In this document: piece by piece, positions 1 through 64,000 of the stretch | How positions within the stretch are numbered: the stretch's first letter is position 1 | How the letters are laid out: every line of letters begins with the position of its first letter | Assembly (NCBI GenBank): GCA_043228905.1 | Contig: JBHGNT010000005.1 | Span: 21,080,001 to 21,144,000 of the forward strand | Origin: Azolla caroliniana | Lineage: Eukaryota > Plantae > Polypodiophyta | Direction: 5' to 3' | Length of the DNA stretch: 64,000 bases | The notes under the pieces: model-generated | Database searches by the model: none | What the model was told of the DNA's origin: nothing | What the model saw: the letters and a program-made list of their open reading frames with translations, nothing else | Program-made: the position numbers and the translations under genes

Positions 1-382
1 CTTGAGGTCTAAGTGCACTTCGGGGTCCTCTTAATAGGACTTAAAGAGCCAAAACCACATATGTGGGCACCAAAACATTTTTATCAGTCATGTATAAACT
101 ATTCATGACGTGAACATACATAGTTGAGCCTCGGGGAACCACCATGAAAAAATCGATATAGAGATTAGGGAAAGACATTAATTTGTCACCCCCATGGTTT
201 TTAAAACACCTTTGTGTTACCATAGTCACCTGATCTTGAACCTCATCTCATACGTCTAGAGGGGTATTCACGTGAGATCATGATATCGATTAATGTTTGC
301 CCATGATATGTTTACAGCACGACATGATGTTATGACTATTTGTCTGACTTTATCCTATTTCTTTGCTAGAAATAATCATTCA

Positions 383-3300
383 ATGGCTCAAAATAACGAC
401 CCGATGTCATCCGCTCAAGCGGAAGCAACTCAAGGAAATCCTCCTAGACAAATGTCCATTGAGATGTATTTTTCACAAATAAGCCAATACCTTAGTTTCA
501 CCGCTGAATAGATGACCGAACTTCGGCAATCTCAAAGTGCTCTTGAGGCATGTGTCATTAGTTTACAACGTGAGACTAATAGACCTGATCAACGACAAGG
601 TGAACCATCATTTGTTGTTAAGCCATTTACGGGAGAAAAAAAGGAAAGAACTGAAGAAGCAATCTGCACGTGGTTGGGCCGATGGGAGTCTCATTTTGAG
701 CTCTATCCCACGCCAGATAATACGAAGATTGCATATGTCGACTGAGAACTAGGAGGTAAGGCCGCCGCCTGGTGGCATGGGCTCTGACCTTTGGGGAAGT
801 TGCCCGATACTTGGACAGATTTTGTCACAGTTTTTAAGGGCAAATTTTTGCAACCTCCCTCTCGAACTGAGGCAGCACAAGCTTTAATGAACCTCTCTAG
901 GGGGAAGTTTTCCTCGCTAGAAGACTATGTTCACTATGCTATAACCCAAATCCAAAAATCGGGTCTAGAAGGGGACAACTAATTAATAGCTTGTTTTGTC
1001 AATGGCATCCCCAATTCAAACTATCACTGCATAGTGCATGATAAGGATCCAAAATCCTTCGAAGAGGCCGTTGAAATAATTCGTCACTATCAACGCACTT
1101 CGAAGAAGGACCACAACAAACCCAACGAAGCACCTGGGACTAAGCAGTCACAATTCGTTGGGAAACGCAAGACACCCAATGAATTCATGGATCACGATTG
1201 TAAGCGACAACATCCTTTTTGAGTATTCTACAAAAAGAAGGGTCATACAAAAGAGGAATGTCGAAAGCTCCAACGGAAAGAGCACGACAACAAAGCTAAA
1301 GTTGCAGACCATTAATGTCGGATTCCTAATGTCCTTCATGTCTATACACATCATTTAAGTAATTGTCAATGTTCTTTCCCTCACTATGTATTGGTTCCCA
1401 ATGATTTACTACGTGCAAACGGGTATATCAATGGATCTCCCGTACAATTTTTGTTTGATTCGAGAAGCTCACACAACTTTGTGAATGATCATTTGGTTCA
1501 TTTGGCGTTGCGCCAATAAGTATACCTCCTTATCGCTTAGGTCGATCTGAAGAGGATGAGGTATCTAAACAAACCAAGCACAATTTACGAATGGGTTATA
1601 TACGTTATAGTAAATCTCTATGGGGTGCACCAGTTCTCTTCGTTAAAAAGAAAGAGGGCACATAGCGTATGTTTATTAATCACCGACGCTTGAATAAAGT
1701 GAAGATCAAGAATTCGTATCCATTGCCAAGGGCTAACAATCTAATTGACCGTCTCCAGGGAGCTCGGTATTCTAAAAAACTTGATCTCCGTACTGGCTGC
1801 CATCAAATTCGTATACGTGATGACGATGTTCCTAAAACGACATTTTGTACTCGCTATGGCCATGATGAGTTTTTGGTTATGCCTTTTGGTTTGACCAATG
1901 CTCCAGCTACATTTCAATAAAAAATGAATGACATTTTCCAAGAACAACTTGGAAAATTTGTCGTTATTTTCTTGGATAATATTCTACTTTATAGTCGTAC
2001 ATTAGAAGAACATGTTAAACATGTCCTCTTTGTTTTACAAATATTGCGCGACTAGCAATTCTACGCGAAGATCTCAAAATGTGAATTCTTCAAGAAATCA
2101 ATTACTTATCTTGGATATCTCATAACCAAATGAAGAGTTGAAATTGATTCTTCTCGCATCCAGAAAATCAAGCTTTGGCCCACTCTTCGGAATATTCGAG
2201 AAGTTCGATCATTCCTTGGTTTTGTTGGGTTTTTGCGAAACTCCCTTCGTAATTACTCCCAATTGACGATGCCATTTACTGATCTTCTAAAAGGTCAAAC
2301 ACGTAAGTCTACAAAACCTATTGTTTGGAATACTACACTAGACCTCGCCTTTAAGGAACTCAAGGACCTGGTGTGCAAGGCTCCGTCGCTTCTTTTACCT
2401 GATCCTTAAAAATCTTTTGAGGTTGAAACCGATGCAATCGATTATGCTATAGCTATTATCTTATATCAAGATGGTAAACCAATAACATTCAAGAGTAAGA
2501 AACTTGATTCTGCTCAATGTTGGTATACCATTCAAGAAAAGGAATTATTTGCAGTTATACATGCGCTCAAAACATGGTGCCATTATCTTTATGGAAATCA
2601 CTTTGTGGTAACTATGGACCACGAGTCCTTGAAATATTTTTGTGACTAACAAGACCTGAAAGGTCGTAAGGCACGATGGGCTGATCTCATCCAGGACTTT
2701 GATTTTTCCATACGATATCATAAAGGTTCCATGAACATTGTCATTGATGCACTCAGTCGCATCCGTGAAGTTAACATGCTTAGCTTCACTAAAATAACAT
2801 TAGATCTTTATGATCATCTTCGAGGAAAGTATCCTGATGACAGTTACTTTGCGAAATACTGGCAAGAGTTGAGTTTGGAATAGACACCACTACATCCTCG
2901 AAGGAATATTTCCACATTGTTAATGGTCTGCTCTACCGTAATGGGAAGGTTTGTGTTCCAGATTTACCTGAGGTCAAAAATATGATTCTTTTTTAATGCC
3001 ATTACACACCCTCAGCACGGCACCCTGGAATACATCGTACAATTGTTCTTATCTCCACTCAATTCTATTGGCCTAAGATGTGTCCTGACATACATAGCTA
3101 TGTGACTAAATGTCACCCATGTTAGGTTAACAAAGCTGAGTGACTTAAAGCTGCAAGACTTTTACATCCCTTGGACATTCCCAATAATAAGTGGGAAAGT
3201 ATATCCATGGATTTTATTGTTAGCCTTCCTCGCACCCAAAAAGGTCATGATGCCATCTAGGTTGTGGTTGACAGACTAACTAAAATGGCTAGATTTATAG

Positions 3301-4289
3301 CTACGAAAACCATGGTAACAACTTTTGAATTGGCTTACCAATTCGTTGATGAGTTATTTCGTTTTTATGGGTTACTGATGGATATCGTGAGTGATCGAGA
3401 TCCAAAGTTTACTAGTGATTTCTGGATGCAAGTCTTTAAGAAGTAAGAAACTACATTTAGCATGAGCTCCATGGATCATCCTCAATACGATGGACAGACA
3501 GAACGAGTAAATCAAATTATTGAGGACATGCTTCAAGCATACGTTGGTACGAAACCAACAAAATGGGAATGTTATCTCCCAATTTTGGAGTTTGCTTATA
3601 ACAATTCCAAGCATACATCGACGGGATATAGTCCTTTTATGTTGATGTATGATTTTCAGCCACGAGTCTGGATTGATGTTAATATACATCATGATGAGTT
3701 GCGAAGTACGCAAAACTTTCTTCGGGATATGCAAGATATGTTGCATATTGCACGAGATAATATAAAAACAGCTCAAGATAGAGCACCTTTTTATGCCGAT
3801 CATCATAGGCAACCTCGTGTATTCAACCCGGAACAGAAGGTATTTTTACGTGTACCTCACAATTCTAAGACATTGTCTAAGGGTAAGTGCGCTAAGTTAG
3901 CACCACGGTTCTGTAGACCTTTTACAATCCTCAAACGCATTGGGTCATCCGCCTATCGTCTCGCTTTTCCCAATGGTGTTGAAATTCATCCAGTTTTTCA
4001 TGTGAGTCGTCTAAAAGAACTTCTAGGTTTTGGCGACAATACAGTTATAGCTGAAACTTTGGTTAGTTATGAAGAATTATCTTCTAAACCACATGTACCA
4101 GAAAGAATTCTCGATATTAAAACAAAAAAATTACGTACTAAAGAAATCCGAGAATTTAAAATAAAATGGATGGATAAATCAATAAAAGATGCCACATGGG
4201 AACGCGAAAATACTCTTAGAACTAACTTCCCTAACTTTCCATTACAAGAGTGCAATGTTTTAAAGCGGGGGAGTATGTTATGGGCATGA
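383..4289 (+). pseudogene. gag-pol polyprotein with C-terminal chromodomain; many stops and frameshifts, internal deletion between protease and RT
   Basis: ORF fragments 512-745, 791-982, 1669-1920, 3264-3446 and 3462-4289. The last ends with PERILD..KKLR..EFKIKW..DATWE (chromodomain). Confidence 0.9.
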
Positions 4290-4861
4290 CCATATAATAT
4301 CCCGTGCTGAGAATTTACCGTAGTATTCTATACATGTGGATAAGTGTGAGGGTTAAACGAGAGTGTAAAGAAGGGGAGGATTACTTTTAATCCTTGGGAT
4401 TGAGACAACCCATTAGGCCAAGTGTGAACTTGCTTGGGGGCCTTGGGTATCGCTATAAATATGAGGCCTAGCTACCCTCATTTCATCATATCTTTTGACT
4501 ACGTCGAGACTCTATTTCATGGTGGTTCAACTCTTGTAGTGATCACACCAGCACCAGGTATGACTCGACACCATGGTGGTGGTATGGGACGCCGATCGAG
4601 GCTCGAGCCCATCTTGATCCCTTCGCTCGGGGGTGGTCAGGTGGATCATCACCCTTCTTTCTCTTTCTCCTTTCTATCTACCTGTCCATCATTCTTTTCT
4701 CCTTATCATACTCTTACATTAGATCAATATCTCTAATATGGACTCTCGGGTGCCATCGAGTTGCCTAACGTCTGCACCCTCTTAGTGCTCGTGTACTCCC
4801 TAGTCCAAGACCCCTTTGATCCCACTCAAGTAGCGCACACATGTGTGTTCACGTGACATCA
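4276..4861 (+). repeat. 3' LTR of the chromovirus
   Basis: Starts TGTTAT 2 nt after the PPT, TATA box (ctataaata ~4454), ends TTCACGTGACATCA, matching the end of the upstream LTR at 267-280 (TTCACGTGAGATCA). Confidence 0.75.
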
Positions 4862-5746
4862 TGACCCTTTTGTTACTAATGGCTAGCTCTTATGAGTATT
4901 TGAATTATATTTTATTATCAAATTCAATATTCTCCTTTACATTTTCTCTTTTGGTGATGACTTTTACAAGAGCCTGTAGCCTTTTTCCAACTTTCCTTTT
5001 TCACTCTTTTCTCTCTTCATGCTCTTTCTCCTACAAAAACGTATCTCAATCTAGGAAACATTATACAAGATTTTAGCATGTGTAACTTCCTTGATTTGAC
5101 TTGGTGAGTTTACAATCAATAATAATGTCAACTTGGTTTTCATAGGCCTCTTATGGCCCCTTGTGATTTGTTATCTCATAATGTTTTTTTTGTTGTGAAC
5201 CTCACAATGACCTCTCTTGCTAATTCTATAGCTTCCAAGATATCTCTCCAAATAAAATAGAAACCCATGTCCTTCACATGCACAACAATGTTTTTTTTTC
5301 CCAACATGTAGCTATTCTAATCCTTGCATGTGCATTTTGCTTCAACAAAATGTATGTCGTCCATCCCCATTTACCACATGTTTCCATGTTATTATTTATG
5401 CATTGTAACTCCATTTTTCCCGTCCAATATTTGTTATAATGTGGATGGTGTGATCAATGATGTTATTCGTATGATTGATGATATTGAGGATTGTATGAGT
5501 AATAATGTTCATAAGAGGGGTGATGAGGAAAATGAGAAAAATGGGAATGTTCAATATAATGTTTTACCTTTCAGATTTCTTTCTACCATTCACACTCAAA
5601 CAATGATAAGGCAAGATTAATGGTATTTTTAAGACCCTAACTTGTTCATAAACCCTTTTGGCCTTCATTTCAATTCATGAAGTTAACTTTATATGAAATA
5701 CACATCCAATACCATTTTTCGTAAAAGAACAAGCCACCATTGTACA

Positions 5747-5918
5747 TAGGAGCTAGCAATGGCCCAACTCAAGCCAAACCAAACCGGTTAAGGTTTAATC
5801 GGTTTGGCTGGACCGGTTCCTAAACTTGTTAAGACTTAACCGGTTTAGGAACCAATTAAGTTGGAGTTTGGAAACTCTCAAACTGGTTAAGCCGAAACTT
5901 AGCCATTGTAGAGTCCTA
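5747..5918. mobile_element. hAT-type MITE
   Basis: Imperfect TIRs TAGGAGCTAGCAATGG / CCATTGTAGAGTCCTA, repeated AACCGGTT/TAAGCC subterminal motifs, 8-bp flanks ATTGTACA/ATCATACA (6/8 match). Similar to the element at 30543-35105. Confidence 0.7.
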
Positions 5919-6426
5919 ATCATACATTATGTCAAGATATGTATATTCCTTATTTCAAAACCCATAAAACACTTTCAAGAGTTTTGGCATTCCTTTAATC
6001 TACATTTAAAGATGCTTTTGAAAATCACATGCTTAGTCAACAAAAAGATTTATTTGTGTGTGAATAAGTGACTAGCTCAAAATATTCCTTGCTGAATTTT
6101 AGTGTTGCACCTTTTTTGAGGTTTTTCTTTATAACATGTCCTAAATCATGTTAGCATACATAAGTTTTCTTTTAAATTTTAAGTGGAAGCATGGTTGAAC
6201 TTACATGCACAAATACATTTCATAGTCCATATGTCAAGATAACATTTATGTATGAGTTCCACAGTATCATCTCAAAATAACTTCACGTAGTAAGTAAAGT
6301 CCTTTATTATATTTTAGATAAATAAGTAAAGTCCTATGATTCAATATGAAGTGCATTCACCTAGTAAACAATTCTCCATCAAAAAGAGAAAGAAAGTTTT
6401 TAGAGAATGCAATAATCTCTTCATAT

Positions 6427-6736
6427 TCATGAAAATAAGCTTGTGAGAAGGAGCTCATTCCAAGCATCGGGGAGGCCTGGGAGGCACCAATGGCTACAAT
6501 CTTGGTTCCTCAAATGAAGAGGATCTTTTGTTTCCATATTATATATTGAACAATGTGCATCCTTCCTATAGTTTGACATCCCCGTTATATCCAATAATTG
6601 GACACCCATTCCTCTTAAGTGTCCTGTTTCAAACACAACATGTTTCTTTGTCCAATGCTCATTTTCAAACTTTGTGCCCATTGGCCATGGTTGTGTCTCA
6701 TCAATGCATTTCCCACCCATATCCCACCTGGCTCCG
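6427..6736 (-). CDS. TBL: TBL exon 4 (catalytic DxxH)
   Basis: cag| then GARWDMGGKC..RKDAH.S.Y..QDCSHWCLPGLPDAWNELL; stop TGA at 6427. Confidence 0.95.
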
Positions 6737-9700
6737 CTGCCATAATTCTTTGAATTAGAATTATAAAAAGTTCATGATTCCAACAATCTAACAATGATAA
6801 GTATAATAGTTCAAAAACAATAAAATTTACTCATTATTCTTTTGCCCTACATGGATAAGGTCAATCTACACAATTTCAAACTTATAAAAGGAACTAGAAA
6901 AACACGATAGGTCAAACTCCATATAATGATATTAAAAGTTTCATACCTTATCAAAGTTTCTAGTGCTAATATTTGGAATAAAATGAGAAGTTGCAATATA
7001 CTTCTTATGTTTTGCCTTGAATTGATAACCTCATCAATCTCATGCATATATAAGTAAGTTGTTTTATGTTTTCTAACTCACATCATTCCTAAGTCACATG
7101 AAGGCTAGAGGTATATGCTCCGAAAGGTTCACTATAACTTTGTTATGATGGAATGTAGGATTTGTTTCCTTGACCTTTATGTATTGATTGGTAGGAAATG
7201 ACACATTACAATATGGTTCCATAGAAGCGTTGCTTCTTTAATTGAAGAGTTGCTTAAAGATTTAACAAGCCCAAACCAAACAAATGAAAACATAAATACC
7301 TTATCATAAAAACTATGAAATTTCTTCTCCAAGACATCATTTTTTAATTGAGGGGTAATACTAACTACAAGTAACTTCATTGGCTTCACCTCAAGTATGT
7401 TGGTGCATAGGTTCGAAAAAAAACTTTGGTCTTTTCTATATCCAATTCTGTAGCTACCCAATTTCTCCAAGTTCTCATTGCTAGTTTAAAGCCATCTTCA
7501 ATCTCCATGCTAGTATTCACCTTATCTCCAATTTGAAAATAGCACCCCCTACATGTTAATAAGATAATGACATATAAATATTCATTTCAAACAACTTTAA
7601 TCTTGCATAGGAAAAATTTCAATACATTTTAATTGGACTTCAAAATTATAATACACTCTAAGAGAAGGTAGTTCTAATTAGTATACAGAAACATAAATTC
7701 TATTTACATATATAGAATGTGCAATCCAACATCTTAAGCATATTGGTGGGAAAAGCTTTTCGTGTAATAGATTAAGCAAACATAACGTAAGTATGTCTAT
7801 TGATTGTACATCCTTGCCTCTAATACAAATCCAAAACCCACACTTTGATAATTTATTATCAAGTTGAATCTACCCACTTAGTTTAACCCCTTTGGAATAC
7901 TTCTTGTGAAAGATCCTTTAAGAGAAAACTTGAGATATCATAATCTATTGTGACATCTTGTAAGTCTTTTGATTCGACTAATAATTTGAGAAGTTTACAC
8001 ATGATTTCATTTTTCACATCCTTGCCTCTAGCATAAATACAAAATCAACATTTTGATAATTTATTATTGATTTGACTATAGTCACTTAGTTTCTTCCCTT
8101 TGGAATACTTCTTGTAAAAGATCCTTTAAGAGAAAACTCAACATGTCCTAATCTATGGTAACATCAAGGAATTGATCAATCAAATCCTTGAGTAATACCT
8201 TCAATGTATAGTAATTTATAAACAATATGACTTGATTCAAATTTTCAATCCTTACCACCTCTCAAGGTGTCAAGAAAGAATGCCATATACTCTTCCAGAT
8301 AAATTGTTTTGTTTTTTGTTAATCATAGATTTACATATACTATTTAGTTGATCACTACAAGTATTGTAAATTCTTTTGTTGAAGAATAAATGGATTTACT
8401 CAACAAGATTCATTGTGACTCAAAGTTTCACAAAGACCTACCCATTTGCCAAGTTGGTCTACAAGGCTTGGGTCACTTTGGCATTATGCACTATATAATC
8501 CCAATGACATCTTGGTTGGCCCTCCCCATACTCTTGTGGATCCATGAAATTTACCACATTATTCTCTTGGAAAGTTACATGTGCATCCTCGACTTTCAAT
8601 TCATGCAATAAATCCTATGTTGCATGAAGACAAGAATAAGTACAAACTCAAAGGAATCGTAGATTTGAAGAAGTTGAGACAACCCTTCTCAAATCTAGCC
8701 ATGTTCAAGGACTTGCGAATGTGTGAAACCCTCAAGGACCCAATCAACTGCCTCAACAAAGTGGAAGCAATTCTTAACCTCACCTAGTGATTGGTTGAAA
8801 AACAAGCACCAGCCACCCACTAGATGAGCTTCGAGTGCATAGACTAGGAGAAAGAAAAAAATAGAATCGCTTTATGAATAGGATGAGCTCAAGCACCTCC
8901 AAGTCAAGCTAACGAAAGTTGATCATTTGGCCATCTACACAATGGTCTCAACCAAGCGACCTCGTTAACATTTTATGCTATCCAACTTGTTTCAAGAGTA
9001 ATGCGCGGAATATCGCTCGGCCACAACCGAGCAGTAAAACACTTCTACAAGAATCAAACACAAAAATGGGAAGTGGAGAGTACACAAGTAAAAATGACAC
9101 AGGATGTTGACGTGGAAAAACCCTAATAGGGAAAAACCACGGGAGCCCACTGACTCCGAACTATCACTATGAAGAGAAAAGAGGTACAATCAGAGACTCA
9201 GAGGCAACGACCTCAAGCTCTGTTTCTTTGCACAGTGGCGGTTACAACAAAGTATCGCTCTGTATCTCACTCTCTCTTTGTACAACCGTTACAACAATAT
9301 ATCAATAACACAATCACTGATCACACTAAAGTGATTCCCTAAGTCATATTTATAGTTATATGAACTCAGGGCTATTTACAAATATAACCTCAATGGGCTT
9401 ATTCAAGACATACTTACAAATCTGTCTTCTCTTCCGGTTCTCACCGGGTTCTCTTTATTCATCACTGGATCCCATCCGGAGAGATCAATTTCCCAACAAT
9501 CTCCCCTTTCACTCTGGTATGGGATGTCTTGTAAGTCTGATCCGCTTCCGGCATGCGTCCAATTTGTCAGGTGTCAGCACCTTGGTCGGCATATCTGACC
9601 CGTTCTCCTCTGTGTGGGTCTTCGTCAGCACGAACTCTCGATCTTCAACTCGCTCCTGGATCCAATGGTACCTGCGCTGGATGTGCTTCGTTCTGGAATG

Positions 9701-12700
9701 GTATGCCATGTTCTTTGCAAGGTGGATGGCACTTTGACTATCGTCGTAGAGCCGGTATTCCTCTTGCCGAATCTCTAGCTCTCCGATGAAGTCCTTCATC
9801 CATAATATTTCCTTGCTGGCTTCCACGACTGCCATGTACTCTTCCTCCGTGGTTGACAAAGCAACCGTCTTCTACAGCCTCGACTGCCACGAAATAGCTC
9901 CCCCTGCCATAAGTCATTACATATCCGGATGTAGACCGGCTGGTGTCCACATTAGCTGACATATCCGAATCGGTAAATCCTTCCATGAGGGGTTTACTGG
10001 AGCCAAATCGGAGGCAAGTCTTTCATTGAGAAGGTCCGGTTAAGGGCCTTCTTCAGCATCCGTATCTTGACTTGGTCTCGTCTGACGATCAACATGTCGT
10101 CCACGTATAGGAGCAATATCAGGAAATCTCCCCCATCAAATTTCTTCACGAACACGCAGTGATCGGCCTGTGTCTTATCGTCCCCTTGATCGGTCATGAA
10201 GGAGTCAAACTTCCGGTACTATTGCTGGGGAGCTTGCTTCAGTCCGTATAAGCTCTTCTTCAACCGGCACACTAGGTGCTCCTTCCCTTTCTTCTCAAAT
10301 CCTTCTACTTGATGCATGTAGATCTCTTCTTCGAGGTCTTCGTGTAGGAATGTCGTCTTGACATCCAGTTGCTCTACCTCAAGGTCCATGCTTGCCGCTA
10401 TGCCCAATACCGTCCGGATGGAAGTCATCTTAACTACCGGGGCAAAGATCTCATCAAAGTCCACTCCTTTCTTCTGCTGGAAGCCCTTTACCATGATTCG
10501 GGCCTTATAGCTTGGTGGATTTCCGGCGTCTCCCAGTTTCAGCTTGTACACCCACTTGTTCCGGAGTGCCCTCTTTCCTTTTGGCAACTCCACCAGTTTG
10601 TATGTGTGGTTCTCATGCGGGGAATCCATCTCATCTTGCATGGCACTCAACCACTTGCGGTTGTGGGTGTCTCCCCTTGCTTCTTCAAAGCCTTCCGGCT
10701 CCCCCTCATCGGTTAGCACCACATGCTCTGCATTCGGAAATCTTCGGGGGTATTTTCTCTCCCGGCGAGGATATCTCCATCCTTGGTTTTTGACTACTGA
10801 TTCCTCCATTTGTTCTTCATCCTCATCCGATTCGGGATCTTGTCCAGTTCCGGTGTCTTCTTCTTCTTCTTCGGTCAGTTTGGTTTCCTGTCCGTATCTG
10901 GCCGGTTCGTCGAGTGTCATCCGGTTACCGGCTAACATCCGGTTTTCAACTGGGTATATCCTTTTGTCCTCAAGCCAGTTTTCAATGGATGGTCTGGAGT
11001 TCGTTACCTTCTTCTCCGACTCCTAGTCGGCAATGGTCCTATCTTCCATGAAGACTATGTCCCAACTCCGGAACACCTTCTTGTTGACTAGATCCCACAC
11101 CCGGTAACCGAACTCATTGTCGCCGTATCCAAGGAATATGCATGGCTGGGACTTCGGATCCAACTTTGCTCTCTTGTCCTTCGCCACATGCATGTATGAG
11201 AGACACCCGAACACCTTCAGATGCCGGTAAGATACATCTTTGCTGGTCCATACCTTCTAAGGTGAGTCTCCTCCCAAGGATACTGAGGGTGATCTATTTA
11301 TCACATAGGTCGCCGTCGTTAGTGCCTCAAACCAAAACATCTTGGGTAACTTTGCATGTGCCAACATGCTCCGGACTCTCTCCATCATGGTCCGGTTCAT
11401 CTGTTCGGCCAGCCCATTTAGTTCTGGTGTCTTCGGCATGGTGAATTCGAGCCGAATTCCCTTCGACCAACAGTACTCCTCGAACTGCCCCCAGTATTTT
11501 CCTCCATTATTTGCTCAAACTGCTTTAAGCTTCTAGCCAGTTTCTCTTTCCACTCTCGCGTGGAGCTCCTTGAAGACAAATAACACTTGATCCTTCGTCT
11601 TCAACGGTGAACCCCACAGCTTCCGACTATGGTCATCTATGACCGTCACGAAGTACTGCGATCCAGCATGTGACTTCGTGTCTACTTGACACACATCGGT
11701 ATGCACCAGCTCCAGTGGTGCATTCCATCTCATCAGTGGTCTTGACCGGAAGGAGGTGCGGTTTTGCTTGTTGGCTAGGCAGTTGGTGCACTTCTCAAGT
11801 TGCACGTCCTTCACCGGAATGAGGTTGTCTTCAGCAAGCCTCTTCATCCCCTTCTCACTCATGTGACACAGTCTTTTGTGCCATAGCTCACCGACAGTGT
11901 CGGATGCTACGTTCACTTCTTCCCGGCATATCCGAGCATTCATCAAGTACAACGTGTTGAGCTTTCGGGCTCGAGCCACTATTAAGCTCCCTTTCCAGAA
12001 CTTCATGACACCATTCCGGATGCTAGCTGTGTAGCCTTCATCATCTAGCCGACCGGTTGATATCAGGTTCAGTCGAACCTCCGGAACGTGTCGGACATCC
12101 TTCAGCAGCAACTTGCATCCGGTTGATGTCATCAACAACACATCTCTTATGCCAATAATTCGGCATGTCCCTTCATTCCCGATCCGGACACAGCCATGCT
12201 CACCAGCTGTGTAGGATGAGAAGCATTTCCGGTCCGAGGTAAGGTGGAATGACGCTCCGGAGTCGACAACCCACGTTGTCTCGTCAATGGCAAGGTTCAA
12301 CTCACTCTCCTTGGTGATGAGCATTAGTTCTTCTTCACTTGCCGCGATCACCGTCGTTCCCTTCCAGTCTGGGCCTCGCTGATCCGGACTGTTTCGGTTC
12401 GGTGACTTCTTCGAATCGGCACTTTTGATTCCCTTGTCTTTCCGGAAATGCCGACAGTTCTTCTGGAAGTGCCTCGGCTTGCCGCAATAGAAGCAAGTGG
12501 GCCTCCCCCTTGACTTTGACCGTGTCCCTGACTTTTTCCAGTTCTGGGGACTCCAATTCCTTTGTCTTCCACGTTTCGATTCGGTAAGGAGGGCTTTTGC
12601 ATCGGAGATCACCTCCTTCTCTTTTTAACACGCCTCCTCATCTAGCAAGCTCGACTTGACTCTTGCTAGGGATAGTTCTTTCCCTTCCGGCCCGGCATTG

Positions 12701-15700
12701 CCCAATGTGACAACTAACGTCCTCCAGCTATCTGGGAGGTAACAAAGCAGGAGTAGAGCAAGTACCTCATCGGCGGGAGGTACTTCCAACGAGGTTTCTT
12801 GGTGTATTAGCCTCTGGAAGGCATTCATGTGCTCCACCATACTGGAGTCGTCTTGGTACCGGAGCCTCACTAGCTTCCGAAATACCGAGACCTGATTAAT
12901 GGCATTCTTGTTCTAGAACATGATGTCGATTTTCTCCCAGAGTTCATGACCCTTGCTCTCTTCATTGAAGTTGTTGTATAGGCTCATGTCAATGAAGCAC
13001 CAGATGTATGTTGTCATTTTCATGTGCATCACCTCCCACACCGTGGCGTCGATCTTATTCAGTCTCTTGTCCCCGAACTGAACCGTCAACCAAAGATCTT
13101 TAACCACCAGCATGTCCCTCATCTTCGACTTCCACACTGAGTAGTTGGAGCCGGTGAGCTTGAACATGCCGCTAAAATATTCTTCCATTTTCTGTGTTGT
13201 TCGCTCTGATACCAATTTGAAGAGTAATGTGCAGAATATTGCTCGGCCACAACCGAGCAGTAAAAACACTTCTATAAGAATCAAACACAAAAATGGGAAG
13301 TGGAGAGTACACAAGGAAAAATGACACAGGATATTTATGTGGAAAAACCACGGGAGCCCACTGACTCCGAACTATCACTATGAAGAGAAAAGAGGTACAA
13401 TCAGAGACTCAGAGGCAACGACCTCAAGCTCTGTTTCTTTGCACAGTGGCGGTTACAACAAAGTATCGCTCTGTATCTCACTCTCTCTTTGTACAACCGT
13501 TACAACAATATATCAATAACACAATCACTGATCACACTAAAGTGATTGCCCTAAGTCATATTTATAGTTATATGAACTCAGGGCTATTAACAAATATAGC
13601 CTCAATGGGCTTATTCAAGACATATTTACGAATCTTTCTTCTCTTCCGGTTCTCACCGGGTTCTCTTTATTCATCACCGGATCCCATCTGGAGAGACCAA
13701 TTTCCCAACACTTCCTACCATATATCACACCTAGCATAGCTAAATAAATTTCACCCTCACTATCACCCTTACCACCATCACCCACATTACATTGCCTCAA
13801 CACATTGATAATGCCAAGGTTGGTCTCCATAAGGAAGAAGAGGTCGCATTAAATTAAAGTGATGTGGTTGTTGTGACAGATGAGGAACCCTTGACAAGCA
13901 ATTTGCATCTAGACAAGCTTCCCTCAAAGATTGATGCAATCACTTATATGGAAACAGGAAGCGACCGAAGTTGCAAAGGTACCTCACCAAATGCCAACAT
14001 CAGATTAACAAGGAAAGGGCAATTAAGGGCCATGGAGGGGACCTCTATTGCACACCATAAAATCAAGGAAGTATCGACAACGAGCTCATGTAACCAAAAG
14101 GAAACATGGTTACAGACAACAAGTTGTTAAGGCACCAACAATGATTGGGGGGAACACCACTAAGGTATCGGAGAGAAGAACCTTGGCCAAACGGAAGAAG
14201 CTTTCATTAGCAATGCTTGGACTAGTGATTGCTCGGAATCGTCCACATTTCTAGGTAAATGCTAGTTGTAATCTTCTTTAGAGTTGAAGTCCCATTTTTA
14301 TGGTCTAGCACAAGTTCTAAAACAGAATCAAAACAGTCCATTGATTGAACTCTTCGGGTGTTTATTCTTTTCCATCGCATTCATTGTCCAAAAGACACAA
14401 GGGTTCGACCATTTTGCTTGGCCATGTCGATGTTCTTGAAGTTTTACAATTCAAAAACAGACGTTACGAGTTTCACATCACCAATTAGGGTCAATGGGTA
14501 CAATCCATGTTACCTATGTCTGTTCTTCGTGGTATGGGACATCGACGGGGGCGATGGATCCATCTCTCACCCTTCCTAGGGGAGTTCTTGGGTGGTCTAA
14601 CATCATTTCTTCCTGTATTCCTCCTTAATTTTGTTGCTTAACATTAACGAGTTTAATACTATCTCCAAATCGCTCAAATATCATCTCCAAACATGGTCGG
14701 TTTAAGTAATAACAAGGACACTAGTTTGAGCATGAGCAAACTAAACATGGTATGGGACATCGATGAGGGCGATGGATCCATCTCTCACCTTTCCTAGGGG
14801 AGTGCTTAGGTGGTCTAACATCATTTCTTCCTGTATTCCTCCTTAATTTTGTTGCTTAACATTAACGAGTTTAATACTATCTCCAAATCGCTCAAATATC
14901 ATCTCCAGGTCGGTTTAAGTAATAACAAGGACACTAGTTTGAGCATGAGCAAACTAAACACATAATAAGCTACATCCACGTGAATGCATAAGAACTAACT
15001 AGCTCTTAGCATAGGCTAAATAAGTCTAAGCATGGATACTAGCTCTAAATTGAAGAACTAAAAGCAAAGTAGGACATAACTAAGCTTTGACCAAAGATGT
15101 AAGGCTGAATGCAAACAACCTTACAGTCAAAAAAATGATGCCTTTGATGTCAAACACAACCAGTTACATCCAATTGAAGAAGATCCATGTCTGGATAACC
15201 ATACTTAAAAAACACCTAGACTACTCTATTTAATAAGAAAACTAGAAAAATAAATGTGGCTTGCGATAAAGCAGGAATGAAAGACTTGTTAATGTTCTTG
15301 TGTGGTTACTTGTTATTTAGTTAATTATTAGTAATCTTTGTAATTAGACGGTGGGTCAGAAACTCAACAACCGTTCTATGTTTTACACATGAGAAAAAGA
15401 GAAAATAGGTGAAAACAAGAGCACAAACTATTTTGGCCTTTTTACACTATGTACATGAAACAATCTCCCACCAAAAGGCCTAAACGACAAGTACGAACAA
15501 TAGAAGGTTTGAACTATACAAGGCCCCCCACCTGATGGGCATGTTACATAAGGCACTAGGTGATCCCCATCAAGTGACAACAATGCTCCAATTGCATCTT
15601 GTGGTAAGGCCTTGGTCACTGCATCTCCGGCATTTTCTCGGGAAACAATCTTCTCAAGGCTAATGCAACCATTAGCTAAACATTCCGAAATGAAATGTAT

Positions 15701-18700
15701 CGCAGTCCAATGTGCCGTGTCTTTGCATGATATACTGGGTTCTTAGCTAAAGCAATTGCACTCTAACTATCACAAAACAATTTGGGTACATTTTGAGGTA
15801 TGCCCATCTCACAAGCTAGTCGAGAAAACCATACTGCTTCCTTACATGCCTCACATGTTGCAACATACTCTACCTCTGTAGTTCACAATGCAACACATTC
15901 TTGAAGACGAGATCTCCAAGGAATGGCACCTCCCATAATTTGAAAAATGTACCCTGAAGTAGATTTCCTATTGTTAGCACATCCAACTCAATCTGAATCT
16001 ATGTATCCGATGATAGAGACTTCACCTCTACCCAAACATAGACACTTATCTTTAGTGCCACTCAAATACCTCAATATCAACTTGACTGCATCCCAATGTT
16101 TCTTACCAAGGTGACATGAATCGACTTACTGCTCCCATTGCAAATGCAATGTCTATTCTTGTAGCCACCATGGCGTACATAAGACTACCAATAGCAAATT
16201 GATAAGGAACCTTGGTCATGAATTCCTTGTCCTCATCAGATGTGGGGCAATCACACATGCTCAACTTTACATATGTAGGCAATGAAGTGCTCAACGGTTT
16301 CAATTCTCCATATTAAACCTCTTGAGTACTTTGGATATATACTCAGCCTAAGACAAATAAATGCATCATTTACTCCTATCACGAGTAATATGCATACCAA
16401 AAATATGTTTTGCATCTCCCAAATCCTTCATGTCAAAAGTTTGACTCTAAGTTTTTCGTCAACAAAGATAACTCATCCTTTTTTTTTCACCAATGATAAG
16501 CATGTCAACAACATAGAGTATCAACATAATAGAACTCTCATTTGAACATTTTTTCGTATAAAGTGCACCCCTGAGTCTTCATAAAAGCATCAAACTTCTG
16601 GTACCACCATCTGGGGGACTGCTTAAACCCGTACAAGCTTTTCTTGAGTTTACATACCAAGTGTTCTTTGTTGGAGACTTCATAACCTTTTGGTTGTTCC
16701 ATATAGATCTCCTCATCAAGATCCCCATGCAAGAAAGCAGTCTTTACATCCATTTGGACTAAATCTAAGTCCTTATTCCCAGCCAATGCAAGCAACATAC
16801 GCAATGTAGTCATGTTAACTAGAGGAGAGAAAAGTTCATCAAAATCAACTACTTGTTCTTGCTTGAAACCTTTTGCTACCAAGCGTGCTTCGTACTTTGG
16901 AGAAGTCCTATCAGATGTATATTTGTACTTGTAGACCCACTTGCATGGTAATGCTTTCCTATCCTTTGGCAAAGGTAATAAATCCCAAGTATCATCCTTA
17001 TGAATACTATCCAATTCACTTTGCTTGGCATGCTCCCACTTAACATGGTCATTAGCCAACATAACTTCCTTATAGCAAGAGGGTTCACCTACATCCGTTA
17101 ACATCACATAGTCCGTGAGCCTAGCATGCGTCATCATCTTGAACATCCTCATATGGGTGAACATATGAAAGATTGTTTGGCATAGGTGTGGGATTATTCT
17201 TTTGCACACTAATAGAGCGTGTAACATCTTGAAACACCACTTTTCTCACTTCCACTTCCTTAATTGGATGCTAATGCATAACCTTTTCATTGAAAACGAT
17301 GTCACAGCTTCTAACTATAGTGTGTGTTTCAGGGTCCCATAAGAGATATCCAAACTCACCATCTATACAGAGCAAAGGAAAATACCTTTTCTGCTTATGA
17401 AATCTAGTTTCTGGCTTAACTGTTTTGGAACATGAGGATATGCTTCACATCCAAACACTCTAAGATGATCATAGTGAGGAGTTTTTCTCGTCCACAGCTC
17501 TTGTGCCACTTTCAAGCCTTTGGTAGTACTAGGTGATAGATTAATCACATGAACTGCAGTCTGAACTGCTTCTGCCCAAAAACCTTGTGGAGGGTTTGCA
17601 TAATGCAACATAGAAATAACTTTGTCCTAGATTGTTCTATTCATCCCTTCTACTACACCATTTTGTATAGGAGTGTAGGGGGCAGTGTACTCTCTATGAA
17701 TGCCTTTAGACTCGCAAAAATCCTGAACTCATTAGAGGTATATTCACGTCCATTATCAGAACGTAAAACCTTAATCGTTATTCCCTTTTCAGTCTCAACA
17801 GAGGCAAGCCATTTTCTGAAAGTGGAGTATACATCATCCTTTCCCTTTATGGGATACATCCACACTTTTCTTGTGGCATCATCAATGAATGTAACAAAAT
17901 ACAAAGCTCCACCCAATGATCTAGTAGGCATAGGGCCACATACATCTGTATGAACTAGATCTAAGGGTTGAGTAGAAGAATCAGAATGAATTTGATGTAC
18001 ACTTCTCATTTGTCTAGCATATTAACAATGCTTTCAAGCTGAAAAATTAGAAAATGATAACACGAGTAAGTAGCCAAAATGAGACAGAGTTTCCATTCCA
18101 CTGCAAGACATATGACCTAAATGACCATGCCAAATACAAGTCATGAGTTGTGTTGTGACAGTCAAAAGATGTTCTTTCTTATGGACAACTAAGGGATGAA
18201 GGGAACCAACTTTTTTCCCTTTGACAATAACTATATTACCTTTTGTAATACTAAAGGACTGGAAAGCAAATATCACTTTATATCCAATGTCATCAAGATG
18301 TCCAACAGACATTAAGCTACAATTTAGCTCATGCACATGGCATACATTTTTTACAATAAACTACAAACCATCAGAAAACTATACCATAACATCTCCAATG
18401 CCAACCACATCGCACTGATGTGAATCTCCAAACTAGATTGTACCAAGTGTTTTAGCTTCATATCGTGTGACCCACTCTCTATGTGGGGTCACATGAAATG
18501 AAGCACTAGAGTCCAACAACCATGTATGAGCAAGCGAGTGAGCCATATTGACCTCAACAAAAGTAGAATTATCATCCACAACTAAAATGTCAACAACATC
18601 ATCACATGTAGCATTTATTTCCTCTATTTGCACTGAAGATAATGAATCAGTCACCTGCATAACATGCCCATCATCATGGGTTTTACCCTTTTCCTTTTCT

Positions 18701-21700
18701 CTTTCTTTGTTCTTCAAGACATACCAATCCTTTTTCATATGACCCTTCTTGTGGCAATAATAGCATTCTACAAGTCTCTTTCTAGATTTCCTTTGGTCTT
18801 ATCATTCCCATGGTTGTTTCTGGTTTAGCTCCTACCATGTTGTTGGTTCTTGCCATAGTTACCAAAATCTCGTACGTTATATCCCTACAACTTGTGAGGT
18901 AACCATAGATTTTCTACGAATTTCCTCACTTAGCAAGGCTCCACAAATATCAGTATACACCAATTTGCCTTTTGGTGCACTATTACTGATGGCAGTACAA
19001 AAAGTGTCCCATGAGGCAAGCAACATGTATAACAAAAAAACATATTTCAGCTCATCATCCATGGTCATCTTTTGAGCTTGCAACTGAGACCATAATTCAT
19101 CAAACTCATTTAGATGAGAAGCAACACTATCGGTGTCCTTCATGTGAAGGTCATAGAGCTTTCTCATCAAAAACACTTTGTTTGTTGTAGTTTCCTTATC
19201 ATATGTATTGTATAACTTTTTCCAAAGTTCTTCGAGATTTTTATTGTCTAAAACAATGAAATAGACACTATCTGCCAAGTGTAGTCTTATAGTAGACATG
19301 GTCAAAGCATCAAATTCCTCCCAATCCTCATCATCCATGTCATTAGGTTTCTTTGCTTTGCCGCCTAGAGACCTCGTTTGCCTTCTTTGAACCAGTACAT
19401 CACACAACTAATTCTTCCACAAAGAAAAACTAGATCCATCAAATTTGTGGATCTCAATATGATCTTTTCGAAGAAACGAATAGTCCTTACATGAACTATT
19501 ACAACCAACAGAAGTGCTACTAGATACATCCAAAGTTTCGGACTCCATGGGAATGAACAACAATATCAAACAACTGAATACAAGAACTCTCAACTGAGTA
19601 ATAGAAGCAAGCAATTGACCAACTTATTGGTCAAAAATGTCAAAGTGATACCAACGGGTGCATATAACATGCACCACTATGCATACACCTTCCTAATATC
19701 AACTATAGCTAGCATACGTTTCTAAAATGACAAGTTAGGCATCTACTATGCCTCCACACTGATTCCAACTCTCTGCCAAATGTAGCGAGGCCTCCCACCA
19801 CAACTTATTTCCATGTAAAAATGTGTTGAACAAGCATGCGAGTTTGAATCAGAGGAATACATGTGGACAGGAGGTTGTTTTCTTCTTGTCGAAAGAAAAG
19901 AAATGTTGAAGATGCCCAACAATAGATCAATGCTTCAGTCAAGCGGCTCCATTCTCCAACATTCCTTGCTACAATCTCTCAGGCTCCCTATTGCGGTCTC
20001 CCAATGCTCTGATACCACTATTATTAGATGGTGGAGCAGAGAAACATAGTTCATCTCTAGAACCTGAACGCAGGGACAACAAAAGGAAGAGGAGAACTCT
20101 GAGAGTGCAAATCACTCATAGGTGAGGGTAACAATCGTTCTATGTTTTACACAGGAGAAAAAGAGAAAATAGGTGAAAACACGAGCACTGACCATTTTGG
20201 CCTTTTCACACTATGTACATGTAACACTCTTGAGGTGGAGGGATACCCATCCTTTTGGCCACCTTGCCTGTAAAAAGGTACACAATTCCTATTGACAATC
20301 TAACGTAAATGAAAACATTAGCTTATTGTGTTGACAATATTGCAATGAATCGAATCAAAGAATGTTTTCTAGTGATATCTATAGAACATTGGACTCCTTG
20401 GGGAAGATAACAAGAACATTGACCACATTCAACGAGTACCCAAGAGTTTCATGAGCATTTATCACATTGTGATGATGTTTTTGTGCCACGATAAGAAAAT
20501 AACCTCTACCAAATTATATGAATTGATTCAAATATTTGTAAATGGTTGTTTAGCTAAGGATAGCTAAAACTTGATAAGAACATTCGGCATAGGATGATAA
20601 TACCTAGTTGAATCTACACTAAAACATAATATCGAGTAAAATATTTTAAAGCGAAAGACCTATTATCAACACACTTGTTATTATCACTATTAGGTATTTT
20701 AACTATAAAAGCTATTAGAGCTATTAAAGCTATTAAAGTTATTACCCACAAATGTAGGTGCCTATTATGCATGGGTGACACTTGGGACTCATGCATCCAC
20801 TTTTATCATGCATGGGTGACACTTGGCACTCATGCACCCACCTTCCTCATGTATAAAAAAGATGCATCCACTTTTATCATGCATGGGTGACACTTGGCAC
20901 TCATGCACCCACCTTCCTCATGTATAAAAAAGAGAAGAGTAATCTTATCAAGTGGGGGAATAATAGGAGACGTGAAATACTATTGTAATCAAATACGCAA
21001 GAAATACTATTGTAATCATTTTGGAAATATCAATACAAGTTATTTTGTTTCTCCTCTTTCTTTGACAAGAAGCTTGGTGTTTACTTCCTAGATTCACATT
21101 TTTCTTTTCCGTTGCACGTGTACGCCATGATCAACATCACAACGTAGTATTCATCCACAAGAGTAGTGAAGGCTTTGAAGCTATCTAATGACTACAATGA
21201 TGAAAACAACAATGGAAATGATGGTCATGCGATAAAGTTGAATTAACGACATACTTTCTTTGCTAAGTTTGTATGTTCAGTTAACTCTTGGCCCAACCCC
21301 TTATCACCTCTCAGATCTAGATCCCTCAATATGTGCTCACTTGTCTCATCCAATTAAATCATTTAATCCACATATCCACAAGCCCAATGTTTGTGAAATA
21401 GTTTGTTTAATTATATCCCTTGATGCAATAGTGTACTTTTCAACGTCTGCCACAAATTTTGGATAAGGAACCTTATTTGAGAAGATATTGTCTCAAGAAA
21501 TATTCTTGATACAATATAATGTTAAAGCTAAGAGAGTAGACATGAGTAGACACCTAAAGCTAAGAGAGTATGCACAAGGACTTCAGAGTGTCTATTTGTC
21601 CTAAGCTCATCTTGTGTTTCAAAAACTCTATTATCTTGATTTGATGAGATGGAACATATATCAGGAATATAGACTTTACATATCTTGCAATCTTTAACCA

Positions 21701-24700
21701 AACTCCAATTTTGGTTTGGAGGTATTCACTTGACGTGTCTTTTAACCGATTTAAAACTTTGAATCTATTGGATGGAGTCAAGTTGTTCGGCCTATTTGGA
21801 TGACTAGATTTGATCGAAGAACTAGAATCATATTTTATTAATACACTTGCTTTTGATATCTTGGTGTTTATGAACAATTAGCTACTTATATCCAGGGTCA
21901 TCATAATATAAACAAAGATGGTTTGGTCAATGTCACTACTCTCATTCAAATAAAGGTCTTTGACAACATACCTCCTAAATATCTATCAGTGTAAGGTTAG
22001 CCAGAAGAATGTGGTTAGGTACTTGAGTAGGCTTCGACGGTGAAACAATTCATATTGAGGCAGTGTTGATCCAATAGAATACATACTGTGTTCCCAGACA
22101 AAAGGCATTTCAATTGGAACTGTCAAGGATGAAGCCAAAACCAATAATACTAAGTGAAAAAGAATAAAGAAAAGATAGCTTTACGACAAGAATACAAGTG
22201 CAAATTTGAACATGTTAGCCAATTTGACTTGCATTAAACTAGAGTGGTTTAACATTGTTAGAACCTCTCTTTATGTACCTCTAGTTTTGTGAATGCGCAT
22301 CACTTGGTTGTCATGTGAAATGCTACAATAATTACCATGCAAAATTATTGCTATATTCAATATAATTGTATATGTTGACCAATACTAAACTCTATAGAAA
22401 ATATAATCATATTAAGGTTAAGGAATAGTTGAGGATGTCATGGGTTTAAGCCCCTCTAGTGTTGTATGTCCACATCGAGAGACACGAGATTGAGGTTCGT
22501 GCGACAAACCAAGGTCCTGAAAGGGTTACTAAGGAAATACAGTTGGATAGTTATCCACCTCGACATCTAGATAATAATGGGGTTGTAAAATCAAGATCCA
22601 GGAAGGCTTAAGATTGCTAGTGTGAAGATAGCTAGGTAGGCATCATTTCATCTTTCTATGAAGAGTGTCAATCTAATTAGTGGAAAGGTAAACCACTTTT
22701 TCTTTACATTTTTTTTTTTTTTGCGGATGTAAAGAAAGGAGAGAGAATATGTTCATTAGTACATTTCTCTTCGAGAAGAGATTGCATACATTAGCACCCA
22801 TTCTTTATTGTTGTAAGTGTGAGTGAAATATTGTACAAAATTTAGTGACAAGTACATGTATATTGACACCGTTGCAACATTAAGGGGTAGAGCACTTGGG
22901 ATATTATAATAGAAGAATAAAGAAATATGTAGTTATTTACTTGCCTAGAAAAGAAATATTGAGCCCCAACACTATTTTGTATTGGAAATATTACTTTCCA
23001 AACATGTCACAGGACTTTCCAAATATTACTTTCCAACCATGCTAGTTTTGCAAATAATTACACCAACTTGTGCCGTTGGTGACAATTTTAGTTACTGATA
23101 TTTTTCAAGTTGATTTAACACTACCTCAAGTTGATGCCTTTACAACCTGAAGCCATTATTGGTAAGCCAGTCACCAATCATTTTTGGGTTTGTAAAAGTT
23201 TTGGGAGTAAGCTCCTAACAAAATCCTCATTAATATGAGTTCAATGCTTATTAGGTCTAGAACACACAACATTCTTCGGTTTCAACAATGGTGGGCTTAT
23301 CAATTTACTAATGCTACTTTTGATTCTAATTAAAAAATGTTGTCATATATAGTACGGCTCACACCTGCCCAAGCAAGGAAAGGACCTATACCACTTCCTC
23401 AAACATATATACTAGCCAAATAAGTGTCAAACAAGATGAAATCATAAGCTAATGAGGGGGAGGAGGATGCCACTCATATTAACAGAAACAATAATAATGG
23501 TGACTATAGTGTGTCATGAAGACAACATTTTGGCTTATCAAGAATCGAACCCACAACTTCTTGGTCTATGTGTTGATCCCTTAACCATTAGACCAAGAAG
23601 TCGTGGGTTCGAGTCTTGATAAGCCAAAATGTTGTCTTCATAACATAATGGAGGGAAAGAAATACAAACTCGTGCATGATCCTAAAGGGGGTCCACCAAT
23701 GATCAGAGTTGAAGATGAGGATGTTGGCACCAATCCACTTTGGGGAGGACCAATCGATGGTGTCCACACGAACTGTGCATGAGACATTGGGTGGAGAATT
23801 TAGTGGCGGGCTTCCTCGTGGAACAAGGTAGGGTGAACGATAGTACTCAACAGTGAGGTTATCTTGGTCTGGAAAACGAAAGGATAAAAATCCCTTATGT
23901 TGTGTGATAGGTTGGCCATTGACCTCGTGAATACGTTGCCTTGTCGTATCATTGTGGATGCCACTTGCTAGCATACACAACATTGATTGCCATTGGTTCC
24001 GACCTATCGAATCACCCACAAACACTAGACGTTGCCCCTTCAACAAATCCAACACTCGACTTGCATTGAACCTTGTCATTTTAAACCAAGATATAATTGT
24101 TTAGTGTTTTACACATGACAAAAAATAAATGAAATTAAGTACATTGCACATGGTGCCTACAACCTACTGCACAACAACACATATTTGGGGGTTTGTATTT
24201 GGAGAAAATATCCAACGAAAACATATGTGAAGTGTGGAGTGTCAAAAGACAAGTGTGAAAGATTACCTCAAAGTTTAAGAGGGATCCATGTGACACAAAC
24301 ATTAACATTATTATATGTAAATTTGGTCTAAATCAAAGCGAGCACCACCAAAGGAGTTTTCTTGTGCTTACAATAGTGATAGTAAGACTTCTCTACATAG
24401 TTGTGAATGAGACCCTATTTATTTTCCTTCATTCTACCATCAACAATTTTCCTTCAACCCCAAAAGGCACCTTTATGCACATTTTTAAAAGTTTTTAATA
24501 TCATGTCATGAGAATTTGCTCTGAAAGCACATCAAAGTTATTTGTCTTCTTTCTGCATATTTAGTCTCTTCCATCCATCAATGCAACGTTCTCCATTGGT
24601 TAACATTGCCTCCTGTAGACAGTTAATAGCAATCATGAATGTCTTTTTTTCATTCCATATTTTCAAAGGTGATTCAATATCTTAGGCCAAACATACCTCA

Positions 24701-25576
24701 AAGGGGTTAATATCATCACATTATTGAATACCACATACTCTCTTTGGGTATTGAACACCATCACCTTATACAACAAAGGTGCAATATACATACATGTAGT
24801 TACAAATGGTGAGGAGACATAGTTTACCACCCTTTACCTATTCGAATGATTATGGGTCCTAACATATTGCAGTTTTTGTTGCTAATACGTTATTTATCTA
24901 CACTTAGAAATACAAGAACAAATGTAACTCTTAAACAATTTGAAAAATATTATTTCCTAACCTTCTTAGTTTAGGAAAATAAAATTCTAATAAAGCTAGA
25001 CTTGGTATGGATTAAAAGACTCAAAGATTGCCATACTAGTAAGGTAAGCTCAAATATATATGGGCTTAGTTAGTTAAAGTTAATCCACAAATGAAGTAAC
25101 GGAAACGTGAAGAATTTTGATACACACACACACACACACACACACACGAATATGCACCTTGGTAAATTACATTTAGAGGGTTGCCATCTCCACTTCATAT
25201 AGTCTTTGTCAGGTCGCCCATTCTCTTGGCATCGGAAGGCTTCATCAATAAAAGGACAATCTTGAGATCTATAGAGGGGATAATTAGCCTCATCGTGAAT
25301 CCATGACCCATCCAAAAGGTCACACCCTTGGTGATAATAATTCACATTCCTATTCTTAATCATGGTGTAATTAGTCTTTAGTCCTACTCTTAATCGTGAT
25401 AGGTTAGACCAAAACATCAATTTAGTGTAATTAGAGGTGGTGGAGACTTGATTAAGTAAAGGTTGTAGATCAAGGAATGTAGAACAAATAAAGAGGATCA
25501 AAAGAGATCCAAGTAAGACCTTGGAAACTCTATTAAGGTGAAAGATTCTTTTATAAACACTAATGATTGCATCCAT
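6427..25576 (-). CDS. TBL: TRICHOME BIREFRINGENCE-LIKE (TBL/PC-esterase, DUF231) polysaccharide O-acetyltransferase, 4 exons, 429 aa: complement(join(6427..6736,7390..7548,23670..24071,25158..25576))
   Basis: N-terminal TM helix, PMR5N Cys domain (CDLLDGSW..CPF..C..NGRPD..Y.KWRWQP..C), GDS motif (FVGDSIGRNQW), DxxH motif (QDCSHWCLPGLPDAWN). All three introns are GT..AG phase 2. Exon lengths 419+402+159+310=1290 keep the frame. Confidence 0.95.
7390..7548 (-). CDS. TBL: TBL exon 3 (not in the ORF track)
   Basis: tag| then GCYFQIGDKVNTSMEIEDGFKLAMRTWRNWVATELDIEKTKVFFRTYAPTYL, then |gtgaag. Typical TBL central exon. Confidence 0.92.
8992..9498 (-). repeat. copia-1 3' LTR
   Basis: Direct repeat of 13218-13710. 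Confidence 0.93.
9509..13188 (-). pseudogene. copia-1 gag-pol, disrupted, with deletion of part of RT near 10000
   Basis: CFYCGKPRH knuckle, WVVDSGAS, LVHTDVC, PELNGLAE, QLDVKTTFL, LYVDDM, HSRTKHI. Confidence 0.92.
13218..13710 (-). repeat. copia-1 5' LTR
   Basis: TG..CA ends, adjacent to PBS; lacks ~15 bp between two GGAAAAACC repeats that the 3' LTR has. Confidence 0.93.
14530..14960. repeat. Tandem duplication of a ~215-bp unit
   Basis: TGGTATGGGACATCGA..GAGCAAACTAAACA occurs at ~14531-14747 and again at ~14748-14960. Confidence 0.9.
15339..20226 (-). mobile_element. Older Ty1/copia element (copia-2) inside TBL intron 2
   Basis: LTRs 15339-15462 (internally deleted) and ~20019-20226. 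PBS rc GCTCTGATACCA at 20006-20017. TSD ATCTT/CTCTT (4/5). Motifs WLLDSSAS, VHTDVCGP, QMDVKTAFLHG, YQFAIGSLMY. Confidence 0.93.
23512..23645. repeat. Foldback/MITE-like inverted repeat (57-bp arms, 20-nt loop) with a tRNA B-box-like core
   Basis: Arms 23512-23568 and 23589-23645 are reverse complements with 3 mismatches; contains GGTTCGAGTC. Confidence 0.85.
23670..24071 (-). CDS. TBL: TBL exon 2 (GDS motif)
   Basis: Acceptor aag| then RFNA..FVGDSIGRNQWQS..HWW..MH; donor GA|gtttgt. Confidence 0.92.
25158..25576 (-). CDS. TBL: TBL exon 1 (TM + PMR5N domain)
   Basis: ATG at 25576; ends ..CNLP-AG|GT with donor at 25157. Confidence 0.92.
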
Positions 25577-27290
25577 TGCCAAGCTTTAATAGGAAGGGAT
25601 AATATGGATATAATTTGCAAGAGATTTGGGTTAATTAAGATGAAAGAGCCAAATTCTAGTGTTAGTCATAGTGATAACTAATAATGAGTACACCGATGGT
25701 TAACAGAAGGATTGGGTCAGTAGTTTCTAGTTTTAATGTTTGTATTTATTAATTTAATTATGTGATATTATTCATTTACCTTAGGTTCATATAGTAGTAT
25801 GTATTCTCATGTTATTTGAAACGTGCCACAACATGATTTTAAACCTAGTCCCACTACTATCTCATTATCATTTTAAATTTCAATATTTTACTCATTTTAA
25901 TGCTAAAAAGAAAATATTCATAATAAATTTCATTTAGAGTAGCCTTATTAATGCTAGAAACAAGCACTACAAAAGCCTCCAATTTTCCCAAATTGTGCTT
26001 ATTTCAAATTGTGGTTTGGGGTCCATCATGATTCTAAATCTGATCTTACTACTATCTCATTTTAGTTTTTAGATTTGATACTATATCAAGTTTTTAATAA
26101 GCATGTTTCTTTCTGTACTTCAAAGTAACTTGTGATGTAGAATAGAAAATTAAAAGTTTCGTGTTGTTCAAGGAGTGCCTTAAAAAATTGATTGAGATAT
26201 ATTCAATATTGTTGACACAACTTGAGAATGAAATGAAACAATGTAAGTAACCTCATTTTGAATAAACGAATGCATAAATAAGATTGAGTGTCAGTATGCA
26301 TTTAAAAAGGAGAAAATGAATACCATGATCTAAGTGAAATGTATAATATCTTCACAACAAAGTTATGGGTTGATATATCCAATGGTAATGTGATTTCCAA
26401 TTTCCCATCTTGTAAGTCATGGGACAAGCAAAGAATGTACAAAATATAGATGCATATGAATTGAAAGAGAACGGATGGAAATCCAAAAACATCGTTATTT
26501 ACGAAATCTTGAAGACAAATACAAAAACATCTAACTATTCTGAATGTCATGTGGTTGTAATGTGATTTTTGAGCAAAAATATAAAGAAATAGTTATAAAT
26601 ATTCATTGTGTCGAAAAGGAAAAGAAAAGGACCTGTCTTCCTTTACTATTGTTGTAGCTCCTATGGAAGATAGTCTATCATGGCTTTATCTCAACCTTTC
26701 CCTACTTGATCAAATTAGAGTGTGAGAAGAAGAAAGTAGGAGGAACAAAGACAAAGGTCTCATCAATCATCTTTAGTTAAACTTTGATAGATTATAATAT
26801 CATAGCTGAAAAAGACAAGAAAGGGTAGAGAAAGAGAGCAAGGAAGGAAGCTTCATCAACATTGAGGAGAGGACAAAAGAACAGGAGAACAACAATGGCC
26901 CAAGCAGCTATGATGGTGGAAGGATCCCAAGAATCGCGTCTCGATTTTCAACCTACTTCAGCTATCTGAGCAAAAAGAACTAAAGATAAGAACCAAAGTA
27001 TTTATTAAGCCGACAATTAGAATTTAGAAAAAGGGCTCATTACCGAAAGGTACATCTTTTATGTATAGCCTTAGGGTGTTTCTTAATACTAATGTTGTAT
27101 CCTATTTTAGGGAAATATACAAAAACATCTACATATATTGGAAATGGCAATGAGAGTTCTTTAATACCCAATATTGCAGAGCAATCTTCAACATTTAGGG
27201 TGCATATAGAGTGTGAAAATAAGGTTTTCTCTCTCTTTGGTGAAATTCCTATTCTATGTAAAATGGTCAACTAAACAAAGAGGACCATAA

Positions 27291-28932
27291 TGAAAATCGA
27301 GCCGGCCACAACTGGTCGATATGAATGCAAAAGTTAGTGCAAATGGAAAAGTCGACAGTATACAGACAACCGAAAAACAGAAATACAGAGATACAAGTGT
27401 TTTACGTGGAAAACCCGAAAAAAGGGAAAAACCACGAGGGCCTACAACCCCAAGAAACAAATCACTATATAGAGAGAGGAATACAAGGAGACTTGCAGGC
27501 ACAAACCTCGAGCTCGTCTAACAGATGGCGGTAGAGTTACAACTCTCACTCTCTCTCACACTCTAGTTACAAAGGCAACTACCAACTATAACTTTTACAA
27601 CTATACAACAATGATCATCCTCATAACATAATGATTGCTTTAGATGTATTTATACTAATACAACATTCAGGGCTATTTACAAATATTTCCCACAAGGGCA
27701 CATTAGCTCTATTTATCAATATAGCCCTAAGTAGACTTCAACCGATTCGGCTGTTAGCCGAATCGATTCAGATTCAATTTTTGGCCACGACCGAAACAAA
27801 CAATTGGTTTGATTTTTTGGCCGATTCAGTTCTCCCATTTCTTCGACTCGTGCTCCTCTTCCCATTCGGAGGAACTAGTTTTCCCAACAAACTCCCCCTT
27901 CACTCCGACATGGGGTACTTCACTAGTTCGACCCGTCTTCGCCACGCTTCTAGCTTCTCTGCCGACAACACCTTTGTTAGCATGTCCGATCCATTCTCAG
28001 TTGTGTGGATCTTCATCAGAGCAAACTCCTTTTCTTCTACTCGCTTTCAGTGTGCCTATGGTATCTCGTCTAGATGTGCTTGGTCCTCGAGTGGTAGGCG
28101 GCATTCTTCGCAAGGTGGATGACCCTTTGGTTATCGCAATAGAGTCCGAATTCTTCTTGCCAAATTCCCAACTCACCGATAAAATCCTTCCTCAAGATTA
28201 TCTCCTTGCCGGCTTCCGCTACGACCATATACTCAGCTTCCATGGTTGACAACGCCACGGCTGTTTGCAACCTCAACTGCCACGACTCCCCCTGCATAAA
28301 TCATTACGTATCTGGATGTGGATCAACTGGTTCCACATAAGCCGACATGTCCGAATCCGTATAATCTTCCAATGTGGGGTTACTTGAGCCGAATCGAAGG
28401 CACACACTTGAGGTGCCTTTCAGGTACCGAAGTATCCATTTGACTGCAACCGAATGCTCTCTTCCGAGATTGCTCATGTATCGGCCGACGACTCTGATTG
28501 CATATCCGATGTCCTGCATGGCACAAACCATCACATACATCAGGCTTTCGACTGTTGAGGCATAGGGGACCTTATTCATCTCAACTTTCTTCATCTTCAA
28601 CTTCGAACATTGACTCCCAGATAGCTTGCTGGTTGTTAGTAGTGTCGGACTAACCGGTTTCGCATTTTACATGTTGAACCTTTGGAGCACCTTTGTCACA
28701 TATTTCTCTTGTGACAACCATAGCAATATCTTTGTTCCATCCCGAACAATGTGCATTCCTAGGGTTCCATTTGCTCAAGGCCTTCTTCAAACTTTTGATT
28801 TTCTTTGAGTCCTGTCTGAAAATTAGCTTGTCATCAACATACAACAAGAGGATGAGAAAGTCTCCTCCATCATATTTCTTCACAAAGACACAATGATCGC
28901 TTGTGTCTTGTTGAAGCCGTGATCCACCATGA
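27291..28932 (-). mobile_element. 3' part of a Ty1/copia element (copia-3): 3' LTR 27291-27889, PPT, RNase H and RT end
   Basis: LTR ends TTCCCAACA followed by a PPT. HSRTKHI, VALSTMEAEY and LYVDDK motifs. Cut at 28933 by another LTR. Confidence 0.9.
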
Positions 28933-29059
28933 TGTTAGGATCTAGATCAGCCACAACCGGTATCACACGTGGTTCGGGTGCAAAGAATCGAGATAAATAG
29001 GACATAGACAGAAAATGAGAAGGTAGAAAACATGTATAGACACACAAGATCCTTTATGT
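28933..29059 (-). repeat. Fragment of the copia-4 3' LTR
   Basis: TGTTAGGATCTAGA..CTTTATGT aligns with 47172-47299; interrupted at 29060. Confidence 0.85.
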
Positions 29060-30759
29060 TGTCATGAAGATTTTCGGCAACACTGTAAAAATTGTGAGGA
29101 ACGGACAAAATCGAGAAGGTGTGATATGCACATGTGAAAGGGGCGATGGTCATACACGTACGTTATCATGTTGAAAATAGGATTGAAATGAGAATTAGAT
29201 AAGAAAGGCTAGATTTAAGGTTAAACATGTGCAGGAATGATGTGCGCTCAAACATTTGTAAATATAAAAATAAAACTAAAGCCTAATAACATTTGTGTGC
29301 ATACAAAGAGACGCAAGCAAGGTTTGAACCTTGCACCTCCAAGATAGGAGATAAATTGACTTACCACTAAAGCTACTACTAAGAGCTTTAGATTTTTCAC
29401 ATTTTCATTTCATACTCGGTATTCCATAGTTAACAAACATATAACCATGTGCACAAAACCATGGTTTAGCCCATGGTTTTAGACCGTGGTTTTAGCCCAT
29501 GGTTTTTGCATGGAGAGACCTATAAAAGCCTCTAGTTGGGCTTGTGTAGGGGGGAAAACTATGTCTTGAAGGAAGAACCTTTTAATAAAGATCTAGTTAT
29601 CTTATTGGTGATGTATCTTGTCTCTCAAAATTGAAGTCAAGGGTTCAATCTCTCTCTCTCTCTCTCTTAATTACTTTCTCACCAAAGCTAGTACAAACTT
29701 CGAATCCTTCTGGTCCAGGACCCCGATGGTCTCACTTCATTTCACGAACACACAAGGATTTCCTCAACATTTTTCTTGGTGAACGGACGTGAAGAAGCAG
29801 TAGGAAGGATCAAGACGAGGATTGACCGATACTTGGAGATGGCATCCTCAAGCAATGAAGTGGGAGAGTTCGAAAGGATGATGATAATAGTCAAGAAACG
29901 GTTCGGCCCATGAGGGTTGATGTCGAAGATCCCGCTCGAAAGACAAGAACTATGCCTACCTATAAGCTAAGGTCGAACATAGAACAGAAGACAGATCTGA
30001 AGAAGATTCTCGAGGAACGTGTTCTTGATAGCCACGTGACCTTGTCCTTGAGGGAATTGCTCAGCATTATGAAGAAGGAGTTCCATGATACGATCGTGGA
30101 CCTCGTAAAGAGAAAAAGGCAATTGTCGGACGAGGAAGAAGAGAAACCACTAAAAGCAAAAGCAAATGCCATAACGATGGCAAGGGACGAAGTCGATGAA
30201 GATATGGTGGATAACTATTATACTCGGCCTCAATGGGCACGAGTGACGACGGAGACGCTAGTAAAGTTGGTAGAGAGAAAAGAGATAGTCGTAGCTTTAA
30301 TAGTCCATGGGTCCGAGATCAACCTTATGTGAACTGAGGTCCACAAAAAGGGAAGATGGCCCATAAATACGAATCGTGGGTGGAAGATCCGTGCGGAAAT
30401 GAAAGCTACCGAAGACTTGTATGGTGCATGTCCTAATACCCCTGTCACGATTGGCGGTGTCGAGATAGATCAACATTTTTTTGTGAACAAGATTCGGCAT
30501 CCTATCCTATCATTCCTGGGCAACTGTACATAACATCGTCCCTATGGATCGAGAATGGTTCGGTTTAGGCTTTGACGGTTTGGCCTGATCCAAGCCAAAC
30601 TGGCTAAGCCTTTTGGGGATCTCAAACCTGAACTGAACCGGTTCACAAACTGGTTTAGGCTACACCGGTTTGTGAACCAGTTTGGTAAATGGCTTAGAAA
30701 CTAGTTTCCAAACCGACTTGGAAACCAGTTTGGAAACCTCCCCCTCTCTCTCTCTCTTA

Positions 30760-32088
30760 GATGATCCACTATATAGTATACATTGTATAAGCTCTCCCTC
30801 CCACTCTCTCCAAAGGAAGAATGTGTTGAAGAAGTTGCCATTGGGAATGTTGTGATTATGCTTTTGCTATATGCAGATGATGTAGTGCTTTTTGCAAATA
30901 CTTTAGGAGATGCACAAAAGCTTATGAAGTCATTGGAAAAATTTTGCGTGCATACTAAATTAAGTGTCAATAGCTCTAAAACAAAGATTATGTTTGTGAA
31001 GAGCCAAAAAAGAGATAAACCATGCATTGTGTACAACAATGAGCCACTTGAATGTGTGGAAAGCTTCAAATATCTTGGCCTTGAAGTTCCTTCAAATCAT
31101 AGATGGAATGAATGTGCTACATGCCGCTTAGAGGCGGGTAAGAGAGCATACTATGCATTTGAGAACACATGCAACCTTGGAGATATTAAGTGTTTGTTCC
31201 TCAAGAAATATCTTTTCGACACTTTGGTGACACCGGTTCTTCTCTATGGGGTGGAAGTATGGGGCAGTAGCATCCCTAAATCTATGTGGAAAGAGTTTGA
31301 AAATGTCCAAAAACATTTTCTTACAAAGTTTCAACAAGTTAAAAAACAAACACCCCACACCCTCCTCCTCCTTGAGATGGGATCACTTCCCATTGAGACC
31401 ATGGCCATGGAAAGGGTTGTTGAATACATGCTTAAGGTTCAAAAAGGTCCCTCACATCGACTTCCTAGAATTGCGTGGGAAGCAAGCAAAAAGATCCAAA
31501 AGACGCATAAAAGCAAAATTTTGTGTTCTAGTTGGATGAAAGATATAGAAAAATGGTTTGGTAGATGGGATGCGAGACACTTGCTTCATGATGCATCATT
31601 AGATTCCTCTATAAATGAGGCCTTTTTGCAACGCCAATGTATCATGACATGGGACAAATGTGGAGGCTCGCGCTTCACACATTATACTACACATGTTGCA
31701 CCTAACTACAATACCATATTCTTTGCGGAACAGGGAAATTGTACACATCGATACATGTTAGAGCCCATACCGTTATCTACCATTCAAACCATTGCTTCCA
31801 TGAGACTTAGCTCACATGCATTGCGATGTGAAACAAGGCGTTGGGGCACAAGTGATGAGAGTGGTCGGCTATGCACACTTTGGCCTAAACAAGTTCGCGA
31901 GTCTAAGTATCACACTTTGATACAATGATCTGCCTTTGATCATATTCGACCATGCTTTCCACATCTCTTCGACCGAGCCCAATCTTTGCATGAATTCCTC
32001 TCACAACCACAATGTGCACTCTCGATTGCAACATTCATTGGTAAAGTTCTTGAACATCGAGAGTCACTACTCACTTTCACACGTATCG
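30760..32088 (+). mobile_element. 5'-truncated non-LTR retrotransposon (RTE-like LINE A): RT C-half and C-terminal domain
   Basis: ORF 30783-31928 with LLYADDVVL, FKYLG, LLYGVEVWG, RLSSHALRCET.RW; preceded by (CT)n. Confidence 0.88.
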
Positions 32089-34335
32089 CAACCTTACTAC
32101 AAAAAAGCTAAGATGTATGCAAAGGAAGTGGAGAACCATTTGTTAAATTTTTCTCTAAGCAACTATGTTAAAGAGAATTGGCAACGTTTGAAGGATATAA
32201 TCCTTAAGGTTGGATATCTATGCTTTAAGAGACATGTGGGTGGGCATACGGTGTGTAGTTTTCCATGTAATTCTTGGTTTGACGATGAATGTAAGATGTA
32301 TCTCAAATGGTTTAAGTTCATAGAAGGGGTGAATGAAAATATGGTTGCATGGCACATATACAAGAAACTAGTGAGGAGAAAGAAAAGAAGATATTTCCAA
32401 ATGCAAGAGATGAAAAAGAAAAACTTGTTTAAACTCAAACCAAAATTAGCATGGGGACAACTCAAGGGTAAGAAAGAAGATGTGAAAGGTCACTTTACAA
32501 ATGAAGAGATGCTAGACTATGTACAAAGGTTATATATGCATGAAGGTGTGGCTCCTATGGTTGAGAAAATTGAAACTCCATGCAGTACATGTATCGATAT
32601 TGATGATGTCAATAAGGGAATAAAGAAGATGGCAAGTGGGAAAGCAACATATTAAACCTACGTCTGAAGTGAGCTTTTAAAATGGACAATGCGACACACT
32701 CGTCATTGGATAATGAGAATTTTAGAGCAAGCTATAAAACAAGGATTTGCAAATGATTGGCTTATGAATTGGATTAAACCAATATTTAAAGCCGGAGACA
32801 GGAATCAAGTATCAAAATATCGTACAATAATGGTGAGCTCAACTATTGCTAAATTCTATAGCACTATTATGGAGCAAAATATAAGCACATGGGCTAAGAG
32901 TACAAGCAAAAGAGCACTTGGGCAAGCCGGATTTAGACCAAAACACTCCACCGTGGATCATTTGGTCACATTAAGAGTAATCATGGAAGAGAGTCAACTA
33001 CAAGGAAAAACACTTTATTGTTGTTTTGTTGATTTCAAGAAAGCTTTTGATACCGTACCACGAAGTGAGCTTTGTAATAGAATGGTAGACATTGACATGC
33101 CATTAGCGTACCGAGTTGCGGTTGCACACCTATATGAACAAGTTAAATGCCAACTAAAAATGGATAGTGCATTCTCAAAGAACTTCTTAAGTAACATGGG
33201 GGTCAAGCAAGGATGTCCACTATCACCCACACTCATTGACTTATGTATTGATAAATTAGAAGAAGTGGTGAATAAGGTTGCAAGAGAAGAAGGATTGAAT
33301 GGCCCCAATTTGATGCAACATGTTATCTTATTGCTTCTATATGCAAATGATGTGGTACTCTTCTCATATGATATTGATAATATGCAACATTTACTTGGGG
33401 TATTAGAAGAATTTTGCCATAGTAGTGAACTAGTAGTGAATGTGGAGAAAACAAAACTGATGGTAGTGCAAACCATCCAACCTCATCATTACCCTATGCT
33501 CACATATAAAGGTGAACATATACAATTTTTTCAAAGCTTTAAATATCTTGGTATTGATGTACCCGCCACAAATAATGGAGTGCATGCTTTGATTCTAGAC
33601 TCCAAGCCGATTGGAAATCATATTACCTTTTCGAGAACCAATGCAACCAAAGTGATACTTGTGGATGGGAAGTAAAACTAATGTTGTTCAATGCCATGGT
33701 AACTCAAGTATTGCTTTATGGAGTAGAAGTATGGGGTGGCACCATCTCTCTTAATGCATGGAACGAGATTGAGAAAATTCAAAAGATGTTTTTAAGGAGG
33801 CAATTAGGAGTTAAATGCACTACCTCTTACCAGGTTATGCTCTTGGAAATAGGTGTTTGACCCATAGAAAGAATTTCTATCGATCGTATCCAACCTTATC
33901 TCATTACCAATATGAGTAGTAATGCTCGTAGAGTCCTTACACTACTTCGCACTTGATCTCAGAAGTTGGGTATTGAAGTTGCATCATGGTATCAAAATGT
34001 AATGAGTTTGAAGACATGTAAAGTATGCAATGAAGGCATGGTAGAGGATAAAAGTCACTTGCTCTTCACATGCTCGACATATAGTGCAATTCGTTCAAGA
34101 TATGTTGACATACTAAGAGGGAGTGATAACTTAAGTTCCATACTTAAGACACCATCTAGAAGGTTGAGCTTATATGTGTATGCTTTACTAGCACATTGAG
34201 ACTTTGTGCTTCAACGTATGAATACCCCTTCTTAGGAAGGAGACATATATCAAGAACACATGTATACTCTGGTCCCATAGGTCAAAATTAGCCTCTTTAT
34301 GGGTGATACAAATACTAATTCTAATTCTCTCTCTC
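32089..34335 (+). mobile_element. Second 5'-truncated RTE-like LINE (LINE B)
   Basis: SWFDDEC, QAGFRP, FVDFKKAFD, GVKQGCPLSP, LLYANDVVL, FKYLG, C-terminal CKVC..EDKSHLLFTC; ends in a short (CT)n. Confidence 0.88.
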
Positions 34336-34910
34336 CAGTTGGATGCAAGATATAGAAAAATGGTTTGGTAGATGAGATGCGAGACACTTGCATCATGATG
34401 CATCATTAGATTCCTTTGTAAATAAATCCTTTTTGCAATGCCAATGTATTATGACATGGGACAAATGTGGAGGCTCACGATTCACACATTATACTACACA
34501 TGTTGCACCTAACTACAAAACCATATTCTTTGCGGAATGGGGAAATCATACACATCGATACATGTTAGAGCCCATATTGTTATCTGCCATTTGAACCATT
34601 GCTTCCATGCGACTTAGCTTACATGCATTGCGATGTGAGACACGACGCTGGGTATAAGTTCGCGAGTCTGAGTATCACACTTTGATACAATGCTCTGCCT
34701 TGGATCATATTCGACCATGCTTTCCACATCTGTTCGACCGAGCCCAATCCTTGCATGAATTCCTCTCACAACCATAATGTGCACTCTCGATGGCAACATT
34801 CATTGGTAAAGTTCTTGAACATCGAGAGTCACTACTCACTTTCACACGTATCACGTGAAATGTAATATTTTTGGTCTCATAGGTCATATTTGACCTTCAA
34901 AGATGATAAT

Positions 34911-34966
<56 letters not shown>

Positions 34967-34975
34967 CCTCTCGCT
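34336..34975 (+). mobile_element. Second copy of the LINE A 3' end with (CT)n tail
   Basis: 34337-34853 repeats 31530-32088, then runs through the 3' UTR into (CT)n at ~34915-34975. Confidence 0.88.
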
Positions 34976-35654
34976 CTAAAGTTTCTAAATGGCTTAACCG
35001 GCTTGAGTCGGTTCGGCGAGGCTCAAGCCAAGCCAAGCCGCTAAGCCACTTTAAGCCGGTTAAGCCAAACGGTTTAGGCTTGAGCAGAGTTGTTGCCGAT
35101 CCCTAATCGTCCCGGATGGAAACAAAAGTGCTCGACAATGGTGCGGCATTTTCTCGAGTAAGGAGTCTTCATAGGAAGAAGAACGTAACGTTCTTGACTG
35201 TACGTGCCAACCACGAAAGGAATTAGGATAGTCTCGGAGAAGATGCTTCGGATTTTTAGGTCGGGCTATTTGCGAGTGGGGAGTGAATAGTCCAAACAAA
35301 GGTATGCCCCAAGAAGAAAGAAAAGTTCACGATTTTTTGAAAGGAGGGTTGTACGTAGACGAGTGAAAGCATGCGAGTGGAAACAATTAGCTATTTCCTT
35401 GACATAGCTAATTAGCTATGCAAAAAGCTACCATTGATAAATAGACATTTTTGCAAAAAGCTACCATTGATAAATTAGCTATGCAAAAAGCTACCATTGA
35501 AAATAGTAAAGAGTTTTAATTATATAAATGCAACATAAATTGATATGTGCACCATAAATTATATACCGAATTCCTCGGTCCATTATGCATGATCCTTTGC
35601 CACATCACATGGGCCATCTCTGGTTGAGTATTCTGTCTTAGATTACTACCACTG

Positions 35655-36680
35655 TTGCTAAACCCTATTGAGTTCACTCCTCCATTGCTGACATTCTACA
35701 CTTAGTTACCGGCTCTGTGCGGTCCAAGTATCATCTGCCACTGTTCGATTTGACAGAGTTCACTCCTCCATTGCCGCCATTCTACACTCCATTGCCACCA
35801 TTGTTTAGTGCAAGCATCATCTACCAAGTTCACTCCTCCATTGTTGCCACTCTACACTAAGTTGCCGCTACTATGAAGGTCGTATATTGCTGCCATTTTT
35901 CGATCTGAGGGAGTTAACCCCTTCTCCACAACCACCATTCTACTCTTAGTTGTCGTCACTGTGCATTCCAAGCATCATCTACCATTGTTCGATCTGACGG
36001 AGTTCACTCCTCCATTGCTATCATTCTACACTCAATTGTCGCTACTGTTCGATCCTGGATTGCTGCCACTTTTTGATTTGACAAAGTTCACTCATCCATT
36101 GCCATCAGTCTACACTTAGTTGCCACTAATGTTCAGTTGTGTATTGCTGCCACTTTTCGATCCAAGGGAGTTCACTCCTTTTGCACTGCCGCCATTGTAC
36201 TCTCAGTTGCCAACGCTATGCGTTCCAAGCATCATCTGACGGAGTTCACTTCTCCATTGCCATCATTCTACACTCAATTGCCGCTACTATTTGGTCCTGG
36301 ATTGCTGCCGCTTTTCGATTTGACAGAGTTCACTTATCCATTGCCATCATTCTAGACTCAATTGCCACTACTGTTCAGTTGTGTATTGCTGCCACTTTTC
36401 GATCCGAGGGAGTACACTCCTCCACTACTGCCATTCTACTCTTAGTTGTCGTCACTGTGCGTTCCAAGCATCATCTGCCACAGTTTGATCCGATGGAATT
36501 CACCCCTCCATTGCCATTGTTTTACACTCAGTTGCCACCATTGTTCAGTTCTGGATTGTCAAAACTATTCGATCAAACGGAGTTCATTCCTCCATTGCCG
36601 CCATTCTACACTTAGTTGCCGCCACTATTCGACCCTGGATTACCACCACTGTTCGGTCCTGGATTTCAATAACTATTCTG
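35655..36680. repeat. Degenerate minisatellite (GAGTTCACTCCTCCATTGCCGCCATTCTACACTCAGTTGCC.. units of ~70-85 bp) upstream of the transposase
   Basis: More than 10 recurrences of GAGTTCACTCC/CATTCTACACT. Confidence 0.85.
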
Positions 36681-36832
36681 TCTATTGATTATCTTGTGTA
36701 TTGTTGTGTATAATCTTGTGTATTGTTGTTGCCCATAGCCATCTATAATACACGTCTTTTTTTCGGGAAAATTAGGGTTAGACCCATCAAGCCAAATAGA
36801 AGGGGAAGGAGGGTGTTTAGAATTACCCCTCA

Positions 36833-39800
36833 ATGATCATCAGGATAGGGATGATGATATCAGGACACAACAAGCGATATGAAAGTATTGCGTTGAAAAA
36901 AAAAAGAAAACATCGTCAATTGTTGAAGGATACAAAAGCCACACTCACTAAAGGTAAAGATAGTATTGGTTGCGATATAGGTCTAAATATCACTGACAAT
37001 GGAAGTAATGAGACTACTATCATAGAGAGAAAGGTTGTTGACTATTTCAATGTTCAAACCAAGCACATCAGCAATGAAGACAAGAAGGTAGTACTTTATG
37101 GAATTTTAAAATTATGATCCATTGATAAAGGAGTTAGTTGATTGTGATGGTCTTAATGCAAACATAACATCTGTACTAGTAAATAATCTCTATAATAGTT
37201 TCATATCCATGAGCAGGTCAAAAGATGATCTTGTCTTAAAAAGGTCTAGGCTAATGATGTTACTTAATAGTGATGTTGATGATATTAACATCAGTGTGCT
37301 ATCTAAGGTAATTGGTGTTAGTAGAAATAGTGTGCACAATACATTGAACCGGATAGTTTCCTCGGGTGAAGGAACTAGTCTGCTAAAGCTAACAACAAGA
37401 TGTAAGCCAATGACACCCATAACATCAGAAATCAAGGATATAATCACAATATTTTGGACTAATGAGAGTAGGGTTTCGCCCAATAAGAAGGATTTATGCA
37501 GGAAACGTGTTGGAAGGAGTCAATACGAGGAGCATCCCATTCATCTTCTTGATGTACCTCAGGTATTTACATTCATCTCAACATTTGTTTTGACTTTTCA
37601 ACTTAGTTAGTTAGCTTATTAGCTACCTCCGAATATGACCATACCAGAATAGCTAATTACCTACCTCAGAATATGACCATAGCTAACTAGCTACTAGTAG
37701 TAGCTAATTAGTTACCAGAATAGCTAATTAGCTCCCTCAGAATATGACCATAGCTAACTAGCTACTAGTAATAGCTAATTAGCTACTAGAATAGCTAATT
37801 ACATACCTCAAAATATGACCATAGCTAACTAGCTACTAGTAATAACTTAATAGTGATTGTTAATAGCTAATTTAGATATTACCAGCTAATTCGCTACTAG
37901 AATAGTTAATTAGCTACCTAAGAATATCGAACATAGCTATTTAGCTACCACAATAACTAATTAGATGCCTATGACAATAGCTAATTAGCTACCAGACTAG
38001 CTAATTGCTGCTTATGAGTATAGCTAATTAGCTGCTTATGACAATAGCTAATCCCTTACTAGAATAGCTAATTAGCTACCTAAGAATATGAGCATAGCTA
38101 TTTAGCTACTAGAATAACTAATATACTGTGTATGACTATAGCTAATTAGCTAACTAGCTATTCCTAATAGCTAATTTAGTTATTACCAACTAATTAGCTA
38201 CTAGGATAGCTAATTAGCTACCAGTCATAGCAAATTAGCTAGCACCCACAACTAATTAGCTACCTAAGAATATGACCATAGCTATTTAGCTACCACAATA
38301 GCTAACTAGCTAACTAGCTAATTAGCTGCATATGACTATAGCTAATTAGCTACAAGATTAGCTAACTAGCTATTCACAATAGCTAATTTAGCTATTACTA
38401 GCTAATTACTTGCTAGGATAACTTATTAGCTACCAATCATAGCTATTTAGCTACTAGAATAGCTAATTAGTTGCCTATGATTATAGCTAATTAGCTACTA
38501 CAATAGGTAACTAACTATTCCCAATAGCTAATTAGTTATTACCAGCTACTTAGTTGCCATGATAGCTAATTAGCAACCAGAATAACTAATTAGCTACCAA
38601 TCATAACTATTTAGCTACCAAAATAGCTAATTAGCTGCCTATGACTATAGCTAATTACCTAACTAGCTATTCCCAATAGCTAATTTAGTTATTACTAGCT
38701 AATTAGCTACTAGAATAGCTTATTAGCTGCTATAATAGGTTTGGAGCATAGCTAATCAGCTAATCAGTATGTTCATTTTATTACGCAGGTCGATTTATTT
38801 ATTAGGTTCAGGCGAATGCATACAAATATCAAAGTTCAACTACGAACATTCGAGTCTCTTAAGCCACACTTTGTGAACGCTTGAAGGATCGATACACATG
38901 TTGTTGCATTTACCATGTACAAATGGGTTTTCTCAAGGAGTTTGTTAATCTACTACGTCACCATAACGCCTCCCTAACTAATGCAATTTGCACTTATGAG
39001 TGCCCAATTTGTCGATCGAGACCGCAAGAGCACTGTAAATCATCTGAGCATGTTATTTCTTCCATGAGTTGTCTTTTAGATTTAGTATTGTGTCCAAGAG
39101 AAACTGAGGCCATCTTCCATAGTCATAAATGTGTCATAGGTTTATGTCAAGATTGTGGACCTAGTAGTTTTAGGTGGTATTCAAATGAATTGAGTAGTGA
39201 AATATTAATCTCTGTCAAGTTATTTGAGTCAGTTGACACCAATTTCGAAGGAAAGGTGTGTAAAAGAAAGGATCTAGTCAGGAAGTCGCTTAAACCAAGG
39301 GATTTGGCGTCTCAATTTATAGTATCTCTAGGAAAGTTCATTAAACACAACTTCATTTATTCATGGCAAGCCCATTAGTTTAAGACTTGCATATCTGATT
39401 TTCCAAATGATGTAGTAGTCTCAGTTGTAGATTTTGCAAAGAATTATACTTTCAAGCAGCAGACTGAAATTCAATCTATGCATTGGTGTTTAGTGCAGAT
39501 AACTAACCATTCTTGTGCACATAACATATTTTCGAGTTTCAGGTGATGTTAAAAAAGTAATTCATTTTTTTATTTCTGATGATAAGAAGCATGATACCTT
39601 GTTCGTCCAACATTGTTTAAACTTACATTGGCAATGAGCTAAACGTTTGGAGCTTACTCAACATTGGGTCTGGTTTGACAGAGTTGCGTCACAATTCAAG
39701 GCTAGACGTCCATTTTATTTTGTGGGGAGGTATCCTGTTATAATAGATTTGGAGATGAGATGGATTTTTTTTGGGTTTGGCCAATGGAAAGGTGAACATG

Positions 39801-40670
39801 ATGGTGCAGGTGCTGTTATAAAGCGGGCACTTACCCATGAACAACTAAAGGCAGGTGGTGTGTAGATGAATTGTCCAGCACATGTAGTTGAATTTTTAAG
39901 AGCTAATATGTCAACGAATGCAACTGGTGTTTATTCCTCGTAGGTCCGAGGTATCAAACGTGAATTTTGGGAAGTGGCGATAGATGAAGTAAATAGGGAG
40001 AAGACCTGGGAGTGCCAAGGAATTCCCGAATTGCGATCTCTCCATGCTGTTCGCGGTTATTCTAGGTTGGATGGTCATTGTATTGCGGTTAGAGAATTAA
40101 TTTGTTTTTGCTTCCATTGTGTGCAGGAAAATTAGAGGTATTGTTTAAACAAAGCATATATTCAGAATTGGGAGTATCATACATTGAACGATAACGAAGC
40201 AGTTGATGGAGAAATAGAAAAGAATGAGGACTTCACATATGAACGATAACGAAGCATATATTGCGGTTAGAGAATTAATTTGTTTTTGCTTCCATTGTGT
40301 GCAGGGAAATTGGAGGTATTGTTTAAACAAAGCATATATTCAGAATTGGGAGTATCATACATTGAACGATCACGAAGCAGTTGATGGAGAAATAGAAAAG
40401 AATGAGGGCTTCACATATGAAGGACGTGGGGATACTCTGAGTGATGTCTTAAATGTTGGGGATAATTTCGTTGTAAATGCAAAAGAAGGCAATTTAGAGG
40501 GCGTTGATTTCTATATATTGAAGTGCACGGTTAGTAAATAGTGTGCAACGCAGAATATTGTAGATGCTTGGGGAAATTTTGTATCTATTGGGACATTCTA
40601 CATTGAAGGTTTTTTTTATGCAAGACTAGATTATTACGATGTGTATAGGCTATTAGAAGACTTTTAGAAT
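36833..40670 (+). pseudogene. Sola2-like DDD transposase (copy A), 2 exons, intron 37563-38788; frameshifts and stops
   Basis: Motifs FESLKPHFV..TCCCIYH, DFAKNY..EIQSMHW, FISDDKKHD, WVWFDRVASQFK, GQWKGEHDGAGAVIKR, CFCFHC. Phase-0 splice CAG|gtattt..cgcag|GTC. The Sola2 assignment comes from remembered motifs, not a search. Confidence 0.78.
37608..38762. repeat. Intronic array of the palindrome TAGCTAATTAGCTA
   Basis: Dozens of TAGCTA/TAGCTAATTAGCTA copies filling the transposase intron. Confidence 0.95.
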
Positions 40671-40924
40671 TAACACTATCATGAAATTAGCAATCCTGAA
40701 CATACTCTCAAAATTACACAGTAGATAAGTTACTCAAAACAAGCAATTTAATTCTTCATTGATTAATCTATCATCAAATTACATATTTATAACATCCCAT
40801 TGGCAATGCCTTCAAAACGACTATAAATAGCTAAGCTCTTGCTGGTAAGTAGAACTTCTCTACATATATTATATGCATACTGAGCTTGGTATGGAGTCCA
40901 CAACCATGCAATTAGTTGGCAACT

Positions 40925-43900
40925 CTATGCTTTCACCAAGTACTGTTTAGGCATTTCCTCGGGTAGAATGCGACAACATCTGCGAATGTTGAAGTAATGC
41001 CGGAAATGTTCTATATCCAGAATCAATGTATTGTCGGCATTATAATCTGGACAGGTAGCCCAAAAATCAGAAAGTCTTTTGAATCTTGCAACATCCTTTT
41101 GCTCACATTTCTCTCGTGTCCACTGGCCCTTGAAATGTTGTCGCCACTTTGGGAAGAATCTTTCTACACACTTCCACACATCTATACATGGTTTTTCACT
41201 CCAAATAAACAAATCAAAGTATTGCAAAGCCCACTCTAGAAATCGATTTGCGTCCCTCCTTGGTGTCATATATCGCACACTCATCAAGACTTTATCAAGC
41301 TCCAAGATCAAGGCTCTTATTTTGACTTCTAATGGTTTAAGTTTCCATTCCTGTAACCGAGACTCTATTACACCCTTTACTTGTAGCACACGATCAATTT
41401 CAATCAAATCAGGTTCGGTCGACACAATTGGTCTCCTTTTCCTCTTCAAACCCCTGGTTGACTGTGTTGGGCCTGGCTTCACATTCTGGTGCTCTTGTAT
41501 TGTCGACTTAGTCATTAGCTCGATGCATGTAGATATTGATTTGGTCGATATTAGCCCACTGGTATCAAATGTTGCATCTACCTGCAAAATTAGATCACCT
41601 GTGCAACATGCTTGATCAACTTGCGTGACCAAATCATTTGTGTCAGTTGCTACATCTACTTTCAAGATGTGGCCCTCTAAACACGCAACAACATCAATAG
41701 TTTCCACATTGCCATCGGCCTTAGGATCAATAGATTCAAACCCTTTAGACTCTACAACATCAGAAAACACCATCATATTCACACACAAAGTAAATAACAA
41801 TTTCACAAAACAACATAATGAACATGACATATTTTCCATCATAGAACAACATGAACATAATTATCTTGGAGAAACATCATAGAGTTCCATTGCATAATGT
41901 GGATCAAGCAACAACCAATCTGAGGCTTTACTTGTCCAAATAGATCATAGTAAAACTTCATAAAACCCTAGGAAAATCGCTAACAATCATATCCCACTAA
42001 TAAGTATTTCGCCCCAATTCAAGAGCCCCTTGACCGAGTAATTGGTCTTGTCCCCGATCGTGACCCCTTCTTCAGCCTTTTTCTAGCCGGTTGCCCATTT
42101 AGCCTTGCTTCTTTCACCCATTGCACAAGTCTATCCTCATCCGACAACCTTTCCATCACCTCAGCAGCGGCTTGCACATCAACCGTGTCTTGCGCTAGCT
42201 TTCTCAGTACAGTGGAATATGTTTGGAAATTATCAGTAGTTGGGCTCGGTGGGGTGGAATCAAGGTTTTGGGATTCGAAGAAATGTTGCATCAAGTGTTC
42301 AAAAACACTGTTGTTGTGAGCCTCAGATTTGCATGATGTTTCCAATATTTCATGGTTTTTCACATCGTTGCTTAATTCAGTACAATCTTCTAAAAGAATA
42401 GGGTGGAGCTGATCTGAAGGAGATGTGATAGCAAGACTCTTACTTTCAACCAAGTTGGCAGATATCTCCTCATCGGTTGCAACATCATCAGCACCGGACA
42501 CCTCATGTGCCCTCCTTAATCCACAAGATTCTACAACAACAAGGTAGCTAATTAGCTACTCAACTACATCTTAGCAAACTAGCCATTCTTCTAGACTTGC
42601 ATAGTAGCTAATTAGCTACCACTGACCTAATTGCCTGCTTCTCTTAGGTATGATACTAGCTAATTAGCTACTTTTTCTCAATATGGTAGCAACTAATGAG
42701 ATACTCTACTAAAGTATGGTAGTAGCTAATTAGCTACCAGTTAGCTAATTAGCCACTTAGCTAAAGTATGGTACTAACCAATTAGCCCCTATAACTAAAG
42801 TATGGTAGTAGCTAATTAGCCATTGTACTAAACTATGGTAGTAACTAATTAGCTACCACTTAGCTAATTAGCTATTGTACTAAACTATAGTAGTAGCTAA
42901 TTCACTACTCAACTAAAGTATGGTAGTAGCTAATTAGCTACCACTTAGCTAATTAGTTACTCAACTAAACTATGGTAGTAGCTAATTAAATACTACTTAG
43001 TTAATTAGCTATCACTTAGCTAATTCACTACTCAACTAAAGTATGGTAGTAGCTAATTAGCTACCACTTAGCTAATTAGTTACTCAACTAAACTATGGTA
43101 GTAGCTAATTAGATACCACTTAGTTAATTAGCTATCACTTAGCTAATTCACTACTCAACTAAAGTATGGTAGTAGTTAATTAGCTACTGTACTAAACTAT
43201 GGTAGTAGCTATTTGGCTACCACTTAGCTAATTAGCTACTCAACTAAAGTATGGTAGTACCTAATTGGGTACCACAGTGAGCTAATTAGCTACTCAATTA
43301 AAGTATGGTAGTAGCTAATTAGCTACCACTTAGCTAATTAACTATATGTTAGCAAATTAGCTACTACACTAAACCATAATAGCTAAATAGTTTCCACACT
43401 TTATACGGCTTACCTAATTAGCAAAGATGTAACTAATTAGCTACATTATGGTCACAAGCAACAATTTTACCTGTTAGTTTTCTCACTCATCTGGGAGAGT
43501 TGTACTACAATCCCCCAAACGGAATGGAGCAATGCGACGGGCATATTGAAAACAAACGATATGGTATGTGTGCTGGCATGGTTGTAGGTGAACCAACAGA
43601 GTAGCAAATTTGTCCTCTACACGTAATCCGCAAGCGAAGCAACGTGCTTGAATAGTCAACATATCGTTTCCGGGTTCTCCTTCATTTGGTAAGGGAGCAA
43701 GAATGTTCAGGTCCAATTCTTGTCTGCTCCTTACCATCTCCTTCAGAAAATGTACCTGTTTCGTAAGGCAACTAACTACCTATTCTTGACGGGAGTATTG
43801 TTCCTCCAACGCAATCGAGAAATTTACCGATTAATTATTCCTTAATGAGGAAGATACAACAACAAGAAACAAGAATCATTGACTTACTTGTAACTTGTCC

Positions 43901-44795
43901 AAATTGTAATCAACGACAATATTTACATCTAGAAGGTCCATGTTCATTGGAAGAACTTGGATCTTTGTCTGCAGTTGAATTTTCCGTTGGGGATCTAGCG
44001 ACCCCTCAATTTGAAGCTCTTGTTGAGCAACCTGTTCCAAATAATGCCTCATCAACACATTTTCATGTACTAGTTATTTATAACATATTACATACTAGCA
44101 AAACAATAGGTACCTGAATCTTATTTCTAATTGTTGTACTTGCCAAAGTGACTTTGCTCTCCATCGTAGTAGCCAATGTTGCTTTCTCTAACTCAGTCTT
44201 TAAAAACACCAATGTCTCACAGGCTTCATGGACATTTTTTAGCATAGAGCTAATCAATGTCTCACCTGTGTCATCGGCATTGGCTTTCATTGTGTGTCGG
44301 TGTCGCGTATACTTGCTGGTTTGTTGGGAGTCGGTAGTGGCATCATGAACTGCCATGCTCCAAAATCTTGCCATTTTTTGTTGCAAGCTCCCCATCTTCC
44401 GGCATCTTTCTACTGATGCCTCACCATAAATTGCCCAAGCTACCCTGTACATTTCAGGTTCACGAGATTCCTTCGCTATTTTCCAATACTCGTATGCAAA
44501 AGCTCTGGCAAATGAAATAGACAACTCGTTGTTGACCAGGATCTCTTCATGTACTTTCTGGTGCAGTCTCATGCAATCATCATACAGGTCTGGTCGTACA
44601 TGCTTGACCTTGACCTTGCCTTTCACTCTAGGCACTTTATATACTGACATCTAGTCTACATCACTAATCAATCTATTCGTTAGAACAGCATGGTCAATAT
44701 CGTCGAGCGACAAACCATATATGTGGTGAAAGTCCTCCTTTGTCTCGCAAAATTTTGCGAAGTTCAACACTCTAGGATAGGGGGGAACGAGCCAC
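40925..44795 (-). pseudogene. Companion gene of copy A: unknown N-terminal domain, coiled coil, RING finger, NLS-like basic patches, C-terminal FCP1/NIF (HAD) phosphatase-like domain
   Basis: Exons ~44795-44114, ~44070-43890, 43755-43471, 42530-~42010 and ~41750-40925, several with GT/AG borders. RING: CFACG..PCQHTYHIVC. FCP1-like: LILELDKVL..RRDANRFLEWALQYFDLFIWS..FKRLSDFW..YNADNTLILD. A few in-frame stops. Confidence 0.72.
42545..43445. repeat. Second TAGCTAATTAGCTA array, in the companion-gene intron 42531-43470
   Basis: Units such as CAACTAAAGTATGGTAGTAGCTAATTAGCTACCACTTAGCTAATT; donor at 43470, acceptor at 42531. Confidence 0.93.
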
Positions 44796-45709
44796 CTGAA
44801 ATAGAAAATCAGTAATCACAATTGGTGCAAAAAGAAAAATTTTAATGTGAATTTGGTGCAAAATTACAACACTTTGAGATAGTAATTTGAAATTTGTAAT
44901 TTGTCCTTTTCAACATGTATCAGAAATCAACCACTTAAAAAATCAAAAACCCTAATCAGAATTTGTCATGAGAACTGGTGCAAAATTACAACACATTGCG
45001 ACAGTAATCAGAAATTTGTAATTAGAAATTTGTAACCATAAACTTGTTATCTGAAATTTGTAATCAGAAACCCTAAACCACTTAAGGAAAACACAAACCC
45101 TAATTATCACTAAATGCAGAAATCAACCGTAATACGAAATTCTGTCAATCAGAAACACACTTGCTACTACACCCTGAAAGATGAACAGGGACATCCTTGG
45201 TTGGGTCTCCAATGACTTCACCCTATTCGATTTTTGGAAAAGATGAATAGGCACCAAAGTTACAAACAGTTATCAGACAGGAAAAAAAAAGTTTTTATAC
45301 CATGTAACTGATACATACTTGGACGAGGATCGAACTGGTCGTGTGTTGTAGCTCTAAAGGTGCAATGTCGTTCTCAGAGTTTTTGTGTTGCTGAGGGAGC
45401 TTCGTCTGCGTTCATGCTCAAAGTACTCCATATGTTTGGAGTTCGAACTCGAACTCAAGATTATTAGGAATTTGATGACATTCAAGTTGACCTTAGATGA
45501 TGGCACTATTCCCCAAGTTCCACTATGTCAGAAACCAAAGCTCAAATATTTGAGTATTCTCATAAATTAAATGACATGTATTTAACAAATAAAACTTAAA
45601 ATTTCGTAAACCATCCTTATGATTTTACCCACAAAAAACTAGCTAAACAAATAGCTAATTAGCTATAATAGTGTTTCGACTCGCATGCTTTTACCTTGAA
45701 CCAACATGC

Positions 45710-47361
45710 GACTTCCAACGGCATTTTCTTCCTCATTGGGGGCCTCAATCGGAAAGAGGTTTGGTTTTGCTTGTCTTCTAGGCAATCAACACACTTATCC
45801 AGAAGCACTTTCTTCACCTCCCGTAGGAGTTCTTTTTCCGCTACAATCTGCATTCCCTTCTAGCTCATCTGGCACAACTTCTTATGCCACAACTGACCGG
45901 CGTTGTTAGCTGCCACGTTTACCTCATTTCGGCATAATCAGGCATGCATTAGATATAGTATGCTATTTTTTTGGGCTCGAGCCATGATCAGGCTCCCTTT
46001 GAAGAACTTCATGACGTCATTTTGGATGCTACCCGTGTAGCCTTCGTCACCTAGCCTACTGACTGATATCATATTCAATCTGACTTCTGGAACGTGTCAA
46101 ACATCTCTCAACACTAATCGACGTTACAAGACACACATCTCCGATGCCAAAAATTCAGCATGCTTCTTCATTTCCCATTTTTACAAGATCGTGGTCTCCG
46201 GCCTTGTATGATGAGAAGCACTTTCGGTTGGGGGTTAGGTGAAACGACGCACCCGAATTGACCACCCATGTCGATTCTTCGCCGGCGAGATTGAGCTCAT
46301 TTTGTTCACTGATGAACAATAGGTCCTCTTCACTCACAACGATTGTTGAGGTGTTCTTTCTGTCGGGGATCTTCTTCAGCTCTACACCATTAGTTCCCCC
46401 TTTCTCCTCTCGAAAGTGTCGACAGTTCTTTTGAATGTGCCCTGACTTCCCACAATAGAAGCACGTGGGCCTTCCCCTCGACTTCGACCTCATCCCCGAC
46501 TTGTCTCGATTTTGGGGACTCCAATTTCAGCTTCTTCCTCGATTCATGACACTTTCTGTGACAAGGACCTTCGGGTTAGTATTAGACTCTTGGTCCTTTC
46601 AGCGATCTTCTTCATTCAATAAGCTTGACTTCACCTGCTCTAGGGATAAGTGTTTCCCATCTGATCCCGCGTTGCCCAATGTGACAACTATCAGTTGTCT
46701 GGAAGGGATCCCAACAACAATAGTGCTAATACATCATCATCAAGAGGCACTTCTAAAGAGGTGGTCTGATTTATTAGTCCTTGGAAGACATTAATGTGCT
46801 CCGCCATGCTGGAGCTGTCTTGATACCAGAGTCTCACGATGTTTCTGAAAACTGAGAATTTGTTCACTATGTTCTTGTTTTCGAACATTACGCCAATCTT
46901 CTTCCAGAGGACGTCAACACTTGTCTCTTCATCAAAGTTGTTGTATAAAGTCATGTCTATGAAACACCTTATATATGTTGCCGCCTTCAGATGCATGACT
47001 TCCCAAGTCGATGCATGGATCTTGTTTGGCTTACTTCTACCAAACTGCACTGGTAGCCACATGTCTTTGCACACCAACATCTCCCACATCTTCGACTTCC
47101 ACACTGAATAGTTGGAGCCGATAGGTTTGAACATGCCGCCAAAGTGTCCATCCATTATTCTAGTAACACTTTGCTAGGATCTAGACCGGCCACAACCAGT
47201 TTCACACTCGGTTCGGGTGCAAATAATTGAGATAAATAGTACACAGACAGAAAACGAGAAGGCAAAAAATAGGTACAGAGACACAAAATCTTTTATGTAG
47301 AAAACTTGACTTAGGAAAAACCACGGGGGTCCACAAACCCCAAGAAACAAAATCACCATAA
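45710..47361 (-). mobile_element. 5' part of copia-4: 5' LTR fragment 47172-47361, gag, protease, integrase N-terminus
   Basis: SNYSVWKSKM, CFYCGKSGH, WVVNSGASFH, CVDCL..KQ; LTR matches 28933-29059. Confidence 0.88.
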
Positions 47362-48238
47362 TGTTAGGATTTTGGTCCCTCCGGATGGGATATGAGTACC
47401 CGGCAAGGAAGACCCGGTGAGAACCGGATGATGCAGGCTTGGTGAGAACCTCTCACCGGATAAAGGGACATATAGGTAAATATGTTTCTGAGAGCCCATT
47501 AGGGTTATATTTGTAAATAGTCCTAATTTCATATTAGTATAAATATGACCTAGGGCAAACACTTATGGTGTTGGTTATTCTTTTGTGTTGTTGTTGTAAC
47601 TGATGTATAGAGAGAGAGATAGATATATAGATAGATTATATTATCGTCTTCGGAGGTCAAATATGACCTATGAGACCAAAAATATTACATTTCACGTGAT
47701 ATGTGTGAAAGTGAGTAGTGACTCTCGATGTTCAAGAACTTTACCAATGAATGTTGCAATCGTGAGTGCACATTGTGGTTGTGAGAGGAATTCATGCAAA
47801 GATTGGGCTCGATCGAAGAGATGTGGAAAGCATGGTCAAATATGATCAAAGGCAGAGCATTATATCAAAGTGTGATACTCAGACTCGTGAACTTGTTTAG
47901 GGCAAAGTGTGCATAGCCGACCACTCTCATCACTTGTACCCCAATGCCTTGTTTCACATCGCAATGCATGTGAGCTAAGTCGCATGGAAGCAATGGTTCG
48001 AATGGCAGATAACGGTATGGGCTCTAACATTTATGGATGTGTACGATTTCCCCGTTCCGCAAAGAATATGGTTTTGTAGTTAGGTGCAATATGTGTAGTA
48101 TAATGTGTGAAGCGTGAGCCTCCACATTTGTCCCATGTCATGATACATTGGCGTTGAAAAATGCCTCAGAGAGAGAGAGAGAGAGAGAGCGATTATCTAT
48201 TGTAACCACCGCCAGGGAAGAGAGATACATTGGCATTG

Positions 48239-48279
<41 letters not shown>

Positions 48280-48455
48280 CCGAGCGATTATCTATTGTAA
48301 CCACCGCCAGGGAAGAGAGTGAGCACGAGGTCGTTGCCTCTGTGCCCCCTTGTTGTATTCTTTTGACATAGTATTAGTTTCGAGTCTGTGGGCTCCTGTG
48401 GTTTTTCCTTCTTAGGGTTTTCCACGTTAACATCTTGTGTACTCTCTTGTTTATT
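47362..48455 (+). repeat. Copia-type LTR (related to the copia-1 LTR, opposite orientation) interrupted by a LINE fragment
   Basis: Starts TGTTAGG; AGCCCATT..GTTATATTTGTAAATAG..TATAAATATGAC and GAGGTCGTTGCCTCTG match the reverse complement of the copia-1 LTR. Confidence 0.75.
47606..48170 (-). mobile_element. Third copy of the LINE A 3' end, inserted in an (AG)n tract
   Basis: Reverse complement of ~31620-32088 / 34440-34915, flanked by AG repeats. Confidence 0.88.
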
Positions 48456-48930
48456 TTAACGTACGAGATGTATGGATGCTTGATAAGTGAGGGTGAATGA
48501 TGTAATGTATGTGGAATCTTATACGATTATGAGTGTGAATGTAAGTGTGAGTGTGGTGGATACAAAGAGGTGTGAGTGAGTGACTAGGTGTGAATGCCCA
48601 AGGGGCTTGCACCCTTGTGGATCTACGCCTTTGTACCTATTTAACCCCTTATGGGGAATGAATGAAGACAATAACAATTTTTCTCTCTCTCCTTCCTAAC
48701 GTTGAACCCCCTTGGGAGGGGGGTGGAGCCATTCAAGGCACCACCCCCCACCCCTCAATGCTTGTCTTGTTCTCATGTTCTCTCTCACCATCATACCATT
48801 CATCATTTTCACCATTACACTATGACTATCTTCATTATCAATCTACCATCATTGCTAGCCCTATTCCTATCTTTATCATTATCATACCCTAACCCTAAAA
48901 ACATACAACACTTTCTGGTGACCACAACGG
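48456..48930 (+). repeat. Probable gypsy-type LTR with PBS-like TGGTGACCAC
   Basis: Ends ..CATACAACA at 48910, then TGGTGACCAC; followed by a purine-rich leader. No coding part seen. Confidence 0.45.
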
Positions 48931-49589
48931 CGAATCCCCTTTGAAGATGGAGTCCACAAATGATATGCGGTGGTACGATGTGCAAGAGGAAGTCAAAAAA
49001 TGATGTGTGAGAAAAGAAAAAAATGGTGACAAAGATGTGCAAAAAATGGAATCGACAACACTGTGCAAAAGGCGACGACAATGTGCGAAAGAAGTCCAAA
49101 ATGGAAGATTAACTACCGCATAATTCTACAGCGAATTAATCTCTATATGTGTATGTTTTGTTTGGTCTGTTTTTGTCGTAAATGTCCACGAAATGGTGCC
49201 AAAGATGTACGAAAACGATGACAATGTATGAGAGGAAATCACGGAATGTTGACGTTACGTGAGTGTGCGAGAATGGAAAATGGAAACGACAATGTGCAAA
49301 TGTGTGGTTAGCGACAATGTACGTGTGCAGGAAAGCGTGGTGCGAGAGACAGCCAAAAAATAGAAATGAACAAGAAGAAGAAAAACGCAGACCAAAGCAA
49401 CACAAAAGAAGGAAAGAGAGAGGAAGGAGAAGCAACATTCGCAACGGAAGAAGAACAGATAAAAAGAAGAAGAAGAAGAAGAAGAAGAGAAGAGAGAAAC
49501 AGAGAAACGACATGATATGACACACAAGAAGAAGAAGAAGAAGAAAACAAGAACATTGTTTCCCGTTACGAGAATAGGAGGAAAATATG

Positions 49590-52527
49590 TGTAAAAGTTG
49601 TGCGGAAACGTGTGCGTAAACGCAGAGTAGTTCAGTAAACACAGAAAACACAGAGATGGAGAGGGACAAGGAGAGACACTATAGATCAAATTCAAAATAA
49701 TTCTTTGTTCTGTACATACTTCGTGCTCAGTGAGCACCTTATGTATAAGCCTTGACAATCAAGCTGACACAAGTACTGACAGTACTTGAATCCTCATAAA
49801 TGAGCCGACTACACAAACTCCCAAAATTATACCTTTACGAGGAATAACGCTCTAACGGCCTCTTTTGGTTTTCACACCGATGTGGCCCTGTTGTGCATAC
49901 TTTTCCAGGCACCCAGTCTACGCATTGGGTTACGCTGCGTACTTCGCACCGAATGTTGAGCTTGTCTCTCAACATTCCCCCTCAAGCTCAACTTGAGGTA
50001 CCACTTGCTCCGCCGGATCTACGCTCCGATTCCTTCTGGCTTCACGCCTCGCTCGCGCTGCTCAACTTGTTCGATTCTGCGCGCTTTGACCCTTTCGGCC
50101 CTTCTCAACTCCCTTGTTGTCGCGGTGTCGGCGCGTCCTTCGCTGCCCTTTTCTCTGCATGGCCTTCAGTTGATTCGGCGTATCTGAATCAAACATACCG
50201 ATTGAATTGAACTCTTCCGATTCAATTTCACTCTCATCCGAATTGGATGTCTCCAATTCGTCCTCAATCTTCCGGCCCCTGACAACATCCGACCACATCT
50301 TAGTCTTGGCCTTATCTCCCCCTATTTCACCTGTCCTCGGCTGCTTCTTATGCTTACAGCCCTTGCTTCCGTCTTTGGCTTCTTCAACCGGTTCGAAGTC
50401 AAATTCTCCATGCGACTCCGCATCTTGGTCAATTCCGTCATGATGCTTACCTCCGCTCCTTTCACACTCTTGTCCCTGTTCTTCCTTTCTCCCCCTCAAG
50501 TTTAGCGTGTTAAGGTGACGCAACCCAAGCGCACCTGAGAAATGTCGTAACTTGTCGAGACCAAGAGGTTTTGTGAAGATGTCGGCAATCCGCCGATCAG
50601 TCGAAACATGCACCAATTCGACTTCTCTTGAAAGGACCCGCTCACGGACAAAATGGTAATGCACCTCAATGTGCTTGGTTTGGGCGTGGAACACGGGGTT
50701 TTTCGCAAGGTGGATACTGTTAAGGTTGCCGCAATAGATTGTCGTCGGATCAGACACCTCTACATGCAGATCTCGTAATAGCCGTTTCAGCCAAATTACT
50801 TCGCATGTAGCAACAGTCGCCCCTCGATATTCGGCCTCCATGCTCGACAGTGCTACTGTCGGCTGCTTCTTGCTACTCCATGCGATCGCCGCACTTCCCA
50901 ATGAGAATGCGTATCTAGATGTGGATCGACGATCGTGGGTTTTTCCGGCCCAATTGGCATCCGTGTAGCCAACTAACTGTTCGGCAATACCTGCCCAATA
51001 AAACAACGCCATGTCTTTCATGCCGCTGACATAACGCAGTATCCGTTGCATACACTTAAAGTGTTCGGCCATAGGCTGTGACGTGAATTGACTAATCATG
51101 CCAACCGGGTAACTGAGGTCCGACCGAGTAATAGTTAAATAGATGAGGCTTCCGACAATCTGTCGGAACCGTGTCGGGTAGCACGCCTTTCCCGAATCTC
51201 GGCGAAGCTTTACGTTTCAGTCCAGAGGGGTCTAGAACTTACAGTTTGCCATCCCGAACTTGAAGAGCATATTCATCATGTAATGATGTTGACTGATCAA
51301 TATGCCTTTGGGGTTACGGATCACTTCGATCCCGAGGAAGTAATGTAGGTCACCAAGATCGTTCATTTCGAATGATGCTTCAATCTGAGACTTTACGCGG
51401 TGGATTTCTTCTGGATCAGCACCGGTGATGACTAAATCATGAGCATACAATAGAAGAATAACCGGTCCATATTGACCTTGTCAAACAAACAAAGAAAAGT
51501 CTGATTTCGACGACGCAAACCCGATCTTATGTAGCTATTGCGTAATCTTCGCGTTCCAAGCTCAGGGGGCTTGATTAATTCCATAGAGTGACTTCTGCAA
51601 TCGGCAAATTGCCGAAGTGTTTTGTTCAAATAGAAATCCGAGGGGTTGTACCATATACACATGTTCCTCAAGATCACCGTGCAAGAACACATTCTTGACA
51701 TCCATCTTATGTAAGTGCCACCCCTTCGCGGCTGCTACGGCTAGCAGGACTCGCATGGTAGTCATCTTCGCGACAGGTGCGAAGGTCCTGTCATAGTCCA
51801 CGTCGTGCTTCTGCACGTAGCCTTTTGCTACTAAACGGGCCTTGTAGTGATTGACGGAGCTGTCCGTGTTGTGTTTCACTTTATACACCCACTGGCAGTC
51901 GATCGGCTTCACACCCTTCGGTGCGTAAACCACGTCCCATGTCTCGTTCTGCGTTAAGGCACGCATCTCTTCCTCCATCGTGGCACACCAATTTGCGTCT
52001 CTCGCCGCTTCTGCGTAGCTCTCCAATTCACGCACTTCCGCCACTCGCGTCATATACGCATAATGGTGCGCCATGTATTCATTAGACCCGTACCTTTTTA
52101 CGGGGTTCTTCTCGCGGGTAGATCGGCGTAAATCGTGATTACCCGATTTAACGACCTTTTCGGCCGATTTTGACCTCTTCTGCGGAGGTTTCTTTACGAT
52201 TGGCTAGATGTCAGATTCACTTTGAACTGACTCGGCGCTGCCAAAATTGTACTCCGACATTTTCTTCTTGCCCTTCTCCTTGCGCATAAATCGTCTCCTC
52301 GACTCTTTACGCGGGGGCATCATGGCCGAGTCTCCACTGCTTGTCATCTCATCATCTGGTTGGCCATCTCGGCCCAACTTTTCACTCGGCCCGCATAGCC
52401 GAAATGAGATCGGACTCTCTTTCAGAGTTCCGACATCCTCATCATGCGGAGGCATTTCAACCTCGTTGATCTCTTCTTCAGAAATCGGAGTAGAGTCTTG
52501 AGCTACTGGAGGTGAAGGCAAGTACCA
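49590..52527 (-). mobile_element. 3' part of a Ty1/copia element (copia-6): 3' LTR 49590-49974, PPT, RH, RT, integrase tail
   Basis: MDVKNVFLHG, YFLGIEV, GYTDANWA, HAQTKHIEVHYH, IADIFTK. The LTR shares its terminus TGTTGAGAGACAAGCTCAACA with the LTR at 61714. Confidence 0.92.
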
Positions 52528-52798
52528 GGGTCGAAGCATGCTACGGTGTACCAACTTTTGGCCAAAAATTTAGTACTAAATCGAGTCCGAAGAAAATAAA
52601 CATTAAAAATTGAAAATAAAACAATTATCGTCTATTGAATGGTGTTCAATTTCAAATAACAAATTCATTACGTCACACTCTAATGTACAAAGATATTATA
52701 CGTCACACTCAAAATGTCCCAAGGCCGTATTTAATACATTAATTGTAACTTCATTCTCCTAGGTAGAGTTGTATGAAAGCACACCTGGAGAAGGTTTC

Positions 52799-53212
52799 TG
52801 TAAACGATTGCTTGCGGAAGCGTTAGAGAAGCAGAGAAAACAGAAAATATGCAGAGAGTACACGGGAGAGACAAAGAGAGCAGAACGTAAAAGTTATATT
52901 CAAAATAATAGTAAACACTCTGTACATACTCTGTGCTCAGTAGCACTATTTATACAAGTCCTATGCGGACTGACAGAAGTACTGTGTACTTCAATGCTCA
53001 CACAAGCACCTGACACTAACTCTGAGACTATAACTAGCTAGTAATCTAACTTATTACTAGGCTTCCGGTTACTGCTGGATCCAGCTAACCGGCTCTCTGC
53101 TCACCAACTCTGTAGCTTGCCGGCTCGGTTGCTCACCGGCATATCGATTTGTCTCACTTACCGGCTCAGGCTTTTCAGCCGATCCGGCTCCAATTGACCT
53201 TGCCGCTCAACA
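52799..53212 (-). repeat. Solo LTR (copia-6/7 related)
   Basis: TGTAA..TCAACA flanked by a perfect 5-bp TSD GTTTC. Confidence 0.9.
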
Positions 53213-53250
53213 GTTTCGAATGTGATAGTTGGTCTGTCTCTGTCTCTCTC

Positions 53251-53287
<37 letters not shown>

Positions 53288-53549
53288 TCTATCTCGAAGT
53301 TGTCAGACAGAAAGTGGCAGAAAGTTAGAAAGAAGACACATATCTATTACCTATCTCTCTCTTTCTCTCTCTCTCACTCCACCTTCGATTCTGTGTTTCC
53401 CCGCGTAGTTGTTGTTGCGTTCCCCTCTGTGCCAGGTTTGATCTTTGTCTCTATATATGTAGAGATTTCTGTTTCCCTGGATTGATTTTCTTTCCTTGTG
53501 TATGCTCGTTTGTCTCCTCTGTTAATGCTCATTTGTCTCCTCTACAACA

Positions 53550-56500
53550 GCCTCGTCAACAACCTCTTGCATATAGGTGATTTTGAAGGCTTGGTGTGCT
53601 CCCAAGGTGTGGTACCTCTGCCTTGACCTTAGCTCCATCTGCCTTCGACCCATCAATCCATGTGCAGCTTGTACGACCTCCAGGTATTCTCTGTGCTACA
53701 TGCCCAACTGGTATGTTTTCGTTTTCTCTGTGTTTCCTGTTTGTCTGTTTTTTAATTTGTATGTGTATGGGCATTTTTAGGTTTTGATTATTCATAGTCT
53801 ATGTGTTGCATGCCCAACTGGTATGTTTTCATTTTCTCTGTGTTTCCTGTTTGTCTGTTTTTAATTTGTATGTGTTTGACATGGACTAGTTTTCTTCTGA
53901 CTATTTAGGGTGGTTGTGTGTTTGACATGGTTTGTACATGCAACTTAGATGGAGTTGGCTATGATGAGTTGCTATGTTTTCGTTTTGTTGGTATGTTTTT
54001 GTTTTCTCTGTGTTTCCTGTCTGTCTGTTTTTAATTTGTATGTGTTAGACATGGATGAGTTTGCTTCCGACTATTTAAGGTTTTTGTGTGTTTGACATGA
54101 CTTGTACATGCAATGTGATGATTTGCTATGTGTTGATGGTAATTTGATGAGTTTTATTCTAGTACATGCATATTCATTCAACGAGAATAATGATGACTAG
54201 GAAAATAATGAGAAGGACACCCATAAAGAAGACATTGATGAAAGAGAAAGTGAAGACACTAGTGAAGGAAGGAAAAAGGACACCTATCAAAGAAAAGCAA
54301 GAAGACACCCACAAGAGAAAGGGTGATGAATTCATCAACAAAGAGAAAGAAGATGTACCACTCCATCATTCGAGACACACCTCTTGGATGGAGTTATTTC
54401 CTTCAAGCACGACCTGAAGTTTATCCTGAGCTGAAAGAGTGATTGATAAAAACCTAGGGGTCAACACATCACGATACAAGGCGAGGATTCCACATAAGTG
54501 GATTGAAGAGGGAATATGTGAACTTATTGAAGACGAGATATGAACATGTTTATGATACAAATCAAATATGTAACAATGAGGTGGGTACTGTTTTTGCACG
54601 TTCATTTGCATGTGAAGTTCAGGGTGGCATCGACGTAGATTGGAAAGATTTTAATCAGCACCAGTCAGAACATTATAAAGGGTCCTCCAGTACCAATGCT
54701 GGGTTGAAGTCATCGGGAACCTCTCATGTGGATATTCCGGCTACAACACCTGTCACCAAGTTCAATCTGCAAAGGTACGGGCCACAATGACTGAAAAGCA
54801 TGAACAGATGATGGCTAGTTGCATAGCTTCTATGAGCTCAAGAATACAAGCACTACTTGCTGATTTGGAAGCAGTTAAACCAATTGAGATACAGGCAGAA
54901 AAGAAATTCTCTTCATTAAAGACTACATATGAATGGATTGCATTGACAATCCAAAATTCAGAACGTGAGGTGTTGAAAGAGGAGTTGAAGAAAGAGCTAA
55001 ACAATATGGGCACTCAATTAGGTTCATAGATGAGAGACCTTGATACTTGCAAGAATGCACATTCCGAAATAGACAATAAGTTGTTAGCTTTAAAGTTGAA
55101 TTCTGAGAAACTTTGTGTTCATCTATAATTGAGCACCCAAGTGGTATGGAAAGTACCATTACTAGTATAGCTATATCACGGTATTGGCTTTAAAAGTTAT
55201 TTATTTCTACTTCTGTGGTATAAATATCATATTAGCTAATATATTATAACTTGTGTTTGCAATCTGCTAGGTGTATATTTTGTGGCCTCGGATTCAAGCT
55301 GGAGGCTATGGATGTTGTGATTACACTGTGGTTGCACACATATCATGTGCTATGTGCTAAGTATCATTTTGAGAAAGAGAATATATGTATGGATTGTAAA
55401 ACTACAATTGCGGTTGAGTGGTACTATGCTTGGGGTTTAAAAGTACACCTGTACAGTATGTGGCTCTACTATTCTATTGTTTGTATTATATGATGTCAAT
55501 TTACATTTGGATTAGAACTAGTGTACGCCACAATTCATACTTCAAATTTAGGAGAACAATGGATTAGTATTAGTGTATCTCTAACAACTAATATGTGGAA
55601 CCCTCATTATGTGGGTTAGTATTGGCAATACTCTTAATATATAATTGGTATGTGTAGTTGAAGGGATATTTTCCAGAATTAGTACTAAAAGGGAATCAGG
55701 TACAACATCGTCCAATCTATATTGCAACTTGCCTAGTACTAGTTTAGTAGACACTATACTTGTAGTACACTGTTGACTGTTAGTATTGTTTGTGTAACTT
55801 GGGAATTAGTATTAGTTATGTAATTTGGGAACAAGGTGTATAGTAAATTGTTGAATATTAGTATCGTTTGTGTAATTTGGAAATGAGGTGTGTCAAACAC
55901 AATCACATTTAGTACTAATATTGTTCAAGATTAATACTGTTGGTGTAATTAGTACAAGTTATGTAATTAGGTGTGTAGAACACATATCACGTTTAGTATT
56001 ACTTGTGTGCAAAATACCACGTTAGTACTAAAATCCAATCTACATTTGTTGGATTAGATGTTAGTCCAATCTATATTACAACGTGCCTAGTACTAGTGTT
56101 AGTACACACTATACTTGTAGTACATTGTTGATAATTAGTACTTAGCGAGTAGTACATTGTTCATGATTAGTACTAGTTCTGTAAATTGGGAACTAAGTGA
56201 GTAGTACATTGCTCATGATTAGTACTAGTTTTGTAAATTGGGAACTAAGTGAGTAGTACATTGCTCATTATTAGTACTACTTGTGTAAATTGGGAACTAA
56301 GTGAGTAGTACATTGTTCACGATTAGTAGTAGTTGTGTAACATGGGAACTAGGTGTAGCTTAATGAATTATTAATGCAACTCTTGTGACCTACATTGTAT
56401 ATTTTATATCACGGTACTAACCTTAAAGATTTTTTGGTTTCTTGCAATAAATGTTGTAGTGTCAAGCAACTCCACGCCAGGGAAGGTAATGGAACAACTG

Positions 56501-58175
56501 GCCCCTGTGCCTAAACCCTCGGTATCTGCTGAACATTCCAAGGTTCAAGGACCATCATTACCAATAACCTATGAGTTTTATGATGAAGATGAATGTATGA
56601 GAAGGGCCATTGGAGCAGTGGAACATATGCTTCTACAAACAAATTCCCCAAGCTCTGGTCAACATCAAAACAATCCAGGTAACACAAATTTTGCCAACAT
56701 ATCTTAATTCTCATTTGAGAAAGTGTTGAATGCCTAATTTCTTTAGAAATAGAGCCAACTAAGAAGAGGAATACTGCAAGAATGTTGTATGGAAAGGGCA
56801 AGGAAGGCAAAGTTGAATGCAATGGTGAGACATATATGTTCTCACCTGTCCGCAGAGTTGTCAACCTAATGCATTGTCTAATACCATGTACTTGTGTTAC
56901 TAGCTAATGACGAAATGATCTTTGGTGAGGGAGATACGAGTCCAAAACCTGATCATGAAGACGAATTTATCACACTCCCAAGTACACGTCAAAAGCCAGT
57001 TTTTGAAAACAATGATTTAGATCATAACAACCCTATGATAGTGTTGCTTTTGGTGCATTCTATAGATCATAACAACCTTGTTGAGCACTTAGATGTTGTG
57101 GAGAAGATGACCGAGCCTGCCACTTGCAATGGGGTATCTACGGCTGTACAGTATGACGATGTAACAATAGGTAAAAATGTGGCTCTTAACCCTATGTTCA
57201 TTGTTGTTGGTATGTTTGCAAACTTTTGAGTGTGTGAGTTGATACTAATATTCTTTGGAATCCCATTATTTAGGTTTACAAGAGCAGTCCGATTCCCAAT
57301 TGCAATCAAATGAATCGGGAACTATATGGAGCACAAGTGCAAAGTCAGATTCTAGGATTAACCTTTGCACGGAGGCAGACTCTGGAAGCACATCTTCTAC
57401 ACATGAGGATTGTGAGAAAAACGAAGCATTCATATTTGAAGAGTAGTTGGCATGTACAAACAACAATTTGTCTAAAGAAGCACATGAGGAGTGTGGAAAG
57501 AATATGGCAAGTACTAAAGAGAAGACTGATTGTACTGAGAATGTATCTGTAGTGTCTAAAGATTCCCATGAGGAGTGTGGAAAGAATATCGCTAGTACTG
57601 AAGAGGAGCCTGATTGTATTGAGAATGTGCTAGTAGTGTCTAAAGAATCCCATGAAGATTGTGGAAAGAACATCGTTACTAATGAAGGGGAGCCTACTAG
57701 CATCACCCATGAGGACCAGGCAATAAAGACCACCCAAGAAGGGGAGCACGGTTCTCTTAAGAATGAGGTGACAACCACCGTACAAGAGGAGTTGACCCAA
57801 GAAGGAGAGCACAGTGGTCTTAAGAATGAGGTGACTATCACCAGCCAAGATTTTGCCTGGAGTATTGTTGTAGCCCACATACAAGAGCCTAATTGTACTG
57901 AGACTGAGCATACTAGCAACAACATGAGTACTAAAATAGCCCACATTCAGGAGATGAGTGATAATTTTTCTATCGACAGTACCTTTGTGGATGTGTGTAC
58001 AAGCATTGCAGTTGCAGAAAACACAGTTGCTCTCTCAAGCTTGCCACTAGTACAAGGTGCCCGTGCATCCACGCCTGTCTTTGATGCCTCTAATGATGAA
58101 GTGCCACTTAGTCAGCTGATACCTAAAGGCTTTAAGATACTGATTGTCTTTCGATTGTACTTGAACTTTAGCTGA
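53550..58175 (+). pseudogene. Companion gene of copy B: unknown domain, coiled coil, RING finger, acidic repeat region
   Basis: 54503-54790 (YEHVY..NNEVGTVFARSFACE..VDW) aligns with copy A (HQKVH..NNELSISFARAFAYE..VAW). Coiled coil 54787-55029. RING 55263-55440 (ARCIFCG..LHTYHVLC..C..C). Exon borders approximate. Confidence 0.68.
55700..56370. repeat. Intronic array rich in TAGTACTA/TAGTAC (~50-bp units) after the RING exon of copy B
   Basis: For example GGGAACTAAGTGAGTAGTACATTGCTCATGATTAGTACTAG repeated 3-4 times at 56150-56350. Confidence 0.82.
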
Positions 58176-58908
58176 ATTGTTAGTGATGTCTGAAATTGAA
58201 CTATTTGGTATACCAAAATACTATCTCATTTATCTGAAATAGTTATACCAGTGTCTTTCGATTGTACTTGAACTTTAGCTAAACTATTAGTGATGTCTGA
58301 AATTGAACTATTTAGTATACCAAAATCCAGTAGTTATACCAGTGTGAAATTCTATATTGCCAATTGTAGAGAATGAAAATGTATTCTATTGTTAACTCTG
58401 AAATGTTGTGAAGATCAGATCACTCAGCTAGTGTTGTAGTGTAATCTGAATTTCTATATTTCTAATTCTGAAAGATCTTTGGTGAGGGAGGTACAAATTT
58501 ATCACACTCCCAAGTACACTCCCATGCAGCCATGATTGTGTTGATTACAAATAAAATTCTATATTGTTAACTGAGATGTTATATACAGTTCCTTATACCA
58601 GATGAAGATTTAGAAGACTGGTATATACTGTCATGCAACCGAACTTTACATCAGATGTATGTATCCGTCTAATTGAGATACTTTGGGAGACTACTATGTA
58701 TTACTTAATACTTGCAATTGACATTAGTACTAAACTAATATGTATATTGATACTTGCGTTAGTACTAATATATATATTGATACTTGGTATGGTCTCCTTG
58801 AGTGCACATGGTTAGAGTTGAATAATGACTTGTGTGCACACAATAGAGACTTGATAGTTGAATAAGTTTGGGCCATATATAGGCTACTAAGTATTCAAGA
58901 GTTCACAT

Positions 58909-59100
58909 CTTAAACCATAGAAACAAGAAACTCTATAATTACCATAAACATTGACAATACAAAAGTATTGAAGACTTCACACCTTAAACCATAGAAACAA
59001 GCAACTCTATAATTACCATAAACACTAACAATACAAAAGTATTGAAGACTTCACACCTTAAACCATGGAAACAAGCAACTCTATAATTACCATAAACACT
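58909..59100. repeat. 74-bp tandem repeat (about 2.6 copies) between the convergent genes of copy B
   Basis: CTTAAACCAT.GAAACAAG.AACTCTATAATTACCATAAACA at 58909, 58983 and 59057. Confidence 0.88.
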
Positions 59101-59286
59101 TACAAAACAAGCTCAATAAATAGTCTCAATACATCAAATATATCGATTCATAATACATAATAGAAGAAAGACGAAATACATCGATTCATTTGTCAATCAT
59201 CAAAATTAATATATCAATACATCAAATAGTGAACTACAAGTGGATGTTTTTCAGTTTTCTGGTACAATATATTGATAGGGTGACTT

Positions 59287-60172
59287 TCAAGCATTAAATA
59301 GAGAGACCTCCCCTAATATGTGCTCATGAACCTCTTGGGGGACCTTGTAGACAATGTTGTATCCCTTAACCTTGTGCTTTGCTTGAGTCATATTGAATTT
59401 GATCGCAAGAATGGCATCAACGTAGATTATTGCGATCGGTGCTTCTTTTAGTAATGCATATGTGTTCTTGCACTGTGGCAACTTTGCATAATAGTTTCCA
59501 TACACGACAGACTCACCAAGGTTGAAATTGTTGCCTCAACCATCCCTCACCACTTCTTTCAATAATGTCTTGCCTTGCTTGCACACCACAATGTAGTAGT
59601 CTTCTAAATCTTCATTCTGAGGAGATTTGAGCACTGTAAAATGATCTCCAACTTCCAATAAAACTGCCAAGTCTTGATGTTGGTTGTAGTATAGAATATC
59701 GTTTGAATGTGCATCGTCTTCAATGTCATCTTGTCGTTCAAGCTCAAGCTTCTGCAGCTTCCAGGGCTCGACGATTGATAGGTTGATGCATTTATCCCAA
59801 GCTTCATCTATACACATGGAACAAAAGCATGATAAAGTACGGAGTAACAATTGTGTTGTGTCCTTGCGGCTAAACCCTAATACACAATGGGTGCTGCATG
59901 TGCCTTTCACGGTTTTACAACCATATGATTTAGTTCTATCAACCTCATCAGCACGAACTTCAACAAACAATCTATTCGTACCATCATTTGACATCTTCCA
60001 TGTTAGCCACTGCACTACATCATGTGCATTTTGTAACTTAGCACCATTATTATCCAACTGCTCACTTGTAAGGGCACGTTTGATCACAACCCCCGCACCA
60101 TCATGCTCTCCTTTTCCATGTTCAGACCCGAAGTAGTTCCATTGCAGACGAATGTTGAATAAGGAGAAATAC
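59287..60172 (-). pseudogene. Last exon of the Sola2-like transposase (copy B), one in-frame stop at 59536
   Basis: cag| then YFSLFNIRLQWNYFGSEHGKGEHDGAGVVIKRAL..TVKGTCSTHCV..LSCFCSMC..LEVGDHF..DYYIVVC; collinear with copy A 39740-40670. Confidence 0.82.
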
Positions 60173-60199
60173 CTGCTTTTGTATCTCAGGTTTCCAACA

Positions 60200-61620
60200 A
60201 AATTAGTACTATGTTGTCAATCGAGCTTACTACACATCCAGTAATACTGATTTAGTACAAATACAAAACAAAGCATAGCACATCGTATCCATTGAGAACA
60301 CTCTACACTTATTAAAAGATAAATAGTACTATGTTGTCAACCATGTGAACTTGGCATCCATTAATAGTAATTTAGTATGGATACAACACAAGGCATAGTA
60401 CAATGAATTCATGGAAAGCACTCTACATGAATTAACAGATAAATAGTACAAACTCTTCAATATCGGATAATACTATGTTGCTGACGACGAGTACTTTACA
60501 TTCATTAATACTGATTTAGTACAAATACAATACACAATACAGTACAATGTGTCCACGGAGAACACAACCCTCCTTAGAAGATAATTAGTACTACAACACA
60601 TGTACTTTACATCCCCCAATAAACACTGATTTAGTATAGATACAACACATAGTACAATACAGTGTGTTCATGGAGAACACTCATCATGGATTAATAGATA
60701 ATTAGTACGAACTCTTCAATATAAGACAATACTATGACTACAAGATGTACTTTACATCTTCTGATAATTACTGATTTAGTATAGATACAACACCAAGTAC
60801 AATACAGTGTGTTCATGGAGAACATTCAACATTGATTACTAGATAATTAGTACAAACTCTTCAATCTAGGACAATACTATGAGTAAAAGACATGTACTTT
60901 ACATCCTACGATAATTACTGATTTAGTATAGATACAACACACATTACAATACAGTGTCCATGGAAAACCCTCAACATGGATTAAAAGATAATTAGTACAA
61001 TTCTCTTAAGGACGGACAATACTATGAGTACAAGATGAGTACTTTACATCCTTCTATAAACACAACATAGTACAGATACAACACACAACATAGTACAATG
61101 TGTTTATGGAGAACACTTCACATGGCTTAAAAGATAATTAGTACAATTCTCTTAAGGACGGACAATACTATGAGTACAAGACGAGTACTTTACATCCTTC
61201 TGTAAATACTGATTTAGTATAGATACAACACACAACATAGTACAATGTGTCTATGGAGAACACTTCACATGGCTTAAAAGATAATTAGTACAATTCTCTT
61301 AAGGACGGACAATACTAGGAGTACAAGATGAGTACTTTACATCCTTCTGTAAATACTGATTTAGTATAGATACAACACACAACATAGTACAATGTGTCTA
61401 TGGAGAACACTTCACATGGATTAAAGATAATTAGTACAATTCTCTTAAGGACGGACAATACTATAGAGTACAATACGAGTACTTTACATCCTTTAGTAAA
61501 TACTAATTTAGTAAAGATACAACATACAACATAGTACACTTTGTCTATGGAGAACACTTCACATGGATTAAAATATAATAAACACAGATTCACGTGACAG
61601 GACAATACTATTTGATCAAT
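60200..61620. repeat. Intronic satellite, ~10 units of 145-147 bp (a few of ~118 bp), rich in TTAGTA/TAGTAC
   Basis: GATAA(T/A)TAGTAC recurs at 60318, 60438, 60580, 60697, 60842, 60987, 61133, 61280 and 61426. Confidence 0.93.
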
Positions 61621-61713
61621 CAAGAACAATTAACTTAGTTACAAACAAAATTAGTATGCATGCATCCATGTGAATAGTGTTGTGTTCGAATAGTTACAAA
61701 CATAATTAGTATG

Positions 61714-64000
61714 TGTTGAGAGACAAGCTCAACATCGGCTGGATCGGCTGAAGAAGCCGAGGACCGGATCGGTTGGGACCGATCGGTTAGGCCGAGTGCG
61801 TAAACCGGGAGGCCGTTAGGAAAGATATTCCGTGAGGAATATATTTGGGCGTTAGTGTAGGAGCTCTTGATGAGCATTGAAGTACTGTCAGTACTTCAGT
61901 CAGTCCTTCTAGGACTTGTATAAAAGTGTTCACTGAAGCACATCTTATGTACAGATTGAGTATTATTGTTGAATATAGTTTTTCGTGTCTCTCTCTCTCT
62001 CTCCTGTGTACACCGTGTAAGCTCAAGCTCTCCATTAAACCTGAGTTTCCTCCCTTCTATTCGGTCTTTATACTTGCTTCCGCACGCTATTTTCTACATG
62101 GTATCAGAGCGCGAGAGTTGAGAACCTCTCTGCAATCGACACAGCTTGACGAAGAAGAACAAGTAGAACGATGGATAGACGCATGGCGAGCTCGCTTCCA
62201 ACAAAGAAGCTCGACAGAACCAACTACGCGTCTTGGTCCTACAAGATGCACCAGTACCTACTCGGACACGGCTACTGGAGTTATGTCGAAGGAGCTAATG
62301 ACGCAGCACCCGAATCGACACATAGAGACTTCCCGTCGTGGGAGCAATCGGCGAGTAGGGTATTATACTGCTTCGCGTCGTGTGTGGGTGAACAACTATT
62401 GAGCTATGTTCGGGATGCAAAGACGCCGAAGGGTGCGTGGGAAAATCTGAAAAAGATTTTCGCCGCGAGCACCACAGCCAGGAAGCTTCAGCTCCGACAG
62501 GAGTTGAGCAACCTACGACAACGCGACTTGTTGGTGGCGGACTATACCTCGAAGATCAAGGATATCTGCGACTCCCTCGCCTCCATAGAGGTGAACATCG
62601 AGGAGAGCGAGATGGTCCAGATCTGTCTCGGAGGTTTGGCGTCGAAGTTCGGAGCGTTCCGAACGGCTGTGTGTACCCGGGAGAATACGCCTTCCTTTTT
62701 CGACTTACAGTCGATGCTCCTCGTAGAGGAGAACCACGCAGGTGCGTCGACGAGCACACACACCGACAGCAGAATGTTGTACACAGAGGGAGATAGGCCC
62801 CGTGGACGTGGAGGACGAGGCGAGTCGGGGCGCAATGAAGACGGCCGACGAGATCAAGGAAGAAGGCACCGAAGTGATGCCGATAGCAACTCCGGACCCT
62901 CCGGAAACAGGGGGAGTCGAAGCGATGAGAACCGGCAAGGGAAGGCCATCGCGGAGTGCTGGTACTATGGCAAGAAAGGCCACAGGGAAAGCGAGTGTTG
63001 GAAGAAGCGCACCGATTTGGAGAGAACCGGTTCCGGAAACGGCTCCGGACATACCCACAAGGGAAATCTGCAACGATCGCACTACGCCGAAGACTCCGGG
63101 AGAGCCGGAGAAGGGTCTGTCTTCGTGACGAGACACGAAGCAAACTCAATGAAACAAAGCACCTCGAGATTGGACGAGGTGTGGTACGTAGACTCCAGCG
63201 CGTCAAACCACATGACGAGCCATAAGGAGTGGTTCTCGTACCTTGAAAAACCGATGTAACTTGGAGTAGTCGCACCAGGAGACGACACTCCGCATCCGAT
63301 CGCGAATGTCGGAGAAGTTCCCCTTAGCCATGTCGGGCAGAAAGGGAAACTCATGAACGTACTGCACGTCCCGACAATCACGAAGAACTTGGTCTCGGTC
63401 GGACAGATCGTTGACCAAGGGATGGAGGTTTGGTTTACACACCTCAGGTGCTTCATTGAGGAAGAAGGCCGTGTGATTGCGCAAGGGCGCAGAGACGGGA
63501 GGATTTTCATCCTCGATTCCACTGACAGCGGCACCGCAATGTTCGCGAAGGGACAAAAAGCCGAGTCGGACATCGACTTGTGGCACAAGCGGATAGGCCA
63601 CGTCAATCACCAGTGGCTTCAAGATCTGCAATCGAAATAGGTAGTGTTCGGATTGCCCAAATATAGTGGCCGAAAGGCACAAATTTGTGAAGCCTGCTAG
63701 CTCGGGAAGCAACACCGACTTCCTTTCTCGAACGAGCGAAACCGGAGCCGGAACAAGCTCGACCTTATACACTCTGATGTATGGGGGCTGGCACAAAACG
63801 TTAGTCTTGGCGGGAGCCGATATTTCGTCTCCTTCATCGACGACCACACACGGGACACATGGATCTACCTCATTGAGAGGAAGAGCGAAGTCTTTGACTG
63901 CTTTCGGGACCTCAAAGGGTTCGTAGAAACGGCAACGGGACGAAAGATCAAGTGCCGGTCAATTCAACGGTTATCTACAACAAATGGGAATTCGGCGCGA
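61714..64000 (+). mobile_element. 5' part of a Ty1/copia element (copia-7): LTR 61714-62098, PBS 62099-62110, gag-PR-IN
   Basis: TGTTGAG..TCTACA, then TGGTATCAGAGC. LDRTNYASW, ECWYYGKKGHRESEC, WYVDSSAS, LWHKRIGH, IHSDVWG motifs. Confidence 0.95.
62183..64000 (+). pseudogene. copia-7 gag-pol with in-frame stops (63257, 63638, 63698)
   Basis: ORFs 62171-63259 and 63353-63640, then the integrase core. Confidence 0.88.

Follow-up and report, generated by a model that had tools for sequence, protein, structure and literature searches.

The window analysed, a stretch of 64,000 nucleotides from an Azolla caroliniana contig (JBHGNT010000005.1, positions 21,080,001 to 21,144,000), holds two elements, copy A (35361-45696) and copy B (from 52528), which judging by their sequence are decayed cut-and-paste transposons of the Sola2 type, both of them dead. 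In each, a transposase gene and a gene for a RING protein - here called the companion - face one another, and this layout, already proposed in the initial annotation, proved real in both copies; what had been missed are a third, NIF-like ORF in copy A and the motif arrays in the introns. Copy A starts at 35361 with GAGTGAAAGCATGCGAGTGGAAACA and ends at 45696 with AGGTAAAAGCATGCGAGTCGAAACA on the minus strand, and its TIRs, plus-strand transposase and multi-exon minus-strand companion were all confirmed:

35361-35385, plus: left TIR, GAGTGAAAGCATGCGAG..., followed directly by TAGCTAATTAGCTA motifs
35671-36628, plus: tandem array of an 84-bp unit upstream of the transposase; the unit differs from the intron arrays
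37110-37562, plus: transposase N-terminal exon, weak HTH, putative start at ~36850, donor boundary CAG/GTATTT
37563-38788, plus: transposase intron, full of the AATTAGCT/TAGCTAA motif array
38789-40670, plus: transposase main exon with Cys-rich region, DDD core (DFA / FDR / EHDG) and C-terminal domain
40925-41842, minus: third ORF, NIF/FCP1-like HAD domain (Pfam NIF, E 3.8e-6)
42019-42530, minus: last exon of the companion, which closes with a basic tail (RKRLKKG...ITRSRGS, then stop)
42531-43486, minus: companion intron (GTGAG...TAG, in frame), full of the TAGCTAA array as is the transposase intron
43487-44795, minus: companion main exon with N-domain (~44370-44795), coiled coil and RING-type zinc finger (43492-43650)
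45672-45696, minus: right TIR without TSD; the element's own motif lies 40-44 bp further in

The transposase (DFAKNY, FDRVASQFK, GEHDG) is split into six broken pieces; its main exon has several stops, frameshifts too, and at 40081-40421 a tandem duplication of 178 bp. The companion main exon, upstream of which a first exon would lie, is likewise interrupted by stops. The NIF-like ORF has a degenerate motif I (LELDKV) and an acceptor-like site before 41751. As the copy A companion is absent from the RNA runs searched, all splice models are drawn from sequence and homology. The 4-bp TSD looked for around copy A was found at no register (flanks AGAC / TGAA), and joining the flanks, which are unrelated, did not restore one uninterrupted sequence.

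Copy B presents the same gene pair in mirror image:

52528-52584, plus: terminus, ACCA directly followed by GGGTCGAAGCATGC..., with a AGTACTAA motif 42 bp inside
54290-55181, plus: frameshifted main exon of the companion, encoding the N-domain (54461-54760) and a coiled coil
55242-55440, plus: companion RING exon
55445-56440, plus: companion intron with AGTACTAA motifs and a 52-bp unit array (56140-56355)
56414-58130, plus: downstream exons of the companion, which encode acidic peptide repeats and a basic tail but no NIF domain
59290-60172, minus: transposase C-terminal half, HGKGEHDG including the third Asp, 82% identical to the intact element L002
60173-61713, minus: transposase intron, 147-bp-unit array rich in TAGTAC/AGTACT
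61714-64000, plus: copia LTR retrotransposon within the transposase intron and foreign to the element (TGTTGAG at 61714, PBS near 62100)

Over 57 nt, the terminus shares 91% identity with one end of L002, an independent element that has a different flank. The start at 52528 stands; position 61713 is not the end of copy B but its junction with the copia LTR (TGTTGAG), and the rest of the element, including the right TIR, lies beyond the window end. The two intron arrays of copy B have the motif alone in common (longest match 16 bp). Between copies A and B, transposase pieces match at E 1e-11 to 1e-14 and the companions align, as first noticed, in the N-domain (E 5e-4, pairwise) and the RING (E 2e-4); DNA comparison gives only one 52-bp match, bearing out the claim that the likeness is one of protein and not of DNA.

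Termini and relationship to Sola2

Across loci, at least 20 element ends read GGGT..AAGCAYG or GAGT.., that is, they start with GRG, and paired TIRs are found in L005 (29 nt, 90%), L007 (22/22) and L009 (22/22) as well as in copy A. Target site duplication is perfect in L009 from Klebsormidium (CTAT/CTAT) and reads TCCA/TTCA in the two-gene element L007, and there is none in L005 (AATT/GCTT) or copy A. Sola2 TIRs reportedly begin with GRG (Bao et al. 2009). The transposase has an RNase H/integrase fold with a DDD triad, and its motifs are collinear with those of Sola2_DFa-2 and Sola2_PPa-1 when compared by eye with the alignment consensus, a comparison that carries no score. RxxFxxxxPxxVxxxxxRxTCxxC occurs in the Sola2 reference proteins and in the present transposase alike, and MDFKEN, FWSDGAKHFK and YHGKSDVD of the references correspond to VDFAEN, VWSDGAASQFK and GHGKGEHD in the present consensus. 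The DDD triad and short TIRs starting with GRG (the Sola2_DFa-2 terminus begins gag) are common to Sola2 (PMC3627910) and the present lineage, and a 4-bp TSD may be so as well. A viral origin of the transposase was rejected, as no relative was found in IMG/VR.

Unlike the present elements, Sola2 as described comes without companion gene, NIF ORF or motif arrays, its known accessory gene being Fanzor1. The initial view that Sola elements are transposase-only was nonetheless wrong: besides Fanzor1 in Sola2, there is a ParB-methylase in Sola1. The latter, in Sola1-1_Ec32 of Ectocarpus, is again an opposite-strand accessory gene of a large Sola element and was proposed to bind and modify the element's own sequence, but the element is a Sola1 and the protein (ParB plus N4/N6 DNA methyltransferase) is unrelated to N-domain and RING (PMC12477816). 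Autonomous members of the lineage in question encode a DDD transposase and, facing it, a companion that is spliced and combines N-domain, coiled coil, RING and basic tail. The nearest named relatives of the window elements are ferns; the two-gene lineage is one of ferns and probably of mosses too. We found no description of it in the literature searched, and taken as a whole the initial reading of an undescribed two-gene Sola lineage is partly supported.

Spread and descent of the companion gene

The companion, with its novel N-domain, coiled coil and RING, was met again at ~17 further distinct loci, some of them on contigs that are probably from mosses; a same-strand RING ORF in L056 was dismissed as a companion, having no match to the N-domain. 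It lies downstream of the transposase in 8 of the 10 loci having at least 8 kb of sequence there. An Adiantum copy has no transposase nearby, and L009 of Klebsormidium, a relative that transposed with its perfect TSD, has neither companion nor array. The companion tree is congruent with that of the transposase (Mantel rho 0.82, p=1e-4), the local trees being quick LG+G4 runs on HMM-matched pieces linked with X, with midpoint root only and no AU test; queries for the searches were single exons, natural ORFs or proteins from databases. The two genes have co-diverged, and throughout its history the lineage has kept the facing gene and, most clearly in fern-type families, an array of short motifs specific to each family.

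Around the lone Adiantum companion (P0040/P0195/P0190), 10 kb hold no transposase, and two species have the gene in synteny. This would suit a scenario in which a host RING gene was captured once and carried as passive cargo without function, the arrays being neutral satellites. However, in the midpoint-rooted LG+G4 tree the transposase-free clade nests inside element-borne companions, open frames and RING Cys/His are retained across families just 34-52% identical in transposase, and one motif was amplified independently in two introns of the same element. Passive cargo is therefore largely refuted and, to our minds, highly improbable. Likewise, because all homologues but one clade sit inside elements and that clade nests among element copies, we reject, for most homologues, the view that the companion is an ordinary gene of the host; one Adiantum copy, with no transposase nearby, looks domesticated.

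Motif arrays and a possible role for the companion

In most fern-type families, each of the two genes has one intron in which the family's own 7-8-mer is amplified (p=5e-5), a family-specific short motif arrayed in tandem in non-coding DNA as in VANC systems, whereas several moss-type loci have weak or unclear arrays. In several families the motif also lies just inside both element ends, while most copies are intronic and kilobases away from them. The motifs of candidate natural protein-motif pairs across families include AATTAGCT, AGTACTAA, ACCACCTG, GGTAGCTA, AGTACCTA and AAGCACTT.

The N-domain is confidently modelled and has no Pfam family; searches of Pfam, PDB sequences and PDB Foldseek gave no match. 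The folds that come closest to its predicted one are those of Transposase_32 and PMD (TM 0.51 and 0.48 over ~120 residues, a lead only), which like Transposase_28 are helical domains borne by plant TEs; a PMD-type feature search scored 0.87 for the fern-type N-domain and found no match for the moss type. Profiles of PMD, Transposase_28 and Transposase_32 did not match it, nor was DUF1985, the VANC-type domain, found in the companion, so that a link to PMD/DUF1985 appears borderline. PMD proteins (MAIN/MAIL1 with PP7L) include domesticated copies too, and their atypical phosphatase partner may be loosely parallel to what the NIF ORF of copy A's lineage (one fern sub-lineage) encodes, a degenerate phosphatase of NIF/FCP1-like type. 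All NIF copies read lack HAD motif I DxDxT/V of active FCP1/SCP CTD phosphatases (DLNG, DLQG, DMNG or ELDK instead), and the domain is without its second catalytic Asp. In contrast, PMD carriers known so far are Gypsy and MULE, and their phosphatase is PP7 rather than HAD/NIF.

PIF/Harbinger and CACTA elements pair their transposase with an obligate second gene. Although transposase, TSD length and accessory domain (MYB/SANT, TnpA) differ, the second gene is common to all, and the tail-to-tail layout is shared with Harbinger (PMC12477816). By analogy with Harbinger MYB or CACTA TnpA, the companion might be a transposition cofactor without anti-silencing role, which binds motifs or transposase and helps to build, import or turn over the transpososome, for instance through RING-dependent ubiquitination limiting transposase level. 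Strict co-divergence, motifs just inside both ends and the conserved RING, coiled coil and basic tail speak for it; with most motif copies so far from the ends and L009 moving without a companion, we consider it rather unlikely.

Less likely again is that a self-activating transposase binds the arrays and the companion is a host-directed ubiquitin or phosphatase-decoy effector benefiting element or host. The motifs adjoin the TIRs, the transposase N-terminus is HTH-like and AtMu1 transposase activates cognate copies (bioRxiv 10.64898/2026.08.24.746577); the NIF domain without its second catalytic Asp and the transposase-free companion copy, conserved and transcribed in ferns, would fit a separate effector. 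Yet the companion-less element has no array, and the folds nearest to the N-domain are chromatin domains of plant TEs.

We lean towards the companion being a VANC-like anti-silencing or activator module, a reading whose chance falls a little short of even. In Mutator-like VANDAL elements, too, an accessory gene goes with a motif specific to the family, there of 8-9 bp, which tandem repeats have amplified within introns and non-coding DNA, and accessory proteins have variable peptide repeats (PMC5735166). Like VANC or PMD proteins, the companion would act as a sequence-specific chromatin factor: its N-domain would bind the family's own arrays, its RING as E3 ligase or scaffold would relieve host silencing or activate the element's two inward-pointing promoters, and protein and motif would then co-evolve family by family. 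Against this reading count the borderline PMD/DUF1985 link with blank Pfam, PDB and Foldseek searches and no PMD feature in the moss type, the unclear moss-type arrays, the motif's position beside the TIRs, the usual place of binding sites for a transposase, and the finding that transposases themselves can be sequence-specific activators (bioRxiv 10.64898/2026.08.24.746577). Possible rather than probable is the fuller picture of an old bryophyte-to-fern Sola2 lineage with its own sequence-specific anti-silencing system, independent of VANDAL/VANC, that would combine a distant PMD/DUF1985-fold DNA-binding domain and a RING E3 ligase with a CTD-phosphatase-like decoy in one sub-lineage, a co-evolving family motif and one copy domesticated in ferns.

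To our knowledge, the elements for which transposon-encoded anti-silencing has been shown are few and all from flowering plants. If true, ours would be a separate, older system in another superfamily, in which many natural pairs, with intact copies available from public assemblies, would make protein-motif co-evolution directly testable. Sola and seedless plants would join the range of the PMD/VANC domain group, ubiquitination would be suggested as a counter-silencing route, and the system may contribute to explaining why large DNA transposons persist in the huge, methylated genomes of ferns. Even without that mechanism, there is an unannotated high-copy element class and a confidently modelled domain without Pfam family.

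Anatomy of the two copies and their surroundings

Copies A and B, the two decayed Sola2-type transposons of the window, carry the following features:

35361 to 45696: copy A, with imperfect 25-bp inverted ends
ends at 37562, + strand: HTH-like exon of the copy A transposase
38789-40670, + strand: main exon of the copy A transposase
41842-40925, - strand: third ORF of copy A, between transposase and companion (Pfam NIF, E 3.8e-6)
44795-43487, - strand: main exon of the copy A companion (N-domain, coiled coil, RING)
ends at 42019, - strand: last exon of the copy A companion (basic tail)
starts at 52528: copy B, with the gene pair in mirror image relative to A

Consistent with the initial annotation, which had claimed two facing genes in A, mirrored in B, and similarity at protein but not DNA level, both pairs can be read and the transposases share 38% identity over 179 residues, while the DNA hardly matches. 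Its 25-bp TIRs of copy A held up in part: inverted ends are present, albeit imperfect. Copy A has no TSD, and its flanks are unrelated. The right flank (window 45697-47173 vs 11707-13206), a copia interior whose continuation is absent at A's left end, indicates deletion or recombination beside the element. The three catalytic Asp residues in A's main exon are still recognisable, yet the frame is in six pieces. Motif arrays pack both the transposase intron and the in-frame companion intron (GTGAG...TAG). Copy B is without the NIF ORF and is interrupted by a copia element at 61714 within its transposase intron. This array-filled intron sits at different positions in A (37563-38788) and B (60173-61713); A lacks an intron where B has one, and where A has one, L002, a member of the B family that comes from a different sample, shows an intron of just 30 bp. 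Across three DNA runs, contigs in thousands of variant pieces span the whole companion and NIF region of family A, so this family is a high-copy repeat; one RNA run, chosen by guess, contained nothing of that region.

Upstream of A's transposase lies a tandem array of 84-bp units (35671-36628), unrelated to the intron motif; its open frames, rich in Pro and Leu, have no recognised function. Three partial copies (92-95% identical) of a CT-microsatellite-ended repeat surround copy A (31527-32087, 34334-34941, 47609-48161), and LINE-type RT ORFs occupy 30783-33675 (+). Otherwise the window is plant DNA rich in retrotransposons, with a single host gene, of TBL/PMR5 type (PMR5N, PC-Esterase; 23591-25585 and about 6430-6771, both -), an exon resembling its C-terminal part lying ~17 kb off across nested retrotransposons. 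Adjoining the TBL exon, a 57-bp inverted repeat (23512-23645; 95%, 20-bp spacer) with tRNA-like boxes (GTTCGAGTC) appears MITE- or SINE-like.

Relatives and inheritance of the gene pair

In searches with single exons or natural ORFs, the closest named homologues of B's transposase are from Adiantum nelumboides, which makes a fern the most likely host; a broader search extended the range to Cryptomeria, Klebsormidium, Calypogeia and one thrips. Intact copies, for which the initial annotation had proposed a check, do exist among relatives: L005 (9.95 kb) and L007 (12.4 kb; TSD TCCA/TTCA) each form a complete element, in which a TIR at either end encloses a transposase and, facing it, the companion and NIF ORFs. 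This gene order is repeated in L006 and L092 (A. nelumboides assembly). L002 is near-intact, its transposase 82% identical to B's, its companion exons the same and its terminus 91% identical over 57 nt in a different flank.

A RING profile made from fern pieces only gave matches beyond the transposase's downstream end, on the other strand, in L010, L021, L023, L028, L044, L075 and L089, where direct reading found the N-domain too. Some matches are low-GC metagenome contigs; the Ga01162xx/Ga0209xxx contigs are, to judge by GC content and the samples they come from, probably moss (Sphagnum) DNA. Refined profiles added L024, L026, L030, L035 and L086, a partly circular result as some loci were seeds. 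With duplicates merged, 10 loci have downstream sequence reaching 8 kb or beyond, and 8 of these have a facing companion, the exceptions being L001 (truncated transposase) and Cryptomeria L008 (followed by a Gypsy element). Quick LG+G4 trees of 16 transposase-companion pairs, which carry a long-branch warning for the B clade, agree on most groups, with Mantel rho 0.82 (p 1e-4), or 0.92 (p 3e-4) for fern-type pairs. As claimed, the pairing is not a one-off.

N-domain copies at L051:14786-15223 and L089:2105-2979 do not fit the orientation of the neighbouring transposase; the latter follows its own GGGTAGATGCATGG terminus and probably belongs to a second element that inserted close by. L056:3658-4917, which belongs to a sister clade of transposases, holds a RING-bearing ORF downstream on the transposase's own strand. 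This ORF gives no match to the N-domain profile and may represent another kind of accessory arrangement.

Basal to the two-gene clade (midpoint root) is a complete 5.3-kb transposase-only Sola2 element of Klebsormidium nitens (L009:4695-9997; 22/22 TIR GGGCGGTAGCACGG.., perfect 4-bp TSD CTAT). It has neither companion nor array, so the lineage probably acquired the companion only afterwards, inside the clade. One companion clade comprises A. capillus-veneris GOP47_0017568, A. nelumboides L7F22_043104 and a 530-aa EukProt transcript (P0190):

L003:10001-11549 and L091:10001-11602: Adiantum companion gene GOP47_0017568 / L7F22_043104, intact N-domain, coil and RING

No transposase lies within 10 kb of it in L003, its DNA is 84% identical between the two species and its clade nests among element-borne copies, which makes it a candidate domesticated host gene rather than the donor of the companion.

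Motif arrays and a possible role for the companion

In most fern-type families one 8-mer, particular to the family, dominates: AATTAGCT in family A (x85), AGTACTAA in B/L002/L001, ACCACCTG in L005, GGTAGCTA in L007 (x74) and AGTACCTA in L006/L004. Other families and the remaining 44 kb of the window hardly contain them. They cluster in one intron per gene and, in four cases (A, B, L002 and L007), recur 25-60 bp in from the element ends. An element's own transposase and companion introns are more alike than introns across elements in 7 of 8 cases (permutation p 5e-5). Since B's two arrays, built of 147-bp and 52-bp units, have at most 16 bp in common, what they share is the motif itself.

A transposase that itself binds these arrays, leaving the companion to act as an effector of its own, is a reading we regard as unlikely. 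That the companion is a cofactor of transposition or regulator of the transposase seems to us rather unlikely, and that it is passive cargo very improbable. Our tentative preference is that the companion reads its family's arrays and would thereby relieve silencing or activate the element. It possibly works like VANC, the anti-silencing protein of VANDAL elements, whose target motifs, as published (PMC5735166), behave in the way the fern intron arrays do, although the two-gene Sola2 class is not itself a member of VANDAL/VANC. Cut-and-paste anatomy, co-inheritance of the genes and family-specific arrays are demonstrated here, and the element class, Sola2 with an accessory gene, is real and well supported.

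Follow-up and report, generated by a model that had tools for sequence, protein, structure and literature searches.

Each lineage of the transposon family described here has its own short, usually palindromic motif in or beside its TIRs, and this motif is multiplied in one intron of the transposase gene and one intron of a companion gene. The window, i.e., the whole 64,000-nt stretch of DNA that was analysed, holds two dead copies (A and B) of a fern-type, two-gene cut-and-paste DNA transposon that is Sola2-like. We tentatively propose that the reader of each lineage's motif may be a protein of the element itself, which would be loaded on the intron arrays of both genes for self-regulation.

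Structure of the two copies and likeness to Sola2

The transposon encodes an HTH-DDD transposase and, facing it, a companion with an N-domain without recognised fold, a coiled coil, a RING and at times a degenerate FCP1/NIF domain. Copy A (35361–45696; 10,336 bp) is full-length but dead and lies inside a Copia-type retroelement. No TSD was recognisable at its flanks (AGAC and TGAA), and an attempt to reconstruct the empty site was unsuccessful. Its 25-bp TIRs (35361–35385, forward strand; 45672–45696, reverse strand) start with GAG; the outer 13 bp occur in all lineages and the inner 12 bp are lineage-specific. The palindrome TAGCTAATTAGCTA occurs in exact form 45 nt inside the left end (35405–35418) and 31 nt inside the right end (45652–45665), with a half copy at about 35386 and more TAGCTA-like sites up to 35500.

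The A transposase gene, on the forward strand, includes an exon for an N-terminal tri-helical HTH (37122–37562; HTH_29, E 0.004), a predicted intron 1 (37563–38788) with an array at 37608–38762 whose cores are mostly spaced 20–21 bp apart, and a body (38789–40665) with a Cys-rich region, the DDD core motifs and a C-terminal CFC motif. Stops, frameshifts and a tandem duplication of 178 bp (40081–40421) disrupt the body. On the reverse strand, the A companion comprises the N-terminal domain and coiled coil (44081–44795; dN/dS 0.26 against its relative L006), a RING-like exon (43471–43776), a predicted intron (42531–43470) with an array at 42545–43443 and core spacings of 19 and 33 bp, and a last exon with an FCP1/NIF-like HAD domain (40925–41842; PF03031, E 3.7e-6) that lacks the canonical DxDx(T/V) motif.

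Copy B (52528–61713), also dead and of the B lineage, is interrupted at 61714 by a Copia LTR, and its remainder and right end lie beyond the window. Its TIR (52528–52553, forward strand) starts with GGG and, as originally predicted, a different palindrome lies about 40 bp inside the terminus, namely TTTAGTACTAAA at 52569–52580, 42 nt inside the end at 52528. The B companion, on the forward strand, has an N-domain and coiled coil (54150–55150) with an N-domain homologous to that of A at about 17% identity, a RING-like exon (55270–55442) and a predicted intron (55443–56459) with a TAGTAC array at 55560–56370, including a 52-bp unit at 56140–56355. The B transposase, on the reverse strand and 34% identical to that of A, has a last exon (59287–60172) that runs from the third catalytic Asp motif through the C-terminus with 80–92% identity to intact relatives, and a predicted intron 2 (60173–61713) with an array at 60200–61620 of 147-bp units, each with about five TAGTAC-type sites.

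All introns were predicted from GT-AG ends and protein continuity in relatives. None of the RNA runs covers the A/B region. Among the contigs of a run that may be RNA, three short ones align with exons of related copies (about 90% identity); none lies on an array or includes a splice joint.

Sola2 elements have 5'-GRG termini with short TIRs and a 4-bp TSD, and were reportedly described by Bao et al. in 2009. GGG or GAG starts were found in both copies and in more than 15 relatives, TIRs of 25 bp in A, L058 and L059, and 4-bp TSDs at L058 (TTGT/TTGT), the MITE L049 (ACTA/ACTA) and L059 (GAAA/GAAG). The likeness to Sola2 lies in these ends and TSDs; the DDD transposase may likewise be of this kind, its three Asp motifs being of Sola2 type in intact relatives. 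What differs is the conserved second gene and the lineage-specific intron arrays, neither of which, to our knowledge, is part of the Sola2 description. The Sola2 subgroup is listed in PMC4455052. The transposase gave no Pfam transposase match, as has been reported for Sola transposases (PMC5751038). A literature search returned no paper on this transposon family, nor on Sola2 with a second gene and intron arrays.

Distribution of the motifs in ends and introns

The original prediction that the A palindrome lies inside both TIRs and fills two introns was borne out, with 17 exact copies in the two introns in addition to those at both subtermini. With up to one mismatch, the 14-bp palindrome had 57 matches, all within A (0.01 expected from shuffles), the intronic ones at 37612–38762 and 42545–43443. 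TAGCTA density was 52 per kb in one A intron and 40 in the other, against 0 in the A exons and 0.3 outside the elements. The A arrays were correctly said to halt near the splice sites, as their borders lie 13–50 nt from predicted GT/AG sites. The motif of copy A had also been described as essentially absent from exons. This is so in A, where every one of the six reading frames of the 14-mer contains a stop codon, which bars it from exons; its absence is therefore not informative, and exon exclusion was rejected as a sign of function; in B, TAGTAC occurs six times in companion exons, and four times in the intergenic gap.

The predicted prominence of TAGTAC in the B arrays stands, with 27 per kb in one intron and 15 in the other vs 0.2 outside. 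The full 12-mer is exact only once, and copies in the 147-bp unit array are mostly half sites. Within each element, the two arrays have different higher-order units on the same core, as had been noted: the periods in A are 20, 71 and 162 in one intron vs 19, 33, 52 and 123 in the other, and the units in B are 52 bp vs 147 bp. The terminal 140 bp hold one to several copies of the motif.

The comparison was extended to relatives on metagenome contigs and in Adiantum nelumboides; intact copies include L002 in lineage B, L026 and L006 in A, and L011 in D. In about ten lineages the outer 13 bp of the TIR are common and the motifs differ. Among 59 retrieved loci, the A motif was confined to A-type loci, which upholds the claim of family specificity and rejects a generic satellite or separate MITE insertions. 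The subterminus best matched the intron arrays of its own lineage in 7 of 10 lineages, and 0 of 200,000 permutations were as good, a probability that is optimistic because the lineages are related and array borders were set by hand. The lineages that failed the cognate match are kin with a shared motif. A and H share a motif, and their putative HTH recognition helices are near-identical. TIR positions 14–25 co-varied with the array motif (p 0.003 for k=5 and 0.013 for k=6; lineages C, D, F, G and I), and the inner TIRs of A and B do not contain it.

The transposase array shifted from intron 1 in A and C–G to intron 2 in B, and was lost in none of these lineages. The motif adjoins only one end in lineage D, and in L058 it is spread over ends and introns without tandem units. 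TAGTACT arrays were also found in a liverwort copy (L004).

Conservation of the motif within arrays

Orthologous B introns could not be aligned, with flanking exons 82–87% identical, and all of them are TAGTAC-rich, so the motif was retained and the remaining sequence lost. Motif columns varied less than spacers in the B 147-mer (7.9% vs 15.4%, p 0.002; weak on A/T columns alone, p 0.1) and in lineage C (3% vs 17%, p 0.006), and no such contrast was found in the A companion array. In lineage D, a gap of 2 nt separates the half-sites in 37/37 cases, and the nucleotides in this gap are not the same in both introns of one element.

Compensatory changes were not in excess in A (4 observed vs 7.8 shuffled) or D (4 vs 4.8), in a test made conservative by its mismatch limit. 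This indicates that sequence was kept, not pairing, and selection for an RNA or cruciform hairpin was rejected. Core spacings near 20, 31–33 and 41 recur in A, D, E and G, where they are confounded by tandem units; helical phasing was rejected as a general rule, being absent in B and unclear in C. That the motif is conserved suggests that selection has maintained it as a site for protein binding. The predicted selection on the motif, rather than simple copying, is likely, as the motif is kept while the spacers turn over, and so is an element-encoded reader.

Candidate readers of the motif

We propose that a dimeric protein of the element would bind the motif, the most likely candidate being the HTH at the transposase N-terminus. 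Terminal copies would serve end recognition, and the dense intron arrays would act as landing pads through which this protein is also loaded on both genes of cognate full-length copies, introns being the only large internal space without coding constraint. The loaded protein may regulate both genes, either by self-activation against host methylation, for which the AtMu1 transposase and Spm TnpA are precedents (10.64898/2026.08.24.746577), or by autoregulation, and it possibly recruits the RING companion as effector. As the specificity of the reader drifts, the ends and both arrays would follow, giving each lineage a private code.

HTH_29 was matched by the transposase N-terminus in 7 of 17 homologues (best 2.4e-6), and the HTH-coding exon 1 is under purifying selection. 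The HTH call is based on Pfam and predicted helices, and a fold search of the N-terminus gave no significant match. Protein searches of spliced models were made exon by exon. As TIRs are the sites to which transposases bind, the finding that the inner TIR varies together with the motif leans toward the transposase, over the companion, as the reader, an option that the original prediction had listed second. Co-variation of the HTH with the motif was no better than for any other part of the element, all parts being inherited together.

Alternatively, as the original prediction had it, the system could be VANC-like. The motif at arrays and ends would be read by the companion N-domain, or by the RING protein together with a partner, which we consider rather unlikely; equally doubtful is the associated effect, in which host silencing of cognate copies would be removed or blocked, the RING perhaps ubiquitinating a silencing factor. 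The architecture is close to that of VANDAL, with tandem motifs in introns and terminal non-coding DNA (PMC5735166). The N-domain, coiled coil and RING also occur in L005 and the RING in L058, by which the companion is judged to be old, and dN/dS values of 0.20–0.44 in A and B indicate purifying selection on it. None of the motifs contains CG or CHG, and the array spacers are CG-poor (o/e 0.04–0.4 vs 0.2–0.6 in other non-coding parts). Copy A has an excess of CHG C-to-T changes, indicating that these elements are methylation targets. However, Pfam, PDB-sequence, fold and Atlas searches found no known DNA-binding fold in the companion (the model is poor, pLDDT 52), and the pieces of the motif that lie within the TIR suggest the transposase as reader. 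The L004 arrays have no companion within 10 kb, a weak point as this copy is degraded. In VANDAL, the TIRs are degenerate and the motifs of VANC are non-palindromic. VANC-family proteins are of DUF1985 type, and the companion, searched in pieces, had no VANC/DUF1985 match in Pfam at E up to 1. A PMD/DUF1985 origin of its N-domain was not reproduced by searches, the model being too poor to exclude one. Of the VANC-like proposal, the family-specific, co-varying motifs hold, whereas the companion has no detectable VANC/DUF1985/PMD similarity and the element is not Mutator-like; it is at most an analogue of VANDAL/VANC.

It is improbable that the arrays are functionless satellites, formed when end palindromes were copied inward in gap repair and expanded by slippage or template switching, and surviving only in introns. 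In favour of this, DNA transposons commonly carry internal tandem arrays, slippage is promoted by palindromes, stops force the exclusion from exons in A, and array length and units vary widely among close copies. Copying would nevertheless have brought flanks, and the motif is the sole sequence shared by the ends, the two introns and the orthologous introns. The end-array match recurs in at least seven lineages, half-site spacing is fixed with the central bases free, the enrichment in L058 is diffuse and non-tandem, and the motif is missing from the remaining introns of these elements. This explanation is already weakened.

Recruitment of a host transcription factor or RNA splicing factors, not an element protein, is very improbable: TAAT/ATTA or branch-point-like CTAA cores in several motifs, the position of the arrays within introns of transcribed genes and the spacing of close to 20 bp seen in both A and D, which fits phased protein loading, are in its favour, but the motifs differ radically among lineages in one host and co-vary with the TIR, the arrays work in both orientations and are also located at untranscribed ends, and there is no compensatory signal for RNA hairpins.

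Relation to known systems

In VANDAL/VANC, short family-specific motifs are repeated in tandem within introns and in the non-coding DNA of the termini (PMC5735166, PMC10398659). The elements studied here share family-specific repeated motifs that differ among related families, and an accessory gene beside the transposase. They differ in being Sola2-like, with no MULE match in Pfam and with a 4-bp TSD and intact 25-bp TIRs in place of the Mutator-like 9-bp TSD and degenerate TIRs, in a companion with RING and degenerate NIF domains, and in motifs that are mostly palindromes echoing the TIR.

Spm/CACTA TnpA and the AtMu1 transposase are sequence-specific activators (10.64898/2026.08.24.746577). 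Subterminal clusters of a family-specific motif, as in Spm/TnpA, occur here as well, and motif and lineage diversify together in both; there, a transposase-derived DNA-binding domain is the reader. CACTA termini and a 3-bp TSD were not found. Clusters and hypomethylation are only at the termini there, whereas the largest clusters here are kilobase arrays in the introns of both genes.

Large DNA transposons with accessory genes also include red-algal Plavaka, with PAG genes and tandem inverted-repeat arrays proposed as self-binding sites (10.1101/2025.02.11.637652), and Ectocarpus Sola1-1, whose ParB-methyltransferase accessory gene lies on the opposite strand (PMC12477816). In the available text of these reports, the accessory domains are ParB-like and DNA-modifying, in contrast to the N-domain and RING here, and co-variation of end and intron motifs is reported for neither.

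Implications for transposon self-recognition

Sequence-specific self-regulation has so far been shown in few plant transposon groups (VANDAL, Spm and AtMu1), in flowering plants only. The same logic appears to operate here in another superfamily, in ferns and probably bryophytes. Conceivably, an old land-plant Sola2 lineage acquired self-recognition independently of VANDAL and Spm, in which the reader (transposase HTH or the new N-domain of the companion) would bind the diversifying, lineage-specific palindrome arrays of both genes, bring a RING ubiquitin ligase or a pseudo-phosphatase and lift host silencing. If true, programmable anti-silencing systems that pair a reader with a motif would number three families, this one with no fewer than eight natural specificities.

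With about ten such pairs of lineage and motif available in nature, the identity of the reader can be tested directly, and reader-site co-evolution becomes open to study across four separate places per element. Were the companion the effector, its N-domain would represent a chromatin-related module of a new kind, with possible use in targeted de-silencing. The finding bears on how transposons remain active in the huge, heavily methylated genomes of ferns.

Structure and relationships of the two copies

The window is repeat-rich plant DNA with remnants of Copia, Gypsy and LINE elements, and its two transposon copies, A and B, lie 7 kb apart, each within a Copia element. Copy A (35361–45696) has TIRs of 25 bp each, and copy B begins at 52528 and is interrupted at 61714 by a Copia LTR. 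Both contain a transposase gene and a convergent companion gene, and in both copies the genes are disrupted by stops and frameshifts. Beyond an N-terminal HTH, the transposase has a Cys-rich stretch and three Sola2-type Asp motifs. The companion comprises an N-domain with unknown fold, a coiled coil and a RING-like finger, to which A and lineage D (lineages being groups of related loci) add an FCP1/NIF-like domain that lacks the canonical catalytic motif.

The closest named protein relatives are in the fern Adiantum nelumboides. The ends of relatives agree with those of the copies (consensus GGGTGAAAGCATG), and 4-bp TSDs were found in relatives L058, L049 and L059. Bao et al. (2009) reportedly defined Sola2 by GRG ends and 4-bp TSDs, and it is by its ends and TSD that we liken the family to Sola2 and call it Sola2-like. 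The transposases of A and B are just 34–39% identical. The two-gene layout is old, since L005 and L058, far from the fern clades, likewise carry a facing RING gene. Purifying selection was detected on the companion N-domain and RING in A and B (dN/dS 0.20–0.44); one close lineage D pair had a companion dN/dS of ~1, which fits decay of one copy after insertion.

Several local features were also recorded. A solo-LTR-like insert at the 5′ end of copy B (52770–53210), not present in its relative L002, resembles the Copia LTR at 61714–62099 (79%, reverse strand). A 178-bp tandem duplication in the A transposase (40081–40421) is a lesion of copy A, as a related contig is without it. An 84-bp repeat (242-bp higher-order) unrelated to the palindrome lies between the A left end and the transposase (35932–36477). 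Exons at 23588–25582 belong, judging by their motifs, to what we take to be a TBL (trichome birefringence-like) host gene, and a 57-bp perfect-looking hairpin (23512–23645) overlaps the end of one of them. Among the fetched loci, L006 has a B-type end 490 bp outside an A-type end (1–110), L049 (2107–2512) and also L051 hold a 406-bp MITE with family ends and a 4-bp TSD but no arrays, and L052 and L053 are internally deleted derivatives in which transposase exon 1 is followed directly by the RING and N-domain exons. The distant element L005 has purine-rich, non-palindromic intron arrays and, lying between its transposase and its RING companion (13192–13449), an ORF that encodes a B3 DNA-binding domain (PF02362, E 1.3e-7). 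The acidic tail of the B companion (57469–57850) contains coding repeats of 84 bp and 63 bp; VANC proteins have repeats in their variable regions (PMC5735166).

Palindromes at the ends and in the introns

The original prediction described a family-specific palindrome next to the TIR of each copy and in arrays in introns of both genes, and all of its coordinates were confirmed. The A palindrome occurs in 19 exact and 57 near-exact copies (0.01 of the latter expected by chance), none outside A, with one copy near each end and the remainder within two predicted introns. TAGCTA reaches 40–52 per kb in these introns, compared with 0 in A exons and 0.3 outside. The B palindrome is a 12-mer 42 nt from the B end, and TAGTAC reaches 15–27 per kb in the two B array introns. 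The paired arrays have unlike periods within A and also within B, in agreement with the higher-order units proposed. Absence of the motif from exons, also claimed for A, held; every one of the six reading frames of the A motif carries a stop, so that it cannot lie in an exon. The B arrays are mostly half sites, and B has a few copies in exons and in the intergenic gap. Since the A motif was found solely in A-type loci among the 367 kb fetched, it is not a generic genome-wide satellite.

Lineages A and C–G carry the transposase array in intron 1; B, with a short intron 1, carries it in intron 2. Intron 1 of the A companion (44800–45100) contains another repeat, which is not palindromic, has telo-box-like cores of TTAGGGTTT and is enlarged in L006 (1080–1500) and L008. 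In the liverwort Calypogeia (L004), TAGTACT arrays resembling the fern B motif lie 3′ of the transposase (13060–13520 and 18200–18680); no companion was found nearby.

End and intron motifs across lineages

Across the 59 fetched loci (367 kb), the array motif is TAGCTAATTAGCTA in lineage A, AGTTATATAAGT with TAGCTAAAT in A2, TTAGTACTAA in B, TACCTTCCATAGGTA in C, ACCACTT-NN-AAGTGGT in D, GTGGTAATTAGT in E, ATTAATGGT in F, TAGGTGAAA in G, TATTAGCTAA in H and, weakly, AGTACTAT in I. End positions 14–140 were scored against the enriched intron k-mers of every lineage. The cognate array scored highest in 7 of 10 lineages at both k = 7 and k = 8, and the observed diagonal was reached by 0 of 200,000 permutations, a p value that is optimistic because the lineages are related and array borders were set by hand. 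C, D, E and G were each matched by their own array alone; the non-cognate lineages were H and F, which have TAGCTA-type sequence in common with A, and I, with its faint array. TIR positions 1–13 are common to all lineages. Positions 14–25 are variable; in C, D, F, G and I they include a piece of the lineage's own array motif (p 0.003–0.013), with no such piece in A or B.

A TGTC-nnn-GACA palindrome is conserved at the transposase-side end (~positions 30–45) in A, C, D, E, F, G and H, at 35390–35405 in the window and in the ends of L003, L021–L024, L028, L037 and L059; the B end has TTTTGGCCAAAA in its place. This palindrome is possibly a second recognition site, shared between lineages.

Candidate readers of the motif

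We tentatively regard the transposase as the putative reader of the motif, favouring its HTH because transposases bind TIRs and the inner TIR holds motif pieces. The putative recognition helix is near-identical between A and H, lineages with a common motif, a likeness that common descent would explain as well. As arrays occur in both genes, they may serve expression control, beyond end recognition alone. A VANC-like arrangement in which the companion reads the motif, one of the two options in the original prediction, seems rather unlikely, as sequence, profile and fold searches revealed neither a recognisable DNA-binding fold nor a PMD-like one in the companion.

Motif binding, regulation and anti-silencing are all functions that we infer. 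CG and CHG are missing from all motifs, and array spacers are poor in CG. Copy A took CHG C-to-T changes in excess (20% vs 3–7%), indicating that the family is a methylation target. Together these features fit anti-silencing, and also plain methylation-driven decay.

A motif probably under selection

Orthologous B introns (L002, L015, L001) gave no BLAST alignment with the window, even though their adjacent exons are 82–87% identical. A introns align at ~67% only, the level seen between two different introns within one element, and therefore through the motif alone. Within the B 147-bp unit, motif columns are about half as variable as spacers (p 0.002; p 0.005 minus CG/CHG columns, p 0.1 for A/T columns alone), and in the C array they are far less variable (p 0.006); this contrast was not seen in the A companion array. 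That the arrays are a neutral satellite is improbable, and their recruiting a host factor is hardly to be expected.

Lineage D half-sites are separated by a 2-nt gap in 37 of 37 cases; within one element, these two central bases are not the same in the transposase intron as in the companion intron, and in the A motif, too, variation is greatest at the central bases. No excess of compensatory changes was found in the motif. Full-length L058 has its own motif dispersed, not arranged in tandem units, over the two ends and through several of its introns. The motif and its arrays are real and beyond chance. Judged from sequence, these features are typical of a site bound by a protein dimer and apparently maintained by selection at four separate places, and the motif is most likely a binding code under selection that differs between lineages of this two-gene Sola2-like transposon.

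Relation to known systems

In the literature searched, largely open-access papers without Repbase, no account turned up of a plant Sola2 with two genes or of such arrays. The element resembles red-algal Plavaka, which has inverted-repeat arrays (10.1101/2025.02.11.637652), and Ectocarpus Sola1-1, which has an accessory gene (PMC12477816). VANDAL or CACTA membership was ruled out by the different transposase, ends, TSD and accessory protein. The layout of the element is like that of VANDAL/VANC and Spm/TnpA. Clustered motifs are the means by which the AtMu1 transposase of Arabidopsis and Spm TnpA activate their cognate copies and make them hypomethylated (10.64898/2026.08.24.746577), and VANC has the same effect via arrays located in introns and in terminal DNA (PMC5735166). 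The motif system of the Sola2-like family would belong among such self-recognising transposon regulatory motifs, already known as a kind.
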